Source: an uncultured Alphaproteobacteria bacterium (GTDB taxonomy: Bacteria; Pseudomonadota; Alphaproteobacteria; Rhizobiales; Xanthobacteraceae). From it: a stretch of DNA of 64,000 nucleotides. The number at the start of each line of letters is the position of its first letter. Within the stretch, counting starts at the first letter, position 1. Where the stretch lies: assembly GCA_963787675.1 (NCBI GenBank), contig CAWBDV010000019.1, positions 212,073 through 276,072 on the forward strand, written 5' to 3'. This document shows, one piece after another, positions 1-64,000 of this stretch. The notes under the pieces were generated by a model. It saw nothing but the letters and a program-made list of their open reading frames with translations, was not told the DNA's origin and did not search any database. A program made the translations under genes and the position numbers.

Positions 1-1
1 G

Positions 2-226
2 CATATCGACGGCGAATTCGGTGCCTATGACGCACGGACGCTCAAGGAGCTTTGGAGCTTCAACGCCGGGTCCGGGATCAACGCGCCGCCGATCAGCTAC
101 GCCGTGAATGGAAAGCAGTATATCGCGGTGCTGGTCGGCTCGCGATTGCCGAGCAACATCATTCCGCTGGCGCCGGAGCTGAAGAACACATCGACGGCGT
201 CGATGCTTTACGTTTTCGGCCTTTGA
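2..226 (+). CDS. PQQ-dependent dehydrogenase (methanol/ethanol family), C-terminal fragment; 5' end is outside the window
   Basis: Frame 2 reads HIDGEFGAYDARTLKELWSFNAGSGINAPPISYAVNGKQYIAVLVGSR...NTSTASMLYVFGL*, closely matching the C-termini of the two complete paralogs downstream. Absent from the ORF track because it has no in-window start. Confidence 0.85.
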   Translation, partial: HIDGEFGAYDARTLKELWSFNAGSGINAPPISYAVNGKQYIAVLVGSRLPSNIIPLAPELKNTSTASMLYVFGL

Positions 227-329
227 GAAAAAACGGCTAGCGGGCGTATCGCCCCGCCGCCGAACATAAAGGAGCGCGCCCGCGGTCGGGTCGGTGCGGC
301 GTGCTCCGCCAATCACAGGGAGAGAAACG

Positions 330-2105
330 ATGAACGCGAAACATTTGGCGAGCACGCTGTTCGGCGCACTTTTGACGGCGACCGCTCTGACACCCATCCA
401 AGCCGCCGACATGACCACGGAGCGTGCGCTCAATCCGCAGCGCGAGCCGCAGAACTGGATCCTGCACCACGGCAACTACCAGGGTCATCGCTTCTCGCTG
501 CTCAAGGAGATCAACACCGAGACGGTCAAGAACTTGAAACCGGTGTTTACGGTTGCGCTGAGCGGGTTCCAAAGCGGCGGGCGCTATGCGTTCGGCAACC
601 TCGAAGCGACACCGATCGTCGAAGACGGCATGATGTACGTGCCGGACGGCTGGGGCTCGGTCTACGCGATCGATGTCTCCGCCGGCAAGAAGGGCGTCAT
701 CAAGTGGAAGATGGACCCGGGCACGGATCGCGCGTGGGCGGGCGACGTCGCCTGCTGCGGCGTCAACAATCGCGGCGTTGCGCTCTGGAAGGACAAGGTC
801 ATTTCCATTGCGCTTGACGGCCGCATGTTCGCAATCAACAAGGCGACCGGCGAAGTCGCGTGGGAGCGCAAAATCGCTGACCCTGCGATCGGCGAGACCC
901 TCACCCTCGCGCCGCTTGTCATCCGCGATCTCGCGATCGTCGGCACCGCCGGCGGCGAGTTCGGCATCCGCGGCTTCATCGAGGCGACCGACCTCAACAC
1001 CGGCAAGCAGGCGTGGCGCACGTACACGATTCCAGGCACCGGCGAGCCCGGCAACGAGACGTGGAAGGACGGCAAGGACCATTGGAAGCATGGCGGTGCC
1101 TCCATTTGGGAAACGGCCACGTACGATCCGGACACCGACACGTTCTACCAGGGCGTCGGCAACGCCGGTCCGGACTGGGACACGGAGTATCGGCCGGGCG
1201 ATAACAAGTGGGCGGCGAGCGTTTTGGCGATCAGCGCCAGTGACGGCAAGATCAAGTGGGGCTTTCAGTACACACCGAACGACCCCTACGACTATGACGA
1301 GATTTCGGAACATCCGATCATCAACGCCAAGATCAATGGCCAGGATCGGAAGCTCGTGGTGCATGCCGCGCGGAACGGCTTCTTCTACGCCCTCGACCGC
1401 ACCAACGGCTCGTTCGTTGCCGGCAAGCAGTACGTCGATCAGGTCACGTGGACGAAAGGCATTGATCCCAAGACCGGCCGGCCGATCGATTACGACCCCG
1501 CCGGCAACGTGCAGACCTACGTCGAGAATAGTCACGGGACGCGGGCAAAACCGCAAAGCGCGACGCTGTGCCCGAACATCCAGGGCGGGAAGAATTGGGA
1601 GCCTTCGGCCTACAATCCCGAACTCGGCCTTCTCTATGTGCCGACGATCGAGGGCTGCAACAGCATCGACACCGTGGAGCAGAAGGACTTTGTCGACCAG
1701 GGTGGCACGGTGAAGCCGCGCGACCGCTTCACCGGCGGAGGGTTCAAGTGGCAGGAACGTCTCTACGGCGCGCTCAAGGCGGTCGATCCGACCACCGGTG
1801 AAATCAAAGCCACCGCCAAACTCACCTATCCGAACATCGCCGGCGCGCTCGCCACGGCCGGAAACTTGGTGTTCCTCGGCAATATCGACGGCACGTTCTC
1901 GGCCTACGATGCGAAGACCATGCAGGAAGTGTGGAGCTTCAACGTTGGCAGCGGCATCAACGCGCCGGCCGTCACGTACTCGGTGAACGGCAAGCAATAT
2001 GTCGCGGTGCTCGTAGGGTCGCGCCAGCCGGCGAACTTCATCTCGGTGGCGCCTGAACTGAAGAACACGTCGACGGCTTCGATGCTGTACGTTTTCGGCC
2101 TGTAG
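330..2105 (+). CDS. PQQ-dependent dehydrogenase, methanol/ethanol family (type I quinoprotein ADH), periplasmic
   Basis: ORF 294..2105, trimmed to the ATG at 330 (GGGAGAG Shine-Dalgarno upstream). Signal peptide MNAKHLASTLFGALLTATALTPIQAAD. Vicinal CC (DVACCGVNNRG), beta-propeller W-motifs, and NDPYDYDE around the catalytic Asp. Confidence 0.93.
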   Translation: MNAKHLASTLFGALLTATALTPIQAADMTTERALNPQREPQNWILHHGNYQGHRFSLLKEINTETVKNLKPVFTVALSGFQSGGRYAFGNLEATPIVEDGMMYVPDGWGSVYAIDVSAGKKGVIKWKMDPGTDRAWAGDVACCGVNNRGVALWKDKVISIALDGRMFAINKATGEVAWERKIADPAIGETLTLAPLVIRDLAIVGTAGGEFGIRGFIEATDLNTGKQAWRTYTIPGTGEPGNETWKDGKDHWKHGGASIWETATYDPDTDTFYQGVGNAGPDWDTEYRPGDNKWAASVLAISASDGKIKWGFQYTPNDPYDYDEISEHPIINAKINGQDRKLVVHAARNGFFYALDRTNGSFVAGKQYVDQVTWTKGIDPKTGRPIDYDPAGNVQTYVENSHGTRAKPQSATLCPNIQGGKNWEPSAYNPELGLLYVPTIEGCNSIDTVEQKDFVDQGGTVKPRDRFTGGGFKWQERLYGALKAVDPTTGEIKATAKLTYPNIAGALATAGNLVFLGNIDGTFSAYDAKTMQEVWSFNVGSGINAPAVTYSVNGKQYVAVLVGSRQPANFISVAPELKNTSTASMLYVFGL

Positions 2106-2352
2106 GTCGTGCCCCGCCGCGAATGCTTGGCGGCGCGCAGGTTTGGACGACCCGGATTTGTCCGGCTTGACCGGGCGGTCCGTTAACCAGTCCGTGTCGG
2201 TTGAAGCTCCTGCCCAAGCGACAGCTGACGGATTGCTGCATGCCCGCCTTGCGCGGGCATGACGCCCTATGGGATTGATGCATCAGAGCCACAACACTAA
2301 ACGTCACTCGTTCTGCCCGTGCCGCGGCGGCAGATCAAAAGGGAGAGAGACC

Positions 2353-4128
2353 ATGAGGATGACAACGTTCGCCGGCGCCCTGTTCGCCTCGCTCCTGACT
2401 GCAACCGCGCTGACGCCGGCCCGTGCCGCCGACATGACCATGGAGCGGGCGCTCAACCCGCAGCGCGAGCCGCAGAACTGGATCCTGCACCACGGCAACT
2501 ACCAGGGGCACCGCTTCTCGTTGCTCAAGGACATCAACACCGACACGGTCAAAAATCTGAAGCCGGTGTTCACGGTGGCGTTGAGCGGCTTCCAGAGCGG
2601 CGGGCGCTACGCGTTCGGCAATCTGGAAGCGACGCCGCTCGTCGAAGACGGCATCATGTATGTGCCGGACGGTTGGGGCTCGGTCTACGCGATCGATCTC
2701 ACCGCCGGGAAGAAGGGCGTCATCAAGTGGAAGATGGACCCGGGCACCGACCGCGCCTGGGCCGGCGACGTTGCCTGCTGCGGCGTCAACAATCGCGGCG
2801 TCGCGCTGTGGAAGGACAAGGTCATTTCGATTGCGCTCGACGGGCGCATGTTCGCCATCAACAAGGCGACCGGCGAAGTCGCGTGGGAGCGCAAGATCGC
2901 CGATCCGGCGCTCGGCGAGACCCTCACGATCGCACCGCTCGTCGTTCGCGATCTCGCGATCGTCGGCGCGGCCGGCGGCGAGTTCGGCATTCGCGGCTAT
3001 ATCGAGGCGACCGATCTCAACACCGGCAAGCAGGCGTGGCGCACCTACACGATTCCCGGCGCCGGCGAACCCGGCAACGAGACCTGGAAGGACGGCAAGG
3101 ACCGCTGGAAGCACGGCGGCGGCTCGATCTGGGAGACCGCGACCTACGATCCGGAGACCGACACCTTCTACCAGGGCATCGGCAATGCCGGCCCGGATTG
3201 GGACCCGGAATATCGTCCCGGCGACAACAAGTGGGCGGCGAGCGTGCTCGCGATCAGCCCGAACGACGGCAAGATCAAGTGGGGCTTCCAGTACACCCCG
3301 AACGACCCTTATGACTTCGACGAAATTTCCGAGCACCCGATCATCAACGCCAAGGTCAATGGCGAGGACCGCAAGCTCGTCGTGCACGCCGCGCGCAACG
3401 GCTTCTTCTACGCGCTCGACCGCACCAACGGCTCGTTCATCGCCGGCAAGCAATATGTCGACCAGTTGAACTGGACGCCCGGTCTCGATCCCAAGACCGG
3501 CCGGCCGCTCAACTACGATCCCGCCGGCGGCATGCAGATCTATGCCGCGGGCAGCCACGGAACGCGCGCCGAGCCCCACAGCGGCAAGCTCTGTCCGGCG
3601 CACACCGGCGGCAAGAACTGGGAGCCGTCCGCCTACAATCCGCAACTCGGCCTGCTCTACATTCCCTCGATCGAGGGCTGCGACTTCATCGACACCGTCG
3701 AGCAGAAGGACTTCGCCGACCAGGGCGGCACCGTGAAGCCGCGCGAACGCTTCAGCGGCGGCGCCACCAGAATCCCGGAGCGCCTCTACGGCGGGCTCAA
3801 GGCGGTCGACCCGGTGACCGGCGAGATCAAGGCTTCGCTCAAGCTCACCTATCCGAACTATTCGGGCGCGCTCGCCACGGCCGGCAATTTGGTGTTCATC
3901 GGCAACGTCGACGGCACGTTCGCAGCCCACGACGCCAAGACCCTTCAGGAAGTGTGGAGCTTCAACGTCGGCACCGGCATCAATGCGCCGCCGATCACCT
4001 ATTCGGTGAACGGCAAGCAGTACATCGCGGTGCTGGTCGGTTCGCGACAATCGAACAACGTCATCCCGTTGTCGCCGGAATTGAAGAACACCTCGACGGC
4101 TTCGATGCTCTTTGTCTTCAGCCTGTGA
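2353..4128 (+). CDS. PQQ-dependent dehydrogenase, methanol/ethanol family, tandem paralog
   Basis: ORF 2269..4128, trimmed to the ATG at 2353 (GGGAGAGAG upstream). Signal peptide MRMTTFAGALFASLLTATALTPARAAD. Collinear with the 330..2105 product and highly similar by eye; same CC and DPYDFDE motifs. Confidence 0.93.
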   Translation: MRMTTFAGALFASLLTATALTPARAADMTMERALNPQREPQNWILHHGNYQGHRFSLLKDINTDTVKNLKPVFTVALSGFQSGGRYAFGNLEATPLVEDGIMYVPDGWGSVYAIDLTAGKKGVIKWKMDPGTDRAWAGDVACCGVNNRGVALWKDKVISIALDGRMFAINKATGEVAWERKIADPALGETLTIAPLVVRDLAIVGAAGGEFGIRGYIEATDLNTGKQAWRTYTIPGAGEPGNETWKDGKDRWKHGGGSIWETATYDPETDTFYQGIGNAGPDWDPEYRPGDNKWAASVLAISPNDGKIKWGFQYTPNDPYDFDEISEHPIINAKVNGEDRKLVVHAARNGFFYALDRTNGSFIAGKQYVDQLNWTPGLDPKTGRPLNYDPAGGMQIYAAGSHGTRAEPHSGKLCPAHTGGKNWEPSAYNPQLGLLYIPSIEGCDFIDTVEQKDFADQGGTVKPRERFSGGATRIPERLYGGLKAVDPVTGEIKASLKLTYPNYSGALATAGNLVFIGNVDGTFAAHDAKTLQEVWSFNVGTGINAPPITYSVNGKQYIAVLVGSRQSNNVIPLSPELKNTSTASMLFVFSL

Positions 4129-4145
4129 GGGGTCAGAAGCCGGAA

Positions 4146-4673
4146 ATGCCGACACCAATGGAACCAAGTCGTGTTGCCGCGTTCGTGCTTCTCGCTGTCA
4201 TTTCGTTTGCGTCGCTCGGCAGTTCGGCCAACGCGCAGGCTGCGCTGTCGGCCGAGGAGCAGCGGCAACTCGAGTTTGGCAAGGAGATCTTCAAGAGCAA
4301 GGCGGTCTGCCAGTTCTGTCACAAGTGGGATGCGTCGGGCGATCAGGGCTACGGCGGCAACGCCTTGTCCTTGCGGGCAACCAAGCTCACGCCCGAACAA
4401 ATGACCGAGGTGGTGAAATGCGGCCGCCCCGGCACCGGGATGCCGTATCACGATCGCTTCGCTTATACGGACAAGCGCTGCTACGGCTATACCCGCGAGC
4501 AGATGGGCTCGGACATGCCGCCGGCCGGCAACGACTTCCTCTCCAACCGCGAAGTCGAGGCGGTCGTCAAATATCTGTTCGCCAAGGACGTCGGCAAAGG
4601 ACCTGCGACCTACGACGACTGCGTCGACTTCTGGGGCAAGGACACCAAACAGTGCGAGCCAATGAAGAAGTGA
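4146..4673 (+). CDS. Periplasmic mono-haem c-type cytochrome, likely electron acceptor of the adjacent PQQ dehydrogenases
   Basis: In-frame ATG at 4146 within ORF 3954..4673. Signal peptide, one CxxCH (CQFCH), and a distal GMPYH Met-ligand region. Starts 18 bp after the dehydrogenase stop. Confidence 0.85.
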   Translation: MPTPMEPSRVAAFVLLAVISFASLGSSANAQAALSAEEQRQLEFGKEIFKSKAVCQFCHKWDASGDQGYGGNALSLRATKLTPEQMTEVVKCGRPGTGMPYHDRFAYTDKRCYGYTREQMGSDMPPAGNDFLSNREVEAVVKYLFAKDVGKGPATYDDCVDFWGKDTKQCEPMKK

Positions 4674-4699
4674 GTGCGAATGCGCGTCGCACGGTGAGC

Positions 4700-5470
4700 A
4701 TGGAGGGCCGCCTTCGGCCATCCCATGTGTTCGCTTTCGCGATCGCGGCGCTGGCCATCACCGTGTCGGTGGCCGATGCGCAGCCGCGACCCGACCCCGG
4801 CGAAATTCACGGGCTGAAGCTCGGTCTCAAGGCTGCCGAGATGTCGACCGCGACGTGGGGCGATCTCGCCTGCGGCAGCAATGGCGGCCCACCGCGCCAG
4901 ATGATCGACGGCTGGGCCGATTTCCGCAAATGCCGCCCCGAATCAAGTGGCCTCTACGAGGTCAATGCCCGCTTCGACGATGAACGCGACTATATCGGAC
5001 GGGCGATCGACGATCCGCTGTATGCACAGGGTCGGGTCGGGACGCAGGTCGCCGGTCATCCGGTGATCCTGTCGGTGCTGTTCGACAAGGATGGCATCCT
5101 GCGCGGCATTCGCATGGTCAGCGATCCGCGGGGGTCGGTCATCGAGCGCCGCATGGCGCACATGCTGCGCCTCGCGGTCATCAATCGGTACGATCCGGAC
5201 GGCTGGACCTGCACAGATTTTCCGCCGGCGCCAGGTGAGACGCCGGTGGGTGGCGGCGTGTTCATCAAACAGCGCTGCGAAAAACATACGGCGGAACGCG
5301 ATCTCATGGTGGAGGCGCACTTCCTGCGCAAGCCGGGCCAGAGCGACATCAATCCGGCGACCGGCGAGAGCACGGTCGGCCAGTTTGAAAGCTGGACGCG
5401 TTTCGAGTTGATGGACCCGAACTACAAGACGACGGAAGCTCGCCACAACGGCACGGGACAAAGCCCATGA
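4700..5470 (+). CDS. Hypothetical exported protein (256 aa)
   Basis: ATG at 4700 in ORF 4112..5470 gives signal peptide MEGRLRPSHVFAFAIAALAITVSVADA. The upstream part of the ORF is Arg-rich read-through. No family recognised. Confidence 0.6.
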   Translation: MEGRLRPSHVFAFAIAALAITVSVADAQPRPDPGEIHGLKLGLKAAEMSTATWGDLACGSNGGPPRQMIDGWADFRKCRPESSGLYEVNARFDDERDYIGRAIDDPLYAQGRVGTQVAGHPVILSVLFDKDGILRGIRMVSDPRGSVIERRMAHMLRLAVINRYDPDGWTCTDFPPAPGETPVGGGVFIKQRCEKHTAERDLMVEAHFLRKPGQSDINPATGESTVGQFESWTRFELMDPNYKTTEARHNGTGQSP

Positions 5471-5703
5471 AGCATCTGCTTGCCGCAGCCGTTGCGTTTG
5501 CCGCGCTCCCGTTGGCGTCGCCTGCCTACGCAACCTGCTCGTCGTGCAACATCCAGTCGAAGACGCCGTCTGCGTCGGCGCCAGGGAAATTCGACTATCG
5601 CGTGAGCTGCATCGTCGACGAGAGCGGCGACGAGGTGAACACTGTCGTCACCGCCGCGACTGACGAAGAAGCCATCGAACTCACGAAGAAGAAGGGCTGC
5701 TGA
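5467..5703 (+). CDS. Small exported Cys-containing acidic protein (78 aa)
   Basis: ATGA start/stop overlap with the preceding gene. Signal peptide ending AYA. The mature part has TCSSC near its start, a C-terminal C and an acidic stretch DESGDEV..TDEEAIE. Confidence 0.55.
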   Translation: MKHLLAAAVAFAALPLASPAYATCSSCNIQSKTPSASAPGKFDYRVSCIVDESGDEVNTVVTAATDEEAIELTKKKGC

Positions 5704-5715
5704 TCTGCAATTCAT

Positions 5716-5820
5716 GTAGCCCGAATGGAGCGAACGCGGCGCGTTCGCGTAATCCGGGGCAGGCCTCTCAACTCGCGGAAACGTTCTTCCCGGATTACGC
5801 TTGCGCTCCATCCGGGCTAC
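5716..5820. repeat. Palindromic intergenic REP/MITE-like element (GTAGCCCG..CGGGCTAC family)
   Basis: Ends gtagcccgaatggagcg / cgctccatccgggctac are inverted repeats. The same family occurs inside the CDS at 47703..47827. Confidence 0.8.
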
Positions 5821-5833
5821 ACGCGTACCCCGC

Positions 5834-6364
5834 CTACCAACTCCCGGCCCTGTACCGCTCTCGGAACTCGCTGACCATCTTGAAAGCATCGCGCCGGTCG
5901 GCGTCGGCGGTGATCGATTGCAACGCGGCGTCGCGACACATTTGTCCCTCGGCCTGGCCGTTGTCCTGCGCAAGCTCGCACCACGCATACGCCGTCGCAT
6001 AACTCTGCGGCACGCCGAGCCCGAAGAAGTAAAGGCTCCCCAGCATCAGTTGGCCTTCGGCCTGCCCTTGCTCGGCGGCCTTACGAAGCCAAATCGCCGC
6101 CTGGGCGTCATCGGTTTTGACGCCGAGCCCGCGGTGATACATGAAGCCGATGCCCGCCTGCGAACGCGGCTCGTTATTGTCGGCGAGCGGGCGCCAAAAA
6201 CGCATCGCGGCGATGTAGTCGCCGCGGTTGAATGCGGAGAGGCCGCTGCGAAAATCCTCTTCCGCCGAACCCGCCCGCGTCGCGACAACAAAGGCGGCGA
6301 GGCAGGCAATCGCGAAGGCAACGCGTCCGAGAGATCGCAAGACCATCATCAGGAACCTGTTCAT
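5834..6364 (-). CDS. Sel1-repeat (SLR/TPR-like) exported protein
   Basis: Repeated A..G.MY..G.GV..D...A..W..KAAEQG motifs; N-terminal signal/anchor. Confidence 0.8.
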   Translation of the reverse strand: MNRFLMMVLRSLGRVAFAIACLAAFVVATRAGSAEEDFRSGLSAFNRGDYIAAMRFWRPLADNNEPRSQAGIGFMYHRGLGVKTDDAQAAIWLRKAAEQGQAEGQLMLGSLYFFGLGVPQSYATAYAWCELAQDNGQAEGQMCRDAALQSITADADRRDAFKMVSEFRERYRAGSW

Positions 6365-6814
6365 CCGAACTCGCTCGCTCTAGGGGTGCACTCCACCCGA
6401 TTTTTCCCTGAGAACAGGGTAAATAACAGGGAAAACCAAAAATCGCCCTTCCGTCCGCGCATGGCTCCGCCGATTCGCCCAACAGTCCAGAGACATAGGC
6501 CAAAGCGGACCCGCGATTCGGCGGCCTGGAACAGCGTATCTCAGCGAAGTCGTCGTGGCGGGCATGGCAACGATCCTGCGAACATCACAACCCGTGAATT
6601 CTGGATGACTATTCTATAGGACTATTCCTATGATGTCAATCATCGCTACGATTGCCCCTTCGAGATGCCACCACAAGAGTGGTCAGGGAGGGGCATGGCC
6701 ACAAGACTTTGCGGGGGAGCGTGCCCCCTCCCCGGCCCTCCCTCGCACGCGGGGGAGCGGAAAGCATTTGGCCCTGCCTCCCGCACGGGCCAGCGCAAGC
6801 GGAAGAAGAGCAAT

Positions 6815-7651
6815 TCACTCCTGGCGCTTGCCGTCCGGCATGATGGCGGCGTCGAAATTGGCGCCCTCGGTCTGGGCGTCGGTCAGGATCGCGTTCTTGA
6901 GGTTGGCACCCTCGAAGCTCGTGCCACGCAGGTCGGCGCCGTGGAGGTTGGCGCCGAAGAGGTCGACGCCCGCGAAGGTCGAACCGCGCAGATCGGCGCC
7001 GTAGAGGTCGGCCTCGACCATGTCGGACAGCGTGAAGTCGATCCCGCGCAGATCCATCTCGCGCAGTTTTTGACCGTCGAGCTTGGCGCCGCGCAAATTG
7101 GCGCCGGTGAGCTTGGCGCCGGCGAGGCGCGCTCCGCGCAGGTCGGCGCCCGCGAGCACCGCGCCTTCGAGATTGGCCTGGTTGAGCCGCGCCTGGCCGA
7201 GACGGGCGTTGCGAAGCTGGGCTCCGGCAAGGTTGGCGCTCGACAGGTCCGCCTCGTAGAGGAGCGCGTCGGTGAGGTCGGCGCCGCTGAAGTCCGCCCA
7301 TTTGGCGTCGATGCGATTGAGGTCGGTTTCGACGAGGTTCGCACCGGCGAGATCGGCACGTTGCAGCGAACTGCGGAAAAGGGTTGCCTGGGCAAGGTTT
7401 GCCTTGCGCAGGTTGGCACGGTCGAGCTTGGCGCGCTTGAACTCGCGGTCCTTGAGATCGCGCCCGGAGAGATCACAGGCGACGCACGCTCTTGTGGTGC
7501 CGGCGAGGAAGGCTTCGATGTCGTCGGCGAGGGCGCGCACGCCCGCAGGCGCGGCGATCACGAGCGCCGCGATGAAGCTCGTGCCCGCCGCCTTTCGCAC
7601 CACCCGGAAGATTACGTCCATCGCTCCGCCGTTGCTTGAAGTGCGCATCAT
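6815..7651 (-). CDS. Pentapeptide-repeat protein with N-terminal signal/anchor
   Basis: About 40 consecutive A(D/N)LxG-type pentapeptides (ANLRKANLAQATLFRSSLQRADLAGANL...). Confidence 0.9.
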   Translation of the reverse strand: MMRTSSNGGAMDVIFRVVRKAAGTSFIAALVIAAPAGVRALADDIEAFLAGTTRACVACDLSGRDLKDREFKRAKLDRANLRKANLAQATLFRSSLQRADLAGANLVETDLNRIDAKWADFSGADLTDALLYEADLSSANLAGAQLRNARLGQARLNQANLEGAVLAGADLRGARLAGAKLTGANLRGAKLDGQKLREMDLRGIDFTLSDMVEADLYGADLRGSTFAGVDLFGANLHGADLRGTSFEGANLKNAILTDAQTEGANFDAAIMPDGKRQE

Positions 7652-7668
7652 GACGGTTCGAAGTTATA

Positions 7669-8619
7669 TCAAGCCGCTGGCGCGTTTCCGAGAGGCGCGG
7701 GCGTCCGCGGGGAGGCTGCGGCTTCACCTTCCGGCGGCGGCCTGAGGCTTGGCAGGCTCTCAAGCCAGGTGATGATGGCCGTGTAATCGGCGCCATAGCC
7801 GATTTTCTTTTCCGCCGCCGTCCAGGCAGCGAGCGTTGCCTCCATCAGCGGCGAGCACGTATCGGTCGCCGTGGCAAGCTGTGCGGCAAGCGCGAGGTTG
7901 CGGCGCAGAATGCCGAGCTGCAAACCTGAATTGAATTTGCGCGAGACGACCTGCTGCAAATGCGGATCAGCGTCGCCGCCAATCTGGTCGGCCAGATCAA
8001 GCACCGCCCCCGGCTCGAAGCCGAAGCGCTGGCCGAGCCGGATCGCCTCGCTCGCGGCAAGAAGCTCGGCGGCGCGCAGATAATCCGAGATCGCGCCGGC
8101 AGCCTGCGCGGCCGGCGCCGCGCCCACCGGCACGATCCGTTCCGCGAGCAGTTGGAAAAGCGGCTGGCAGCGCGTGATCGCCGCCTCCGGGCCGCCGACG
8201 ACAAGCGTCAGCTTGCCTTCCTTGGCCTGCGCGGGTGTACCGAATGCGGGCGCGGCAATGAAATCGACGCCGCGCGCCGCGAACCGTTCGGCGAATTTCA
8301 TGGTCTCCATCGGGTCGGTCGTGCCGAGATCGATGAGAATGCCCCCCGAAGCAAATCCTTCGATCGCGCCTTCCCACCCGAAACACACTTCGCGCAACTC
8401 AGCCGCCGACGGCAGCGCCGTGATGATGACGTCGCAGGTCTGCGCCATCATCTTGGGCGAGCCGATCGCCATGCCGCCGTAGTCGTTGGTAAAGAGGCGC
8501 GTTGCGACGTCCGCGATGTCGTAGATCTGCAGCGTGTGATAGCCCGACCACAACAGTCGCAGCGCCAAGCGCGAGCCAAAGGCGCCGATACCGATCACGC
8601 CGACCTTCAATTGGCTCAT
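7669..8619 (-). CDS. NAD(P)-binding beta-hydroxyacid dehydrogenase-family oxidoreductase (HIBADH/6PGDH-like)
   Basis: N-terminal Rossmann motif VGVIGIGAFGSRLA; length and C-terminal all-helical domain typical of the family. Confidence 0.8.
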   Translation of the reverse strand: MSQLKVGVIGIGAFGSRLALRLLWSGYHTLQIYDIADVATRLFTNDYGGMAIGSPKMMAQTCDVIITALPSAAELREVCFGWEGAIEGFASGGILIDLGTTDPMETMKFAERFAARGVDFIAAPAFGTPAQAKEGKLTLVVGGPEAAITRCQPLFQLLAERIVPVGAAPAAQAAGAISDYLRAAELLAASEAIRLGQRFGFEPGAVLDLADQIGGDADPHLQQVVSRKFNSGLQLGILRRNLALAAQLATATDTCSPLMEATLAAWTAAEKKIGYGADYTAIITWLESLPSLRPPPEGEAAASPRTPAPLGNAPAA

Positions 8620-8680
8620 AACGGCGCTCCTTCAATTCGCAGCATTCTCAAAGCGGCTCACCTGCCGTTTCCTACAAGCT

Positions 8681-8799
8681 GTCATGCCCCGCGAAAGCGG
8701 GGCATCTAGTAACCACGGCGCATGCGATGAAATAAGATTGCCGCCTTTATCAAAGTCATGTGGTTACCGGATCGCCCGGTCAAGCCGGGCGATGACATC
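8681..8799. repeat. REP/MITE-like element, family B (two hairpins flanking GTAACCAC/GTGGTTAC arms)
   Basis: catgccccgcgaaagcggggcatc ... tagtaaccac ... gtggttaccgg atcgcccggtcaagccgggcgat. A reverse-complement copy lies at 32915..33029. Confidence 0.8.
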
Positions 8800-8847
8800 G
8801 AGAGCGAAGCTAAACGGAGCAATCCAGCAGCGTCACGAACAGACTCG

Positions 8848-9234
8848 TCAGCCCTCGCTGATCTTCAGCGCCTCGTCGATGAGGAAGAGGTCCGTCAGCA
8901 ACGTCCGCAGGTGAATTGAAGCATTGAGGTTGTCAATGATCTGCGAGCCGATGGCACGCTGCGCCAGTACAAAGCGCAGCGCGGTGCGTGCGCGGATGGC
9001 GTCCTGGCGCACCTGCTCGATAAACGCCGCCTCGTCGGCATTGCCTTGCGGCGGCATCGCAGCGACGATCGCAAGACCCGCGTCGGCGCGGGCGAGATAG
9101 TCGCGCACACCGTCGTCGCCGGAATCATCGCGGGCACGGCCCTGCGCGGCGTAGGCGAGCAGATAGGCATAGGTTTCTTCGATGACGTCGATCGCTTCCG
9201 CGAGCGTCGCCGGTCCTTCTGCCGTGGAACTCAT
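8848..9234 (-). CDS. Hypothetical protein (128 aa), last gene of the Mo-oxidoreductase/cytochrome b operon
   Basis: Starts 10 bp after the cytochrome b stop on the same strand. Helical, acidic. No family recognised. Confidence 0.5.
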   Translation of the reverse strand: MSSTAEGPATLAEAIDVIEETYAYLLAYAAQGRARDDSGDDGVRDYLARADAGLAIVAAMPPQGNADEAAFIEQVRQDAIRARTALRFVLAQRAIGSQIIDNLNASIHLRTLLTDLFLIDEALKISEG

Positions 9235-9243
9235 TGCCGCGAC

Positions 9244-9897
9244 CTAACCTTTATCGCCCGCCCAGCGCTCTTTGTCGAAATGGCGATCATATTCAGCGCG
9301 CGTAATCCAGCCGCGGAACATGGAGCGGGTCAAATACCATTCGTCCGGGTGAACCGCGTAATAGATGTGAATCATGACCAGCGTGATGAGCGCCATCGCC
9401 GCAAGCCCATGCACCGCGTAGATCTCGCCCCACTGGTAATCGGCGAGCACATAGGGATTGCGCCGCCACCACGGCGTGTCGATCTTGAGCAGCATCGTCA
9501 AGCCCGACACGACGATCGCCAGCCCGAGCACCGCAATCGCGAAGTGATAGAGCTTCTGCAGGCCGTTGTACTTGCCGGGGAGACCCGGCTCCGCGCCGCC
9601 GCCAAAGGCGCGCGTGCACAGACGGATCGCGTTGCGGACATCCTTGCCATCGAACCACATCGCCCAGAAATCCTGCCAGATCAGCGCGCGGACGATATGA
9701 ATGAGGACAAGAACGGACAGCACGATGCCCGTCGTCCAGTGCAGCGTGAGCCACTCGAATTTGATGCCGACGATGGGAAGGAACGCGGTCCCCATCAGCG
9801 TGAGGACACAGATCGCCATCAGCCAGTGATAGGCGCGATCCAACAAGATGTGGCGCCGGATGCGGCCTTCGGGAAATTTCGCTTCGGATATGGTCAT
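9244..9897 (-). CDS. Membrane di-haem cytochrome b (FdnI / Ni-Fe hydrogenase b-type cytochrome-like)
   Basis: ATG at 9897 within ORF 9244..9963. Four predicted TM helices carrying conserved His (YHWLM, LHW..LIHIV, LYHFA, VHGL..MIHIY). Confidence 0.75.
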   Translation of the reverse strand: MTISEAKFPEGRIRRHILLDRAYHWLMAICVLTLMGTAFLPIVGIKFEWLTLHWTTGIVLSVLVLIHIVRALIWQDFWAMWFDGKDVRNAIRLCTRAFGGGAEPGLPGKYNGLQKLYHFAIAVLGLAIVVSGLTMLLKIDTPWWRRNPYVLADYQWGEIYAVHGLAAMALITLVMIHIYYAVHPDEWYLTRSMFRGWITRAEYDRHFDKERWAGDKG

Positions 9898-9943
9898 TGC
9901 TGTTCCTGCTCGCCTCTCAGGCGCCGCCGGCGCTGCGGCTAGT

Positions 9944-10060
9944 TCAGGACGGGCCGTGGGCACGACGCGAGAACAGAGCGGTCAGCACCGCGTGCACCAC
10001 GATGAAGGCTGCGCCCGCGCCGACGAACCACGGCAACAAATCCCAGTTGGCGCCGATCAT
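9944..10060 (-). CDS. Possible 38-aa single-TM peptide between the FAD subunit and cytochrome b genes
   Basis: ATG at 10060 in ORF 9944..10183 gives MIGANWDLLPWFVGAGAAFIVVHAVLTALFSRRAHGPS. Weak RBS; position only. Confidence 0.3.
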   Translation of the reverse strand: MIGANWDLLPWFVGAGAAFIVVHAVLTALFSRRAHGPS

Positions 10061-10262
10061 CAGGTCGCTGCCGCCGTAAATCGATTTGGAATAGCGGAAC
10101 AGTTCTACGGGGAATTCCAAGCGACGACGCTCCGTGGTGATCCGAGTGGTGGTGATCCAAGAGGTTGAGGGCTTCCAAAGCACGATCCGGCGAAGCCGTA
10201 CCGCTCCGCCGGATAAAATGCCTCACGCCCGACCGGATCGCAACACGATCCGGCGCAGCCGA

Positions 10263-11261
10263 TCACGCGGTGGCGTCGCGCACCGCGCGGGTGACGAGGT
10301 TCGCCATCAGCGGAATCTTGAACTGATTGTAGTTCAAGGGCGAGGCACCGCGCGTCGCCGATTGCCCGGCGAGCTTGGCGATGTCCGGGCCTGCTTTCTG
10401 GCCCTTGACGATCAACTCGACCGCCGTGAGGCGTCGCGGCGCCGCGCTGACGGCGCCGCAAGCGATGCGGCAGTTCTCGATCACGCCGTTCTTCACCGTC
10501 ATCGCCGCGGCAACATTGACGAGCGGGAAATCCCAGGCGTTTCGGTCGGCGACTTTCTCGAAGTAGAAATGCGCGCCGGCCCACGCATTGGAAATCCGGA
10601 TCGCCGTCAGGATTTCATCGTGCGCGAGCGATGTCATGCGGGTGATGTCGGTCTTCGGGCCGATGAAGAACTCATTGGCACCGATGACCCGTTCGCCCTT
10701 CGCGCTTTTCACGACGAACTTGGCGTCGAGTGCGACCAGCGCCGGCGCCGTGTCCGATGGCGACACCGCGACACAGCGGTCGGAATCGAACAGCGCGTGC
10801 TCGCGGTTGACGCCCTGCGGCGTATCGGCAAAGCAGGTCGTGCCGCCGGCGCGATAGCAGGGCAGGCCGGCTCGGTAGTACCAGCAGCGTGCGTCTTGCG
10901 ACACGTTGCCGCCGATGGTGCCGGCGTTGCGGATCTGCGGGCTTGCGACCTTCGCGGCGGCGTCGGCGAGGAGCCGATACTTCGCCTTGACGACCGGATT
11001 GCGCTCGATTTCGGTAAGCGTCGTCAACGCGCCGATCTCGATGCCGTCCGGGGTCTCGCGGATGCCCTTCATCTCGGCGATGCCGCTGAGATCGATCACG
11101 GCTTTCGGCCGCTTGGCGCGCTCTTTGAACCACGACAGGCTGTCGTAGCCGCCGGCCAGCTTCCAGCTGTCCTTGCCGTAGCGGTCGAGCAGGGCGAATG
11201 CATCCTTGAGCTGCGTCGGTTGAAACAGCTCGAAGCCGGGCATGACGTCCTTGATGATCAT
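10263..11261 (-). CDS. Mo-hydroxylase FAD-binding subunit, PaoB-like, with extra Cys cluster
   Basis: FAD_binding_5 / CO-dehydrogenase flavoprotein-like sequence (AGGYDSL..., IRNAGTIGGN). Cys-rich insert CWYYRAGLPCYRAGGTTCF..DRC, as in [4Fe-4S]-containing PaoB. Confidence 0.88.
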   Translation of the reverse strand: MIIKDVMPGFELFQPTQLKDAFALLDRYGKDSWKLAGGYDSLSWFKERAKRPKAVIDLSGIAEMKGIRETPDGIEIGALTTLTEIERNPVVKAKYRLLADAAAKVASPQIRNAGTIGGNVSQDARCWYYRAGLPCYRAGGTTCFADTPQGVNREHALFDSDRCVAVSPSDTAPALVALDAKFVVKSAKGERVIGANEFFIGPKTDITRMTSLAHDEILTAIRISNAWAGAHFYFEKVADRNAWDFPLVNVAAAMTVKNGVIENCRIACGAVSAAPRRLTAVELIVKGQKAGPDIAKLAGQSATRGASPLNYNQFKIPLMANLVTRAVRDATA

Positions 11262-11273
11262 GGCGGTGCTCCC

Positions 11274-13679
11274 TCAGACCGTATTGATCTGGAGCGGCTT
11301 GTGAGCTTGCGGCCGCTTCGAAAGGTAATTGAGGATCATGTCGAGCGATATCGGCGTGCGGTTGAACAGATGTCCGCCGAGCGCGTCGGATATCGCCGAG
11401 GTGACAGCAGCAGCGCCGGAGCCTTGCACCGGTTCGCCGACGCCTTTGACGCCGACCGGGTTCTGCGGGTCGGGCTGGTCGACCGCGGCCCACCCGATCT
11501 CGACGGGTACGTCGAGATAGGTCGGCGGCTTGGTTTGATAGAGCAGCGTGTTCGTCGGCAACCCGAGTTTCGGGTCGTAGACGTGGCGCTCGAGCATGGC
11601 GAGCCCGATGCCCATGATGTTGCCGCCACGGATCTGGGCGGCGAGACCCTGCGGATGCAGCACGGTGCCGCAGTCGGCGACGCACAGCATGTCGACGATG
11701 TTGACCTTGCCGGTCTCGACGTCGAGGGTGACCTCGGCGAACGTGGTCGTCAGGCCCGGCGTCACGCCGACCCGGGGTAGATTGTCCTTGGCGACGCCGA
11801 TCAACCCGCTGCCCGCAATCATATCGAGGCCGTGCTTGGTGACCGGATTGATGTCCTTCGGCGCTTCCTTGCCGGAGAACGTGCCGCCAAGCTCGACTGC
11901 CTTACGGGCCGCCTCGGCGTAGCTGATCGACTTCGCCGGATCGGCCTTGCTGACCACTTTCTCGTTGCCGAGGTCATAGTCGCTCGCCGCACCGCCCAGG
12001 ACCTGGGCCGCGATCCCGAGGAGCTTCGCCTTGGCATCCATCGCGGCGACATACATGGTCCGCGATTCTGTCGATGCCGTGAGGCTGCCGGCCTGGTTCG
12101 AGTTCCAGGGCAGGCCGCGGCGGCTATCGCCGCGCTCGATGATCACGTTGTCCCACGCGTAGTTGAGCATCTCGGCCGCGACGCGCGCGGTCGCCGAATG
12201 GGAGTAAGTGCCGAGATTGCCGACGCCCGTATGGACGTGCAGCTTGCCGTCCGGCGTGATGCGCACGATCCCGTCGAAGCCGTTGGAGCCGGCCGAGTGA
12301 TAGCCCTGGCCGATGCCGACGCCGGTGACGAGATTGCCGTTGCGCTGGCCCGACCGCTTCTTGCGATCGTCCCACTTGAACATCTCGGCAGCCTTGGCGA
12401 GCGCGTCCTTTTGGAAAGCGCTGGTCAGAGGACCGCGGCCGGAGCCGATCTTGCTTGCGGAGTCCGGTGCATTGATGCTCCGGATCGCAAGGCGGTCGAT
12501 GCCAAGGTCGCGTGCGGCCTTGTCGATCATCGGCTCGAACACGGCGACGAACTGGTTCTCGCCCGGTCCGCGCTGCGGGCCGACCGGCGGCGTGTTGGTG
12601 AGCACCGGCACGGCGCGCCAGCGCATCGCCTGCGGCTGATAGACCATCGACAGCGCGTTGCCGGCGGAACGGAAGTCGCCGCCGCCGATGTGCGGGCCGT
12701 TTTCCTGCACGATGTAGAGATCGGCCGCGAGCATGCGCCCGTCCGCGCCAAAGCCCAGCTTGACGTGGCCCTGGAAGCTCGGGCGGGCACTGCCGATGCC
12801 GTATTCCTCGATGCGGGAAATACGGTGCATCACCGGGCGATTGATCTTCTTCGACATCAGCGCGGCGATCGCCATGTTGGGATAGCCGGGGATCTTGCTG
12901 CCGAAGCCGCCGCCGCAGAATTCGGCGACGAGGACGAGATCATCGGGCTTGATGCCGATCAGGCGGGCGATGTTGGGCACCGCCGCGGTGTGGCTCTGGT
13001 TCGAGCCGTGCAGGATGCACTTGCCGCCCTGCCAGTACGCCATGGCAGAGCGCGTCTCCATGGAATGGTGGGCGAGGCCGCTCGATACGAAGCTTTCCTC
13101 GACGATCACCTTCGCCGCTTTGAAGCCGGCGTCGAGATCGCCGTAGCTCCATTCCTCGGCCGGCTTGCCGAGCGGCATCTTGTCGTCGCCCGCCGCAGCG
13201 AAGGCCGCGGCATCCCACTTCACCGTCTGCAGGTTGATCTGCGCGGCCGCGACGTTGCCGTTCGAGCGTGCATCAGGTCCGCCCGGGAAGAGGCTTTCCA
13301 GCGGATCGGTCACGTGGGGCAGTTGCTCGAAATCGATCTTGATCGCTTCGATCGCCTCGGCCGCGATCTCCTCGGTCTCGGCTGCGACCGCAAGGATCGG
13401 GTCGCCGACATAGAAGGTCTCGTCCTTGGCGAGGATTGGCGGCTGGGGCGGCGGGAATTGCGGCACATCGTCCGCAGTGAGAATGCCGAGCACGCCTTTG
13501 ATCTTCAGTGCCGCCGACGTGTCGATCCGGCGGATGCGGGCATGCGGGATCGGGCTCGTCAGCGTCTTGCAGAACACCATGCCTTCGGCGCGGAAGTCCT
13601 CGGCGTATTTGGCGCGGCCGGTAACCTTCGCGGTGACGTCGACCGGAACGAAGTTCTTGCCGATGAGATTGTATGCCAT
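11274..13679 (-). CDS. Xanthine dehydrogenase-family molybdopterin-binding large subunit (aldehyde oxidoreductase PaoC-like)
   Basis: 801 aa with N-terminal a/b-hammerhead (VTGRAKYAEDF) and Mo-binding domains (GGGFGSK, QGxxTxxxQ-type motifs). Confidence 0.92.
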   Translation of the reverse strand: MAYNLIGKNFVPVDVTAKVTGRAKYAEDFRAEGMVFCKTLTSPIPHARIRRIDTSAALKIKGVLGILTADDVPQFPPPQPPILAKDETFYVGDPILAVAAETEEIAAEAIEAIKIDFEQLPHVTDPLESLFPGGPDARSNGNVAAAQINLQTVKWDAAAFAAAGDDKMPLGKPAEEWSYGDLDAGFKAAKVIVEESFVSSGLAHHSMETRSAMAYWQGGKCILHGSNQSHTAAVPNIARLIGIKPDDLVLVAEFCGGGFGSKIPGYPNMAIAALMSKKINRPVMHRISRIEEYGIGSARPSFQGHVKLGFGADGRMLAADLYIVQENGPHIGGGDFRSAGNALSMVYQPQAMRWRAVPVLTNTPPVGPQRGPGENQFVAVFEPMIDKAARDLGIDRLAIRSINAPDSASKIGSGRGPLTSAFQKDALAKAAEMFKWDDRKKRSGQRNGNLVTGVGIGQGYHSAGSNGFDGIVRITPDGKLHVHTGVGNLGTYSHSATARVAAEMLNYAWDNVIIERGDSRRGLPWNSNQAGSLTASTESRTMYVAAMDAKAKLLGIAAQVLGGAASDYDLGNEKVVSKADPAKSISYAEAARKAVELGGTFSGKEAPKDINPVTKHGLDMIAGSGLIGVAKDNLPRVGVTPGLTTTFAEVTLDVETGKVNIVDMLCVADCGTVLHPQGLAAQIRGGNIMGIGLAMLERHVYDPKLGLPTNTLLYQTKPPTYLDVPVEIGWAAVDQPDPQNPVGVKGVGEPVQGSGAAAVTSAISDALGGHLFNRTPISLDMILNYLSKRPQAHKPLQINTV

Positions 13680-13680
13680 C

Positions 13681-14346
13681 TCAAGCCTCCCGCGATGCGC
13701 GCATGACGGCCTTCAGGTAGTGGTCGTACGCACCGCAACGGCAGATGTTGCCGGACATTGCGATGCGCGCTTCCTCGACCGTAGGCTTGGGATTGTGCTT
13801 GAGGAGGGCGACGGCGGAGACCACCTGCCCGGGCGTACAGAAACCGCATTGCGGCCCGAGTTCTTCGACCATGGCTTTCTGCACCTTATGCAGTTCGCCG
13901 TTCGGCCCCTCGATGCCTTCGATAGTGGTGACCTTGCGGCCGCGCACCTGATGCGTGAGCGTCGAGCACGAATAGGTCGCGACGTCATCGATCATCACGG
14001 TGCAGTTGCCGCATTCGGAATGATCGCAGCCGAGCTTGGTGCCGGTGAGCCCGAGCTTGTAGCGAAGCGTGTGGACCAACGTTTCGTTCGGCAGCACGTC
14101 GACCGGGCGCTCGCGACCGTTGACGTTGAGCCTGACAAGACGCTCGACCGAGCCCGCCACCTGGGCGAGGGCTGTGCCACCGCGGCCGAGGACCACATAG
14201 CCTCCGGCCGAGACGGCGACGCCCGAGGCGATCACCCCCTTGATGAACTCACGTCGCGAGGCGCGCAACGCGGCCCGATCGGCGGGATGTCCGCCTCCGG
14301 GATCGCCATGGCGTTCGCATGACGGACGTACATCGTTGTCTGACAT
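13681..14346 (-). CDS. [2Fe-2S]x2 small subunit with twin-arginine (Tat) signal, PaoA-like
   Basis: SRREFIKGVIASGVAV Tat motif. CDHSECGNCTV and CGFCTPG..CRCG ferredoxin motifs. Confidence 0.9.
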   Translation of the reverse strand: MSDNDVRPSCERHGDPGGGHPADRAALRASRREFIKGVIASGVAVSAGGYVVLGRGGTALAQVAGSVERLVRLNVNGRERPVDVLPNETLVHTLRYKLGLTGTKLGCDHSECGNCTVMIDDVATYSCSTLTHQVRGRKVTTIEGIEGPNGELHKVQKAMVEELGPQCGFCTPGQVVSAVALLKHNPKPTVEEARIAMSGNICRCGAYDHYLKAVMRASREA

Positions 14347-14609
14347 GAGCGTCCTCCCAATGTCAGCGGCCCGCCACGAGCGGCGGCCGCAAGTTTTGAA
14401 CTATTATGATTTACAAGAGCACGATTTCCCCGATGCGACAACGCGTTATAGCCGAATGAACATATCGGTTACGGCGACGGGGCTTTGCCCACTTTTGGTC
14501 GCGTCCGCGTAAGGGCTTGCCAGTGGGCAGGCCGCTTGCACCGAGGCTTGTGTCGTTCGCCCCGATGGTTCACAACAGGCGAAAATTCACGCCTCTCGGG
14601 AGGAGCACC
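14347..14609. promoter_or_regulatory. Divergent intergenic region shared by the Pao-like operon (-) and PQQ dehydrogenase 4 (+)
   Basis: 263 bp with a locally AT-rich core (aagttttgaactattatgatttacaagagcacgatttcc) between two divergent start codons. No specific operator recognised. Confidence 0.3.
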
Positions 14610-16283
14610 ATGAAGCACATCAGTTCGGTGATCGGCTTGTCGCTGCTGTTTGCCACTGGAGCCGCAGCACAGACGCTCAATGATCTCAAGAACGACGGCA
14701 AGAACACCGACAATGTGCTCACCTACGGGATGGGCTATGGTGAGAACCGCTACAGTCCGCTCAAGCAGATCGACAAAACCAACATCAAGCGGCTGGTGCC
14801 GATCTGGAACCTGAGCCTCGACAATCAGTGGGGCGAGCAAGCTCAGCCGATCATCTACAATGGCGTGATGTACGTGACCAACGCGCGGGCGACGGTCGCG
14901 ATCGATGTCGGCACCGGCAAACAGATCTGGAAGACGCCGGTCGACTGGCTGCCCGAGACGCCGCGCGTCGTGTGCTGCGGCGTATCGAACAAAGGCGCCG
15001 CGATCTACGACGGCAAGATCTATCGCACCACGCTCGATGCCTATGTATTGGCGCTCGACGCCAAGACCGGCAAGGAAATCTGGAAATCAAAGGCGGCTGA
15101 ATGGAAGGACGGTTATTCCATGACCGTCGCCCCGGTCATCGCCAATGGCGTGCTGCTGACGGGCATTTCCGGCGCCGAATACGGCATCCGCGGCTTCGTC
15201 GATGGTTGGGACCCGCAGACCGGCAATCACCTGTGGCGCCGCTACACGATCCCGGCGCGCGGCGAGAAAGGCAACGAGACCTGGCCGCAGGACAATGACT
15301 CCTGGGAGCATGGCGGCGGGTCAACGTGGATCACCGGCTCGTACGATCCCGATCTCGATCTCACGTATTGGGGCACGGGCAATGCCGGCCCATGGACCGG
15401 CGCCAAGCGGCCTGGAGACAACCTCTACACCGCGTCCGTGATCGCGCTGCGGCCCAAGACCGGCGAGATCGTGTGGCACTACCAATTCACGCCGAACGAC
15501 GTCTACGACTACGATGCCGTGTGGGAGCTGATCCTCGCCGAACTGCCGATCAACGGCGTCAAGCGCAAGGTGGTCATGCAGCTCAACCGCAATGGCTTCC
15601 TGTACGTTCTCGACCGCGCCAACGGCGAACTTCTCGCGGCGAACCCCTACGAGAAGGTCAACTGGGCAAGCCACATCGACAAGGAAACCGGCCGACCCGT
15701 CGAGACCGAAATCGCCAAGAAGCTGCGCTCCGGCGAGCAGATCGAGATGTGGCCGTCGACCCGCGGCGGCAAGAACTGGCCGCACGCCGCCTTCAACCCC
15801 GAGACCGGCCTCCTCTATGCCAACACGATCCATGAAGGCCGGCTCTACCGCTGGCTCCCGCCGGAGCCGTATCAAGCGGGCCAGCGCTTCATGTTCGTCG
15901 AGAACCTGAATATGCCGTCGAACGGCCAGCCGATCGGCCATGTGGACGCGATCGACCCACTGACCGGCAAGCAGCGCTGGCGCGTCCCGCTCTATGACCA
16001 CCAGCATTGGGCCGCGATGCTCGCGACCGGGAGCGGCCTTCTGTTTACCGGCAAGGAGACCGGGGAGTTCATCGCGCTCGACGCCGACAACGGCAAGACG
16101 GTGTGGCAGTTTCAGACGGGTTCCGGCATCAATGCGATGCCCATCACCTACACCCACAACGGCCAGCAATATGTGACCGTGCTGTCGGGTGTCGGCGGCC
16201 TCTATTGGAACCTTGCCAAGACCGCGCTCAAGAACGTGGTGCCGGGCGGATCGGTATGGACTTTCGCACTCCTGCCGAACTGA
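14610..16283 (+). CDS. PQQ-dependent alcohol dehydrogenase (ExaA/PedH-like type I quinoprotein)
   Basis: ATG at 14610 (GGGAGGAG upstream). Signal peptide. NRYSPLKQIDKTNIKRL, VVCCGVSNKG and GAEYGIRGF motifs; NDVYDYDA around the catalytic Asp. Confidence 0.93.
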   Translation: MKHISSVIGLSLLFATGAAAQTLNDLKNDGKNTDNVLTYGMGYGENRYSPLKQIDKTNIKRLVPIWNLSLDNQWGEQAQPIIYNGVMYVTNARATVAIDVGTGKQIWKTPVDWLPETPRVVCCGVSNKGAAIYDGKIYRTTLDAYVLALDAKTGKEIWKSKAAEWKDGYSMTVAPVIANGVLLTGISGAEYGIRGFVDGWDPQTGNHLWRRYTIPARGEKGNETWPQDNDSWEHGGGSTWITGSYDPDLDLTYWGTGNAGPWTGAKRPGDNLYTASVIALRPKTGEIVWHYQFTPNDVYDYDAVWELILAELPINGVKRKVVMQLNRNGFLYVLDRANGELLAANPYEKVNWASHIDKETGRPVETEIAKKLRSGEQIEMWPSTRGGKNWPHAAFNPETGLLYANTIHEGRLYRWLPPEPYQAGQRFMFVENLNMPSNGQPIGHVDAIDPLTGKQRWRVPLYDHQHWAAMLATGSGLLFTGKETGEFIALDADNGKTVWQFQTGSGINAMPITYTHNGQQYVTVLSGVGGLYWNLAKTALKNVVPGGSVWTFALLPN

Positions 16284-16603
16284 GGCCTCTTAGGCGGCGC
16301 GCGGCCGTTCTCGGCTGCGCGCTTGCCCTCGTTGCAGTAACCACCGTTGCAGCTGAGTTCGCTCCGGAACGCATCAATGCGGGTGCCGCGATCTTTGCGC
16401 GCAACTGCTCGCCGTGCCACGGCAATCACATGCGCAATCCCGAAGGTGCATTCGATCTGCGCGAATTTCCGCCCGAGCAACACGATCGCTTCGTCAACTC
16501 GGTCACGCGCGGCAAAGGCCAGATGCCGCCGTGGGGCGACCTGTTCAAGCCCGACGACGTTGAATCGCTGTGGGCTTACGTCATGGCCGGCGAACCGCGG
16601 TAG
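16256..16603 (+). CDS. Small periplasmic c-type cytochrome
   Basis: ATG at 16256 in ORF 16007..16603, overlapping the dehydrogenase 3' end. Signal peptide, CSPCH haem motif, and QMPPWG Met-ligand region. Confidence 0.78.
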   Translation: MDFRTPAELRPLRRRAAVLGCALALVAVTTVAAEFAPERINAGAAIFARNCSPCHGNHMRNPEGAFDLREFPPEQHDRFVNSVTRGKGQMPPWGDLFKPDDVESLWAYVMAGEPR

Positions 16604-16668
16604 CGGCTGCCAGCGTTCCTTTCAGATTTCGATTTGGACCAACGGAGGGCTTTCGCCGCCGCGGAGCG

Positions 16669-16992
16669 TTACCACAACCCGACGGCCCGGTTGTCGTTGC
16701 GCCAGCCGGTCAGGCGGCCATTGCGGAACTGCAACCAGATTTGCCGATCATACGTATCGACCGACGGAATCGCGGTCTTTCGATCGACGTAAAAGACCTC
16801 CGAGCCTTCGCGGCCCCCGGCGTAGATGAGGGGCGCGTGCAAGGCGGCCGAAACTGCGTCCGGCGTCATGCCGAACTGCAGCGGTACCGTATTGGCGCGG
16901 GTGTCAAAATAGGAGCAATTGGAGAACCACGCGATGCAGCCCCACACCACCGCTTGCCGCAGCTGACTCCGATCCCACATCGACCACCCCAC
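16669..16992 (-). CDS. Hypothetical protein (107 aa)
   Basis: ORF with non-repetitive composition; no family recognised. Confidence 0.4.
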   Translation of the reverse strand: MGWSMWDRSQLRQAVVWGCIAWFSNCSYFDTRANTVPLQFGMTPDAVSAALHAPLIYAGGREGSEVFYVDRKTAIPSVDTYDRQIWLQFRNGRLTGWRNDNRAVGLW

Positions 16993-17144
16993 CCGCCTGG
17001 TCGCAATGCCCCGAATAATGGGGAGATCGTGCGCGAGGCTGCGCGGCCAGTCAATGCCCGCGCAACGCGAGGCGCGGCGGCCGTGTCCTTGAGATCACAG
17101 CGCCGCGCGTCAGTATGCCAAAGACAGATTACAAGCCGAAGCGA

Positions 17145-18230
17145 TTAGCGCACGCTTGCGGTCGATTCCGGCGCCAGACGGTTGGCTTGGCCCTGGCCGC
17201 CCGGCAACACGACCACCTTGGTCCCAACTGTGACGCGGCCGTAAAGGTCTTCGACGTCGGCGTTGGTCAGGCGGATACAGCCCGATGACACGAACGATCC
17301 GATCGTCGACGGCTGATTGGTGCCGTGGATGCGATAGACGGTGTTGCCGAGATAAAGCGCGCGCGCCCCGAGCGGGTTGCTCTCGCCGCCAGCCATGAAG
17401 CGCGGCAGGTAGGGCTGGCGCTCGATCATCTCCTTGGGCGGATGCCAGTCCGGCCATTCCGACATCTTTGTGACCTTCTCGCGCCCGGCCCACGTGAAGC
17501 CTTCGCGGCCGACGCCGACGCCATAGCGCATCGCCTTGCCGCCACCCATGACGAGATAGAGGTAGGTGTTCGACGTATCGATGATGATCGTACCGGCAGG
17601 TTCGTGAGTTGGGTACTCAACCACCTGCCGCCGAAACTGCGGCGGCAACTCCTTCGGACGCCCCATCTCGGGACGATAGTCCGGCGGAAACGATGCGTAT
17701 GCCCCGCCCATCCCTGGAGGTGGAGGCACAGCCTCTACGGGACCGCGGTTAGTGGTGTCATAAGGCGGCGGAGCAGCAGCGCCCGGGGCACCCGGTCCCG
17801 GTGGGAGTCCACGATTGCCAAGGTCGCCGGGCGGACGCACCGGTTCCCAGGCACCATAAGAATAGCCGCGCGGCGGCGGCGCGCTCTCCGGATAAGCGCT
17901 GCCATACGGCGCCGGCTGTGCCCCGTAGGGCTGCGGCGGCGCGGCCGCGTAAGGGCCACCCTGGCCCGGCGGCGGCAATGTGTCTCGCTGGATCGCTCCA
18001 GGCGCGCTTTGCGGCGGCTCGTAGCCATAGCCATAAGGCGTGCTCGAGGGACGGCCATAAGGCCCCGGCAGCGGCACCAAATCGTCATCGTCATTCACGG
18101 GGGCCGGCGCGCCGCGGTAGCCGGGCGGCGGCGGCGGGGAATAAGGGGAATAGCCCTGGGCAAAAGCTCCGCCCGCGAGCCCGACCAAACCCAGTGCGGT
18201 CACTGCAATAGCAACTGAGCGCGCGGTCAT
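17145..18230 (-). CDS. L,D-transpeptidase (YkuD domain) with Pro/Gly/Tyr-rich linker
   Basis: ATG at 18230 gives a signal peptide. C-terminal YkuD signature RIHGTNQPSTIGSFVSSGCIRL. Confidence 0.9.
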   Translation of the reverse strand: MTARSVAIAVTALGLVGLAGGAFAQGYSPYSPPPPPGYRGAPAPVNDDDDLVPLPGPYGRPSSTPYGYGYEPPQSAPGAIQRDTLPPPGQGGPYAAAPPQPYGAQPAPYGSAYPESAPPPRGYSYGAWEPVRPPGDLGNRGLPPGPGAPGAAAPPPYDTTNRGPVEAVPPPPGMGGAYASFPPDYRPEMGRPKELPPQFRRQVVEYPTHEPAGTIIIDTSNTYLYLVMGGGKAMRYGVGVGREGFTWAGREKVTKMSEWPDWHPPKEMIERQPYLPRFMAGGESNPLGARALYLGNTVYRIHGTNQPSTIGSFVSSGCIRLTNADVEDLYGRVTVGTKVVVLPGGQGQANRLAPESTASVR

Positions 18231-18401
18231 TTTGAAAATCCCCCAACTACCCCGATGTTCTAGTCGAGTTGATAGGGCAGGAACAAGGCGAAAAAACAGT
18301 AAAGAATTCGGCGATTGCATGAATTTATCGGGAACCGCCGCCGCGATTCCGGCCGCCGCTCCCGATCAATCAAACGTGATCGTGTGTCGTCTAAACGACG
18401 C

Positions 18402-18773
18402 TCAGGCGGGCAACTGCTCGATGCGGTCGACGCGGTTCGGATAAAACGCCATGTACCCCGTAATCGCGCCAACATCGGCGATCGGCTGCTCGTAGCTCCA
18501 GATCGCATTCTCCGCGACGCGCCCATCGACATGGATCGAGTAGTAGGACGCATCACCCTTGTAGGGGCAATGGGTCTTGTGGTCGGTCTTCTTGAGCACG
18601 TTGAAATCGACATCTTCCCGCGGCACATAGGCGACAGGCTGGTAGGATGCTTCGCTCAGTAGCAGCGCCCGCTTGGTATCGGCGACAACACGCCCTGCAA
18701 AGGTGACGCGCACGCGCTGCGGTGCGGGACCGATTTCGATCGGGTGGTCGGGAGTACCGGGCATGATTTTCAT
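18402..18773 (-). CDS. DUF427 domain protein
   Basis: VRVTFAGRVVADT..., CPYKGDASYYS and AFYPNRVD match the DUF427 pattern. Confidence 0.8.
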   Translation of the reverse strand: MKIMPGTPDHPIEIGPAPQRVRVTFAGRVVADTKRALLLSEASYQPVAYVPREDVDFNVLKKTDHKTHCPYKGDASYYSIHVDGRVAENAIWSYEQPIADVGAITGYMAFYPNRVDRIEQLPA

Positions 18774-18949
18774 CTGCCTCCTATGACGGGGCGGGCAGCG
18801 GACGCCGCCATGCGAAGAACCCCTGTTGCTGATGATAGTGTCCGATCGCGAATGCTCAATCCCACGCTGTCATGCTTGGGCGGGACGATTGGCGCGCGAG
18901 GCCCGCATATCGCTCGGTCTTTCAAATTTTGTACACTGCGGCGCAAGCC

Positions 18950-20047
18950 ATGATCGCCACCGACCGCAAAACCATCGCCGACCGCCAAAGCACCTTCTCG
19001 GGCACCAAGGACGTTACGCAGCTTCTCCAATTTGATGCGGAGCGGCTCGAAGCTTGGCTCTCGAGCCAAGTCGACGGATTCCGCGGGCCGCTCACGGTGA
19101 AGCAATTCAAGGGCGGGCAATCAAACCCGACCTATCTCCTGGAGACTCCGTCGCGGCGCTATGTGCTGCGGCGCAAGCCGCCGGGCAAACTCTTGCCGTC
19201 GGCGCATGCGGTCGAGCGCGAGTTCCGCGTGATCTCGGCGCTTCATCGCCAGAACTTTCCGGTGCCGGAACCGGTGATCCTCTGCGAGGACGAAGCAGTG
19301 GTTGGCACGACGTTCTTCGTCATGGGCTATGTTGAAGGGCGCATCTTTTGGGACCCGCATCTCCCAAGCTCCAATCCGGCCGAACGGGCGGCGCTCTACG
19401 ATGCGGCCAATGCGACCATCGCGCGCCTTCATACTTTTGACCCCGCGGTGATCGGCCTTGCCGATTACGGGCGCGGCGAAAATTACGTGGCGCGCCAGGT
19501 CGAGCGGTGGTCGAAGCAGTATCGTGCATCGGAGACCGAGACGATTGAGGACATGGAGCGCCTGATCGCCTGGCTCCCGCAGCATCTGCCGCCACCGGGG
19601 CCGGTGCGGCTCGTGCACGGCGACTTCCGGCTCGACAACATGGTCATTGCATCCGACGCTCCCCGCGTCATCGCCGTGCTCGACTGGGAGCTCTCGACGC
19701 TCGGCGATCCGTTGGCCGACTTCTCCTATCACCTGATGAAATGGCACATGCCGCCGTCGGATGCCGGCACCGGCTCCCTCGTCGGTTTCGATATTGCCGC
19801 GCTCGGCATCCCATCGATGATGGCCTACGCGGGCGCCTATGTGGCCCGGACGGGTCTCGACCCTCGCCCCCATCTTCCGACTTACCTTGCCTATAATTTC
19901 TTCCGCCTCGCCGCGATCCTCCAAGGCATTGCCGGCCGCGTGCGCGACGGCACGGCGACGAGCGAGCACGCTGCCGCCAAGGCCCAGCAGGTGCGGCCGC
20001 TCGCCGCGACCGCATGGAAGTTCGCCCGCGAGGCGGGCGCGGCGTGA
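18950..20047 (+). CDS. Phosphotransferase (APH/ACAD10-N-terminal-like kinase) family protein
   Basis: KQFKGGQSNPTYLL, RRKPPGKLLPSAHAVEREF, HGDFRLDN and DWELST kinase motifs. Confidence 0.85.
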   Translation: MIATDRKTIADRQSTFSGTKDVTQLLQFDAERLEAWLSSQVDGFRGPLTVKQFKGGQSNPTYLLETPSRRYVLRRKPPGKLLPSAHAVEREFRVISALHRQNFPVPEPVILCEDEAVVGTTFFVMGYVEGRIFWDPHLPSSNPAERAALYDAANATIARLHTFDPAVIGLADYGRGENYVARQVERWSKQYRASETETIEDMERLIAWLPQHLPPPGPVRLVHGDFRLDNMVIASDAPRVIAVLDWELSTLGDPLADFSYHLMKWHMPPSDAGTGSLVGFDIAALGIPSMMAYAGAYVARTGLDPRPHLPTYLAYNFFRLAAILQGIAGRVRDGTATSEHAAAKAQQVRPLAATAWKFAREAGAA

Positions 20048-20865
20048 AGAGCTTCGCGCTCGCGCTTGGCGCCGGCGGCGCGCGCGGGCTCGCTCATATC
20101 GCGGTATTCGAGGCGCTCGACGAACTCGGCGTGCGGCCGGTGGCAATCGCCGGGTCTTCGATCGGCGCGCTCGCCGGTGCGGTCTATGCGGCCGGCATGA
20201 CCGGGAAGGAAGTCCGCCGCTACGTCATCGATCTCGCGCACAACACTTCAGAGGTGTGGCGGCGATTGATGATGGCGCGTACCGGCCACATCGGCGATCT
20301 GTTCAGCGGCAATCTGTCAGCCATGCGCCTCGATGCCGAAAAGCTCACCGAAGCATTCCTGCCCGAGACGGTGCCCAACACCTTCGAAGCCCTCGCCATT
20401 CCGCTGACGATCGTCGCCTCGGACCTCCATCGCCGCCATGAAGTCGTCTTCACGGAAGGTCCGCTGCGACCGGCCCTTGCTGCCTCGATCGCGCTGCCGA
20501 TGATGATGCGGCCGGTCGTGGCCGGTGAGCGCGTGCTGATCGATGGAGGCGCCACCAATCCGCTGCCGTTCGACCTGCTGCGCGGCTGCGCCGACGTCGT
20601 GATGGCGGTCGACGTGGCGGGCCCGCCGGAGGATCACCGGACCAACGTGCCCAATGCGATCGAGGCGATCTATGCCACTGTGGTGGTGATGACGAGCGCG
20701 ATCATCAACGAGAAGCTCAAGCACGAGGTGCCCGACCTGCTGGTGCAGCCCCATGTCGGCACGTTCCGCACCCTCGATTTCATGCAGGCGAGTGCGATCC
20801 TGCGCGTCGCGGAGGCCATGAAGCCCCAGATCAAGGCAGACCTTATGGCCCTGCTTGGGAGGTAA
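20044..20865 (+). CDS. Patatin-like phospholipase
   Basis: GTGA start/stop overlap with the upstream gene. GAGGARG oxyanion motif, GSSIG nucleophile elbow, and a DGG motif. Confidence 0.85.
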   Translation: MKSFALALGAGGARGLAHIAVFEALDELGVRPVAIAGSSIGALAGAVYAAGMTGKEVRRYVIDLAHNTSEVWRRLMMARTGHIGDLFSGNLSAMRLDAEKLTEAFLPETVPNTFEALAIPLTIVASDLHRRHEVVFTEGPLRPALAASIALPMMMRPVVAGERVLIDGGATNPLPFDLLRGCADVVMAVDVAGPPEDHRTNVPNAIEAIYATVVVMTSAIINEKLKHEVPDLLVQPHVGTFRTLDFMQASAILRVAEAMKPQIKADLMALLGR

Positions 20866-20892
20866 TGCCAGGAGCCCTGCCCGACCCAATCG

Positions 20893-21333
20893 TCACCGGC
20901 GTTGGGCGAAAAAGTCGCGCAGCAGCGCGGACGCCTCCTGCTCCGCAATCCCTCCATAGACCTCGGGGCTATGGTGGCAGCTGTCCGACATGAAGAACCG
21001 GATGCCGCTTTCGACCGCGCCACCCTTCGGATCGGCCGCCCCGTAGTAAAGCCGCCGCGGGCGGGCGAACGACACCGCGCCCGCGCACATTGCGCAGGGC
21101 TCAAGCGTGACATAGATGTCGCACTCGGTCAGGCGCTCAGTGCCGAGCGCACGAGCTGCGGCGCGGATCGCCAGGATTTCCGCGTGAGCGGTTGGGTCAT
21201 GATCGCGAATGGTGCGGTTGTGCGCGGTTGCCACGACCACGCCATCGCGCACGATCACGCAGCCGACCGGCACCTCGCCTGCGGCGGCGGCTGCCCGCGC
21301 TTCGGCGATCGCCATTTCCATGAAGGATGCCAC
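20893..21333 (-). CDS. tadA: tRNA-specific adenosine deaminase
   Basis: HAEILAIR and TLEPCAMCAGA zinc-deaminase motifs; 146 aa. Confidence 0.9.
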   Translation of the reverse strand: MASFMEMAIAEARAAAAAGEVPVGCVIVRDGVVVATAHNRTIRDHDPTAHAEILAIRAAARALGTERLTECDIYVTLEPCAMCAGAVSFARPRRLYYGAADPKGGAVESGIRFFMSDSCHHSPEVYGGIAEQEASALLRDFFAQRR

Positions 21334-21406
21334 ACTCGTTCCCGACGACGATCTTTGCTATCAGCCACCTCGTTATCGGCGAACTCGGCCAAGGTCCGCA
21401 ATATCG

Positions 21407-22630
21407 ATGCCCCGCAAGCATGAATCATCTCCCCGTCGGGACGAGGGCGAGCGCATTGCCAAGGTGATGGCGCGGGCCGGGCTGTGTTCGCGCCGAGATG
21501 CCGAGGAATGGATCGCGGCGGGGCGCGTCGCGGTCAATGGCGGGACGATCCGCTCACCGGCCGTCAACGTCGGTGCGCGCGATCGCGTCACCGTTGACGG
21601 CAAGCCTCTGCCGCAGCGCGAGCGCACGCGGCTTTTTCGCTATTACAAACCTGTCGGTCTCGTCAGCACCAACGCCGATCCGCAGGGCCGTCCAACTCTC
21701 TTCGACAACTTCCCGGCGGGCTTGCCGCGCCTCGTCAGCGTCGGGCGGCTCGACATTGGAACGGAGGGCCTGCTCCTGTTGACGAACGACGGCGGGCTTG
21801 CCCGCGTCTTGGAGCTGCCGAAGACCCAATGGGTGCGACGCTATCGCGTGCGCGCGCATGGCCGCGTCACGCAGGCCGACCTCGACAAGCTCGCCGACGG
21901 CATCACTGTTGATGGCGTTCACTACGGACCGATCACTGCGACGCTCGAACGCGAACAAGGATCGAATCTGTGGCTGAGCTTCGAGATCACCGAAGGCAAG
22001 AACCGTGAGGTCCGCAATGTGCTCGGTCACCTCGGCCTGCAGGTCAACCGGCTGATCCGGGTCGCCTTTGGCCCGTTCGCGCTCGACGAGATGGCCGATG
22101 GCGCGATCGAGGAAGTGGAGACGAAGACGCTGCGCGCCATGCTCGGCGCTGAGATCATTGCGGCGGCGGGCTGCGATTTCTCTGGACCTGCAACGTCACA
22201 TCAGCACGAGGCGGTACGCGAACCGGACCGTCGCACGCGCGGTGCGGGCGGGTTCGCCAAGGAATCTCGACACTCGCGCAAGCCGCGTGGCGGTCGCGAC
22301 GATCGTCCCGAAAAGCCAATGGGGCGCCCACGGCGCGGCCATGCCTGGCGCGAGGATGATGCACCGCTCAAGCGCACCTATCGCGGCTCACGTCGCGACG
22401 ATCTCAAGGTCCGCGATGCGGACCCCGCGAAGCGACGCGCCGGCCTCCTGACCGACCGCAAGGGGCGCCGCGTTTTGGTGGAGCGATTCGGCGCCGGCGA
22501 ACCGACCAAGGACGCCCATACCGCAGAATCCGTGCCGCGAAAGGCCGCGCGTGCACCGCGCCGGCCGGCGCGCGACCGTTCCAGCGGGCCACGGCCGTCA
22601 CGGCCGAAACCGCCGGAGCGGAAGCGCTGA
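21407..22630 (+). CDS. rluB: 23S rRNA pseudouridine synthase (RsuA/RluB family) with Arg-rich C-terminal tail
   Basis: S4 domain (RIAKVMARAGLCSRRDAEEWI). Catalytic GRLDIGTEGLLLLTNDG. ATG at 21407 in ORF 21209..22630. Confidence 0.88.
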   Translation: MPRKHESSPRRDEGERIAKVMARAGLCSRRDAEEWIAAGRVAVNGGTIRSPAVNVGARDRVTVDGKPLPQRERTRLFRYYKPVGLVSTNADPQGRPTLFDNFPAGLPRLVSVGRLDIGTEGLLLLTNDGGLARVLELPKTQWVRRYRVRAHGRVTQADLDKLADGITVDGVHYGPITATLEREQGSNLWLSFEITEGKNREVRNVLGHLGLQVNRLIRVAFGPFALDEMADGAIEEVETKTLRAMLGAEIIAAAGCDFSGPATSHQHEAVREPDRRTRGAGGFAKESRHSRKPRGGRDDRPEKPMGRPRRGHAWREDDAPLKRTYRGSRRDDLKVRDADPAKRRAGLLTDRKGRRVLVERFGAGEPTKDAHTAESVPRKAARAPRRPARDRSSGPRPSRPKPPERKR

Positions 22631-23185
22631 ATGCGCATCATCGGCGGGCGCTTCCGCGGGCGCAAACTCGCAGCGCCGCAGTCGCAGATAGTACGCCCGA
22701 CCAGCGATCGGTTGCGCGAATCGATCTTCAACATTCTGGCGCACGGCCAGGGCGATCCCGTAAGCGGCGTCAGGGTCATCGATCTGTTCGCCGGTACCGG
22801 AGCACTCGGGCTTGAGGCAATGTCGCGCGGGGCGGCGTTTGCCCTCTTTATCGATGACGGCGCTGAGGCGCGCGCGCTCATGCGCCAGAACGTCGAAGCG
22901 CTCGGGCTCGGCGGCACCACCCGCATCTTTCGCCGGGACGCGACGCGGCTCGGCCCGGTCCACCCGTTGGCGCCGTTTTCACTCGCGTTCATTGATCCGC
23001 CCTATCGGCGCGGGCTCGCGGAAAAATCGCTTGTGGCGCTGCGCGACGGCGGATGGCTCGAGCCGGGTGCGATCGTTGTCGTCGAGGAAGCCGCGGATGC
23101 GGAATTCGCGCCGCCGCACGGATTCCTGGAGATCGAGCGCCGCCGCTACGACGACACCCAGCTTGTGCTGTTGCGCCAGCCCTAG
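22631..23185 (+). CDS. rsmD: 16S rRNA (guanine966-N2)-methyltransferase
   Basis: MRIIGGRFRGRKL..RPTSDRLRESIFN, DLFAGTGALGLEA, FIDPPY. Confidence 0.88.
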   Translation: MRIIGGRFRGRKLAAPQSQIVRPTSDRLRESIFNILAHGQGDPVSGVRVIDLFAGTGALGLEAMSRGAAFALFIDDGAEARALMRQNVEALGLGGTTRIFRRDATRLGPVHPLAPFSLAFIDPPYRRGLAEKSLVALRDGGWLEPGAIVVVEEAADAEFAPPHGFLEIERRRYDDTQLVLLRQP

Positions 23186-23196
23186 CGCAAAAACGC

Positions 23197-23226
23197 GAAA
23201 CCCCAGGCCTCGCGGCCCGGGGTTTC
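23197..23226. terminator. Bidirectional hairpin between convergent rsmD and OMP genes
   Basis: gaaacccc...ggggtttc stem with an inner GC-rich stem. Lies between stop codons at 23185 (+) and 23246 (-). Confidence 0.5.
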
Positions 23227-23245
23227 GGTGCAATCGACTGACCGA

Positions 23246-23917
23246 TCAGAAGCGGTAGTTGATACCACCGCGAACGATGTTCTCGGTCAGGCTGACGTTG
23301 TTGCCGCCCGGCAGTCCGCAAGCGACCGAGCAGCTGACATTACCGAGGTCGACATAGAGATACTCGACCTTCGCGGTCCAGTTGGCGACGAGCGCGAATT
23401 CAACGCCGGCGCCGACTGTCCAACCAGCATTGGTCTGATCGACTCCACCATTGATGGCGTTCGGGGTGCGAATGTTGCCCATCGCAAGACCGCCGGTGAA
23501 GTACGGCAGCACGCGGTCAAACGCATAGCCGACACGACCCCGCACGGTGGACAACCAATCGGTCCGCGTCTGGCAGAGGTTGGCAGCGCAGAGGCCGGAA
23601 TTGCCTTTGATGTCCGCCCAGTCGATGTCGCCTTCGAGGCCCCATACGAACTGCCCGAACTGCCAGTTGTAACCGAGCTGGCCACCGACGAGGCCGCCGG
23701 TGGTATTGAAGCTCGTCGGCAGACCGTCCCAATTAGACGTGCCCCAGGCCCCGCCGCCGTTGATACCGATATAGAGTCCGGTCCAGTTGTACAGCGGGAC
23801 AAATGCTGGGGCTCTGTATGGCAGCGGCGGCGGCCGCGCCAAATCTGCCGCCTGGGCGGCGCCGATCGATCCGGCCAGGGCCATCAGCCCGGCCAACGCC
23901 AACAGATAACGCTTCAT
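23246..23917 (-). CDS. Outer-membrane beta-barrel protein (Omp25/RopB-like)
   Basis: ATG at 23917 (GGAGGAGG upstream). Signal peptide ..AQAAD. NWTGLYIGINGG; C-terminal GGINYRF. Confidence 0.85.
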   Translation of the reverse strand: MKRYLLALAGLMALAGSIGAAQAADLARPPPLPYRAPAFVPLYNWTGLYIGINGGGAWGTSNWDGLPTSFNTTGGLVGGQLGYNWQFGQFVWGLEGDIDWADIKGNSGLCAANLCQTRTDWLSTVRGRVGYAFDRVLPYFTGGLAMGNIRTPNAINGGVDQTNAGWTVGAGVEFALVANWTAKVEYLYVDLGNVSCSVACGLPGGNNVSLTENIVRGGINYRF

Positions 23918-24254
23918 TAGGTCCTCCTCCAGTCTCACCATGCGGCGCAAATTATGCGCTTAACGATTTATGTCTAGTGCAGAAGAGCAACACCAGCGCA
24001 CATTAGTATTGATGGTATACAAAGGTTTTATCTCAATATTTCCCGATCAGCGACACAATCGCGCCGCTTTCGCATCCGGCCGAAGCTATTGCGATTGCGC
24101 AGAAATACAGTGGATGATGATTTTACGGTCTGTTTACACAATGGAACAATATCCATTGCATAAACAATATTCGGCGAATTCACACCCACATTCCCCACGG
24201 GCACCCCTCAAACTGTGGGGAATGAGGGTGGTTCCTTGCCGCGTCGGCCTCGGG

Positions 24255-24875
24255 TCAGAACCGATAGTTCACGCCGAACCGTCCCAGATTCGATCTCAGC
24301 CCGTTGCTCGTTCCCGTGAGGAAGTAACTTTCGTCGGCGAGATCGATGTAGAGGTATTCCGCTCTTACCGACCAATTCTGCGTGAGGCCCACTTCGAGCC
24401 CGACCCCCGTCGCCCAGCCTGGGTGAAAGTTGTCCTCGCCAAAGCCGTTCGACACCACATGACCGCGCCCGTAGGCCAGACCGAGGGTGCCGTAAAACAG
24501 GATGTTGTTCAGAGCGATGCCGCCGCGGCCGCGAACGGTACCGAACCAGGGATTGGAGAACTTGTAGTTATTGAAGGTGTCGCTGTTGGACGAGAATTGC
24601 AGGTCAGTCTCGACGCCGGCCACGAACTGACCGTACTGCCAGTTGTAGCCGCCCTGAAAGCCGCCGGTCGCACCGGACGGGCGCGCTCCGCTGTTGGTGA
24701 GGTCGCCCCATTGATAGCCGAAGTTGCCCCCGAGGTAGGCGCCGGACCAGTTGTACCCGTAAGCGGGATACGCCGGATACGCAGGCGGCGGCGCCCGATA
24801 GTAGTCGGCCGCGCCGGCAGCGCCTATCGAGAGGGCCCAGACTGCCGCAGTCGCCGACAACAAGCGTTTACGCAT
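24255..24875 (-). CDS. Outer-membrane beta-barrel protein (Omp25/RopB-like), paralog
   Basis: Signal peptide ..AGAAD. NWSGAYLGGNFGY; C-terminal FGVNYRF. Confidence 0.85.
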   Translation of the reverse strand: MRKRLLSATAAVWALSIGAAGAADYYRAPPPAYPAYPAYGYNWSGAYLGGNFGYQWGDLTNSGARPSGATGGFQGGYNWQYGQFVAGVETDLQFSSNSDTFNNYKFSNPWFGTVRGRGGIALNNILFYGTLGLAYGRGHVVSNGFGEDNFHPGWATGVGLEVGLTQNWSVRAEYLYIDLADESYFLTGTSNGLRSNLGRFGVNYRF

Positions 24876-25091
24876 TGTTTCACCCGCACCCCAGGAACAT
24901 GGTTGATGGTTATCTCAATGCTGAGGTTAAGCAGTTCTCAACGACTTCGGTCGGGCTGAATTAACGATAAGCGTCCGTAAACGGGCCCACCAATACTTAA
25001 CGCGGCGTTGCCTATACTTTCCGATAACGCACCCGCTCACCGGGGCAGTGCCGGGGTTGCCGATCACCATCGCCTGGGCGAATAGATTGAA

Positions 25092-25889
25092 ATGCCCGCC
25101 GACTTCGCCGCTGAAACGTCGCCGCCTTCCGCTCCGTCCTCCACGCGGCCTGCCGCTTTGGTCACCGGTGGCGCTCAGCGCATCGGCCGCGCCATCGTCC
25201 TCACGCTGGCCCGCGCGGGCTATGCCGTCGCAATTCATGCCAATCACTCCAGAGGAGCGGCAGAGACGCTTCGCGACCACATCGTGCAGGCCGGCGGCCG
25301 CGCCGAGGTGGTGCTCGGCGACCTTGCCGACTCAGACGCCGTGCTTCGTCTGGTGCCTGCCGCTGTCGCCGCAGTCGGCGCGCTGACCCTGCTGGTCAAC
25401 AACGCGAGCACTTTCGAGTCTGATGAAATCGGGCAACTTGACCCCGTGCGGTTCGATCGCCATTTCGCAGTCAACCTGCGCGCGCCCATCTTCCTCGCGG
25501 AGTCCTTTGCGAAACAGGCGCTCGTGGGTGGATCGATCGTCAATCTGCTCGATCAGCGCGTGTTGCGGCCAAACCCGCGTTTTCTATCCTACGGGGTCGC
25601 CAAGAGCGGATTACACGCTGCCACGATTATGCTCGCCCAGGCGCTGGCGCCTCGCCTGCGGGTGAACGCGGTAGCACCGGGCCCGACGCTGCCGAATCCG
25701 CGCCAGGATGCCGAAGCATTCGCCCGCTACTGCCGGGCAATGCCGCTTGGCCATGGCCCCACTCCGGAGGAGATCGCGGACGCCGTGCTGTTCCTCGCGC
25801 GGGCAACCAGCATCACCGGGGCGACCATCCCGGTCGATGGCGGCCAGCACCTTGCCTGGCGGGACGCGAGCGGGGACACTGACGAATAG
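25092..25889 (+). CDS. Short-chain dehydrogenase/reductase (pteridine-reductase-like SDR)
   Basis: TGGAQRIGRAI Rossmann motif, NNAS, and YxxxK region (YGVAKSGL). Confidence 0.85.
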   Translation: MPADFAAETSPPSAPSSTRPAALVTGGAQRIGRAIVLTLARAGYAVAIHANHSRGAAETLRDHIVQAGGRAEVVLGDLADSDAVLRLVPAAVAAVGALTLLVNNASTFESDEIGQLDPVRFDRHFAVNLRAPIFLAESFAKQALVGGSIVNLLDQRVLRPNPRFLSYGVAKSGLHAATIMLAQALAPRLRVNAVAPGPTLPNPRQDAEAFARYCRAMPLGHGPTPEEIADAVLFLARATSITGATIPVDGGQHLAWRDASGDTDE

Positions 25890-25933
25890 CGGGCGCGGCG
25901 AACACCACATAACCAAGATGCCGAGCGCCGCGA

Positions 25934-28103
25934 TTGATGCCCATGGAAAAGAAAAACATCGATCCTGAAATCGATCCCAAGGACGAGGATGAGGACACTT
26001 CCCTCCCCGACCTTCCCGACGAATCCGCGATCGACCTTGAAGTCGCCGCCGACGCCGCGCCTGGCCGCGATGTCGTTGCGGAATTTGCCCGGCATGCGCC
26101 GCTAGCCCCTGGCGTCTATCGCATGATCGGCACCGGCGGCGAGGTGCTCTACGTCGGCAAGGCCAAGAGCATCAAGAAACGCATCCTCTCCTACGCGAGA
26201 GGCGCCGGTCTCGAGACCCGCATCGCACGCATGGTGGCGGCCACGACCTCGATCGAGTTCGTGACCACGGCGACCGAGACCGAGGCGCTGCTGCTCGAAG
26301 CCAATATGATCAAGCGGCTGCGCCCGCGCTTCAACGTGCTGCTGCGCGACGACAAGTCGTTTCCGTACATCTTGATCACACGCGGCGACAAGGCGGCGCA
26401 GATTTGCAAGCATCGCGGCGCGCGCAATCGTGACGGCGATTATTACGGGCCGTTCGCAGCCGTGAATGCCGTCAACCGCACCATTACGGCGCTGGAGCGC
26501 GCGTTTCTGATCCGATCCTGTTCCGACACCGTGTTCGAGAGCCGGACGCGCCCGTGCCTGCTCTTCCAGATCAAGCGTTGCTCCGGGCCGTGCACGGGGG
26601 AAATCGCGCGCGCCGACTATGACGAACTCGTGCGCGAGGCGAAAGCCTTCTTGTCCGGCAAGAGTCGCGCGGTGAAGGAGGAGCTTGCGCGCGAGATGGA
26701 CGAGGCCGCCGAGGCGCTTGATTTCGAGCGCGCCGCGGCCTTGCGCGATCGCCTCGCGGCGTTCTCGGCGGTGCAGGCACGCCAAGGCATCAACCCGCGC
26801 GGCGTCGAGGAAGCGGACGTGTTCGCCATCCACCAGGACGGCGGATTCAACTGCATCGAGGTGTTCTTCTTCCGCACCGGCCAGAACTGGGGCAACCGTG
26901 CCTATTTCCCGCGTGCCGACCGCGCGCTCGGGCCAGGCGAGGTGCTCGGCGCGTTTCTCGCCCAGTTCTATGACGACAAGCCTTGCCCGCGCCTCATCCT
27001 GTTGAGCCACGACATCGAAGAGCGCGCGCTTCTCTCCGAGGCGCTATCGATCAAAAGCGGCCGCAAGGTCGAGATTTCGGTGCCGGTGCGCGGCGAGAAG
27101 CGCGACCTCGTCGAGCATGCGCTTGCGAATGCCCGCGAGGCACTGGGCCGCAAGCTCGCCGAAGCCGCCTCTCAGCAGCGGCTCCTCGCGGCGCTCGCGA
27201 CCAGCTTCTCGCTGCCCCATCCGCCGCGACGGATCGAGGTCTACGACAACAGCCACATCCAGGGCACCAACGCCGTCGGCGCCATGATCGTCGCCGGTCC
27301 CGAAGGTCTGCGGAAGAACCAATATCGCAAGTTCAACATTCGGTCGGAGACGCTCACGCCCGGCGATGACTTCGGCATGATGCGCGAAGTGCTCACCCGC
27401 CGCTTCAAGCGCCTCATCAACGAGGCGCCCCGACCTAGTATGCAGACCCAACGGCTTGAGCAGGGCGCGGAGGCGTCGGCAATTGACACGCCTCCCGCTT
27501 CTCCCTTCCCCCTCGCGGGGGAGGGTCGGGGTGAGGGGGCGGGAAGCAATGTCACCGATGAGCCACATCACCCTACGCCCAGTTCCAACAGTTCCCCACA
27601 AGGGGGCGGGGAGCAGGCGGCCGCGCCTGCAGACGATGAAGGCTCACCCTGGCCTGACCTTGTGCTGATCGATGGCGGAGAGGGCCAACTCAATGCCGCG
27701 CGCGAAACCTTAGGCGACCTCGGCATCACCGACGTACCCCTTATCGGCATCGCCAAAGGCCCGGACCGCGACGCCGGCCGGGAGACGTTCCACATGCCGG
27801 GCCGGACGCCGTTTCGCCTCGCGCCTCGCGACCCGGTGCTCTATTTCGTCCAGCGCCTCCGCGACGAGGCCCACCGGTTTGCCATCGGCTCCCATCGCCA
27901 GCGCCGCAGCCGGGATATCCGCGAAGCCGGCCTGCAGGAAATCGCCGGCATCGGGCCGAACTCGTAAGCGTGCCCTGTTGCGCCATTTCGGTACGCTCAA
28001 AGCGATCGAGCGCGCCTCGATCGCCGATCTCAGCCAAGTTCCGGGCGTCAGCGCCGAGACCGCACGGCGCATCTACGACTTTTTTCACGAGGCACCCCGC
28101 TGA
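25934..28103 (+). pseudogene. uvrC: Excinuclease ABC subunit C. Reading frame is broken by one extra base at 27958..27963 (possible assembly error) and carries an in-frame repeat-derived insertion.
   Basis: GIY-YIG ([20 protein letters not shown]), UVR domain and endonuclease domain lie in ORF 25934..27967. The (HhH)2 tail KRALLRHFGTLKAIERASIADLSQVPGVS continues in ORF 27879..28103. Removing one A from ccgAActcg restores GIGPTRKRALL. Confidence 0.9.
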
Positions 28104-28260
28104 GATCAGCGGCGGCGGACGATTGGCACAGGTAGCCCCGTCCTGCCTTGGGTCCCGAAAATCGTCGATGGCAGGACAAGCTACGAAAGGAGCGGAGTAG
28201 CCAAATTTTAATCGTGCACGCCGGTGTCCCATTCGCCGGAAGATGCATTATGTTAGGGCA

Positions 28261-28894
28261 ATGGATGCTGTCACCAGTCACCCCCTTCCGGCGCGGCCGC
28301 TCGCGATACCGAACCTGCTGACGTACGCGCGGATCCTGGCTGTGCCGCTGGTGGTTGCCTGCATGTATTGGCAGTCGATTTTGTCGGGCGGCTTGTGGCT
28401 GCGCTGGGTCGCGCTCGCGATCTTCGTTGCCGCCGGCGTAACCGACATTCTCGACGGCTACCTTGCCCGAAGCCTCGGCCAGCAGTCGAGCTTCGGCCGC
28501 ATGCTCGATCCCATCGCCGACAAGCTCCTGGTGGCGTCGTGCCTTCTCATGCTTGCAGCCGATGAGACCATCCGGGGCTGGTCGCTGTGGGCCGCCATCG
28601 TGATCCTGTGCCGCGAGATCCTGGTGTCTGGTCTCCGCGAATACCTCGCCGAGCTGCGCGTCAGCGTTCCGGTGACCCGGCTTGCCAAATGGAAAACTAC
28701 GGTCCAGCTCGTTGCCATCGGATTCCTGCTCGCCGGCGATGCAGGTGACGAGGCGTTTCGGTCGTTCGTCGGCGGTGCGTCCGCCCCGGTGGTGAGTCTT
28801 GACGGGGCTGACGTTGCTGTGGATTTCAGCCATCGTGACGCTTTACACGGGCTACGACTACTTCCGTGCCGGCGTCCGCCACCTGATCGACTGA
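28261..28894 (+). pseudogene. pgsA: CDP-diacylglycerol--glycerol-3-phosphate 3-phosphatidyltransferase with an apparent 1-nt insertion near 28794..28805
   Basis: CDP-OH transferase motif DILDGYLARSLGQQSSFGRMLDPIADK. The conserved C-terminus GLTLLWISAIVTLYTGYDYFRAGVRHLID* is in the +1 frame and ends in a TGATG overlap with moaD. The start could also be 28243. Confidence 0.85.
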
Positions 28895-29151
28895 TGAGCG
28901 TAAAACTTCTGTATTTCGCCTGGGTGCGCGAGCGCATCGGCAAAGGCGAGGAGACCGTGGACCCGCCGGCCGGCGTCGTCACCATCGCCGATCTGGTGGC
29001 CTGGCTCGCCAGCCGCGGCGAAGAATATGCGTTTGCCTTCGAAAAGCCCAAGGTCATTCGCGCCGCGATCGACCGCGGTCACGTGAAACCCGAAGCGCCG
29101 ATCGCAGGCGCGCGCGAAATCGCGTTCTTCCCGCCGATGACCGGCGGATGA
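28894..29151 (+). CDS. moaD: Molybdopterin synthase sulfur-carrier subunit
   Basis: 85 aa, MSVKLLYFAWVRERIG..., C-terminal FFPPMTGG. Appears fused to pgsA in the ORF track only because of the pgsA frameshift. Confidence 0.88.
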   Translation: MSVKLLYFAWVRERIGKGEETVDPPAGVVTIADLVAWLASRGEEYAFAFEKPKVIRAAIDRGHVKPEAPIAGAREIAFFPPMTGG

Positions 29152-29639
29152 CGGCCATGACGATCCGACTGCAACGCGAAGACTTTGACGCCGCGGCGGA
29201 AGCCGCTGCACTCGCGCGCGGGCGGACCGATATCGGAGCCGTCGTTACCTTCACCGGCATTTGCCGTGGCACTGACGGCGGGCGCCCGCTCGCTGCGCTG
29301 ACCCTGGAACATTATCCCGGCATGGCGGAGGCCGAGATCGCGCGCCACGTGGAAGAGGCGCAGGCACGCTGGAAACTGATGGGCGTCACGGTGATCCACC
29401 GCCATGGGCGGCTCGTTCCCGGCGACAACATCGTGTTGGTGGTGACCGCGGCCTCCCATCGCGGCGATGCCTTCGCGGCCGCGGAATTCCTGATGGACTA
29501 CCTCAAGACTCGCGCGCCGTTCTGGAAGCTTGAGGAACACACGGACGGCACCAATTGGGTCGAGGCCAAGGCCACGGACGATTCCGCCGCGGCGCGCTGG
29601 ACGGACGCCGGCAAGCGCTCGACCGTCGGAAGCAATTGA
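29148..29639 (+). CDS. moaE: Molybdopterin synthase catalytic subunit
   Basis: ATGA overlap with moaD. GAVVTFTG..R, LEHYPGMAE and YLKTRAPFWK motifs. Confidence 0.9.
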   Translation: MTAMTIRLQREDFDAAAEAAALARGRTDIGAVVTFTGICRGTDGGRPLAALTLEHYPGMAEAEIARHVEEAQARWKLMGVTVIHRHGRLVPGDNIVLVVTAASHRGDAFAAAEFLMDYLKTRAPFWKLEEHTDGTNWVEAKATDDSAAARWTDAGKRSTVGSN

Positions 29640-29654
29640 GTTCGGGGCCGGGGG

Positions 29655-30449
29655 ATGGCGATCGATTTTCTCCGCAACAACGTGAAGGAGAAGCTCGCCC
29701 GCGACGAGGTAGTCGCGTCGATGACCGTGCGCCTCGTGCGCCAGCCGGAGATCGCCCAGATCGCGAAGACCGCCGGCTTCGACACCATCTACGTCGACAT
29801 GGAGCACTCCAGCGCCTCGATCGAAACGACGAGCCGGATCTGCATGGCGGCGCTCGCCGTCGGCATCGCGCCGTTCGTGCGCGTGCCGGCCAACACGCCC
29901 GAATACATCACGCGGGTGCTGGAGGGCGGCGCGCTCGGCGTGATCGCGCCGCATGTGGGCTCCGCCGACGAGGCCCGCGCCGTGGTGCAGGCGGCGAAAT
30001 TTCCGCCGCTCGGCGGGCGGTCGGTCGCGGGCGGACTTCCGCACCTGCATTTCCGCACTTTTCCCGTCAACGAGGCGTTCGCGGTGCTGAACGACGCCAC
30101 CACGGTGATGATCCAATTCGAGAACGCCGCCGCGCTCGGCAAAGCCGAGGAGATCGTCGCCGTCCCCGGCATCGACATGGTGATGATCGGCACCAACGAT
30201 CTTTTGTGCGACTGGGGCATTCCGGAGCAATACGAGCATCCGAAGGTACGCGAGGCCTATGCGACGACGATCGCCGCCTGTCGCAAGCACGGCAAGCACG
30301 TGGGCGTCGGCGGGCTCGCCACTCGACCGAAGCTCGTCGCGGACTTTGTCCGCATGGGCGCGCGTTACGTCTCGACCGGAACGGACCTCGCGTTCCTCAT
30401 GGGAGCCTGCGGCGAGCGCGCCAAGCAAGTGCGCGACATCGCGTTCTGA
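29655..30449 (+). CDS. HpcH/HpaI-family aldolase (class II 2-keto-3-deoxy/4-hydroxy-2-oxoacid aldolase)
   Basis: FDTIYVDMEHS, VRVP, GALGVIAPHV and MIQFEN..IDMVMIGTNDL motifs. Confidence 0.85.
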   Translation: MAIDFLRNNVKEKLARDEVVASMTVRLVRQPEIAQIAKTAGFDTIYVDMEHSSASIETTSRICMAALAVGIAPFVRVPANTPEYITRVLEGGALGVIAPHVGSADEARAVVQAAKFPPLGGRSVAGGLPHLHFRTFPVNEAFAVLNDATTVMIQFENAAALGKAEEIVAVPGIDMVMIGTNDLLCDWGIPEQYEHPKVREAYATTIAACRKHGKHVGVGGLATRPKLVADFVRMGARYVSTGTDLAFLMGACGERAKQVRDIAF

Positions 30450-30483
30450 CGGGCAGCTTCGATTGCTCGGCGAATCGTTGAGT

Positions 30484-31722
30484 TTATGACGTCTTCATTG
30501 TCCGTTGCGGCGAAGGCTGCTCGACAACCATGGCTGGCGCTGCAACCGCCTCGCGATGAATCCAATCGATCAGCTTGCGACCCAATTTCATGAATGGCGC
30601 CTCGATCAGCGCGAAGCTAATCGAGGCGGCAATGAACGTCACGATGACGAGAAGCGGATAATAGACCGCGAGCGCCAAACCGGCGCTGACCTTATCCAGC
30701 ATCGACGACAAAACGACGGTGACCGCGTCGAGCGTGGGTTCAAGCAAGGCAAAATGAAGGATGTACATGCTGAACGAGACCCGGCCGATGCGGGTCATGA
30801 CGCCGTTGACGAGAAGGGGCGTCGGCGATCGGTGCAGAAGCACGCAAAGAACGGCGGCGCAGGCGCCGAACCGCAACGAGGGTTCGAGCCAAGGGGTATT
30901 GACGAAGGGCAAGATCGTCACCATCGCGACAAAGAGCAGAGCGGCAAGCCAACTCTCCCAGGTTCGCGGTGTATTGTGGGATCGACCACGAGGCCTGTTG
31001 ATCAGCACGTCCGCTGCGAGAATTCCGAACAGAAACACCGGCAGCTGATTTGGAAAGCTCCAGTAGATCAGCGGTTGCCAGAGCGTCGCGGCGTAGGGCC
31101 AGCCCGCCGGCGGGACTGGCGCCAGCATCATGTAAGCAATCTGGACGACAATAACCGCCGCCGCTGTGACGATCCACATTCGCCTCATCGACCGCGAAAG
31201 TATGATCAGCGCCGGAAGCAGAAGATAGAACATCGCTTCCGCACCGATCGACCAGCCACCCGGCACGACACTGTTGGTGGCGGTCGGCCACCAGCCGTGC
31301 AGGAACAGCGCCGTCAGCCCGACATCGAGGCCACCGATGCCGTCCGGCGCGAACTCGCGCGCCCTCCAGCCGAACAACACCAAATAAAGTCCGATGCCGA
31401 AATAAAACATCGGCGCAATCCGAAAAAACCGCCGGATGAAAAAATCACGGACACCAGCAGTTCCGGCCGTGTGTCGAGCCTGCCAGCTCAACGTCAACGA
31501 CAGCGCGCTGACCACGAAGAACAACTGCACGCCGAGAATGCCGCTGGTGGCGATCTTAAAGATCGTTTGGTTCGGCACGAATATCCGATGAGTCATCAAG
31601 GCGCGCGGAAACTGCAGGGACTCGTAGGCCGTCGGTCCCAGCGTCGCGTGAACGAGAATGACCAGCAAAATGGCCCAGCCGCGCAGGGCGTCGATATACG
31701 CGAGTCTTCGCGGTTCGTTCAC
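30484..31722 (-). CDS. Membrane acyltransferase (acyltransferase_3 / OafA-like)
   Basis: YIDALRGWAILLVILVH start and about 10 TM segments. Confidence 0.85.
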   Translation of the reverse strand: MNEPRRLAYIDALRGWAILLVILVHATLGPTAYESLQFPRALMTHRIFVPNQTIFKIATSGILGVQLFFVVSALSLTLSWQARHTAGTAGVRDFFIRRFFRIAPMFYFGIGLYLVLFGWRAREFAPDGIGGLDVGLTALFLHGWWPTATNSVVPGGWSIGAEAMFYLLLPALIILSRSMRRMWIVTAAAVIVVQIAYMMLAPVPPAGWPYAATLWQPLIYWSFPNQLPVFLFGILAADVLINRPRGRSHNTPRTWESWLAALLFVAMVTILPFVNTPWLEPSLRFGACAAVLCVLLHRSPTPLLVNGVMTRIGRVSFSMYILHFALLEPTLDAVTVVLSSMLDKVSAGLALAVYYPLLVIVTFIAASISFALIEAPFMKLGRKLIDWIHREAVAAPAMVVEQPSPQRTMKTS

Positions 31723-31849
31723 GTTGGACCTCCCCGTCTCGGACGAGAGGTTAGGCGATCACGAACGGCGCATCCATAGGCCAGCACGCCATTCAACTAT
31801 CGGGAATTAGCGCAGGCCAGGAAGTCGCGCCGCGCAGTCGCGTTGGCTT

Positions 31850-32866
31850 TCAGGTGCCCCACCCGCTTGCGAGGCAAGCCCGCAAGCCGCTTTCCAACTC
31901 CGCGCGATCGAGATTGCGGCCGATAAAGACGAGCCGGCTGTTGGGACGAGCAGCGCCCCAAGGATTGGCCGGCCGCAGTTCGAACAGGCGATGAACGCCC
32001 TGAAGCACCCACCGCCGCGGATCGTCCTTGGCGGCCAGAATGCCCTTGAGGCGAAAAATCTCATCGCCGCGACGCTCCAGCAAATCCTTCAAGTGGTCTT
32101 CAAGACGCGCCTTGTCGAAGGCCTCATCGAACGTGAACGAGACCGAATCGAGCGACGGATCGTGCTGATGATCATGATCGTCGAGGAAATGCTCATCGCT
32201 TGCCATCGTCCGCGACAGGTCGAATGCGCCGATGCCAAGAATTTTTTCAAGATCAACCTTTGCGTAACTCGAACGAATGATCGATGCCGTGGCGTTGAGA
32301 CCGCGCATGCGAGTCTCGAGCGACTTGATCTTGCTGTCGTCGACGAGATCGATCTTGTTGATGATGATGCGGTCCGCCGCCATGATCTGATCGACCGCCT
32401 GATTGTCGATGCCGTCGAGGTTCGGGTCGTCGAGATGCGTATCGATGTGCTTGGCATCGATGAGCGTCACGATCCCGTCGAGATTCACTTGGCGCGCGAT
32501 GTCGTCGTCGATGAAGAAGGTGGCGGCGACCGGATTTGGGTCGGCGAGGCCGCTCGTTTCCACCAGAATGTGATCGAATTTCTCGCGCCGCTCCATGAGC
32601 TGGCCAAGGATGCGGATGAGGTCGGTGCGCACGCTGCCCACGCAGCAGATGCAGCCATTCGTCATCTCGAAGATCTCTTCCTCGGAGGTCAGCACGAGAT
32701 CGGAGTCGATGTTGATCTCGCCGAATTCGTTTTCGATCACCGCGATGCGATGGCCGTGCCGTTCGGTGAGAATATAATTAAGAAGTGTCGTTTTCCCCGA
32801 TCCGAGAAATCCGGACAGGATTGTCACTGGCACCGGCCGCGACGATTTCTGTTCACTCACGCTCAT
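31850..32866 (-). CDS. COG0523 (CobW/ZigA-like) G3E metallochaperone GTPase
   Basis: ATG at 32866. P-loop GFLGSGKTTLLN, CxCC motif (NGCICCV), and a His-rich stretch DDHDHQHD. Confidence 0.88.
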   Translation of the reverse strand: MSVSEQKSSRPVPVTILSGFLGSGKTTLLNYILTERHGHRIAVIENEFGEINIDSDLVLTSEEEIFEMTNGCICCVGSVRTDLIRILGQLMERREKFDHILVETSGLADPNPVAATFFIDDDIARQVNLDGIVTLIDAKHIDTHLDDPNLDGIDNQAVDQIMAADRIIINKIDLVDDSKIKSLETRMRGLNATASIIRSSYAKVDLEKILGIGAFDLSRTMASDEHFLDDHDHQHDPSLDSVSFTFDEAFDKARLEDHLKDLLERRGDEIFRLKGILAAKDDPRRWVLQGVHRLFELRPANPWGAARPNSRLVFIGRNLDRAELESGLRACLASGWGT

Positions 32867-32914
32867 GATCGCTCCATACAAGTACTTCGTTTCTAATAAA
32901 TCCGGGTCTTAACT

Positions 32915-33029
32915 GTCATCGCCCGGCTTGACCGGGCGATCCAGTAACCACTGCAAGACGATGGCGTGCGGCATTCCATCAGGCGATAGTCCGGTGGTTA
33001 CTGGATGCTCCGCTTTCGCGGAGCGTGAC
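32915..33029. repeat. REP/MITE-like element, family B (inverted copy of 8681..8799)
   Basis: gtcatcgcccggcttgaccgggcgatccagtaaccac ... ggtggttactggatgctccgctttcgcggagcgtgac. Confidence 0.8.
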
Positions 33030-33068
33030 GGCAAAAGGTCCGAAGCTCGGGCTTCGATTCATGTTCGT

Positions 33069-35363
33069 TTACGCTGCCCTCACCTTTTGCCCCGCGCCTT
33101 CGCGTTTCTCCCGCAGTGCGTCCAGCACCTGTTCGGGCGTGATCGGATAGTGCCGAAAGCGGATGCTGATTGCGTCGTACACCGCATTCGCGATGGCCGG
33201 CCCGATCGCGATGATCGGGTCTTCGCCGACCCCCTTCGCGCCGAACGGTCCGCCCGCGGACGGCGCCGTCTCCAGGATGATGGTGTGGATCGGCGGCATG
33301 TCCATCGACAGCGGCATCTTGTAGTCGACGAAGCTCGGGTTGAGCGAGCGGCCGTCGTTCGGATCGATGACGTAGTCCTCGGTCAGCGTATGACCGATGC
33401 CTTGCTGGATGCCGCCTTCGATCTGGCCTGCCGCCGCGACCGGATGAATGACGCGACCGATCTCGTGCACCGGTACCACTTTCACCACCTCGATCTGGCC
33501 GGTCTGGGTATCAACTTTCACCCGCACGAAATGCGCCGCGAACGAATAGGATTTCGTCGGATAATAGGTCGCCGTTCCGACGAGATGAGCGGCCGGTATG
33601 CCGAGGCGCGGCGCAATGGCGTCGCGCACGCTGAGCTTCATGCCCGGCACGCCTTTCACCGAAATCATGCCGTCGGCGACGACGAGATCGTCGGCTGCGG
33701 CTTCAAGCTGGTCGGCGGCGCGGCTCAAGAGCTGCTTCTTCACGTCCGCTGTCGCCATTTGCGCCGCACGACCGCCCATGAACGTGGTGTGGCTTGCGAA
33801 TGCGCCGATATCCCATGGCACGACGTCGGTGTCGCCATGAACCACGGCGACATCCTCGAACTTCACGCCAAGCTCCTCCGCGACGATCTGGGCGAGCGCC
33901 GTGTGCGCGCCGGTTCCGAGCCCCGCCGTTCCGGTCAAAAGCGTGACGGTGCCGTCCTCGTTCATTTTGACGATGGCGTTGCCCTGCTCCTTGATGCCGG
34001 GATAGGCGCTGCTGCCGTGCATCTCGCAGCCCATGCCCCAACCGTAACGGATGGGCCCCTGCGCCTCGCGCGCGCTGTTGCGGAGCTCATCCCATTTCAC
34101 TTCCGTCCGCCCGCGCCGGATGCAGTCTTCGAGGCCGTGTCCGGTGAGCGGATGGCCCGACGGCGCGATGTCGCCCTCGCGGACGGCGTTGCGCAATTTC
34201 AGTTCCGCCGGATCGATGCCCAGCCGCTCCGCCGCCTCGTCCATCTGAATGTCGAGGGCATAATAGGTCTGCACCACGCCATAGCCGCGAAACGCGCCGG
34301 CGATCGGCGTGTTGGTGTAGACGCCGCGCCCCTCGAGATGGACGTTCTCGCAGCGATAAAGCGACGTCAGCGCCGCGGTGCCGACTGCGGTCACGCCGGG
34401 GCTGTGCGACCCGTAGGCGCCGCCGTTGAACGTGACGCGCGCCTGCCGCGCGGTGATCGTGCCGTCCTTCTTGAAGCCTTGCTTTAACCAGACGGAGCCG
34501 GGATGGCGCGAGCGCCCGCTGAGAAACGTCTCCTTGCGGCTTAGCTCCAGCCGCACCGGCCGGCGCGTCTCCTTGGCGAGGAGAGCGCACAGAAACTCGT
34601 TCTGAAACAGATCCTGCTTGGCACCGAAGCCACCGCCCATGTGGTCGACCAAAACACGGACATGGTGCAGCGGCAGCCCGAGGACCTCGGCGAGGATTCC
34701 GCGCACCATGAATGCGGTCTGGGTCGAAATCCACACCGTGAGCTTGCCGGTCGCATCCCACTGGCAAACGCAGACATTGGGTTCCATGTAGGCCGGCGTC
34801 GGACGGCCCATCTCGTACTCGCCTTCGATGATGAGGTCGGCGTCAGCGAAACCGCGGCCGATGTCACCGCGCGTGACGACGAACGGGTCGATCACAAGGT
34901 TGCCCGGGTGCGTCTCATGAACGAGCGGCGCCCCGGGGCGTAACGCCTCTTCCACTGTGAGAACGGCCGGCAATGCCTCGTACTCGACTTCGATGAGGTC
35001 GAGTGCCTCTTCCACGATCTCCTCGCTGACGGCAGCGACCGCGGCGACACCATCGCCCCAGTAGCTGACCTTGTTATCGAGGATGTACTGGTCCTTGGTC
35101 ACCGACGCGGAGCGCGGGTGGGGCGATCCGTAGTGAAGGACGCGCGGCACGTTGTCGTGCGTGAGCACCGCCTTCACGCCGGCAAGCGCCAGCGCCTTCG
35201 TCGCATCGATGCGCGTGATCCGCGCGTGAGCGACGGCGCTGCGCTTGATCTTGGCGTGCAGCATGCCGGGCAGCGCGATATCGCCCGCATACCGCGCCTG
35301 GCCGGTCACCTTGCCCAAGGTGTCGACGCGCTTGACGCTGTAACCGACGACCGCGAAGTTCAT
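33069..35363 (-). CDS. Xanthine dehydrogenase-family molybdopterin-binding large subunit (cytoplasmic; substrate unknown)
   Basis: 764 aa with VTGQARYAGDI hammerhead, GGGFGAK, and AGAFRGYG active-site loop. Confidence 0.92.
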   Translation of the reverse strand: MNFAVVGYSVKRVDTLGKVTGQARYAGDIALPGMLHAKIKRSAVAHARITRIDATKALALAGVKAVLTHDNVPRVLHYGSPHPRSASVTKDQYILDNKVSYWGDGVAAVAAVSEEIVEEALDLIEVEYEALPAVLTVEEALRPGAPLVHETHPGNLVIDPFVVTRGDIGRGFADADLIIEGEYEMGRPTPAYMEPNVCVCQWDATGKLTVWISTQTAFMVRGILAEVLGLPLHHVRVLVDHMGGGFGAKQDLFQNEFLCALLAKETRRPVRLELSRKETFLSGRSRHPGSVWLKQGFKKDGTITARQARVTFNGGAYGSHSPGVTAVGTAALTSLYRCENVHLEGRGVYTNTPIAGAFRGYGVVQTYYALDIQMDEAAERLGIDPAELKLRNAVREGDIAPSGHPLTGHGLEDCIRRGRTEVKWDELRNSAREAQGPIRYGWGMGCEMHGSSAYPGIKEQGNAIVKMNEDGTVTLLTGTAGLGTGAHTALAQIVAEELGVKFEDVAVVHGDTDVVPWDIGAFASHTTFMGGRAAQMATADVKKQLLSRAADQLEAAADDLVVADGMISVKGVPGMKLSVRDAIAPRLGIPAAHLVGTATYYPTKSYSFAAHFVRVKVDTQTGQIEVVKVVPVHEIGRVIHPVAAAGQIEGGIQQGIGHTLTEDYVIDPNDGRSLNPSFVDYKMPLSMDMPPIHTIILETAPSAGGPFGAKGVGEDPIIAIGPAIANAVYDAISIRFRHYPITPEQVLDALREKREGAGQKVRAA

Positions 35364-35872
35364 CGCACACTCTCGGTTGCTTCAGTGGGTTTCTTTGCCC
35401 CCGCCGACAGCTCGCGCGCCGTCGCGAGGATCGCCTCGATGATCTTGGTATAGCCGGTGCAACGGCAAATATTTCCGGCAAGACCGAACCGGACCTCCTC
35501 CTCGGTCGGGTTCGGGTTCTCGTCGAGCAAGGCCTTTGCCATCACGATGATTCCCGGCGTGCAGAAGCCGCACTGCGAGCCGCCGTATTTCATCATGTTT
35601 TCCTGCAGTGGATGGAGCCGATCAGGCGCCAATTGGATGCCTTCGATCGTCACCACCTCGCAGCCTTTCGCCTCGACGGCGAGCACCAGGCACGAATTGA
35701 CCGGCTTGCCGTTGAGGATGACGGTGCAGGCGCCGCAGTCACCGACATCGCATCCCTTTTTGGTGCCGGGCAGCGCCGCTTCGTTGCGCAAAGCATCGAG
35801 CAGGCTGCGGTAGGGCTTGACCGCAAGCTCCTGCAACTCGCCGTTGATGGTGATCGGCACCACCTGCTTCAT
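35360..35872 (-). CDS. Mo-hydroxylase [2Fe-2S] small subunit (no Tat signal)
   Basis: CDVGDCGACTV and CGFCTPG..CRCTGY motifs; 4-nt overlaps with both neighbours. Confidence 0.92.
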   Translation of the reverse strand: MKQVVPITINGELQELAVKPYRSLLDALRNEAALPGTKKGCDVGDCGACTVILNGKPVNSCLVLAVEAKGCEVVTIEGIQLAPDRLHPLQENMMKYGGSQCGFCTPGIIVMAKALLDENPNPTEEEVRFGLAGNICRCTGYTKIIEAILATARELSAGAKKPTEATESVR

Positions 35873-36732
35873 TGGATCTGCTCCCGCGCCGCGGTGATCG
35901 TGCGCGATGTCAGCACCGCGGTCATCTCCCGTCGGTACGCGGCGCTGCCGCGAACATTGCTGATCGGTCGCGTGTCCTCCGCCGCGGCGCGTGCCGCCTG
36001 CTCGATCAGACTTGGATCGAGGGGGTGTCCCTCCAACATCGATTCGGCGCGCTTTGCCCGGATCGGGGTCGGCGCGACCGCCCCGAGCACGATGCGAATG
36101 GCGCGGCAGACATCGCCATCGAGTGTTAGAGAGACAGCAACACCGACGGTCGCGAGTTCCATCGCCTTGCGGCGGCCATGCTTGATATAGACGCTGGCCG
36201 AGTGCGGTGCTGAGGCCGGCACTTCAACCCCGGTTACGATTTCATCACGCCGCAACAGCGTCTTGCCCGGACCGATGAAGAAATCCTCCAGCATGATTCG
36301 TCGTCCGCCGGTGGGCCCGTGAACGGTCGCGCAGGCGCCATCAGCGATGAGCGGCGGCAAGGTGTCCGCCGACGGCGAGGCGCGGCAGATATTCCCGACA
36401 ACGGTCGCGCGATTGCGGACCTGAATCGAGCCGAGTTCGCTCACGGCCTGGGCCAAGCCGCGATAGTGCTTGCGCACCGCCGGCGAAATCTCGATCTCGC
36501 GTGCCGTCACGAGCGCGCCGAACCGCAATCCGGACGTTGGATCGAAGCGCAACTGGTCCATGCCCGGTATTTTTTTGATGTTGATGACATGGTCGGGCGA
36601 GCGAATGTGCTCCTTGATCTCGACCAGCAGATCGGTGCCGCCCGCGAGCACGCTGGCGGCGCCGTCGTGCTGTCCCAGCAGCGCGACCGCCTCATCAAGG
36701 CTATGCGGTTCGAAATAGTCGAAGCGCTTCAT
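35869..36732 (-). CDS. Mo-hydroxylase FAD-binding medium subunit (CoxM/CutM-like)
   Basis: AGGTDLLVEIK, VRNRATVGGNI-like motif (VRNRATVVGNICRASP), and a C-terminal CO_deh_flav_C-like domain. Confidence 0.9.
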   Translation of the reverse strand: MKRFDYFEPHSLDEAVALLGQHDGAASVLAGGTDLLVEIKEHIRSPDHVINIKKIPGMDQLRFDPTSGLRFGALVTAREIEISPAVRKHYRGLAQAVSELGSIQVRNRATVVGNICRASPSADTLPPLIADGACATVHGPTGGRRIMLEDFFIGPGKTLLRRDEIVTGVEVPASAPHSASVYIKHGRRKAMELATVGVAVSLTLDGDVCRAIRIVLGAVAPTPIRAKRAESMLEGHPLDPSLIEQAARAAAEDTRPISNVRGSAAYRREMTAVLTSRTITAAREQIQ

Positions 36733-36758
36733 GTTTACTCGCTGCCGAAGGCCCGCAT

Positions 36759-38147
36759 CTATTCAGCGGGCACCGGCTGGGCCGCCACCTTTTCGCGCGG
36801 CGGCAAGCCATTGAACAGCAGGTTCAACAGCACCGCCGTCAGCGTCCCGATCAGGACGCCACTCTGGAAGAAGCGGCCGACGCCCGCCGGCAGCTTCGAG
36901 AAGAATTGGTCCGACACCACCGGGATCATCGCCAGCGCCACGCTTACGGCGACGATGTAGAGGTTGCGTCGGTTCGTGGAAAAGTCCGCTCGCGCGAAAA
37001 TCTTGACGCCGGTGGCCGTGACCATGCCGAACATCACGATCGCCGCACCGCCGATGACGTAGCTCGGAATGGAGGCCGTGAGAAAGGCGAGCTTCGGGAA
37101 GCAGCCGAGCGCGACCAGGATCCCGCCACCCGCGGCAACGGCCCATCGGCTCACCACGCCCGTGATCTGAACAAGGCCCACGTTTTGCGCGAACGTGGTG
37201 TAGGTGAAAGTGTTGAAGATGCCGCCAATGATATTGCCGACGCCGTCGGCCCGCAGGCCTCGCGCAAGATCCTGTTCGGTGACTTGGCGACCGCCCATAT
37301 CGGCAACCGCGAGAAATTGACCGGTCAATTCGATCATCATCACGATCATCACCGCGCAAAGCGCGGCAATCGACCATGGCTCGAAGACCGGAAAGCCGAA
37401 ACGGAACGGCAAAACCAGCGTCAGCCAATCGGCGGACGCAACACCCTGGAAATCGACGCGGCCCAGCGCGACGGCCAGAACGAATCCGATGCCGATACCG
37501 AGGAGGACGGCGAGGTTTCCAAGAAACCCCTTGAGATAGCGCGTCATCAACAGGATCGAGAGCAACACGATCGCGGCAATCGCGAGATTTTCCGGAAGGC
37601 CATAGTTGGGATTGGGGGTGAGACCGTTCGGACCGCGGATGAACGGCTGACCGCCGGCGGCCCAGTCGATGCCGACCCGCATCAACGACAGGCCGATGAT
37701 CAACATCACGGTGCCCGTGACGACCGGCGGAAAGAACCGGACCCAGCGCCCGAAGAACGGCGCCGCCAAGAACGCGAATACGCCGGAGCCGATGACGGCG
37801 CCGAATACGCCCGGCATGCCCAATTCGGGAGTGTTTCCCGTCGCGATGATGCTTGGGACCGCCGTGAACGCGACGCCCATCACCATTGGCAGCCGAATGC
37901 CGATGTTGAAGAAGCCGACGCACTGAATGATGGTGACGATCCCGCAGACCAGAAGGTCCGCGCTCACCAGCATTGCGATCTGTTCCTTCGGCAAATGCAC
38001 GGCGCCACCGATAATCAACGGCACCGCCGCCGCGCCCGCATACATCGCCAGCACATGCTGGAGGCCGAGCACGAAGAGCCGCGGAACCGGAAGAACCTCA
38101 TCGATCGGATCGATCTTCGATGGCATAGGATCAACTCTTGGTTCCAT
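36759..38147 (-). CDS. NCS2-family nucleobase:cation symporter (xanthine/uracil permease-like), copy 1
   Basis: ATG at 38147 (GGGAG upstream). LGLQHVLAMYAG and FAQNVGLVQITGV signatures; about 13 TM segments. Confidence 0.88.
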   Translation of the reverse strand: MEPRVDPMPSKIDPIDEVLPVPRLFVLGLQHVLAMYAGAAAVPLIIGGAVHLPKEQIAMLVSADLLVCGIVTIIQCVGFFNIGIRLPMVMGVAFTAVPSIIATGNTPELGMPGVFGAVIGSGVFAFLAAPFFGRWVRFFPPVVTGTVMLIIGLSLMRVGIDWAAGGQPFIRGPNGLTPNPNYGLPENLAIAAIVLLSILLMTRYLKGFLGNLAVLLGIGIGFVLAVALGRVDFQGVASADWLTLVLPFRFGFPVFEPWSIAALCAVMIVMMIELTGQFLAVADMGGRQVTEQDLARGLRADGVGNIIGGIFNTFTYTTFAQNVGLVQITGVVSRWAVAAGGGILVALGCFPKLAFLTASIPSYVIGGAAIVMFGMVTATGVKIFARADFSTNRRNLYIVAVSVALAMIPVVSDQFFSKLPAGVGRFFQSGVLIGTLTAVLLNLLFNGLPPREKVAAQPVPAE

Positions 38148-38303
38148 GATCGTACTCCCGGTCAGCGTCCTCATCCCTGCTTGCCGCCGCAGCGGCTTTG
38201 TTGATGTCAATGAGCGGGCGGCAAGCGTCGAAACGACGAATCCGTGATCGGTCCTGAGCAACCCCCGGCCGCTTGCTACCGCGGCCGAGGAAATTCGCGT
38301 GCG

Positions 38304-39221
38304 TCAGACCGCCTCGGCCGCGACCTTGCCAGTCAGCCGGCTCTTGGCCTCTTCGACCGTCTTCGGCGGCTTGGTCGGCTTGATCCCGAGAAGCTTCGCG
38401 ACGTTATTGCCCATGAAATCCTCGAGCAAATCTTCGTCGAGGTTCATGCCTTGGGGCGGCGGGCTGCACAGCACTTCGAGTTCACGCAGCCACATGCCGG
38501 GCTCGTTCGGCGGCGAGTCGGTGCCGAACACGATCTTGTTGCGCGGCAGTTGCTTGGCGAACTCCACGATGCGCGACTGGAGGCACCAGCCCGATTCGAC
38601 ATAGACGTTGGGGGTGTCCATCGCCATCCAGAACGCCTCGAAGCAGTAGACGCCACCGGTCTGAATGCCGAAGTGACCGATGATGAAATTGACGTTCGGG
38701 AACTCACGGATGATCGGGTAGAACTGAGTCGGGATGCTGTACGGCCCGTCGCCGGTGTGGATCAGCACCACGACGCCGAGTTCATCGCACTTGCGCATCG
38801 CCGGCCGCAGCCAGTCGAGCGCGCGGTCGGGCCGGTACGAGTGCATGTTGGCGTGCAGCTTCAGCATCTTGAAGCCGTATTCCTTGACGTGAAACTCGAG
38901 CTCCGCGGCGCCGTTTTCCGGTCCAAAGCGCGGGTTGTAGGTGAAGTTGCCGATGAAGCGGTCGGGATACTTCTGCACCAACTCGACGATGTAGGACATG
39001 TAATCGCGGATGCCCTCGCGTCCGGTGCGATTGCCTTCGCGCCACGCCGTGTTGCCCGGCGGCGGTTGAATGAGGCCCATATCGATGCGGCGCGGCTTGC
39101 CGTTGATGTAGTACGGGCCGTCCATCAGCTTAAGCATCCGTTCGCCGTTGAACGGAGTCCCATCGTGTCGCCACGCCTCGTCGACGACGTTCGTGGGATG
39201 AAGGTGGGTGTCGATAATCAT
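38304..39221 (-). CDS. Amidohydrolase_2 (ACMSD/LigW/IDCase-type metal-dependent hydrolase or decarboxylase) family protein
   Basis: ATG at 39221 (AGGGAG upstream). MIIDTHLHP metal-binding HxH; later HTGDG, GHFG and FGTDSP motifs. Confidence 0.82.
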   Translation of the reverse strand: MIIDTHLHPTNVVDEAWRHDGTPFNGERMLKLMDGPYYINGKPRRIDMGLIQPPPGNTAWREGNRTGREGIRDYMSYIVELVQKYPDRFIGNFTYNPRFGPENGAAELEFHVKEYGFKMLKLHANMHSYRPDRALDWLRPAMRKCDELGVVVLIHTGDGPYSIPTQFYPIIREFPNVNFIIGHFGIQTGGVYCFEAFWMAMDTPNVYVESGWCLQSRIVEFAKQLPRNKIVFGTDSPPNEPGMWLRELEVLCSPPPQGMNLDEDLLEDFMGNNVAKLLGIKPTKPPKTVEEAKSRLTGKVAAEAV

Positions 39222-39491
39222 GGTTTGCTCCCTGCAAACGACGCAAATGACCGCGACGGAATGCGATCGCAATCCGGCCCACGGCCACGCTTCCTGACGA
39301 TATCCTGGATCAACGCCACGGCAGGCTCCGGTCCAAATCGCGACGGCACACAAATGCCTGTCAGCAATCTCCGACTGAAACGTCCCGGCGCTACGGTGAC
39401 GGTTCAGCTGACCGCTTCTACCGACCGCCGACCTCTACCAAACTCATTCCTGTCGCGCAAGCGCGATACTGCCGCATATTCTCTGGGCCGA

Positions 39492-40841
39492 TCACCGCAG
39501 GTGATTGGAAATATAGTTTCGCGCCCATGCGACGGATTTCTCCGGCAAGCGTGTGCGCTCACCCTCGAACTTCGGTCCCTTGGTGGCGTCGATGCCGATC
39601 TTCGCCGACATGCCCTCGACCGAAGATGGGTCGAGCCGGTTGCAGAAGACTTTCGGAATCATGAACATATCAGTGTCGGCCTGGAACCGCGTCGCCAGCG
39701 CCCACAGCACTTCCTCCTCGTTGAAGACGTCGACGTCCTCGTCCACGGCGACGCCGAGCTTGACATAGGAGTCGAGGCCCATCAGCAGCATCAGCGCCTG
39801 GCGCGCCTGGCCCTCGGCTGTTTTCTTGAACGACATGTAGGCATGAAAGTGCGTGCCGGATTTCGGATAATTGATCGCCTTGAGCGTCGGCACCATTTCC
39901 TTGAGCCGGTGGAACACGTGCGCCTCGCGCGTGCTGCGACCGAGCAGCAGATGCTCCGCGGAATAGCCGGGGATGATGTCGAGGAAGATCGGTTTGCGCT
40001 TGTGCGTGATCGCCTTGACGACGAACACGTTGCGGGTCGACCGATAGGTCGAATAGCCGGTGTATTCCCCATACGGCCCTTCGTCCTCGTGCACGCCGCC
40101 AAGAATCTCGCCCTCGACGACGTATTCCGCATCGGCCGGCACTTCGACGTCGATCGTCTTGCATTTCACCATCTCGACCGGCGCGCCCATCAGGGCGCCG
40201 GCGATCGCAAGCTCGTCGACATCCATGGCGACCTTGGCCGCTGCCGCAATGTAGATCGCGGGATGGCAACCGATCACCACCGCAACTTCGAGATTCTGTC
40301 CGCGCGCCTCACACCGTTGCAGATAATCCCAGATGTGCCCGCGCGAGTGCAGGCTCGCACCGAATCGATTTGGCCCCTTGAGCTGCATCCGCTGGAAGCT
40401 GAGATTGCGCCCCCCTGTTTCCGGGTCTTTGCAGATCAGGATGCCGGAGCCGATGTAACGGCCGGCATCGGCTTCGAAATGCCGAGAAATCGGCAGCTTG
40501 CCGGCGTCAGCCTCGTTGCCGAGCGCGACCACGTCCTGCACCGGCGCTCGGTCCGTCATGACGGCGGGCTTCATGTTCGAAAGCGCGTCCGTCCACGCGG
40601 CATTGAACTCGCCCGGACCTCGGCCAACCATCCGTGCAATGCGATTGCGATCGGCAAACAGGTTCGTCACCACCGGCACGTCGAAACCGTCCGGTCGCTC
40701 GATGCAGACGACGGGAAAGCGCTTCTGCGCTTCAAGCTCCAGCACGAGCGCTGTCGGCCCGAAATCGAGATTGATCGGCTCCGTGATCGTCACTTTCTCG
40801 CTCGCCGGAAGGCTATCGAGAAATTCCTTGAGATTGGGCAT
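39492..40841 (-). CDS. UbiD-family (prFMN-dependent) decarboxylase, copy 1
   Basis: 449 aa. RNLSFQRMQ, CHPAIYIAAA, and EGPYGEYTGYS acid/base loop. Confidence 0.9.
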   Translation of the reverse strand: MPNLKEFLDSLPASEKVTITEPINLDFGPTALVLELEAQKRFPVVCIERPDGFDVPVVTNLFADRNRIARMVGRGPGEFNAAWTDALSNMKPAVMTDRAPVQDVVALGNEADAGKLPISRHFEADAGRYIGSGILICKDPETGGRNLSFQRMQLKGPNRFGASLHSRGHIWDYLQRCEARGQNLEVAVVIGCHPAIYIAAAAKVAMDVDELAIAGALMGAPVEMVKCKTIDVEVPADAEYVVEGEILGGVHEDEGPYGEYTGYSTYRSTRNVFVVKAITHKRKPIFLDIIPGYSAEHLLLGRSTREAHVFHRLKEMVPTLKAINYPKSGTHFHAYMSFKKTAEGQARQALMLLMGLDSYVKLGVAVDEDVDVFNEEEVLWALATRFQADTDMFMIPKVFCNRLDPSSVEGMSAKIGIDATKGPKFEGERTRLPEKSVAWARNYISNHLR

Positions 40842-40897
40842 CAGTAGGTCCCTGCTGGTGCGAGTGGTCTTCCGGGAGCGCTCTAATTCTCGGCAGC

Positions 40898-41055
40898 GTC
40901 ATTCCGGGGCGCCGCAGCGAAGCGGAGGCGAGCCCGGAATCCATGAACGCGACTGCGGAGAATGGATTCCGGGTTGCCTCGCTGCGCTCGGCCCCCGGAA
41001 TGACGCTGCGGATTTTGCGGAATGACGCCGCGGAAATTCCGGAACGACGCTGCGG
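40898..41055. repeat. REP/MITE-like element, family C (nested palindrome GTCATTCCGGGG..CCCCGGAATGAC plus partial tandem arms)
   Basis: gtcattccgggg...gcccggaatccat / atggattccgggt...ccccggaatgac, followed by two ggaa(t/c)gacgc(c/t)gcgg half-copies. Confidence 0.75.
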
Positions 41056-41064
41056 AAAATTCGC

Positions 41065-41673
41065 TCAATTGTGCTCGCTCGGTCCCATGATGACGACGCC
41101 CTCGGTCGCCTCGACGTGGCGGACGAAGACGTACTTGTCCTCGCGGCCGTCGCTGTGCTTGCGCTTCACGTCGCGGCGGACCGTGCGGTCGACCTTTGCG
41201 ACGATCACGAAGGGTGATTGCGCCGCTAGTCCTTCATCGCACCGCTGCGCGAATTCATCGAGATCGCGCACCGTGTGAGCGTTTTCGATGCCCGCGCCGC
41301 ACGCAATCGCGGCGATGTCGACACGGCCGGACGCCGTGTGGGTCGGCGGCCCGCCAATCGACTGATAGCATTCGTTGTCCCACACGATGACGAGCAGATT
41401 GGTTGGGCGCTCGTTCGCCAGCGTCGCCAGGATACCGAGGTTGAACATCATGCCGCCGTCGGTATCGAGCGAGACGATACGCCGATGCGGCAGTCCGACC
41501 GCCAGTCCCAGCGCCTGCGGGGTGACGCAACCCAGCTGCTGCTGGAACAGGCTCGCTTCGCGCATGTGGGGCGCGGCATCGTACCATTCATCGACGCTGC
41601 CGCCGAGCGACAGGATGACGAGTTCGTTCTTGAGCTTTGCCGCAAGCACCTTCATGCAATCATAACGCGTCAT
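41065..41673 (-). CDS. TPP-dependent 2-oxoacid decarboxylase, beta (PP-binding) subunit (sulfopyruvate/phosphonopyruvate decarboxylase-like)
   Basis: ATG at 41673 (ATGA overlap with the alpha subunit). TPP-binding motif LDTDGGMMFNLG...WDNECY. Confidence 0.8.
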   Translation of the reverse strand: MTRYDCMKVLAAKLKNELVILSLGGSVDEWYDAAPHMREASLFQQQLGCVTPQALGLAVGLPHRRIVSLDTDGGMMFNLGILATLANERPTNLLVIVWDNECYQSIGGPPTHTASGRVDIAAIACGAGIENAHTVRDLDEFAQRCDEGLAAQSPFVIVAKVDRTVRRDVKRKHSDGREDKYVFVRHVEATEGVVIMGPSEHN

Positions 41674-42170
41674 CGCACCATACTCCCGGCAAGCACGACG
41701 GCGGAATGATAATAGGCGGTGTGCGACCAGGTGAATGCGTCGCGGATCGCCTGTTCGATCCCCTCCTCCCGGTCGACGATGCGATACGGGATGCGCATGG
41801 CCTGCAGCAACGGCTCCATCGTCATGCCGTGCGGAATCGCCCACCAGTTGTTCTCGCCGAGGTCGCCGCGATAGCTCATCAGCATGACCACCGGGATGCC
41901 GGCGCCCATGCCCATGCGCGCCAGCGGCTCGATCGACGCTCGCAGCCCGGAGTTTTCCATGACCAATACGGCGCGTTTGCCTGACAGCCACACGCCGCCG
42001 CAAATCCCGGCACCCTCGCCCTCGTTGGTGACGCGGATGGTGCGAATGTCATTGTCCCTGTCGAGCGCCGGATAGAGCTCCTTGAGAAGCGAATCCGGTA
42101 GATAGCAGGCGACACTGACGCCCGAGGCTTTCAGTGCCTTAATGACCTTTTCAACGGCGCTAGCTTTCAT
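41670..42170 (-). CDS. TPP-dependent 2-oxoacid decarboxylase, alpha (PYR-domain) subunit
   Basis: TPP_enzyme_N-like: VTNEGEGAGICGG, VLVMENSGL. The start could alternatively be 42194. Confidence 0.78.
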   Translation of the reverse strand: MKASAVEKVIKALKASGVSVACYLPDSLLKELYPALDRDNDIRTIRVTNEGEGAGICGGVWLSGKRAVLVMENSGLRASIEPLARMGMGAGIPVVMLMSYRGDLGENNWWAIPHGMTMEPLLQAMRIPYRIVDREEGIEQAIRDAFTWSHTAYYHSAVVLAGSMVR

Positions 42171-42343
42171 CGCTTTCGAGGACCTCCTCTCCACCGGATG
42201 AATGATACACGATAGTGCGGCGATCGCGTCTGCGTCGATTTCGCCGGCTCATGAAGCTTGAAACGAAGGGGCTTCTCGCCGTAGGACGCAATCAACGCCT
42301 TGCGCAAAACAAATTGCAGGGCGACATGCCGGGGAGAGAAATC

Positions 42344-43717
42344 ATGAGCCTGATCGAGGAATCCGTCCATCCGGTCAATGCGGTACCGCCGCCCGGCCGC
42401 CTCACCGTCCTGGGGCTCCAGCACCTCTTCGTGATGTACGCCGGCGCGATTGCAGTGCCGTTCGTGATCGGCAGCTCGCTCAGCATGTCGCCGGCTGACA
42501 TCGCGCAGATGGTGTCGGCCAATACGATCTTTGCGGGACTTGGGACGATTTTGACCACGGTGGGTCTGTGGAAGTTCGGCGCGCGGCTGCCGATCGTGCT
42601 GGGGCCATCCGCCAACGTCATTGGACCTCTGATCCTCATCGGCAAGACCTATGGCCTGCCGGCCGTGTGGAGCACGTGCATCTTGGCTGGCGCCGCGATG
42701 ATGATCTGCGCCCCGATCATCGGACGATTGCGGCGCTTCTTTCCCCCGGTTGTGATGGGCACGATGCTCGCGCTCGTCGGCATCATGCTGGTGCCGATCG
42801 GAGTACGGCTCATCACCAATTTCAAGCCCGACGATCCGGTCAGCGCCAAGAACTTGATCATGGCGGGAGGCACAATCCTGCTGGTCGCCTTGTTCATGAA
42901 GTTTTTGCCGGCAATGCTGCGGCAGATGTCGGTGCTGTTCGGACTTATCCTGGCGACGGTGATCGCACTCGTGCTTGGCGACGCGGACTTCAGCCGCGTG
43001 TTCCAGGGCGCCCTGTTCGGATTCACGCTGCCGGCGCACTTCGGGGAGTTCAACTTCGACATCGGCGCTGCGATCGCCGTCATTGTCCTGATGGCGGTGC
43101 TCATGTTTGAGGTGCTGCCGCAGCTCGTCGCGGTTGGTGAAATGGTCGGGCGCGAGGCAACAAGCGAAGACGTTCAGGGCGGCGTTCTGGCGGATGGGCT
43201 GACGAGCCTCGTCGGCGGCGTATTTGGTGCGTTCCCCTTGGTCACCTTCTCGCAGAACATTGGAGTCCTCGGCCTCACCACGACGCGCAGCCGCTTCGTT
43301 GCGACCGCGGCCGGCGTGTTCCTGGTCATCCTCGGTTTATTCCCCCCGCTGGGGCGCCTGGTGGCAGCAATTCCCGGACCGATCATCGGCGGCATCGCCC
43401 TCGTGATGTTCACGGCGATCGGTGTCATCGGCATCAAGATCCTCAATCGCGTGGATTTCGCCGAGCCGCAGAACCTGTTCATCGTCGCCACGTCGCTCGG
43501 AATAGGCTTCATTCCGATGGTGGCGCCGAAATTCTACGATGCCTGGCCGAAGAACCTGCAAACCATCTTCAACAGCCCGGTGGGCGCGGGGTTGATCGCC
43601 GCCATTCTGCTCAATCTCCTGTTCAATCACTTGCCGGCGATGCGAACATCGGCGAGAGAAAGCGACCATGCGGTGCCTTCTCCCGACGCCGCGAAGGCGC
43701 GGCAACATCAGGCATAG
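42344..43717 (+). CDS. NCS2-family nucleobase:cation symporter, copy 2
   Basis: ATG at 42344 (GGGGAGAG upstream). LGLQHLFVMYAG and FSQNIGVLGLT signatures. Confidence 0.88.
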   Translation: MSLIEESVHPVNAVPPPGRLTVLGLQHLFVMYAGAIAVPFVIGSSLSMSPADIAQMVSANTIFAGLGTILTTVGLWKFGARLPIVLGPSANVIGPLILIGKTYGLPAVWSTCILAGAAMMICAPIIGRLRRFFPPVVMGTMLALVGIMLVPIGVRLITNFKPDDPVSAKNLIMAGGTILLVALFMKFLPAMLRQMSVLFGLILATVIALVLGDADFSRVFQGALFGFTLPAHFGEFNFDIGAAIAVIVLMAVLMFEVLPQLVAVGEMVGREATSEDVQGGVLADGLTSLVGGVFGAFPLVTFSQNIGVLGLTTTRSRFVATAAGVFLVILGLFPPLGRLVAAIPGPIIGGIALVMFTAIGVIGIKILNRVDFAEPQNLFIVATSLGIGFIPMVAPKFYDAWPKNLQTIFNSPVGAGLIAAILLNLLFNHLPAMRTSARESDHAVPSPDAAKARQHQA

Positions 43718-43722
43718 GACGT

Positions 43723-45096
43723 GTGAAGGTGACGGCCCCGATCCACGATCTTCGTGATTTCATCGACGTGCTGCGAAAAGCCGGCGCACTTGCCGAGATC
43801 GTGACTCCGGTCGATCCGGTGCACGAACTCGGCGCGGTCTTGCGCGCCTGCGAACAGAGCGGCAAGGCCGCGCTCTTTCACAACGTGAAGGGCTCGGAGA
43901 TACCGGTCATGGGCAGTGCGCTCGGCTCCCATGAGCGGATTGCGCTCGCGGTCGGCTGCGAACGGCAAAAGCTCGGCGATGTGCTCGATGCTGCAACCCG
44001 CGCGCCGGTGGCGTTTCGTGCGATTGAGGGCGCGGCGCCGTGCCAGGAGGTCGTCACCGATAACGTCAATCTCGCGACCCTGCCGGTGCCGGTTCATGCG
44101 CCAAAGGACGGCGGCGCCTTCATCAACGCGGGCGTCGTGATCTGCCGCGATCCGGTCAGCGGCCGGCATAATCTTTCGTATGTGCGCATGCAGGTGAAGG
44201 GTCGCGATCGCGTCGGCATCAATCTCAACACCTGGCGCCATATGCGCGAGTTTTTCGAGACTGCGGAAGCACAGGGCGAAAATCTGCCATTCTGCGTTGC
44301 GATCGGCGTCGATCCCGTTTTGATGATCGCGGCCGCGTTCCGCTATGGCGGCGACGAATACGAAATCGCCGGCGCGCTGCGCGGCGGGCCGATCCCGGTG
44401 GTGCGCGCCCGCACCTGCGACATCATGGTGCCTGCGACGGCGGAGATCGTGCTCGAAGGCGAGGTTCTGGCCGGCGAACGCGAAGAGGAAGGGCCGATGG
44501 CCGAGTACACCGGCCATTATTCCGGCGTTCATCAGCAGCCGGTCGGGCGCATCACCGCGATCACCCATCGCCGCGATCCGATCTTCCAGACGACCGCCGG
44601 CGCGTCGTTCGAGCATCTTCTGTTGGGCGCGGCGGCGACGCGCGAGCCGCACCTTCGCCGCCTGACCATGAGCACGTCGCCGCGGGTGCGCGACGCCTAT
44701 CTGCCACCTTATGCCTCGGGCTTTCTCGCGCTGATTTCGATGGAAGAGCCGCGACCTGGCGAAGTGCGGGCGGTCGGCATTGCCGCGTTGATGGCGCACG
44801 TCAACATCAACACGGTGGTCGTGGTCGACACCGACGTTGATATCTTCGATCCGACCGACGTGTTCTGGGCGCTGTCGACGCGGGTGCGATGGGATCGCGA
44901 CCAGGTGGTCATCCCGGGAACGCTGGGCAACGAGCTTCACCCGTCTGCCGATGAAAACGGCGTCATCAGCAAGACCATCATCGACGCGACGCTCGCACCG
45001 GAACTCCGCGCCTCCCACAGCAAGATCGTTTATCCAAAGGTCGATCTGGCGGCGCTCCTGGCGCGCCAACCGCGGACGCCGCCCAAGCGGAGTTGA
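43723..45096 (+). CDS. UbiD-family (prFMN-dependent) decarboxylase, copy 2
   Basis: GTG start 6 bp after the permease stop. RHNLSYVRMQ, AIGVDPVLMIAAA, EGPMAEYTGHYSG. Confidence 0.9.
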   Translation: MKVTAPIHDLRDFIDVLRKAGALAEIVTPVDPVHELGAVLRACEQSGKAALFHNVKGSEIPVMGSALGSHERIALAVGCERQKLGDVLDAATRAPVAFRAIEGAAPCQEVVTDNVNLATLPVPVHAPKDGGAFINAGVVICRDPVSGRHNLSYVRMQVKGRDRVGINLNTWRHMREFFETAEAQGENLPFCVAIGVDPVLMIAAAFRYGGDEYEIAGALRGGPIPVVRARTCDIMVPATAEIVLEGEVLAGEREEEGPMAEYTGHYSGVHQQPVGRITAITHRRDPIFQTTAGASFEHLLLGAAATREPHLRRLTMSTSPRVRDAYLPPYASGFLALISMEEPRPGEVRAVGIAALMAHVNINTVVVVDTDVDIFDPTDVFWALSTRVRWDRDQVVIPGTLGNELHPSADENGVISKTIIDATLAPELRASHSKIVYPKVDLAALLARQPRTPPKRS

Positions 45097-45182
45097 ATGT
45101 TGCCGTCGCCGCGAGCGTCCGACCGCATGACGCTTGAGATTGATCCGCAGAGGCGCGTCGCCGCGCCGTAGGGGAGGAACAC

Positions 45183-46082
45183 ATGTCCGAACATCTGGGC
45201 TTCATCGGCGTCGGACGAATGGGCGGGCCGATGGCGGGCCGCCTGATCGATGCCGGTCACACGCTCACCGTCTATGACACCAGCGCGTCGGCGACTGCGG
45301 CACTCGCGGCGCGCGGTGCGCGGGTCGCTGGCTCATCGCGTGAGGTTGCGGACGCGGTCGAGACCGTGATCGTAAGCCTGCCCACGCCCGATATCGTTCG
45401 CGCAGTCGCGCTTGGCGAGAATGGCGTTGCGGCCGGCAGGCGGGTGAAGACATTCATCGATCTATCGACCACAGGGCCGCGCGTGATCGCCGCGGTCGCG
45501 GCGGCGCTCAAGGACAAGGGGATCGCTACCGTCGATTGCCCGGTGAGCGGAGGTGTCGGTGGCGCGCGCAAAGGCACGCTCGCCGTCATGGCGGCTTGTG
45601 AACGGCCCCTGTTCGAACGTTTCGAGCCGATCCTGAAGGTGTTCGGGAACGTCTTCTACATCGGCGAGCGGCCCGGCATGGGGCAGACCATGAAGCTCGC
45701 CAACAATCTTCTGTCGGCGACCGCGATGGCGATCTCCTCGGAAGCGATCGTCATGGGCGTCAAGGCCGGGCTCGACCCCAAGATCATGATCGACGTGATC
45801 AACTCCGGCAGCGGGCGCAACACCGCGACCCAGGAAAAGTTTCCGCGCGCGGTGCTGCCGCGCACCTTCGACTACGGCTTCGCCACCGGTCTCATGTACA
45901 AGGACGTGAAGCTCTGCCTCGAAGAGGCCGAAGCCCTCAACGTGCCGATGTGGCTCGGCAGCGCGGTACGCCAGCTCTGGCAGGTCGCGCACGCCGAGCT
46001 AGGGCCGGCAAGCGACTTCACCCAGATCGTGCAGTGCATCGAGAAGTGGGCCGGCGTCGAAGTGAAGAGCGACAAGGTGTGA
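45183..46082 (+). CDS. NAD(P)-dependent beta-hydroxyacid dehydrogenase (3-hydroxyisobutyrate / tartronate-semialdehyde reductase family)
   Basis: LGFIGVGRMGGPMA, DCPVSGG, GQTMKLANN. Confidence 0.88.
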   Translation: MSEHLGFIGVGRMGGPMAGRLIDAGHTLTVYDTSASATAALAARGARVAGSSREVADAVETVIVSLPTPDIVRAVALGENGVAAGRRVKTFIDLSTTGPRVIAAVAAALKDKGIATVDCPVSGGVGGARKGTLAVMAACERPLFERFEPILKVFGNVFYIGERPGMGQTMKLANNLLSATAMAISSEAIVMGVKAGLDPKIMIDVINSGSGRNTATQEKFPRAVLPRTFDYGFATGLMYKDVKLCLEEAEALNVPMWLGSAVRQLWQVAHAELGPASDFTQIVQCIEKWAGVEVKSDKV

Positions 46083-46088
46083 CGGCGA

Positions 46089-46721
46089 TTATTCCGCGAT
46101 CGCCATCGCGGCCGGATGCCAATCCATGCGCACATGGCCGGGTTGCTCGGCAATGCGCTTGAGCCAGGTGCGGACCGCCGGGAAGCCGGTGAGATCGAAG
46201 TCGCACTCGTTGGCAATGTGGGCGTAGGCATAAAGCGCAATGTCGGCAACGGTGTAGCGATCGGCCGCGAAGAAGCGGTGGGTCTCGAGATGCTTCTCCA
46301 TCACCTGAAGCGCGCGGTAGCCGTGCTCCATCCACTCTTCGATCGCGTGCATCTGCAACTCGCGTCCGCCCCTGACGAGGGCAAGCCAAAAGTGTGCGGC
46401 CCCGAGATAAGGCTCAAGGCTGTGCTGCTCGAAGAACATCCATTGCAAGGTCTCGGCGCGATCGATGCGATCGTCGGGCGCGAGCGGCGAGCCGCCGGCG
46501 AGAAACCACAAGATGGCGCCGGATTCCGGCAGATAGCGGCCCGGCGCGGCCTCCAGCAACGGCACATGGCCGCTCGGATTCTTGGCCAGAAATTCAGGCG
46601 TGCGCGTCTCGCCCTTGAGGATGTCGATCTCGACGAGATGATAGTCGATATTGAGCTGCGACAGTGCGAGGCGCACCTTGTAGCAGTTCCCGGACCGCTG
46701 CATCGAATAGAGCGTGTACAT
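46089..46721 (-). CDS. Glutathione S-transferase
   Basis: N-terminal thioredoxin-like fold (SGNCYKVRLAL, NPSGHVPLL) and a helical C-domain. Confidence 0.88.
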   Translation of the reverse strand: MYTLYSMQRSGNCYKVRLALSQLNIDYHLVEIDILKGETRTPEFLAKNPSGHVPLLEAAPGRYLPESGAILWFLAGGSPLAPDDRIDRAETLQWMFFEQHSLEPYLGAAHFWLALVRGGRELQMHAIEEWMEHGYRALQVMEKHLETHRFFAADRYTVADIALYAYAHIANECDFDLTGFPAVRTWLKRIAEQPGHVRMDWHPAAMAIAE

Positions 46722-46891
46722 CGCGCTTCCCAGCTTCGCGGATACCCCGTGTCACGGCGTGACAGGCGAATGCGACCTCAATGCGACTGCTGACGATGAC
46801 GTGATGCGCAATCCGTCGCAGTCACCAAACTTTTTCGAATAGCTGAAGACGATTCGGAGAAGATCTTGAGATCGTTTATGTCAAATGGGAG

Positions 46892-48272
46892 CTATCCTGC
46901 CGGATATCCAGTCGCACGCCATCGATTGAACAAGCCGAATTCTTGTGCAGCGCGGCATAATATCAGTGCGAACACAGCGACCATCGCAATCACGCCGAGC
47001 GGAATCAGCGTGGCCTCCGCCACACCGCGCGCGACGAGCGGGGCAAGCCAAAGTGCTGCAAGCGCTGTCTTCTCGTAAGGCGCAAAACCCTCGCGCACGC
47101 CGTGCATGGCGAGAAATGCGATCGCCGGCGCGAGCGCCGTCATGTCGTAGTCGAGGCTGTACGGTGTCGCGAGAATTGCCGCAATGACGAGCGCGCCGTC
47201 CTTCAGCGCATAATCCACTTTGAGCCGCCACAGCCAGACGAGCGCCGCCGCGAGCGCGAGCGTGACGACGGACTGCAGCGCATAAGCGAGCGCCACCGAG
47301 CCTCCCCACATCCGCACTGTTGCGAACACGCTCTGGATCTTGTGCCAGCCGGTCCCGCCCGCTTCGAGCACCACGACGCGGGTGAAGTGCGTCGAGTTCG
47401 AAAAATGCAGTCCACACCTCGGAGCCGAACGCGAGAGTCGTGACAAGCGCGAGCGCCGCCACGGTGAATGCCGCAGCCGCAAAACATTTCCATCGTCCGG
47501 TTGCGACGAGAACGAGCGGGATAAGAATTCCGAACTGCGGCTTGTAAACGAGAAGCCCAAACAGAATACCGGCGATGAGCGGCCGCCGATCGAGAAGCAC
47601 CAGTGCCCCACCGATCAGCGCCGCCGTCAGCAGGCCGTTGTGTCCATGACCGAGATTGACGAAGACCGCCGGATAAGCGAGCGCAAGAAGAAGCCACAGC
47701 TTGTAGCCCGGATGAGCGAAGCGAAATCCGGGGTCGACCGTGCCATCATCTCCACGTTGGCCCCGGATATCGCGGAGCCTGTCATCGGGCCCGCCGGAGG
47801 CGGGACCCGTTGGCTCATCCGGGCTACGCGGCAGGCTTTCAGCCATCACGATCGCGCGGATCGCGAGGAGATAGAGGAGGAGCGTCGCCACCTGCCACAG
47901 GACGAGTGCCGGCACATAGGGAAGGAGCGCAAGCGCCGCTGCAACGCCGAGGAAGAACGGCGGATAGTGCCAGCCGTAGAACGGCGTCGCACTGCCGAAG
48001 ATTTCCTGTTCGCGGGCGTACTGGCGTGCCGGGTCGAAAGGAGCCGCAGGCTCGCCGTCGAGCACATAGGTTCCCGCCGCATAAACGTTGGAGAAGTCGG
48101 TGCCGAGGGGCCGCCCCATGGCGTCGTTTCGACCGTGGGCCGTCGCCGCCATATAGGCGAGTGCCACCGCGAAGGCGGCGATAAGCGCGAGGCTCACAAG
48201 GCGGATTCGCTCGCGAGTCACGAAATCGCCGTTGCGAACTGCGCCCACGAACGCGCTGACCGCTCGACCCAT
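46892..48272 (-). pseudogene. GT87/DUF2029 membrane glycosyltransferase. It has an apparent 1-nt insertion at 47394..47399 and an in-frame palindromic-repeat insertion.
   Basis: The N-terminal two-thirds lie in ORF 46881..48272 (LGTDFSNVYAAG...) up to ..EVWTAFF. The C-terminal third (STHFTRVVVLEAGGTGWHKIQSVF...) lies in ORF 46892..47611. Removing one A from tcgAActcg joins them. Confidence 0.82.
47703..47827. repeat. Palindromic REP/MITE (same family as 5716..5820) inserted inside the GT87 coding sequence
   Basis: gtagcccggatgagc ... gctcatccgggctac. Translated in frame as ..RSPDEPTGPASGGPDDRLRDIRGQRGDDGTVDPGFRFAHPGY... Confidence 0.8.
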
Positions 48273-48360
48273 GACATTGATCCTTCGCGACGCCGCGCTC
48301 GGCGGCCGGTCGCGCCAGTCCTATCAACGGGTCATTAAGGGAGCGTTGCGGAGGCTAGCC

Positions 48361-48703
48361 CTATGCCTTGCCAAAGGCCGCGCGGGCCTCCGCTTCCGAT
48401 CGAACGATCGGCAGCAGCTGGTCGAGCCCGGCGACACGCAGCACGTCCGTCACCAGCGGAGTCGGGTTGAGCAACACGAGTTTGCCGGCGCCCCGCGCGA
48501 CCGTCTTGGCCGCCATGACCAGGTGGCGAATGCCGATCGATGCGATGTAGTCGACCGCCCCCATGTCGATGACGATGTTGCCGCGCGCTCCGGCCGCCGC
48601 AGCAAGAGGCAAGTCGATCTTGTCGGCGCCCTGGATATCGAGTTCGACCGACCAGCGTGACCTTCTTCGCGACACCGTCAAAATCTGAAATCGTTATTTC
48701 CAT
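48361..48703 (-). pseudogene. STAS-domain protein (anti-sigma-factor antagonist-like) with an apparent 1-nt insertion at 48640..48645
   Basis: MEITISDFDGVAKKVTLVGR (ORF 48335..48703) continues as LDIQGADKIDLPLAAAAG...LLNPTPLVTDVLRVAGLDQLLPI (ORF 48361..48681) if one A is removed from tcgAActcg. Confidence 0.8.
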
Positions 48704-48859
48704 GGCAATCCTTCGACCCGGCGGGTTGAGACTACCTCATGCCGGTGCGCAATCACAATCGCATGCCCTTCGGCACGAACAGAAGTCCCGGCCTCACCTT
48801 TACGTGATGCGCGATTGCGGTTGTTCACAGTTTCGCTCAATGCTTTCCGCTTGCGGTAG

Positions 48860-50140
<1,281 letters not shown>

Positions 50141-50165
50141 GCGGGAACCTGTAACATATTGAAAG

Positions 50166-50185
50166 GCTGCCACATTGTGGCAGCC
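50166..50185. repeat. Island-flanking direct repeat, left (putative attL core); also a perfect 8-bp-stem hairpin
   Basis: gctgccacattgtggcagcc, 26 bp after the aminotransferase stop. Repeated with one mismatch at 61818..61837. Confidence 0.75.
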
Positions 50186-50230
50186 GATATAGATGCCGAT
50201 CAAACAATTACCTATTTATTTCAATGGATT

Positions 50231-50279
50231 GGCCAACTAAGGGCGTGCCCGATAGACCGCTAGCCAACACCAAGCCAAC
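50231..50279 (+). repeat. Arm-type repeats near the left island end
   Basis: ggccaac, tagccaac, agccaac within 50 bp. The same octamer is repeated at the right end. Confidence 0.55.
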
Positions 50280-50294
50280 GCGGCAGAAACCCGC

Positions 50295-50486
50295 TCACAC
50301 ATTCCTGGTAGTGAGTGTTCGTTCCAGAGCCCGCGCTGCCAGCCGCTCATAATTATCTGCGATGGCGAGCATCGTCCGCCTAGCGTCGGCGTCGACAATC
50401 AATTCCGCGTTGGTGCGCGCCTCATGCGCTCGCTTTTGCCAATGAGCCGGGTCGTTCATCAACGATAGCCGCGCAGCGTCGGTCAT
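50295..50486 (-). CDS. Small helical hypothetical protein (63 aa)
   Basis: The WQKRAHEARTNAELIVDADARRTMLAIADNYERLAARA pattern resembles a small-protein type I recall as common in rhizobial genomes; no function known. Confidence 0.5.
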   Translation of the reverse strand: MTDAARLSLMNDPAHWQKRAHEARTNAELIVDADARRTMLAIADNYERLAARALERTLTTRNV

Positions 50487-50915
50487 ATGATTCCCCTGCT
50501 AGCCGGAATCACATTACGCGCTGACGCTTCCGATTGCGAATGGCGCGCAGCCCATAGCTTGACTTATGGGCACGCAGTTTTTGCGAAGAAATTCAAGGAT
50601 TATCGCCATAGCTTTGGCTATAAGTTAAGTTATATCAATGACTTACTTGACTGCGACCTTGACCCGATGTACATCGTCCACGCTGCGATGATGCAGCTTG
50701 ATGGGGGTCATCAATGAAACTTGCGGTCATAAAAGAACTCGACGAAGACCAAGTGATCGAGCTAGCGCGATCAATCATGTACAGGGCGCGGGCTACGTCA
50801 GCCTTAGCCGACGCCAGCACGTCTTGCGGCTTTTCGACGGACAGCGCCGTAACCGCGCCCGAAGTCGATAGCTTATGAACCATTCTGCCGGCGAGATAGA
50901 AGGCTGCGGGATTTC

Positions 50916-51509
50916 TCATGCCGCTTCCCTCGCATTGATGCCGCACAATTCGAGTGCGCGCGAAACCATCACAAATCGCGAGTAGAGAAGTTCGGCGGCG
51001 ACGCGCTGAATCGCCGGCCAGCGTTGGTCAACGAACATCCGCGCGGCCGGCGGCAATCGCTCCGGCCAGGGCGTGCCGACAACCTCGACGCACATCGCGA
51101 GCCAATTCGGCGGCATGTCGCCAGCACGCCGGAGGGCTTCGGCGCCGACAAGTAGCGCCGTGGCGCGCGCGTTATCTGTAGGACGCTGCGCGAGCGTCAA
51201 CGCCGTTTCCCGGCGTGCGGCTTCGAAGACGGCCGCCGCGTCGGTCAACGCGAGTTCGATGATTTGCGCGCCGGTAAGTATGCGATGGGCTCCACGTGAT
51301 GCGAGCCAAAACGCACTTGTGCAAATGCTATCCAAAGCGTCACCGCACCGTTGGCAAAAGCCGACCAACATGGCCGCGCGGGTCCGACCGCAGCGCGGTG
51401 GCGACATCGCGCCAAGTGTGGCGCCACTCGATGCTGTCACTGACTTCGGGATGCGCCGGGCGCTCGACGCCATAGCCGGCCGGAAAATCGCGGCCGCACA
51501 TAACGACAA
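50916..51509 (-). CDS. Hypothetical island protein (start uncertain; ATG at 51371 possible)
   Basis: The C-terminal 150 aa have ordinary protein-like composition. The N-terminal part of the ORF is doubtful. Confidence 0.4.
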   Translation of the reverse strand: MSLCAAAIFRPAMASSARRIPKSVTASSGATLGAMSPPRCGRTRAAMLVGFCQRCGDALDSICTSAFWLASRGAHRILTGAQIIELALTDAAAVFEAARRETALTLAQRPTDNARATALLVGAEALRRAGDMPPNWLAMCVEVVGTPWPERLPPAARMFVDQRWPAIQRVAAELLYSRFVMVSRALELCGINAREAA

Positions 51510-51676
51510 TCGATTTCGAGCTTGGCGACTTCCGCGCGCCGACGTGCCAGGAGTTTCGGCAACCCGGAGTCTTCAAGCAAATCTTGCATCACGGGATTCA
51601 GGAACTCCGACTTGCGGCTAGCGAGGGTTTCGACCTGCAATTGCTTGGCAGCGATTTGCGCTTCGACTTCGGTCAA
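51437..51676 (-). CDS. Hypothetical coiled-coil protein; the frame stays open upstream to about 51795 without a start, so it is possibly disrupted
   Basis: EVEAQIAAKQLQVETLASRKSEF... The upstream extension reads ..ERQELDRRLAAERHRADAAREAL. Confidence 0.3.
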   Translation of the reverse strand: MTEVEAQIAAKQLQVETLASRKSEFLNPVMQDLLEDSGLPKLLARRRAEVAKLEIDCRYVRPRFSGRLWRRAPGASRSQ

Positions 51677-51852
51677 AGCTTCGCGCGCAGCGTCGGCGCG
51701 GTGGCGCTCGGCTGCAAGTCGCCTGTCGAGTTCCTGGCGCTCGGCGGTGTCGTCATCGGTGCCGCCCTTGCCGAGTAAAGCGACGCTGGCGAATAGCTAA
51801 CGCCACGGTCGCGAAGATCAGGGTAGCGAAGAAATCGGATTTGGTTGGTCAT
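51673..51852 (-). CDS. Possible AlpA/excisionase-like HTH fragment
   Basis: MTNQIRFLRYPDLRDRGVSYS resembles the N-terminus of small island HTH regulators. The remainder is Pro/Ala-rich and looks out of frame. Confidence 0.3.
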   Translation of the reverse strand: MTNQIRFLRYPDLRDRGVSYSPASLYSARAAPMTTPPSARNSTGDLQPSATAPTLRAKL

Positions 51853-52648
51853 GTGTAATGCGCTCCAATGTGGTGAACGCCCCGACGACCATGCCGGGCG
51901 CGTTCCTCTTGATGCGTCCAAAGACGCGGATAGGGCGACGCGGATGCGCCGCCGATTTGTGGTGTTTTTTTGAAACGATGCCGCGCGTCCTTTCGGGACA
52001 CTTCGACCAAGGGCCGGTTCAGCCTCTACCCGGTCACTTTGCAGACCCGGGTGCGGCTCGCGCCACCCCGACTCCTCGCCGGGGGACCAGTCTCCGACGG
52101 GGGCCTAACGGTCCCCATGCTGGCTTGCACGATGTTAGCGCGTCGTAATCGCGACGGTTTTGAGCAAGAGAAAAACCAATAAAAACTCAACCCTATAAAA
52201 TTAGTATAGCACACTTTCCTATGGCGTGTCAAGTCATATCATAGCCGCGCATGGTATCGCGCAGTATACAAATCAGTATTCGCATGACGAACGATCATCT
52301 CTTTGATCTCAATTACTTGGAACGATCATGTATAGAGGGATTTGCATAATGATCGCGATTTGCCGGTGTTGCCCGAATGTAACAGTCCTTAAAGATTATC
52401 GGCCGGAGCTAGAGAACTCGCCGAATCGCCGCGACCGGAGAACCGGCCTACGGCAGACATGGCGGGGAGCTAACGGACCCATCAAGGCATTGGGTCGGCG
52501 TCGCCAGCTTCGCGCCGTGGCCGCCCATGCGTTAGGCCGAGCGGCCGGCACCCGAACACAGCGGGGGCGCGGATCGCCGCGCCAGGGCCTCGCGCGTCAA
52601 CTACGCCGGTAGCTTTGCGATGATTTGAGGCCCACCGCGCGGACATGC

Positions 52649-53611
52649 TCACGACCGAACCGCAGATTTCCATTTTCGGCCAATAGCATCTGCAATATCG
52701 GGGTCGAGCAATTGCGCCATGTTCGCGGTAACGCGACGTGAATAACCAAGCTCCTTTAGTAGCTTTTTGAATTTACCCCAAGCCAGTTCCGCATAAAGTC
52801 CGTTCATTTCCGCATGATAGAATCGCGTCCATTGTTGAGTTTTCTGTCGGAGCAGCACCGGGGTAGCTCGAAGCACGACGCTCGGTCGTTTGGCGGCGTT
52901 TGATCGCCAGATTTGGATTAAGGAGTCACCTTCGCGACACCCACGCACAAATGGTCCCTTCGTGCCCCATCTAATCCAATTGTAATCCTCGTCTGGAGTG
53001 TCTAGGCGAACTTGCAACGATTTATTTGCGCGCTCAATCAACTTTTGTTCTTGCGTCGAAGCGTCCCGAACGATTTCCTTCACCCCGATTAGCCAAGTGC
53101 GATTACCAAGACGAGAGACTTTTGTTTTGGCCTTCTTTTGTACGCCACGATTTCTACCACCGCGACGTATCACCTTTATTTTACATAATGCAGCGATGTG
53201 TGCCGACTTAAGTTCGGTGGATTGTCGCTTTAGTTGCTCAAGAAACGATGCGACCGCCGACACGGTGCTGCTGTGATCGGTGAGTACGCCAGCCTCGACA
53301 AGACGGTTGGCTGAGGTGTCCGACATGTTTGCCGAGCAAACGACCGCCACTTCATCGAGAAGAAGGACTTTGGCGTGCAAGTCGACACAGTTGTAAAGGC
53401 TGACACCCCTATTTTGCAGCTTTCGCAAAAGTTTAGCATCAGTTTCGCCGGTGCGAATTGCGTGTTCGGAAGCATCTAACACGAGCACGTCGCCCTTTCG
53501 CAGACCTATTGAGTTCCGAGTTACATACGCTATGGCGGCTTTTCGGCACCGCGCACTGTGCGCTGTTGCTCGAATCTCCTTCCAAAGGTCCGCGCTGAGA
53601 ACTCTTTGCAT
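52649..53611 (-). CDS. PLD-superfamily (single HKD motif) nuclease fused to an unrecognised C-terminal domain of about 170 aa
   Basis: LHAKVLLLDEVAVVCSANMS is HxK(x)4D(x)6(G/C)SxN, at about 53327..53377. 320 aa, AT-richer codon usage, in island cargo. Confidence 0.8.
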   Translation of the reverse strand: MQRVLSADLWKEIRATAHSARCRKAAIAYVTRNSIGLRKGDVLVLDASEHAIRTGETDAKLLRKLQNRGVSLYNCVDLHAKVLLLDEVAVVCSANMSDTSANRLVEAGVLTDHSSTVSAVASFLEQLKRQSTELKSAHIAALCKIKVIRRGGRNRGVQKKAKTKVSRLGNRTWLIGVKEIVRDASTQEQKLIERANKSLQVRLDTPDEDYNWIRWGTKGPFVRGCREGDSLIQIWRSNAAKRPSVVLRATPVLLRQKTQQWTRFYHAEMNGLYAELAWGKFKKLLKELGYSRRVTANMAQLLDPDIADAIGRKWKSAVRS

Positions 53612-53622
53612 CTGTCTACAGA

Positions 53623-53772
53623 TTACTTTGGCTTATCGGCGTGGCGGATCTTGGCACTAGTCTTGTCCTTCTCTGTCTTCGTCTGGCGGCTCGCTTCCGC
53701 CCGCATTCTTTCGAGTTCAGCCATTCGTTTGGGCAGTCGCTCAAGCAAATTCGGACTAACTTTCTTTTTCAT
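53623..53772 (-). CDS. 49-aa basic/helical peptide immediately upstream of the PLD nuclease gene
   Basis: Not in the ORF track (too short). GGAGG lies 6 nt before the ATG. MKKKVSPNLLERLPKRMAELERMRAEASRQTKTEKDKTSAKIRHADKPK*. The stop is 11 nt before the PLD start. Confidence 0.5.
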   Translation of the reverse strand: MKKKVSPNLLERLPKRMAELERMRAEASRQTKTEKDKTSAKIRHADKPK

Positions 53773-53908
53773 TTGATGCCTCCGATTTGCCACCCCGTCG
53801 GTTGAATCATACTCTCAAAAATCGAGGGCGTGCAACTCTCCGCCGTCGAGCGCGATAAGTGGCCGGGGCATTGCACGCCGCCGTGAGACGCGCATAGCAT
53901 CCCGCACT

Positions 53909-54124
53909 CTACCCCTCGCGCCGCGTCAGCAACACCGGCAGCTTCGCAATGTTCGCCGCCACGCGGCGCGCTTCGTCGTCAGTCAGTACTTTGGCTTGTA
54001 ACGCTTCGCTTTCGTTCGCCCGGCTGTAGACGTAGGCAAGGCTCTGCCCATTGGCGTCGCGCGCGATCCAACCGCCGGGGATTTTCTCGGCTCGCCAAGG
54101 TGGCGAAAATCGGCGCGGGGACAT
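53909..54124 (-). CDS. Small conserved hypothetical (71 aa)
   Basis: ATG at 54124 in ORF 53909..54271. The pattern PPWRAEKIPGGWIARDANGQSLAYVYSR...LTDDEARRVAANIAKLP resembles a small-protein type I recall from Rhizobiales accessory DNA. Confidence 0.6.
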   Translation of the reverse strand: MSPRRFSPPWRAEKIPGGWIARDANGQSLAYVYSRANESEALQAKVLTDDEARRVAANIAKLPVLLTRREG

Positions 54125-54152
54125 GCCTATTTGTTCCTGCCTCCGAAAACTC

Positions 54153-54746
54153 TTAGGGCAAACGAGAAGGCGGCGGCGGGGGCGGCTTAAAATTGCGCCA
54201 CATGTCGAAAAGCTGATAGATGATCGAGTAGCAGCAAACAACGAATCTTGTTTTAGGATGTGCTCGATCAATCCAATGGCTCACGGGCTGATTGACGTCG
54301 GTGGCCACATCAATAAGGTAAGGCGGAATAACTCTCGCCTGAGTATCTGGGATAATCAATTTATCACAGACCGCTTTTACTTCAGGAATATCAAAACGTA
54401 GAGGCAACTGACAGTGCGCAAATTCGTTGCGAATGGTCCGAATTAATAGCAGATCATGGTTTGTCTTTTGTCCGAATAACCCAAGAGAATATCCCATCAT
54501 GATTCTTGCGGAAAATGTTCCGAGAGGTCCATTAAAACCAAAGAGCTTATTTGATAAATTAGCCCTAAGTTGTCCCTTGATGGCAGTTTCCAACATTTGA
54601 TCGACCCAGCTGGCGTGTAGCACACCACAGGCCCGGTCACTTTGCCCGTAGAATTCCTTTTCCATGGCCTCCCGGTCGGCCGCGCTCGGTGACGAATTTG
54701 TAAAATTTTTGAATTCACGCAGATAGGCCGGGTCGGAAGCCATCAT
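54153..54746 (-). CDS. MtlR-like / HEPN-superfamily protein (197 aa)
   Basis: ATG at 54746 (GGAG upstream). SDRACGVLHASWVDQMLE...GPLGTFSARIMMGYSLGLF...HDLLLIRTIRNEFAH contains an Rx4H motif at the position typical of HEPN domains. Confidence 0.6.
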   Translation of the reverse strand: MMASDPAYLREFKNFTNSSPSAADREAMEKEFYGQSDRACGVLHASWVDQMLETAIKGQLRANLSNKLFGFNGPLGTFSARIMMGYSLGLFGQKTNHDLLLIRTIRNEFAHCQLPLRFDIPEVKAVCDKLIIPDTQARVIPPYLIDVATDVNQPVSHWIDRAHPKTRFVVCCYSIIYQLFDMWRNFKPPPPPPSRLP

Positions 54747-54958
54747 TCGACTCCGGGAACGGAAAATTGTTCGAAGAGATGTTCGACCTCCCGGCCTTTC
54801 CTGATCCAGCCATGCAGCATGTCGGGTCTCCCAAACATTCAAGCTACAACGGCAATGTACATACACAAGGACACACGCCTGCGTTGTCCACAGCCTCCCT
54901 TGTCTGCTATTGTTCTCCCCACCGGCACGCGCCAAGCTGGTCCACGTAGGGAAAGGTT

Positions 54959-55705
54959 ATGAGTGCTGCACACCATTTGCTCGCAACAGCTGCATTGGGT
55001 CTTGGCTTCATGGTGTCCGCTGTCGCGGCTCAAAATCGAGCGGTGACGCCGGACCCCATGCTAGCGTCAGCGTTTGCGAACTGCGATCAGCAAGCTGCGC
55101 AACAAGTCGCAGCGATTTCACAATCGAAGTCAATTGACCCGACGCATTTACTTCCTGGTGCATGGATTTTGCTGTTCAACGATTTAAACGAGCGCCAGCA
55201 GCAGGAAGCGAACAAACCGCAAATCCTCGCTGCCATTGAGCAGCAACGCCTCCAATGCAGACAGGCTGCCGATGCCGCCGCGCAGCAGCGAGTGCAGGAA
55301 ACTCGCAACCAGGAGCGGGATCGAGCGCGCGGCTATCAATCAATCTCCGTCGAGACCTTCATGCTCGATGGAAAAGAGCTGTCGGGCCGTTCGGCCAAAG
55401 TCTCATTGAGCGGTATTTATGTGCCTGCTGGCAATGTCGACTTACTGTTGGCCGACCAGCGAACCGTCATTCTGGCGACCACCAATCCAGATATCGGGCA
55501 GAACGTTGCCCGCGTTCCACTGCTAACAGCGAATGCCTCGCGCGACCTGCGGCAATACCTACTGCGGTGCAAATCAGACCCCGGCAGGGCACGGTTTGGT
55601 TGCCCAATAACCATCATCGGAAACGTAACGATGTGCGAAGCGTCCGGCCCGCTGGCAGCGCACCGGGAATTACCGTGCGTCGCCGTGGTCGACGGCCGAC
55701 CATAG
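54959..55705 (+). CDS. Exported hypothetical protein (248 aa)
   Basis: Signal peptide ..SAVAAQN, Gln-rich coiled segment, Cys pairs. No family recognised. Confidence 0.55.
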   Translation: MSAAHHLLATAALGLGFMVSAVAAQNRAVTPDPMLASAFANCDQQAAQQVAAISQSKSIDPTHLLPGAWILLFNDLNERQQQEANKPQILAAIEQQRLQCRQAADAAAQQRVQETRNQERDRARGYQSISVETFMLDGKELSGRSAKVSLSGIYVPAGNVDLLLADQRTVILATTNPDIGQNVARVPLLTANASRDLRQYLLRCKSDPGRARFGCPITIIGNVTMCEASGPLAAHRELPCVAVVDGRP

Positions 55706-55799
55706 TTGAGGCTGTTGCCGTGGCCGGCTGTGCGTTGCGGTCCTGATGGCTGGTCAGCGGCCCGCCTGCTCTGGGCGCCCAGCGGGGATGCAGCCTCTA

Positions 55800-56120
55800 T
55801 CAAAATTTGTCTACCAATTTTTTCATCGCGAGGATCATTTGCACAGCGAGGTCTGCGGTGTCTTTCGCATCAATCTCCTGATCAGTAAGACCTAAATTAT
55901 ACATACCGAGGCGAGAAGCACCGCTGTACTTTGCATTGCATATCGCCGGAAGCATGGTGGTCGGAGGAACGATATGACCGAAGGTTTGTGCGAATGCTTT
56001 AAATTTGGCGACCGTGCTGCCGTAGGGTGGCGCATTGCAGCGCGGATCAGCGGCATGGGCCGCCGCGCTTAACACCGCGACCAACGTCGCGGCGAGCGCC
56101 AGTTGGTTGAGTTTCGACAT
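55800..56120 (-). CDS. Exported hypothetical protein (106 aa)
   Basis: ATG at 56120 gives signal peptide MSKLNQLALAATLVAVLSAAAHAAD. Confidence 0.55.
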   Translation of the reverse strand: MSKLNQLALAATLVAVLSAAAHAADPRCNAPPYGSTVAKFKAFAQTFGHIVPPTTMLPAICNAKYSGASRLGMYNLGLTDQEIDAKDTADLAVQMILAMKKLVDKF

Positions 56121-56406
56121 TGTAACCCCCCTAGAGTGCTTCAAGAAGGATAGTTGACTGCGGTTCAGGAGACAACCTGCCCGTGAACTCTTCCGCTGTG
56201 GCGCTCGCACCCGCTCGTGAGCCAAGAGGGGCGCGTTCGTTGAGGGCGGCTGCAATGGCCCGCAGGCTCGTTTTCCCGGCCGCCTGTAGCTCGGCGAGCG
56301 TCGGGGCAAGGTCGGCAGCGCGAGTGTCGGCACCGTGCTAACGGGCTCCTAAACGCAAGACGGCGCCCGAAGGCGCCGCTGGCATGGTGCAGGGCTGCGC
56401 CGGCCG

Positions 56407-57042
56407 TCAGAGATCGACCACACGGCGCTTGGCGGCCGAGTCGCCCTGGATGTAACGTTGCGTCGTTTGCAGCGATGCATGGCCCGCAAGCTCTTGCACG
56501 TCGCGCAGCGAGCCGCCGGCCTCAACGATCTTTTTGGCGCAGCGGGTGACGAACGTCCGCCGGCCGGAATGGCTCGACGCGCCGGCAAAGCCGAGCGACG
56601 CATACAGCAGGTGAAACCAAACCTGCACGGCGCCGGGCTGCATGCCGGCATCGCGCTCGGAATGGGCGATGCGGTCGCCGGGCTCGGGCTTGCGGATGGC
56701 GTGCAGGGCTACCAGCGCGTCGCGTAGCTCGCGGTTGAGCGGCACAGTGCGACCTCCGCGCTTGCCCTTGCTGGCGCCGTTTGACAGGTGCAGCGCGTCG
56801 CCGACGTTGCCCTGTGCGTCCGTCACCATGCCCCACGTGGCGAGCGCGATTTCCTTGGCCCGCAAGCCGGCCCGGACGGACAGCAACACCATCACGCGGT
56901 CGCGCTCGGGATAGCGGCGTGCGGCCGTCGCTGCCAACGCCGCCCGGATTTGCGCTTCGGTCAAAACCTTCGCCTGCTTGCCCAACCCCTCGCCCATGTC
57001 GGCTACCCATGTATGAATTTCATCTAAAGCAAATATTTTCAT
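56407..57042 (-). CDS. Short tyrosine recombinase (catalytic domain only, 211 aa)
   Basis: R (SVRAGLRAKE), K (KGKRGGRTVPL), HxxR (HSGRRTF), GHASLQTT, and RY nucleophile (QRYIQ). No N-terminal core-binding or arm-binding domain. Confidence 0.85.
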   Translation of the reverse strand: MKIFALDEIHTWVADMGEGLGKQAKVLTEAQIRAALAATAARRYPERDRVMVLLSVRAGLRAKEIALATWGMVTDAQGNVGDALHLSNGASKGKRGGRTVPLNRELRDALVALHAIRKPEPGDRIAHSERDAGMQPGAVQVWFHLLYASLGFAGASSHSGRRTFVTRCAKKIVEAGGSLRDVQELAGHASLQTTQRYIQGDSAAKRRVVDL

Positions 57043-57274
57043 ACAGACCTACCGGCTGTCAAGGGAAAAAACGGGCGAAACCGCAATGAAAGTTGAGACT
57101 GATAGGAAATTGAAGAATTTCATACATCATTCCGCGAAACACAAATCCTCCCACGTAGGCGCCACGTGCCCCGCCGGTCGGCATGGCCTCGCCGAGCATA
57201 GCGGCAACCGGGCCGGCGGATGCCAGCCAGCCGCAGCGGCAGGAGTTCGATGTATTGCCAGCAAAGTTCCTCGA

Positions 57275-57589
57275 CTAGAAATTCTTTGACGATTTGCGCT
57301 GCCACGTCATCGGCAAGCTCGGCGGGTCGCGTCGGCAAGAGCGGCAGCAACCGCGCTCGAAATCTTTTCGGTCGCGGTACGCAAGTTTAAACAACGTTTC
57401 CGGCGACACCCTCAAAGCTCGCGCGAAGCGGGTAAGGTCGCTTTCGTTCTTGCGCGGTCGACCATAGTGCCATCCGATGATTGCGATTTGCAGACCGGCG
57501 ATACACGAGCGCATGTCGACGGGCGTGTGCGTGTCCGGCTGCGGGATCAACTTGCTTTCGAGCGCCGCGAGGCGTTTGGCTACGGTCAT
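57275..57589 (-). CDS. Hypothetical island protein; the 3' part possibly continues in another frame (ORF 57120..57350)
   Basis: 4-nt overlap with the upstream DUF5681 gene. The C-terminus turns Cys/Arg-rich, while an overlapping frame reads LLPLLPTRPAELADDVAAQIVKEF. Confidence 0.4.
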   Translation of the reverse strand: MTVAKRLAALESKLIPQPDTHTPVDMRSCIAGLQIAIIGWHYGRPRKNESDLTRFARALRVSPETLFKLAYRDRKDFERGCCRSCRRDPPSLPMTWQRKSSKNF

Positions 57590-58056
57590 CGGTCAAGTCC
57601 CGAGAGCTTTTCGAGGCGAGCGAGTCGGGCTTCGGTTTCCGACGCTTCCAAAGCCTTGCCGAGCTTATCGAGCACTGCGGAAAGCTCGACGCTCTCCGCG
57701 CTGGAAATGAGCCCCTTCGATACGGCGGAAAGCAGCCCATTATGCGCCGCTGCAAGGTCCGCGAGGCTCTTAATCTCGGGCATGTTGAACAGCGTCAATC
57801 GGCCCTTCCTTGGCGGTGCCACGCGGTCAAGCACAAGCTTGGCAGCCGCCATATCGCCTTCCTTCGCCAGCCTCAAAACGGTTTCTGCGACGGGGACAAC
57901 TCCCTTCGCCAAAAGCCTTTCGACTGCCGTCATGGATTTGATGCCGGGACTCGTAGTGTTCTTCCTTGGACGGCCAGCCGGGTTGCCGCTCACACCGGGC
58001 TGGAAGCCGCTACGGCGTTGTTCTACAAGGGATTTTTCACGGGGAATGTCGTTCAT
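57586..58056 (-). CDS. DUF5681-like protein
   Basis: GFQPGVSGNPAGRPRK motif followed by a helical region. I recall this motif family mainly from phage, plasmid and island modules. Confidence 0.7.
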   Translation of the reverse strand: MNDIPREKSLVEQRRSGFQPGVSGNPAGRPRKNTTSPGIKSMTAVERLLAKGVVPVAETVLRLAKEGDMAAAKLVLDRVAPPRKGRLTLFNMPEIKSLADLAAAHNGLLSAVSKGLISSAESVELSAVLDKLGKALEASETEARLARLEKLSGLDR

Positions 58057-58227
58057 AACGTTAAACTTTCCGGTTGAATATCAATATAAAATCAAGCGCT
58101 TGGCGCTGTGAGCGCCAATAGCGCGCGCTTTTGACGCGCGCCGAACACGGCGAGTGTTCAGTTCGCCAAGGAACCGTGGCGGACCCAGCGTCGTTCTGCC
58201 CATAGGGACGATGACTCAGGAGACAAT

Positions 58228-58419
58228 ATGAGCACGGCTCTCAAACTTATGTTCGCTGCAATCGGCATCGCGAGCGTCATACCAAGCTCGGTATCCGCGC
58301 AGACCTATAACCCCGATAGGTATCGCGGCTATTACAGCAATGGCACCGGCACCGTTCCCGACCGGTTGCGCGATCCGCACGATGATCGTGGCGGCGGCTT
58401 CGGCGGCGGCAACGGCTAG
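58228..58419 (+). CDS. Possible small exported Gly-rich peptide (63 aa)
   Basis: AGGAG upstream, signal peptide ..SVSAQ, C-terminal GGGFGGGNG. Confidence 0.4.
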   Translation: MSTALKLMFAAIGIASVIPSSVSAQTYNPDRYRGYYSNGTGTVPDRLRDPHDDRGGGFGGGNG

Positions 58420-58907
58420 CTCGACTCCCGCTCCGGCAGCATCCAGAACGACCGCCGGTTGATGCGCCGCGGCGTTAGCCCGAGCTTCCGCCTAGCCCGT
58501 TCCAATGTGCGCCGCGCGATACCTTCATCATCAGCAAGGCGTTCAAGCACCTTCGCAGCGACGGGGCCGGCCGTCAGTTTCTCGACCAGCCACGCTGACG
58601 CGGTGTCGAGCGCGCTCTCGATCTTCGCCGGCCTCACGGCCTCGATAATGGGCCGCACCACAACATCAAAGGCTTCCGCCGCGATCTCCGCGAGCACGCT
58701 GGGTTTGCGCTGCGCCTCGTAGTGCTCGGCATTTCTCCGCAACGCCGCGATCCTGCGGTTCTCAGCTTCCTCGTAATGCCCGCCGACGACATTTCCGAGC
58801 GCAGTCGCAACCATGTTCCAATACAGTGCCGCGCCTGACATCTCCGCCCGGCTCGGCAGTTGGTTGAAATCGTCGTCTTGCCGGTTCTCAACGTAAAAAA
58901 AGCTCAC
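58416..58907 (-). CDS. Hypothetical island protein with C-terminal wHTH-like tail
   Basis: GIARRTLERARRKLGL..R...FWMLP resembles the DNA-binding tails I recall from primase/helicase-associated island proteins. Confidence 0.5.
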   Translation of the reverse strand: MSFFYVENRQDDDFNQLPSRAEMSGAALYWNMVATALGNVVGGHYEEAENRRIAALRRNAEHYEAQRKPSVLAEIAAEAFDVVVRPIIEAVRPAKIESALDTASAWLVEKLTAGPVAAKVLERLADDEGIARRTLERARRKLGLTPRRINRRSFWMLPERESS

Positions 58908-59153
58908 TCGATTCCTCCGTTACAATGCCTCGCCAGCCTCATACGGAAGCCGGTGGTGCGGTTCTAATGTGGAAGGGGATGAAAGGGGCCGCCCATTTAC
59001 AGGCGACCCCGTGCCGCCAAGGTGGGACCTGGCAGGCTGTGCCGCCGAACCGGAAAGGAACCAAACCGGGTGGCGGGTAACTCTTTCTATGGCCGGCGCC
59101 GCCCCCAAGGCGGCCCTTCCGGCCTCCGGGGGTATAAGGGGGGGTTCGAACAC

Positions 59154-59241
59154 AGGGGTTGGAAGGGGGTTCGTAGGGGGGTTGGCAGGGAGGTTGGCAG
59201 GGGGGTTGGCAGTGAACAAATAGGGGTTGGAAGGGGGTTCG
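59154..59241. repeat. Iteron-like repeat cluster (possible island origin or replication-protein binding site)
   Basis: AGGGGTTGGAAGGGGGTTCG occurs at 59154 and 59222 (68 bp apart), flanking three 12-bp tandem units (g/a)GGTTGGCAG at about 59177..59213. An extra GGGGGTTCG lies at about 59142. Confidence 0.6.
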
Positions 59242-59266
59242 CACCCCATTCTGATACCTATTTGCA

Positions 59267-61207
59267 TCATCCGAAAACGATTTTCTTTTTCTGCTTTGAA
59301 GGCGGTCCATCGAAACCGACTCGGATAGTCCCGGCTTCAAGCAGCCGCTCCATCGCGTCGGCAAACGCCTTCTTGGCAAAACCCTTCGCGTCCGCATGCA
59401 GGGCGAATATCTTCGGGGCGTAATCTGTCGAGCTTGGCGACGGACTAACCGGCCGGCCCTGCCCTTCGCGCAAGCGCAACAGTTCTAAAAAAACCGCTTC
59501 GGCAAGCGCCTGAGTATCCGAGCCGCCGGAGCCTTGGACATTTTCTCGGACGAAAACGCCGGCAGTCCAACGAAGCCTGATTTCACTGTCGAGTGATCCA
59601 TAATTCGCTTTTTGCTTGGTAATGATTCGAAGGTTTCGATCAGGCTCTATTCTGTCGACGTATATGCGCTTCAAATAGAGGCGAGAGCGCACCGAATTTC
59701 CCCATGCGGTTGAGCCGCTTTGCCCCGTGCCGGAGGCCATGCCTGTCAAACTGGGATGCGACAACAACAGCACTGCCAAATCCGATTCGAGTGCCATCTT
59801 TCGCAGCATCGTGACGAACTGACGAACCTGGACTCTTTTGATTTCGTCACCGCCGAACGCATCGGCTCGCGTGTCGATAGTGACAAGCTTGGGTTTAATA
59901 TCCCTAACCTCGTCGACTAACTGGTTCCACAACCGAGTTTTATTGATCGCATTCGCGCTGGTGAATGTTGCGAGAGTGGCCTCGCATTCTGCCAACGGCA
60001 CGATGTGCAAGCCCGTGAGCGAGGCCATATCAATACCCTCATGGCTGCAAATGTCTGCTACGCGGCGGTGGATTTCGTCTTCTTCGTCCTCCGCCGAAAA
60101 GTACACCACCGGCCCTTGCGTCACCGGTAGGTCGAACCATTCCCCACCTTTGGGATTGGTCATCGCAGTGCAGAGTTGCAGGGCTGCGAGGCTCTTGCCG
60201 GTGCCGCCGTCGCCGCTAAAATCCGTAACGATGCGACTTGGGATGAAATCCTCAACCACCCATTCGCGTTGCGGAACAGGTTTGCCCGCGAAATCCGAAG
60301 CCCTGATTATGCGCAGGCGTCCAGTTGGTGAAGCCGTTTCATCCTCATAAACCTCGCCGGTTTGCGGGTCGTAGTCGGCCAAGTCGTCATGCGGCTTCCC
60401 TTGGCCGGCCGTCAGGCCGCTATTGATACTGTCGCGGCATCGCTTGCCGCCATCTTCACGCAGGAGCCCATTCGAATCACACGCAGCCCATAGGGCTTGC
60501 TCAACCTCCCCGACCTCAACCCAACCCCGTGCGACCATCCGGCCCATGCGGTAGGCCACGGTATTGAGCAGGTTGTTCCTGCCGCCCGGCTCAGCCTTTG
60601 CAACTTCCGCTTGGCAACCCGCCAGCGCGGCTTGGGCGTAAGCACGTTCGCGATTGCCCGGCTCCCGGCGCGCTTCCTGTATGGGCTGCTCAACGGCCGT
60701 CCGCGCGGAAGCAATCGCTTCGAGATATTCGACGGCCAAGCGTCGAACCTCATCATCCAAGCGCCTTTCCCAAATCTCTCTTTTGATCGAGAGGCGCCGA
60801 CGGTTCACTTCCTCTAATTCGACCGGGTACCCCGCAACGAGATCGGTCTCATCACACATCCTATCGCGGCAGAACCGGTCGCAATTCTTAGGCTCCGGGA
60901 AATCCTCGGTCGTGTACGGATAGATTGCAATCCACCCTTCGAGCTTGCTCTGAACCTTAATATAGCGTCCGGGGTCAATGACCTTTTTGCTTTTTACGAG
61001 TCCGATCCATTCATTGATATTATCCTCGCGGTCGGTATCGGCTGGAAACAGCGTTACCGCGCCGTCTGGCGGAAGCGAGTTTAAATCTTCCCCAGTCTTG
61101 AGTTCCGACCGAAAAATGATTGTCGGTTTCAATCGGACTACTGACTTCAATCTCAGAGAGCCAGAACTTCCGCAAGCTCGAATCTGTCGTGCTCTCTTCG
61201 GGATCAC
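59267..61207 (-). CDS. RepA-like / AAA_25 replicative helicase-family ATPase with N-terminal primase-associated helical domain
   Basis: Walker A DFSGDGGTGKS, Walker B LVTIDT, LLLSHPS..GSTAW. N-terminal RNNLLNTVAYRMGRMV...SINSGLTAG motif. Confidence 0.8.
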   Translation of the reverse strand: MIPKRARQIRACGSSGSLRLKSVVRLKPTIIFRSELKTGEDLNSLPPDGAVTLFPADTDREDNINEWIGLVKSKKVIDPGRYIKVQSKLEGWIAIYPYTTEDFPEPKNCDRFCRDRMCDETDLVAGYPVELEEVNRRRLSIKREIWERRLDDEVRRLAVEYLEAIASARTAVEQPIQEARREPGNRERAYAQAALAGCQAEVAKAEPGGRNNLLNTVAYRMGRMVARGWVEVGEVEQALWAACDSNGLLREDGGKRCRDSINSGLTAGQGKPHDDLADYDPQTGEVYEDETASPTGRLRIIRASDFAGKPVPQREWVVEDFIPSRIVTDFSGDGGTGKSLAALQLCTAMTNPKGGEWFDLPVTQGPVVYFSAEDEEDEIHRRVADICSHEGIDMASLTGLHIVPLAECEATLATFTSANAINKTRLWNQLVDEVRDIKPKLVTIDTRADAFGGDEIKRVQVRQFVTMLRKMALESDLAVLLLSHPSLTGMASGTGQSGSTAWGNSVRSRLYLKRIYVDRIEPDRNLRIITKQKANYGSLDSEIRLRWTAGVFVRENVQGSGGSDTQALAEAVFLELLRLREGQGRPVSPSPSSTDYAPKIFALHADAKGFAKKAFADAMERLLEAGTIRVGFDGPPSKQKKKIVFG

Positions 61208-61414
61208 GATTTACCAAATTGCGTCTCGCTTTTAGTTTTAAAAGTCCTCCTAGCTTGACCGTATTGACTATTTTATATTCAGATGATACGTTGTGCATGT
61301 TAACTCAGTTCCTTGTGCTGCATGGTTATCCAGCGTCCCACCGCTGGTCGAAATTCAAAGGGGTCGCCCTGGCAGGCGGCCCTTTTGCCGTTTGAGGGTC
61401 AGCCTCGACTGTCT

Positions 61415-61663
61415 TTAAAGCTCTCCGGCCCGACGTATCCGCCGGCCACGTTCGGACTGTTCACCGCTCCGCTGTCGCGGCGCTCGACGTGGACGCCACT
61501 CGATAACGGCTGGCCAGGATGAAGTCTTGGCACCGCAGTGCAACACGTACACAACGGCATCGCCTTTCTGGCGCCGGGCGTGAAAGCCTCGCACTCTTGT
61601 GTCCCAAATCTTCTCTCCCGGCTTCAACTTGCCGACCGTCACGATGCCGATTGTCGCGCGCAT
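61415..61663 (-). pseudogene. Remnant of a P4-type integrase (arm-binding N-terminus only)
   Basis: MRATIGIVTVGKLKPGEKIWDTRVRGFHARRQKGDAVVYVLH matches the N-terminal arm-type DNA-binding domain pattern. Downstream sequence in all frames lacks any catalytic domain. Adjacent to the right-end repeats. Confidence 0.55.
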
Positions 61664-61684
61664 TTTTCCCCCGCCCAGTTGGGC

Positions 61685-61727
61685 TAGCCAACATCTAGCC
61701 AACGACTATGCGCAAACCGTAGCCAAT
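61685..61727 (+). repeat. Arm-type repeats near the right island end
   Basis: tagccaac (61685), tagccaac (61696), tagccaat (about 61720). Confidence 0.55.
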
Positions 61728-61817
61728 CGAGGCAAGGGAGGGCAAGAGTAAAAGTCAATGAAATCTGGTATTTCGTGAGTGTTAGAGTTTGCTAGCATTG
61801 ATCGGCAAACCGAGCTA

Positions 61818-61837
61818 GCTGCCACATTATGGCAGCC
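61818..61837. repeat. Island-flanking direct repeat, right (putative attR core)
   Basis: gctgccacattatggcagcc: 19/20 identical to 50166..50185. Confidence 0.75.
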
Positions 61838-61970
61838 TTCCTCCCGCGCCGCCGATTGACGGCGCGACATCGCCTCCTTTATGTCGTATGGTTGCCATGG
61901 GGAAACCGGCGAAAGACGCCGGGCACGCGTACCCGGCCGTTCAGCGGCCGGCGTAGACAGGGGAGCTTCA

Positions 61971-62450
61971 ATGCGTCACTTCGCCAAGTTGGCGGTCGTC
62001 GTGGCAGTTGCCGTCATGACCGCGGTGCCCGCCGGCGCGCAGCCGCGCGAACGGGTTCAGGCCGGCACGCTGACCTGCGACATTTCAGGCGGCATTGGCC
62101 TGATCTTCGGTTCGCAGCGGACGCTCAACTGCTCGTTTACGCCGGCAATCCCGGGTCCGATCGAGTTCTATGCCGGCACGCTCACCAAGGTCGGCGTCGA
62201 CCTCGGCATTACGACGGGCGGCGTCATGGTGTGGACCGTCTATGCGCCGACGTCGCGCCCTGCAGGTGCCCTCGCCGGCAGCTACGGTGGAGCTACTGCT
62301 GAAGCCAGCGTCGTGGCCGGCGTGGGTGCGAATGTTCTTGTCGGCGGCTCGAACCGCACGGTCGAATTGCAACCGCTCTCGGTGCAGGGTCAGGCCGGCC
62401 TGAACGTCGCCGCGGGCGTTGCCGGCATCGATCTGCGTTGGGTGCGCTGA
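61971..62450 (+). CDS. DUF992-like exported protein
   Basis: ATG at 61971. Signal peptide ..VPAGAQP. GTLTCDISGGIGLIFGS..., GANVLVGGSNRTVELQPLSVQGQAGLNVAAGV. Confidence 0.82.
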   Translation: MRHFAKLAVVVAVAVMTAVPAGAQPRERVQAGTLTCDISGGIGLIFGSQRTLNCSFTPAIPGPIEFYAGTLTKVGVDLGITTGGVMVWTVYAPTSRPAGALAGSYGGATAEASVVAGVGANVLVGGSNRTVELQPLSVQGQAGLNVAAGVAGIDLRWVR

Positions 62451-62502
62451 CTTAACTCGCGCGATCGTTCGTGGCGCCGGACCTGACGCCGGCGCAGAGT
62501 GC

Positions 62503-62530
62503 AAAGCCCCGGTTTGTCCGGGGCTTTTTT
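62503..62530 (+). terminator. Rho-independent terminator
   Basis: aaagccccgg-tttgt-ccggggcttt followed by a T-run, 53 bp after the DUF992 stop. Confidence 0.8.
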
Positions 62531-62545
62531 GTGAGGACTGTCCAT

Positions 62546-64000
62546 ATGGCCTCGACGCCTAACCCGATCACGTCGAATCAACGCTCCTATCCCGACCTGC
62601 ACGATCACATCGCGGCCCTGCGCGAAGCCGGTCTGTTGATCGAGGTCACCCGCGAGATCAACAAGGACACCGAGATGCACCCGCTGGTGCGCTGGCAGTT
62701 TCGCGGCAGCATCGCGCCGGAGGACCGGCGCGCTTTCCTGTTCACCAACATCGTCGACAGCAAGGGACGCCGGTTCGACATTCCGGTGCTGGTGTGCGGG
62801 CTTGCCGGCAACAACCAAATCTATTCGCTGGGCATGGGCTGCCGCGTCGAGGAGGTGCGCGACCGCTGGATCAAGGCGATGAGCCAGCCGATCAAGCCGC
62901 GCGTCGTCGACGTCGCACCGTGCCAGGAGATCGTCCATGCCGCTGACGAATTGCGCAGCGGCCACGGCCTCGACGCCATCCCGGTGCCGATCTCGTCGCC
63001 GGGTTGGGACAATGCGCCCTACACCACATCGAGCCATTTCATCACCGCCGATCCCGAAACCGGCATCCAGAACGTCGGCAATTATCGCGGCATGATCAAA
63101 GCGCCGGACCGCATGGGCATGAACCCCTCGGTCGAACTGCGCACCGGCGGCTACATGCATTGGGCGAAGTGGAAGGCGCGCGGCCAGCCGATGCCGTGCG
63201 CCGTGGTGCTGGGCTGCCCGCCGGCGGTCTCCTACACCGCGGTGCAGAAGGTGCCGGAAATTTACGACGAACTCGACATCGCCGGCGGGCTCATCGGCGC
63301 GCCGCTCAACGTGGTCAAATGCAAGAACTTCTCGATCTCCTGGTGCCCGCGGAGTCCGAAATCGTGATCGAGGGATTCATCTCGACCGAATTTCTCGAGC
63401 CGGAGGCGCCGTTCGGCGAATCCCACGGCCACGTCAACCTGCAGGAATATAACGCCGTGCTCGACGTCACCTGCATTACGCGACGCCGCAACGCCGTCAT
63501 GACGTCGTGGGTGAGCCAGGTGACGCCGTCGGAATCGAGCTGCATCAAGCGCCCGGCCTTCGAGGCCGCGCACATGATTCATCTGCGCAACAACCTCGGC
63601 ATCCAAGGCATCAAGCGCGTCGTCACCCACGAGCCGCTCACCGCGCTGCAAAAGCTGATCGTGGTGGTGTTCGAGAAGGGCGTGCCACGCACCGAAATCT
63701 GGCGCGCGCTCTATGGCATCGCCACGTTCCGCCGCGCTGAAGGCAAGTGGGTGGTCGCGGTGGACGAAGACATCGATCCGGACAATGCCGACGCCACGTT
63801 CTGGGCGATGTCGTTTCGCTGCAAGCCGCACCGCGATGTGAAGATCCTTGAGCACAAGGACGAGGGACATGGGCCGCGCAGCCTTATCGATCACGAGGAC
63901 TCTGCAGTGCTCATCGACGCCACGCTCAAGGAAACATTCCCGCCAATCTCGCTGCCCAAACGCGAATACATGGAGCGAGCCAAGACGATCTGGGATGAAC
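62546..64000 (+). pseudogene. UbiD-family decarboxylase, copy 3. Frame is broken at 63325..63331 (apparent 2-nt insertion). The 3' end runs off the window.
   Basis: ORF 62471..63367 (ATG at 62546) reads a typical UbiD N-terminal and middle domain up to ..GAPLNVVKCK. The rest (DLLVPAESEIVIEGF..PFGESHGH..WAMSFRCKP..) is open in another frame to the window end. Changing aaGAACTTCtc to aaGACTCtc gives KCKTLDLLVPA, matching KCKTIDVEVPA in copy 1. Confidence 0.85.

Follow-up and report, generated by a model that had tools for sequence, protein, structure and literature searches.

A locus of an uncultured alphaproteobacterium with a probable variant of the lumazine-to-xanthine pathway and attached accessory genes

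Gene content of the locus

The window, which is the whole 64-kb stretch of DNA analysed, carries the locus between positions 31850 and 46082. Pfam and NCBIfam searches recovered all of the gene families listed in the original prediction. At the sequence level, eight of the 13 locus genes match lumazine/pterin degradation cluster I of Cupriavidus sp. LA-1, the matched set being a three-subunit lumazine dehydrogenase (LuDH), one NCS2 importer, an Amidohydro_2 protein, a COG0523 GTPase and the decarboxylase UbiD1. In LA-1, a bacterial pathway that converts pigments of the pteridine type and remnants of cofactors (lumazine, pterins) to xanthine was shown by experiment together with its genes (Doi, Maeda & Takaya, 2025; PMC12391406), and cluster I comprises LuDH, 6,7-dihydroxylumazine isomerase (DHLI), xanthine-8-carboxylate decarboxylase (XCDC)/UbiX, the GTPase LA1_0143 and NCS2 transporters (PMC12391406). 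The Cupriavidus campinensis locus, which has the gene order of the published cluster, served as the comparison for the window proteins, and the Cupriavidus identities below refer to it. S. meliloti pSymB, Paracoccus kondratievae and Caballeronia carry an equivalent module with comparable identities, and all three taxa are also mentioned in PMC12391406.

Predicted lumazine dehydrogenase, permease 1 and the COG0523 GTPase

The LuDH genes lie on the minus strand and encode the molybdopterin-binding large subunit (33069..35363; Pfam Ald_Xan_dh_C and MoCoBD_1/2), the [2Fe-2S] subunit (35360..35872; Fer2 and Fer2_2) and the FAD subunit (35869..36732; FAD_binding_5 and CO_deh_flav_C). The coordinates bear out the 4-nt overlaps reported earlier, with the [2Fe-2S] gene overlapping each of its LuDH neighbours. 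The large subunit shared 76% identity with its cluster-I counterpart in Cupriavidus and 75% with the one in S. meliloti; the smaller subunits were 68 and 59% identical, respectively, to Cupriavidus. The large subunit scored under the NCBIfam XdhA cut-off (649 < 780), consistent with the placement of LuDH in a separate XOR group (PMC12391406).

NCS2 permease 1 (36759..38147, start codon approximate, minus strand; Pfam Xan_ur_permease) is a predicted lumazine/hydroxylumazine importer. It exceeded the NCBIfam pbuX subfamily cut-off (522 > 414) and was 73% identical to the S. meliloti cluster permease and 62% to that of Cupriavidus. The LGLQH..MYAG motif was present, as claimed, in both NCS2 permeases of the locus. 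The COG0523/CobW-type GTPase (31850..32866, minus strand; Pfam cobW and CobW_C) was 60% identical to the C. campinensis cluster gene and 62% to that of S. meliloti. It is the counterpart of LA1_0143, for which a chaperone role has been demonstrated (PMC12391406), and is predicted to be the dedicated zinc chaperone of DHLI.

A predicted stand-alone isomerase subunit

The Amidohydro_2 gene (38304..39221, minus strand) had been counted as one of four decarboxylases, of the ACMSD/LigW type. By orthology, its product is instead the catalytic beta subunit of DHLI, a ring-contraction isomerase, and no decarboxylase. It was 80% identical to the Cupriavidus beta subunit and 83% to that of S. meliloti; the N-terminus MIIDTHLHP holds His6 and His8, and Asp235 is invariant, these being the residues named for LA1_0151 (PMC12391406).

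No DHLI alpha subunit was found anywhere in the 64 kb. The alpha subunit was lacking in 12 of 85 loci, and the residues F99, D146, V191, C193 and L214 were present in the beta subunits of all 12 alpha-less loci and in none of the 73 betas with an alpha partner. This recurrence, together with five perfectly discriminating residues, indicates a distinct functional beta subtype, to which the window protein belongs. Clusters of Actinomycetota likewise have no alpha subunit (PMC12391406). In LA-1, the beta subunit by itself was inactive (PMC12391406), which, set beside an alpha-less locus, is a point against a lumazine pathway here.

UbiD1

UbiD1 (39492..40841, minus strand; Pfam UbiD_N/UbiD/UbiD_C) is a prFMN decarboxylase and a predicted XCDC. 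In the neighbour-joining tree, all 100 bootstraps placed its clade as sister to that of XCDC, with HmfF and UbiD2 outside. Within isomerase loci the two clades were mutually exclusive (7 versus 76): UbiD1-type genes stood in for the canonical XCDC in seven and never co-occurred with it. In four Rhodoplanes species, a UbiD1-type gene was the sole UbiD beside DHLI and LuDH. In soil metagenomes, most UbiD1-type genes adjoined an ABC importer and an Amidohydro_1 deaminase and not DHLI; the substrate of UbiD1 could therefore differ. Its identity to XCDC of the proven type is only 40–44% (44% to the Cupriavidus orthologue, 40% to that of S. meliloti), which also speaks against the lumazine assignment.

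Between UbiD1 and the neighbouring TPP-beta gene, a repeat search revealed REP-like nested inverted repeats (40885..41061) with arms of 17–23 nt, 87–95% complementarity and three copies of the unit CCGGAATGACGCTGCGGA. These repeats account for spurious Rfam miRNA matches.

A xanthine riboswitch-like RNA

The locus had been described as regulator-less. This does not hold: it has no transcription factor in the 64 kb, but directly upstream of the isomerase gene, in the leader of the operon formed by the isomerase, permease and LuDH genes, lies a xanthine (NMT1-motif) riboswitch-like aptamer (39352..39432, minus strand; Rfam RF03054). The intergenic match was full-length with a score of 28 bits (E 3e-4), below the gathering score of 36. 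A homologous element was present at the corresponding site in L005, L006, L007, L074, Rhodoplanes, Cupriavidus and S. meliloti (comparison loci carry L numbers), the S. meliloti copy scoring 43.4 bits, over the gathering score. Across 17 copies, 91.7% of cells were paired, compared with 24–45% in slid controls, and compensatory changes were seen at 11 pairs. In L093, a single strand carries UbiD1, a riboswitch, an ABC importer, UbiD2, a riboswitch and DHLI, in that order. The locus is apparently under the control of a xanthine-sensing RNA switch. RNAs of the NMT1 class have xanthine and urate as ligands and serve as OFF switches for xanthine-generating genes (Yu & Breaker, 2020; PMC7373994).

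Accessory genes

The remaining genes are part of no described pathway. A split ThDP (TPP) enzyme is encoded on the minus strand by a beta (PP-domain) gene (41065..41673; Pfam TPP_enzyme_C) and an alpha (PYR-domain) gene (41670..42170; Pfam TPP_enzyme_N) that overlap by 4 nt (ATGA). The beta subunit fell below every NCBIfam equivalog cut-off (sulfopyruvate decarboxylase beta, 93.5 < 221.5), and the alpha subunit scored 111 against a cut-off of 148 for sulfopyruvate decarboxylase alpha, its nearest solved structure being an unnamed split TPP enzyme (9u8q/9u8r). The beta subunit has more than 1500 homologues, many of them about 80% identical, and these sit in purine/pteridine catabolic neighbourhoods.

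On the plus strand, NCS2 permease 2 (42345..43717; Pfam Xan_ur_permease) is paired with UbiD2 (43723..45096; Pfam UbiD domains), a second prFMN decarboxylase that is HmfF-like but forms a separate clade. The permease was 37% identical to the lumazine-cluster permease and 80% to the L089 permease adjoining UbiD2, and the two-gene pair also occurs in L089 and L177. All 100 bootstraps recovered the UbiD2 clade as monophyletic, and it is not the sister of XCDC; relatives of UbiD2 directly adjoin the isomerase gene in L007 and L093. The last gene (45183..46082, plus strand; Pfam NAD_binding_2 and NAD_binding_11) encodes a beta-hydroxyacid dehydrogenase of the HIBADH family, whose membership in the system is uncertain. 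It scored below every NCBIfam equivalog cut-off and was syntenic with UbiD2 only in the near-identical MAG L005; an HIBADH-like gene near UbiD2 in Rhodoplanes elegans was only 31% identical to it.

The split ThDP enzyme and the permease 2-UbiD2 pair also occur without lumazine genes, where they adjoin xanthine dehydrogenase, deaminases and purine-type ABC importers. Gene neighbourhood hints that the accessory gene products (ThDP, permease 2-UbiD2 and perhaps the dehydrogenase) might trim substituted or carboxylated pteridine/purine-like compounds for entry into the lumazine route.

Conservation of the locus

Co-conservation was assessed in 84 loci of other genomes with an Amidohydro_2 homologue, from more than 577 matching genomes. 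The COG0523 gene, previously regarded as an edge gene, accompanied the homologue in 77 of these; a UbiD was present in 83, UbiX in 65, the Mo-enzyme Fe-S subunit in 69 and an NCS2 permease in about 60. Given this co-occurrence, the grouping is not due to chance. The layout was kept in L005 at 92–99% protein identity and in the sister MAG L006 at 74–95%. In L006, canonical xdhABC and an OHCU-decarboxylase/HIUase gene, which belong to xanthine and urate catabolism, lie interspersed among the genes of the module.

The absence of UbiX, CoA ligase, ring-cleavage dioxygenase and transcription factor genes from the whole 64 kb, noted in the original prediction, held up in tblastn and ORF scans. A pterin deaminase was likewise absent from the window and, with the missing UbiX, counted against a lumazine pathway.

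Proposed pathway and alternative explanations

On orthology and context, the locus is likely to be for the most part a variant of the bacterial lumazine/pterin-to-xanthine pathway with attached accessory genes. NCS2 permease 1 would take up lumazine or hydroxylumazines, and the cytoplasmic FAD/Fe-S/Moco LuDH would hydroxylate C7 and then C6 to give 6,7-dihydroxylumazine. The zinc DHLI beta subunit, metallated by the COG0523 GTPase, would open the N8-C7 amide and reclose the ring, contracting the pyrazine to an imidazole and yielding xanthine-8-carboxylate. A prFMN-dependent UbiD would then strip the carboxyl to leave xanthine for ordinary purine catabolism. We infer that UbiD1 is this decarboxylase, that a UbiX elsewhere in the genome supplies prFMN and that the single beta-type isomerase functions without a non-catalytic alpha subunit. 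The riboswitch-class RNA in the operon leader would let the end product, xanthine, turn translation off.

A possible but rather unlikely alternative is that two or three independent units are juxtaposed. DHLI, permease 1, LuDH and the GTPase would then make up the lumazine module; a different purine-like substrate would be handled by TPP-alpha/beta plus UbiD1 and by permease 2 plus UbiD2; and xanthine-8-carboxylate would be decarboxylated by UbiD2 or by an enzyme elsewhere. In L089, TPP-alpha/beta, UbiD1 (84%), permease 2 (80%) and UbiD2 (84%) share a neighbourhood with an ABC importer, a CDA-fold deaminase, a LysR regulator and xdh genes, and neither DHLI nor LuDH occurs within 10 kb. TPP-alpha/beta immediately precede UbiD1 in L006, L089 and L094, the usual neighbours of UbiD1-type genes are those given above, and in the window UbiD1 is set off from its flanking genes by the riboswitch and the REP-like element. 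However, the four Rhodoplanes genomes with a UbiD1-type gene as sole UbiD have no TPP genes, the sister clades of UbiD1 and XCDC exclude each other, and L093 holds UbiD1, UbiD2 and DHLI as one array with xanthine riboswitches. Moreover, L007 has a UbiD2-type gene alongside canonical XCDC; UbiD2 therefore does not simply take the place of XCDC.

That the locus is a decaying remnant, no longer working after loss of the alpha subunit, UbiX, deaminase and regulator, is very improbable. Those four Cupriavidus cluster components are indeed missing and two other window genes appear frameshifted, but all 13 locus genes are intact with full-length domain matches, the layout is conserved in L005 and L006, and the alpha-less state recurs both in the 12 loci with the discriminating residues and in Actinomycetota. 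We give almost no credence to the original scheme, in which a poly-carboxylated pyridine, pyrimidine or pyrrole, or PQQ, is hydroxylated by the Mo enzyme and serially decarboxylated by four enzymes. Its fold families were correctly given, HmfF is the best solved-structure match of both UbiDs, and PQQ dehydrogenases do occur in the window (294-4128 and 14517-16283). Import of an N-heterocycle by NCS2, a cytoplasmic Mo enzyme and prFMN decarboxylation all survive; the substrate does not. Orthologues of the Mo enzyme, Amidohydro_2 protein, GTPase and permease, 60–80% identical to them, have demonstrated functions in the lumazine pathway, one of them as the isomerase, and no pic, nic, hmf or qui-type gene is nearby. 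The substrates would be pteridines (lumazine, hydroxypterins) that carry no carboxyl, the single carboxylate arising within the pathway by ring contraction. Nothing supports PQQ as a substrate, its genes being unrelated neighbours 17–30 kb away amid unrelated genes. The gene set had also been taken as uncharacterised, which now applies to the TPP, UbiD2-permease and dehydrogenase genes, the eight cluster I matches having been assigned (PMC12391406).

Comparison with known systems

The 2,5-furandicarboxylate (FDCA) decarboxylase HmfF/HmfG (PDB 6h6v/6h6x) gave the best structural match for UbiD1 (314 bits) and UbiD2 (280 bits, 6h6v), and it targets a carboxylate next to a ring heteroatom, as both UbiDs would. 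In the tree, however, neither UbiD fell with HmfF (0/100 and 15/100 bootstraps), and an hmfG, hmfH or hmfABCDE context is missing from the locus. The related LA-1 XCDC showed no activity on furoate or FDCA (PMC12391406).

Among named families, sulfopyruvate decarboxylase ComDE and phosphonopyruvate decarboxylase come closest to the split ThDP enzyme and share its split alpha (PYR) and beta (PP) subunits without a middle domain. The locus enzyme nevertheless scores well under all equivalog cut-offs, and none of the seven neighbourhoods examined contained sulfonate or phosphonate genes. The genes that constantly accompany it are instead those for xanthine dehydrogenase, nucleobase deaminases, purine-type ABC importers, a GMC oxidoreductase and HpxDE-like oxygenases.

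With the xanthine riboswitch (RF03054), the window RNA shares P1, the conserved internal loop (GUAGAAGCGGUCA ... GGAGAUUGC) and P2, as well as a position in the 5' leader of genes that would produce xanthine. Its P2 hairpin is longer, which explains the lower score, and the aptamer lies 135 nt from the start codon, whereas those of the class lie beside the ribosome-binding site. The sub-threshold score and this distance are points against the lumazine assignment. Among associated genes, the available part of PMC7373994 names metallo-dependent amidohydrolases (hutI-type) and not Amidohydro_2, DHLI or lumazine genes.

With LA-1 cluster I, the locus shares the LuDH-type three-subunit Mo enzyme, a DHLI beta subunit with the His6/His8/Asp235 residues, an adjacent COG0523 GTPase, an NCS2 transporter and a UbiD-family decarboxylase. 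The shared proteins are 59–80% identical to the Cupriavidus copy, except for the UbiD (44%), which comes from the sister clade and not from the XCDC clade. Unlike cluster I, the locus is without DHLI alpha, UbiX, pterin deaminase and a protein regulator, and its additional genes are those of the split ThDP enzyme, permease 2, UbiD2 and the dehydrogenase.

Gene content of the locus and its flanks

Genes were called as open reading frames with a GC3 filter and annotated by Pfam and NCBIfam scans, and all of the gene families named in the original prediction were confirmed. The minus strand encodes the two subunits of a split ThDP enzyme, TPP-alpha (41670-42170) and TPP-beta (41065-41673), which overlap at an ATGA, followed by the decarboxylase UbiD1 (39492-40841), an Amidohydro_2 protein (38304-39221), NCS2 permease 1 (36759-38147), a Mo enzyme whose FAD (35869-36732), 2Fe-2S (35360-35872) and Moco (33069-35363) subunit genes are joined by 4-nt overlaps, and a COG0523 GTPase (31850-32866). 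Divergent from these, on the plus strand, are NCS2 permease 2 (42345-43717), UbiD2 (43723-45096) and a beta-hydroxyacid dehydrogenase (45183-46082). In the window scan, the Mo enzyme, both TPP subunits and the dehydrogenase fell short of every equivalog-level NCBIfam model. Predicted sigma-70 promoters (5 compared to 3.0±2.0 in shuffled sequence) and terminators (18 compared to 12.5±4.0) were no more frequent than in shuffled sequence and were therefore set aside.

Housekeeping or unrelated genes flank the locus: one side has uvrC, pgsA/moaD and moaE together with genes for an HpcH aldolase and an acyltransferase, and the other has genes for a GST, a GT87 protein and aspartate aminotransferase. 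The pgsA (CDP-alcohol phosphatidyltransferase) and moaD (ThiS-like) sequences form a single 302-aa ORF at 28243-29151 (+), either a fusion or a missed stop/start. The GT87 glycosyltransferase gene at 46881-48272 (-) consists of two overlapping ORFs in different frames, the longer with an implausible Arg-rich C-terminus, and is probably frameshifted. A third UbiD-family gene (62471-64000) runs off the end of the window; since the Pfam UbiD profile changes reading frame after about 63340, it is frameshifted and corresponds to a pseudogene or an assembly indel. Together, the two frameshifts suggest indel errors in the metagenome assembly. The stretch at 50000-61500 has a lower GC content (54-60% compared to about 63%), carries genes for a phage-type integrase (56407-57042) and an AAA_25 protein (59267-61207) as well as a PLD-like gene (52649-53611), and is likely an integrated mobile element.

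The core of the locus matches the lumazine-to-xanthine route

Homologues 70-98% identical to the window Amidohydro_2 protein were present in more than 577 species genomes across phyla. The window proteins were searched by tblastn over 84 loci holding such a homologue, revealing a conserved module of two Amidohydro_2 paralogues, UbiD, UbiX, COG0523 GTPase (present in 77 loci), NCS2 permease and a Mo-hydroxylase with three subunits in Rhizobiales, Rhodoplanes and Cupriavidus and two in most Burkholderiaceae and Pseudomonas. Co-conservation, which the original prediction proposed as a check, is therefore strong, and the grouping is far from chance.

This module is explained by a study in Cupriavidus sp. 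LA-1 (Doi, Maeda & Takaya 2025, Commun Biol 8:1292; PMC12391406). In LA-1, lumazine dehydrogenase (LuDH, LA1_0145-0147) converts lumazine via 7-hydroxylumazine to 6,7-dihydroxylumazine, the alpha2beta2 Amidohydro_2 enzyme 6,7-dihydroxylumazine isomerase (DHLI) converts this to xanthine-8-carboxylate, and the UbiD enzyme xanthine-8-carboxylate decarboxylase (XCDC, LA1_0150), together with UbiX, produces xanthine (PMC12391406). The zinc ligands of DHLI beta are His6, His8 and Asp235; DHLI alpha, a paralogue without the two His residues, is non-catalytic but required for activity, and the GTPase LA1_0143 is needed for active DHLI (PMC12391406). The cluster also holds two NCS2 transporters and a pterin deaminase (PMC12391406).

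The Cupriavidus campinensis locus has exactly the gene order published for LA-1. Compared with its proteins, those of the window were 76/68/59% (LuDH subunits), 80% (DHLI beta), 60% (GTPase) and 62% (permease 1) identical, and the LuDH subunits were 75/70/60% identical to those of S. meliloti. The Amidohydro_2 protein has the N-terminus MIIDTHLHP and the invariant D235, and this orthology, at 80% identity, therefore indicates that its gene encodes the isomerase and the COG0523 gene its chaperone. Judged from such orthology, the core of the locus probably specifies the route from lumazine through 7-hydroxylumazine, 6,7-dihydroxylumazine and xanthine-8-carboxylate to xanthine. In a sister MAG (L006), canonical xdhABC and a gene for an OHCU-decarboxylase/HIUase are interspersed among the genes of the lumazine module, which fits xanthine as the product.

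Several other assignments were considered. The original prediction was of a novel pathway for import, hydroxylation and serial decarboxylation of a poly-carboxylated N-heteroaromatic compound; the 2025 description of the lumazine-to-xanthine route, to which the core corresponds, supersedes it, and orthology to that pathway means that the substrate lacks a carboxyl group at the outset and acquires one only within the pathway. The pic, nic, qui, hmf and purine pathways were ruled out, since high-identity lumazine-pathway orthologues account for the Mo enzyme, the Amidohydro_2 protein, the GTPase and the permease. The Amidohydro_2 protein had been counted among the decarboxylases (ACMSD/LigW/PicC/IDCase type), a class in which its sole PDB sequence match, LigW, also falls (E 2e-5 over 110 residues, a weak and uninformative match); its orthologue at 80% identity is the isomerase. 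PQQ, suggested as a possible substrate, was dismissed as the PQQ dehydrogenases are distant and lie among unrelated genes. There are three such PQQ-dependent dehydrogenases, at 294-4128 and 9244-16283, accompanied by cytochrome b561 and another three-subunit Mo enzyme, which has FAD (10263-11261), Moco (11274-13679) and N-terminally extended Fe-S (13681-14346) subunits. The group resembles a set for alcohol/aldehyde oxidation and has no apparent connection with the lumazine locus.

No pterin deaminase was found in the window by tblastn with three Amidohydro_1 and one CDA-fold deaminase from related loci. UbiX was not found in the 64 kb by tblastn with the S. meliloti cluster UbiX (E 1e-10), so prFMN must be supplied by a UbiX encoded elsewhere; among the other loci, 65/84 had UbiX. 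The lumazine-to-xanthine route recycles pteridine pigments and folate/pterin cofactor remnants into purine metabolism in soil bacteria, and was described only in 2025.

A stand-alone isomerase beta subunit

The window Amidohydro_2 protein was 80-88% identical to the beta subunits of two-subunit clusters. The alpha paralogues of such clusters read MIID(I/T)SCYP, in agreement with the published description (PMC12391406); no DHLI alpha was found in the window, where the gene at 38304-39221 is the single Amidohydro_2 homologue in 64 kb. A single beta-type gene without alpha was also present in 11 other loci, including two Xanthobacteraceae-like MAGs (L005, near-identical to the window, and L006), a Burkholderiales MAG (L007), L008 and several Acidimicrobiia. 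The LA-1 study notes alpha-less clusters only in Actinomycetota (PMC12391406).

The missing partner could reflect either decay of a two-subunit enzyme or a separate form of it. All 12 alpha-less betas share F99, D146, V191, C193 and L214, whereas the 73 betas with an alpha partner have W, A, N, S and Y/F at these positions. These five common residues favour a stand-alone subtype over decay, and by sequence the alpha-less beta looks like a distinct subtype. Such a subtype in Proteobacteria bears on what the non-catalytic DHLI alpha does.

Two UbiD clades

The UbiD_N, Rift-related and C-terminal Pfam domains were all found at full length in both UbiD1 and UbiD2. The E-x4-E motif, which is catalytic in Fdc1/UbiD, reads EGPYGE in UbiD1 and EGPMAE in UbiD2. 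In a neighbour-joining tree of 83 sequences (100 bootstraps), the UbiD1 and XCDC clades were each monophyletic and were sisters in 100/100 bootstraps, with HmfF and UbiD2 outside. UbiD1 was 40-44% identical to XCDC orthologues (44% to that of C. campinensis) and lies in the sister clade, not in the XCDC clade itself. The two clades never co-occurred among the isomerase loci (7 compared to 76), the UbiD1 type taking the place of XCDC in those 7, and four Rhodoplanes species have no UbiD other than a UbiD1-type gene adjoining DHLI-alpha/beta, LuDH and GTPase. From the sister-clade relationship, the mutual exclusion and the Rhodoplanes context, UbiD1 is therefore assigned xanthine-8-carboxylate decarboxylation as a predicted function, with moderate confidence.

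Grouping with HmfF, the FDCA decarboxylase, was observed in 0/100 bootstraps for UbiD1 and 15/100 for UbiD2, and Pfam and NCBIfam scans of the window revealed no hmf genes (hmfG/hmfH/hmfABCDE). The comparison with HmfF put forward in the original prediction thus yielded two separate clades, UbiD1 being sister to XCDC; an HmfF affinity was not borne out, as neither UbiD groups with HmfF or sits in hmf gene context. Of the putative distal-carboxylate residues of HmfF, H296 and R304 are kept in both proteins, and R331 is replaced by H in UbiD1 and G in UbiD2; no assignment here relies on this comparison.

In soil metagenomes, genes for an NMT1-SBP ABC importer and an Amidohydro_1 protein come after most UbiD1-type genes, in some cases along with UbiX. 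In both L007 and L093, a UbiD2-type gene lies immediately ahead of the riboswitch and isomerase, whereas L177 has the permease 2-UbiD2 pair by itself. The L093 contig carries on one strand (1-7505) a UbiD1-type gene, a xanthine riboswitch, an NMT1-type ABC importer, a UbiD2-type gene, a second xanthine riboswitch and DHLI beta, and is the most compact evidence tying both UbiD clades to the isomerase. Three soil metagenome contigs (L115, L116 and L137) carry a LuDH-like Mo enzyme (58-64% identical) followed by a pair of distant Amidohydro_2 genes, 32% identical to DHLI, and by a UbiD1-type gene (69%); another pteridine-like compound may be the substrate of a sister pathway encoded there.

A xanthine riboswitch-like RNA upstream of the isomerase gene

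The locus had been described as regulator-less, and the 64 kb indeed yielded no protein regulator. UbiD1 and the isomerase gene are, however, separated by 270 nt that contain a full-length match to the xanthine riboswitch (NMT1 RNA, Rfam RF03054) at 39357-39428 (-), 135 nt from the isomerase start codon, and the locus therefore appears not to be regulator-less. An Rfam scan found the same element at the same place in L005 and L006; the scores of 28 (window), 29.6 (L005) and 27 bits (L006) are all below the gathering threshold of 36 bits. Positional homologues scored 43.4 bits in S. meliloti, above the Rfam threshold, and 35.6 in Rhodoplanes. The conserved loop, GTAGAAGCGGTCA, occurs once in 64 kb compared to 0.03 expected, and a pattern search for it located the element in L007 and L074.

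When a covariance model built from seven copies was used as the query, additional elements were located immediately ahead of the DHLI genes of four Rhodoplanes species, of C. campinensis and S. meliloti, and of Mesorhizobium-like loci. For 17 copies taken together, 91.7% of cells were paired compared to 24-45% with slid partners, 11 pairs showed compensatory changes and 0/500 shuffles reached the observed covariation score. Both the P1 and P2 helices, which flank the conserved internal loop, were supported by covariation. Among the Sinorhizobium (S. meliloti pSymB), Cupriavidus, Rhodoplanes and Mesorhizobium-like loci, the element was seen directly upstream of DHLI genes in L001 (9804-9873), L092 (9709-9790), L029 (8716-8801), L065, L069, L080, L078 and L084.

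The riboswitch paper describes this class as binding xanthine and urate and turning off translation of xanthine-generating genes (Yu & Breaker 2020; PMC7373994). A xanthine OFF switch would be the expected logic for a pathway ending in xanthine, and in several lineages, Sinorhizobium and Cupriavidus among them, the isomerase operon appears to be under riboswitch control. Such control would mean product feedback, and would add lumazine degradation to the processes under the xanthine riboswitch class. The Cupriavidus lumazine paper (PMC12391406) makes no mention of a riboswitch, and the available text of the riboswitch paper (PMC7373994) does not mention the link to lumazine degradation. No xanthine riboswitch was found in the TPP-alpha/beta loci of Methylobacterium, Azospirillum and Mesorhizobium.

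The split ThDP enzyme and the accessory genes

Against the NCBIfam sulfopyruvate decarboxylase models, TPP-alpha scored 111 (cut-off 148) and TPP-beta 93.5 (cut-off 221.5), and the Ppyr-DeCO2ase model gave 96 (cut-off 312.5). An identity as sulfopyruvate or phosphonopyruvate decarboxylase was rejected, all equivalog cut-offs being missed. Such enzymes would be expected beside sulfonate (ComABC, Xsc) or phosphonate (PEP mutase) genes, but none of these was seen in seven neighbourhoods of close TPP homologues, which held purine/pteridine catabolic genes instead. The family has more than 1500 homologues, many about 80% identical, in purine/pteridine neighbourhoods, and its closest solved relative is the unnamed split TPP enzyme 9u8q. 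No literature was found on the split ThDP family in purine catabolism, on PDB 9u8q-9u8s, or on the accessory units such as the ThDP enzyme and the UbiD2 pair.

In Rhizobium tumorigenes, Methylobacterium organophilum and Mesorhizobium, TPP-alpha/beta lie between a Rieske/GST pair and genes for a GMC oxidoreductase, Amidohydro_1 and a VanA_C oxygenase; nearby genes encode Bmp-type ABC importers, a Mo enzyme, an aldehyde dehydrogenase and deaminases acting on nucleobases. The cluster is conserved across these loci (L085, L086 and L088), with the Mo enzyme, aldehyde dehydrogenase and deaminases in some copies, and looks like an uncharacterised purine-like catabolic route in which this split ThDP enzyme also takes part. 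Azospirillum, L100 and L101 have an NMT1-type ABC importer followed by TPP-alpha/beta, which are bordered by a CDA-fold deaminase and by xdhAB. In L089, TPP-alpha/beta precede a UbiD1 orthologue (84%), and permease 2 (80%) and UbiD2 (84%) are paired in the divergent direction, beside xdh/xdhC, with no DHLI or LuDH within 10 kb. From L089 and the related neighbourhoods, TPP-alpha/beta-UbiD1 plus permease 2-UbiD2 is therefore a recurring unit, here fused to the lumazine module. The dehydrogenase was rejected as a conserved UbiD2 partner: it is syntenic only in the near-identical L005, the Rhodoplanes neighbour is 31% identical, and L089 and L177 have none.

Between TPP-beta and UbiD1, at 40885-41061, are REP-like nested inverted repeats with three copies of the unit CCGGAATGACGCTGCGGA, also seen in L005 (8177-8300). 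Rfam miRNA/snoRNA matches in this spacer are artefacts of the palindromes.

From their context, the accessory genes could feed the xanthine route by trimming pteridine/purine-like compounds that are substituted or carboxylated, although no specific role can be assigned with more than low confidence. There is a slim chance that they form an undescribed front end which strips carbon side chains or carboxyl groups off substituted pteridines, and the same slim chance extends to its candidate substrates, namely biopterin/neopterin/sepiapterin-type 6-side chains, 6-formyl- or 6-carboxy-pterin from folate breakdown, and erythropterin-type 2-oxo-acid side chains. In such a scheme, a dehydrogenase would generate an acyloin or 2-oxo-acid side chain, the split ThDP enzyme would cleave or decarboxylate it to a ring aldehyde, a Mo enzyme would oxidize this to a ring carboxylate, and UbiD2 would remove the carboxylate to leave lumazine for the known route. 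If true, pteridine/purine catabolism would gain its first ThDP-dependent step, and the family, whose more than 1500 members are at present wrongly labelled ‘sulfopyruvate decarboxylase’, would gain a function.

Comparison with known systems

The observation is real and far from chance, and the core pathway itself is already published (2025). The remaining novelty is the stand-alone isomerase subtype in Proteobacteria, the sister-clade decarboxylase, the apparent cross-lineage riboswitch control, and the uncharacterised ThDP/UbiD2 accessory set linked to purine/pteridine catabolism. For the split ThDP family and the second UbiD clade, both tied to this catabolism, the automatic names (‘sulfopyruvate decarboxylase’ and ‘2,5-furandicarboxylate decarboxylase 1’, respectively) are misleading.

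Compared with cluster I of LA-1, which has UbiX, pterin deaminase and DHLI alpha, the window copy is without all three. Both contain a three-subunit (FAD, 2Fe-2S, Moco) LuDH-type XOR enzyme and a COG0523 GTPase alongside DHLI beta; the UbiD of LA-1 belongs to the XCDC clade, whereas UbiD1 of the window belongs to its sister clade.
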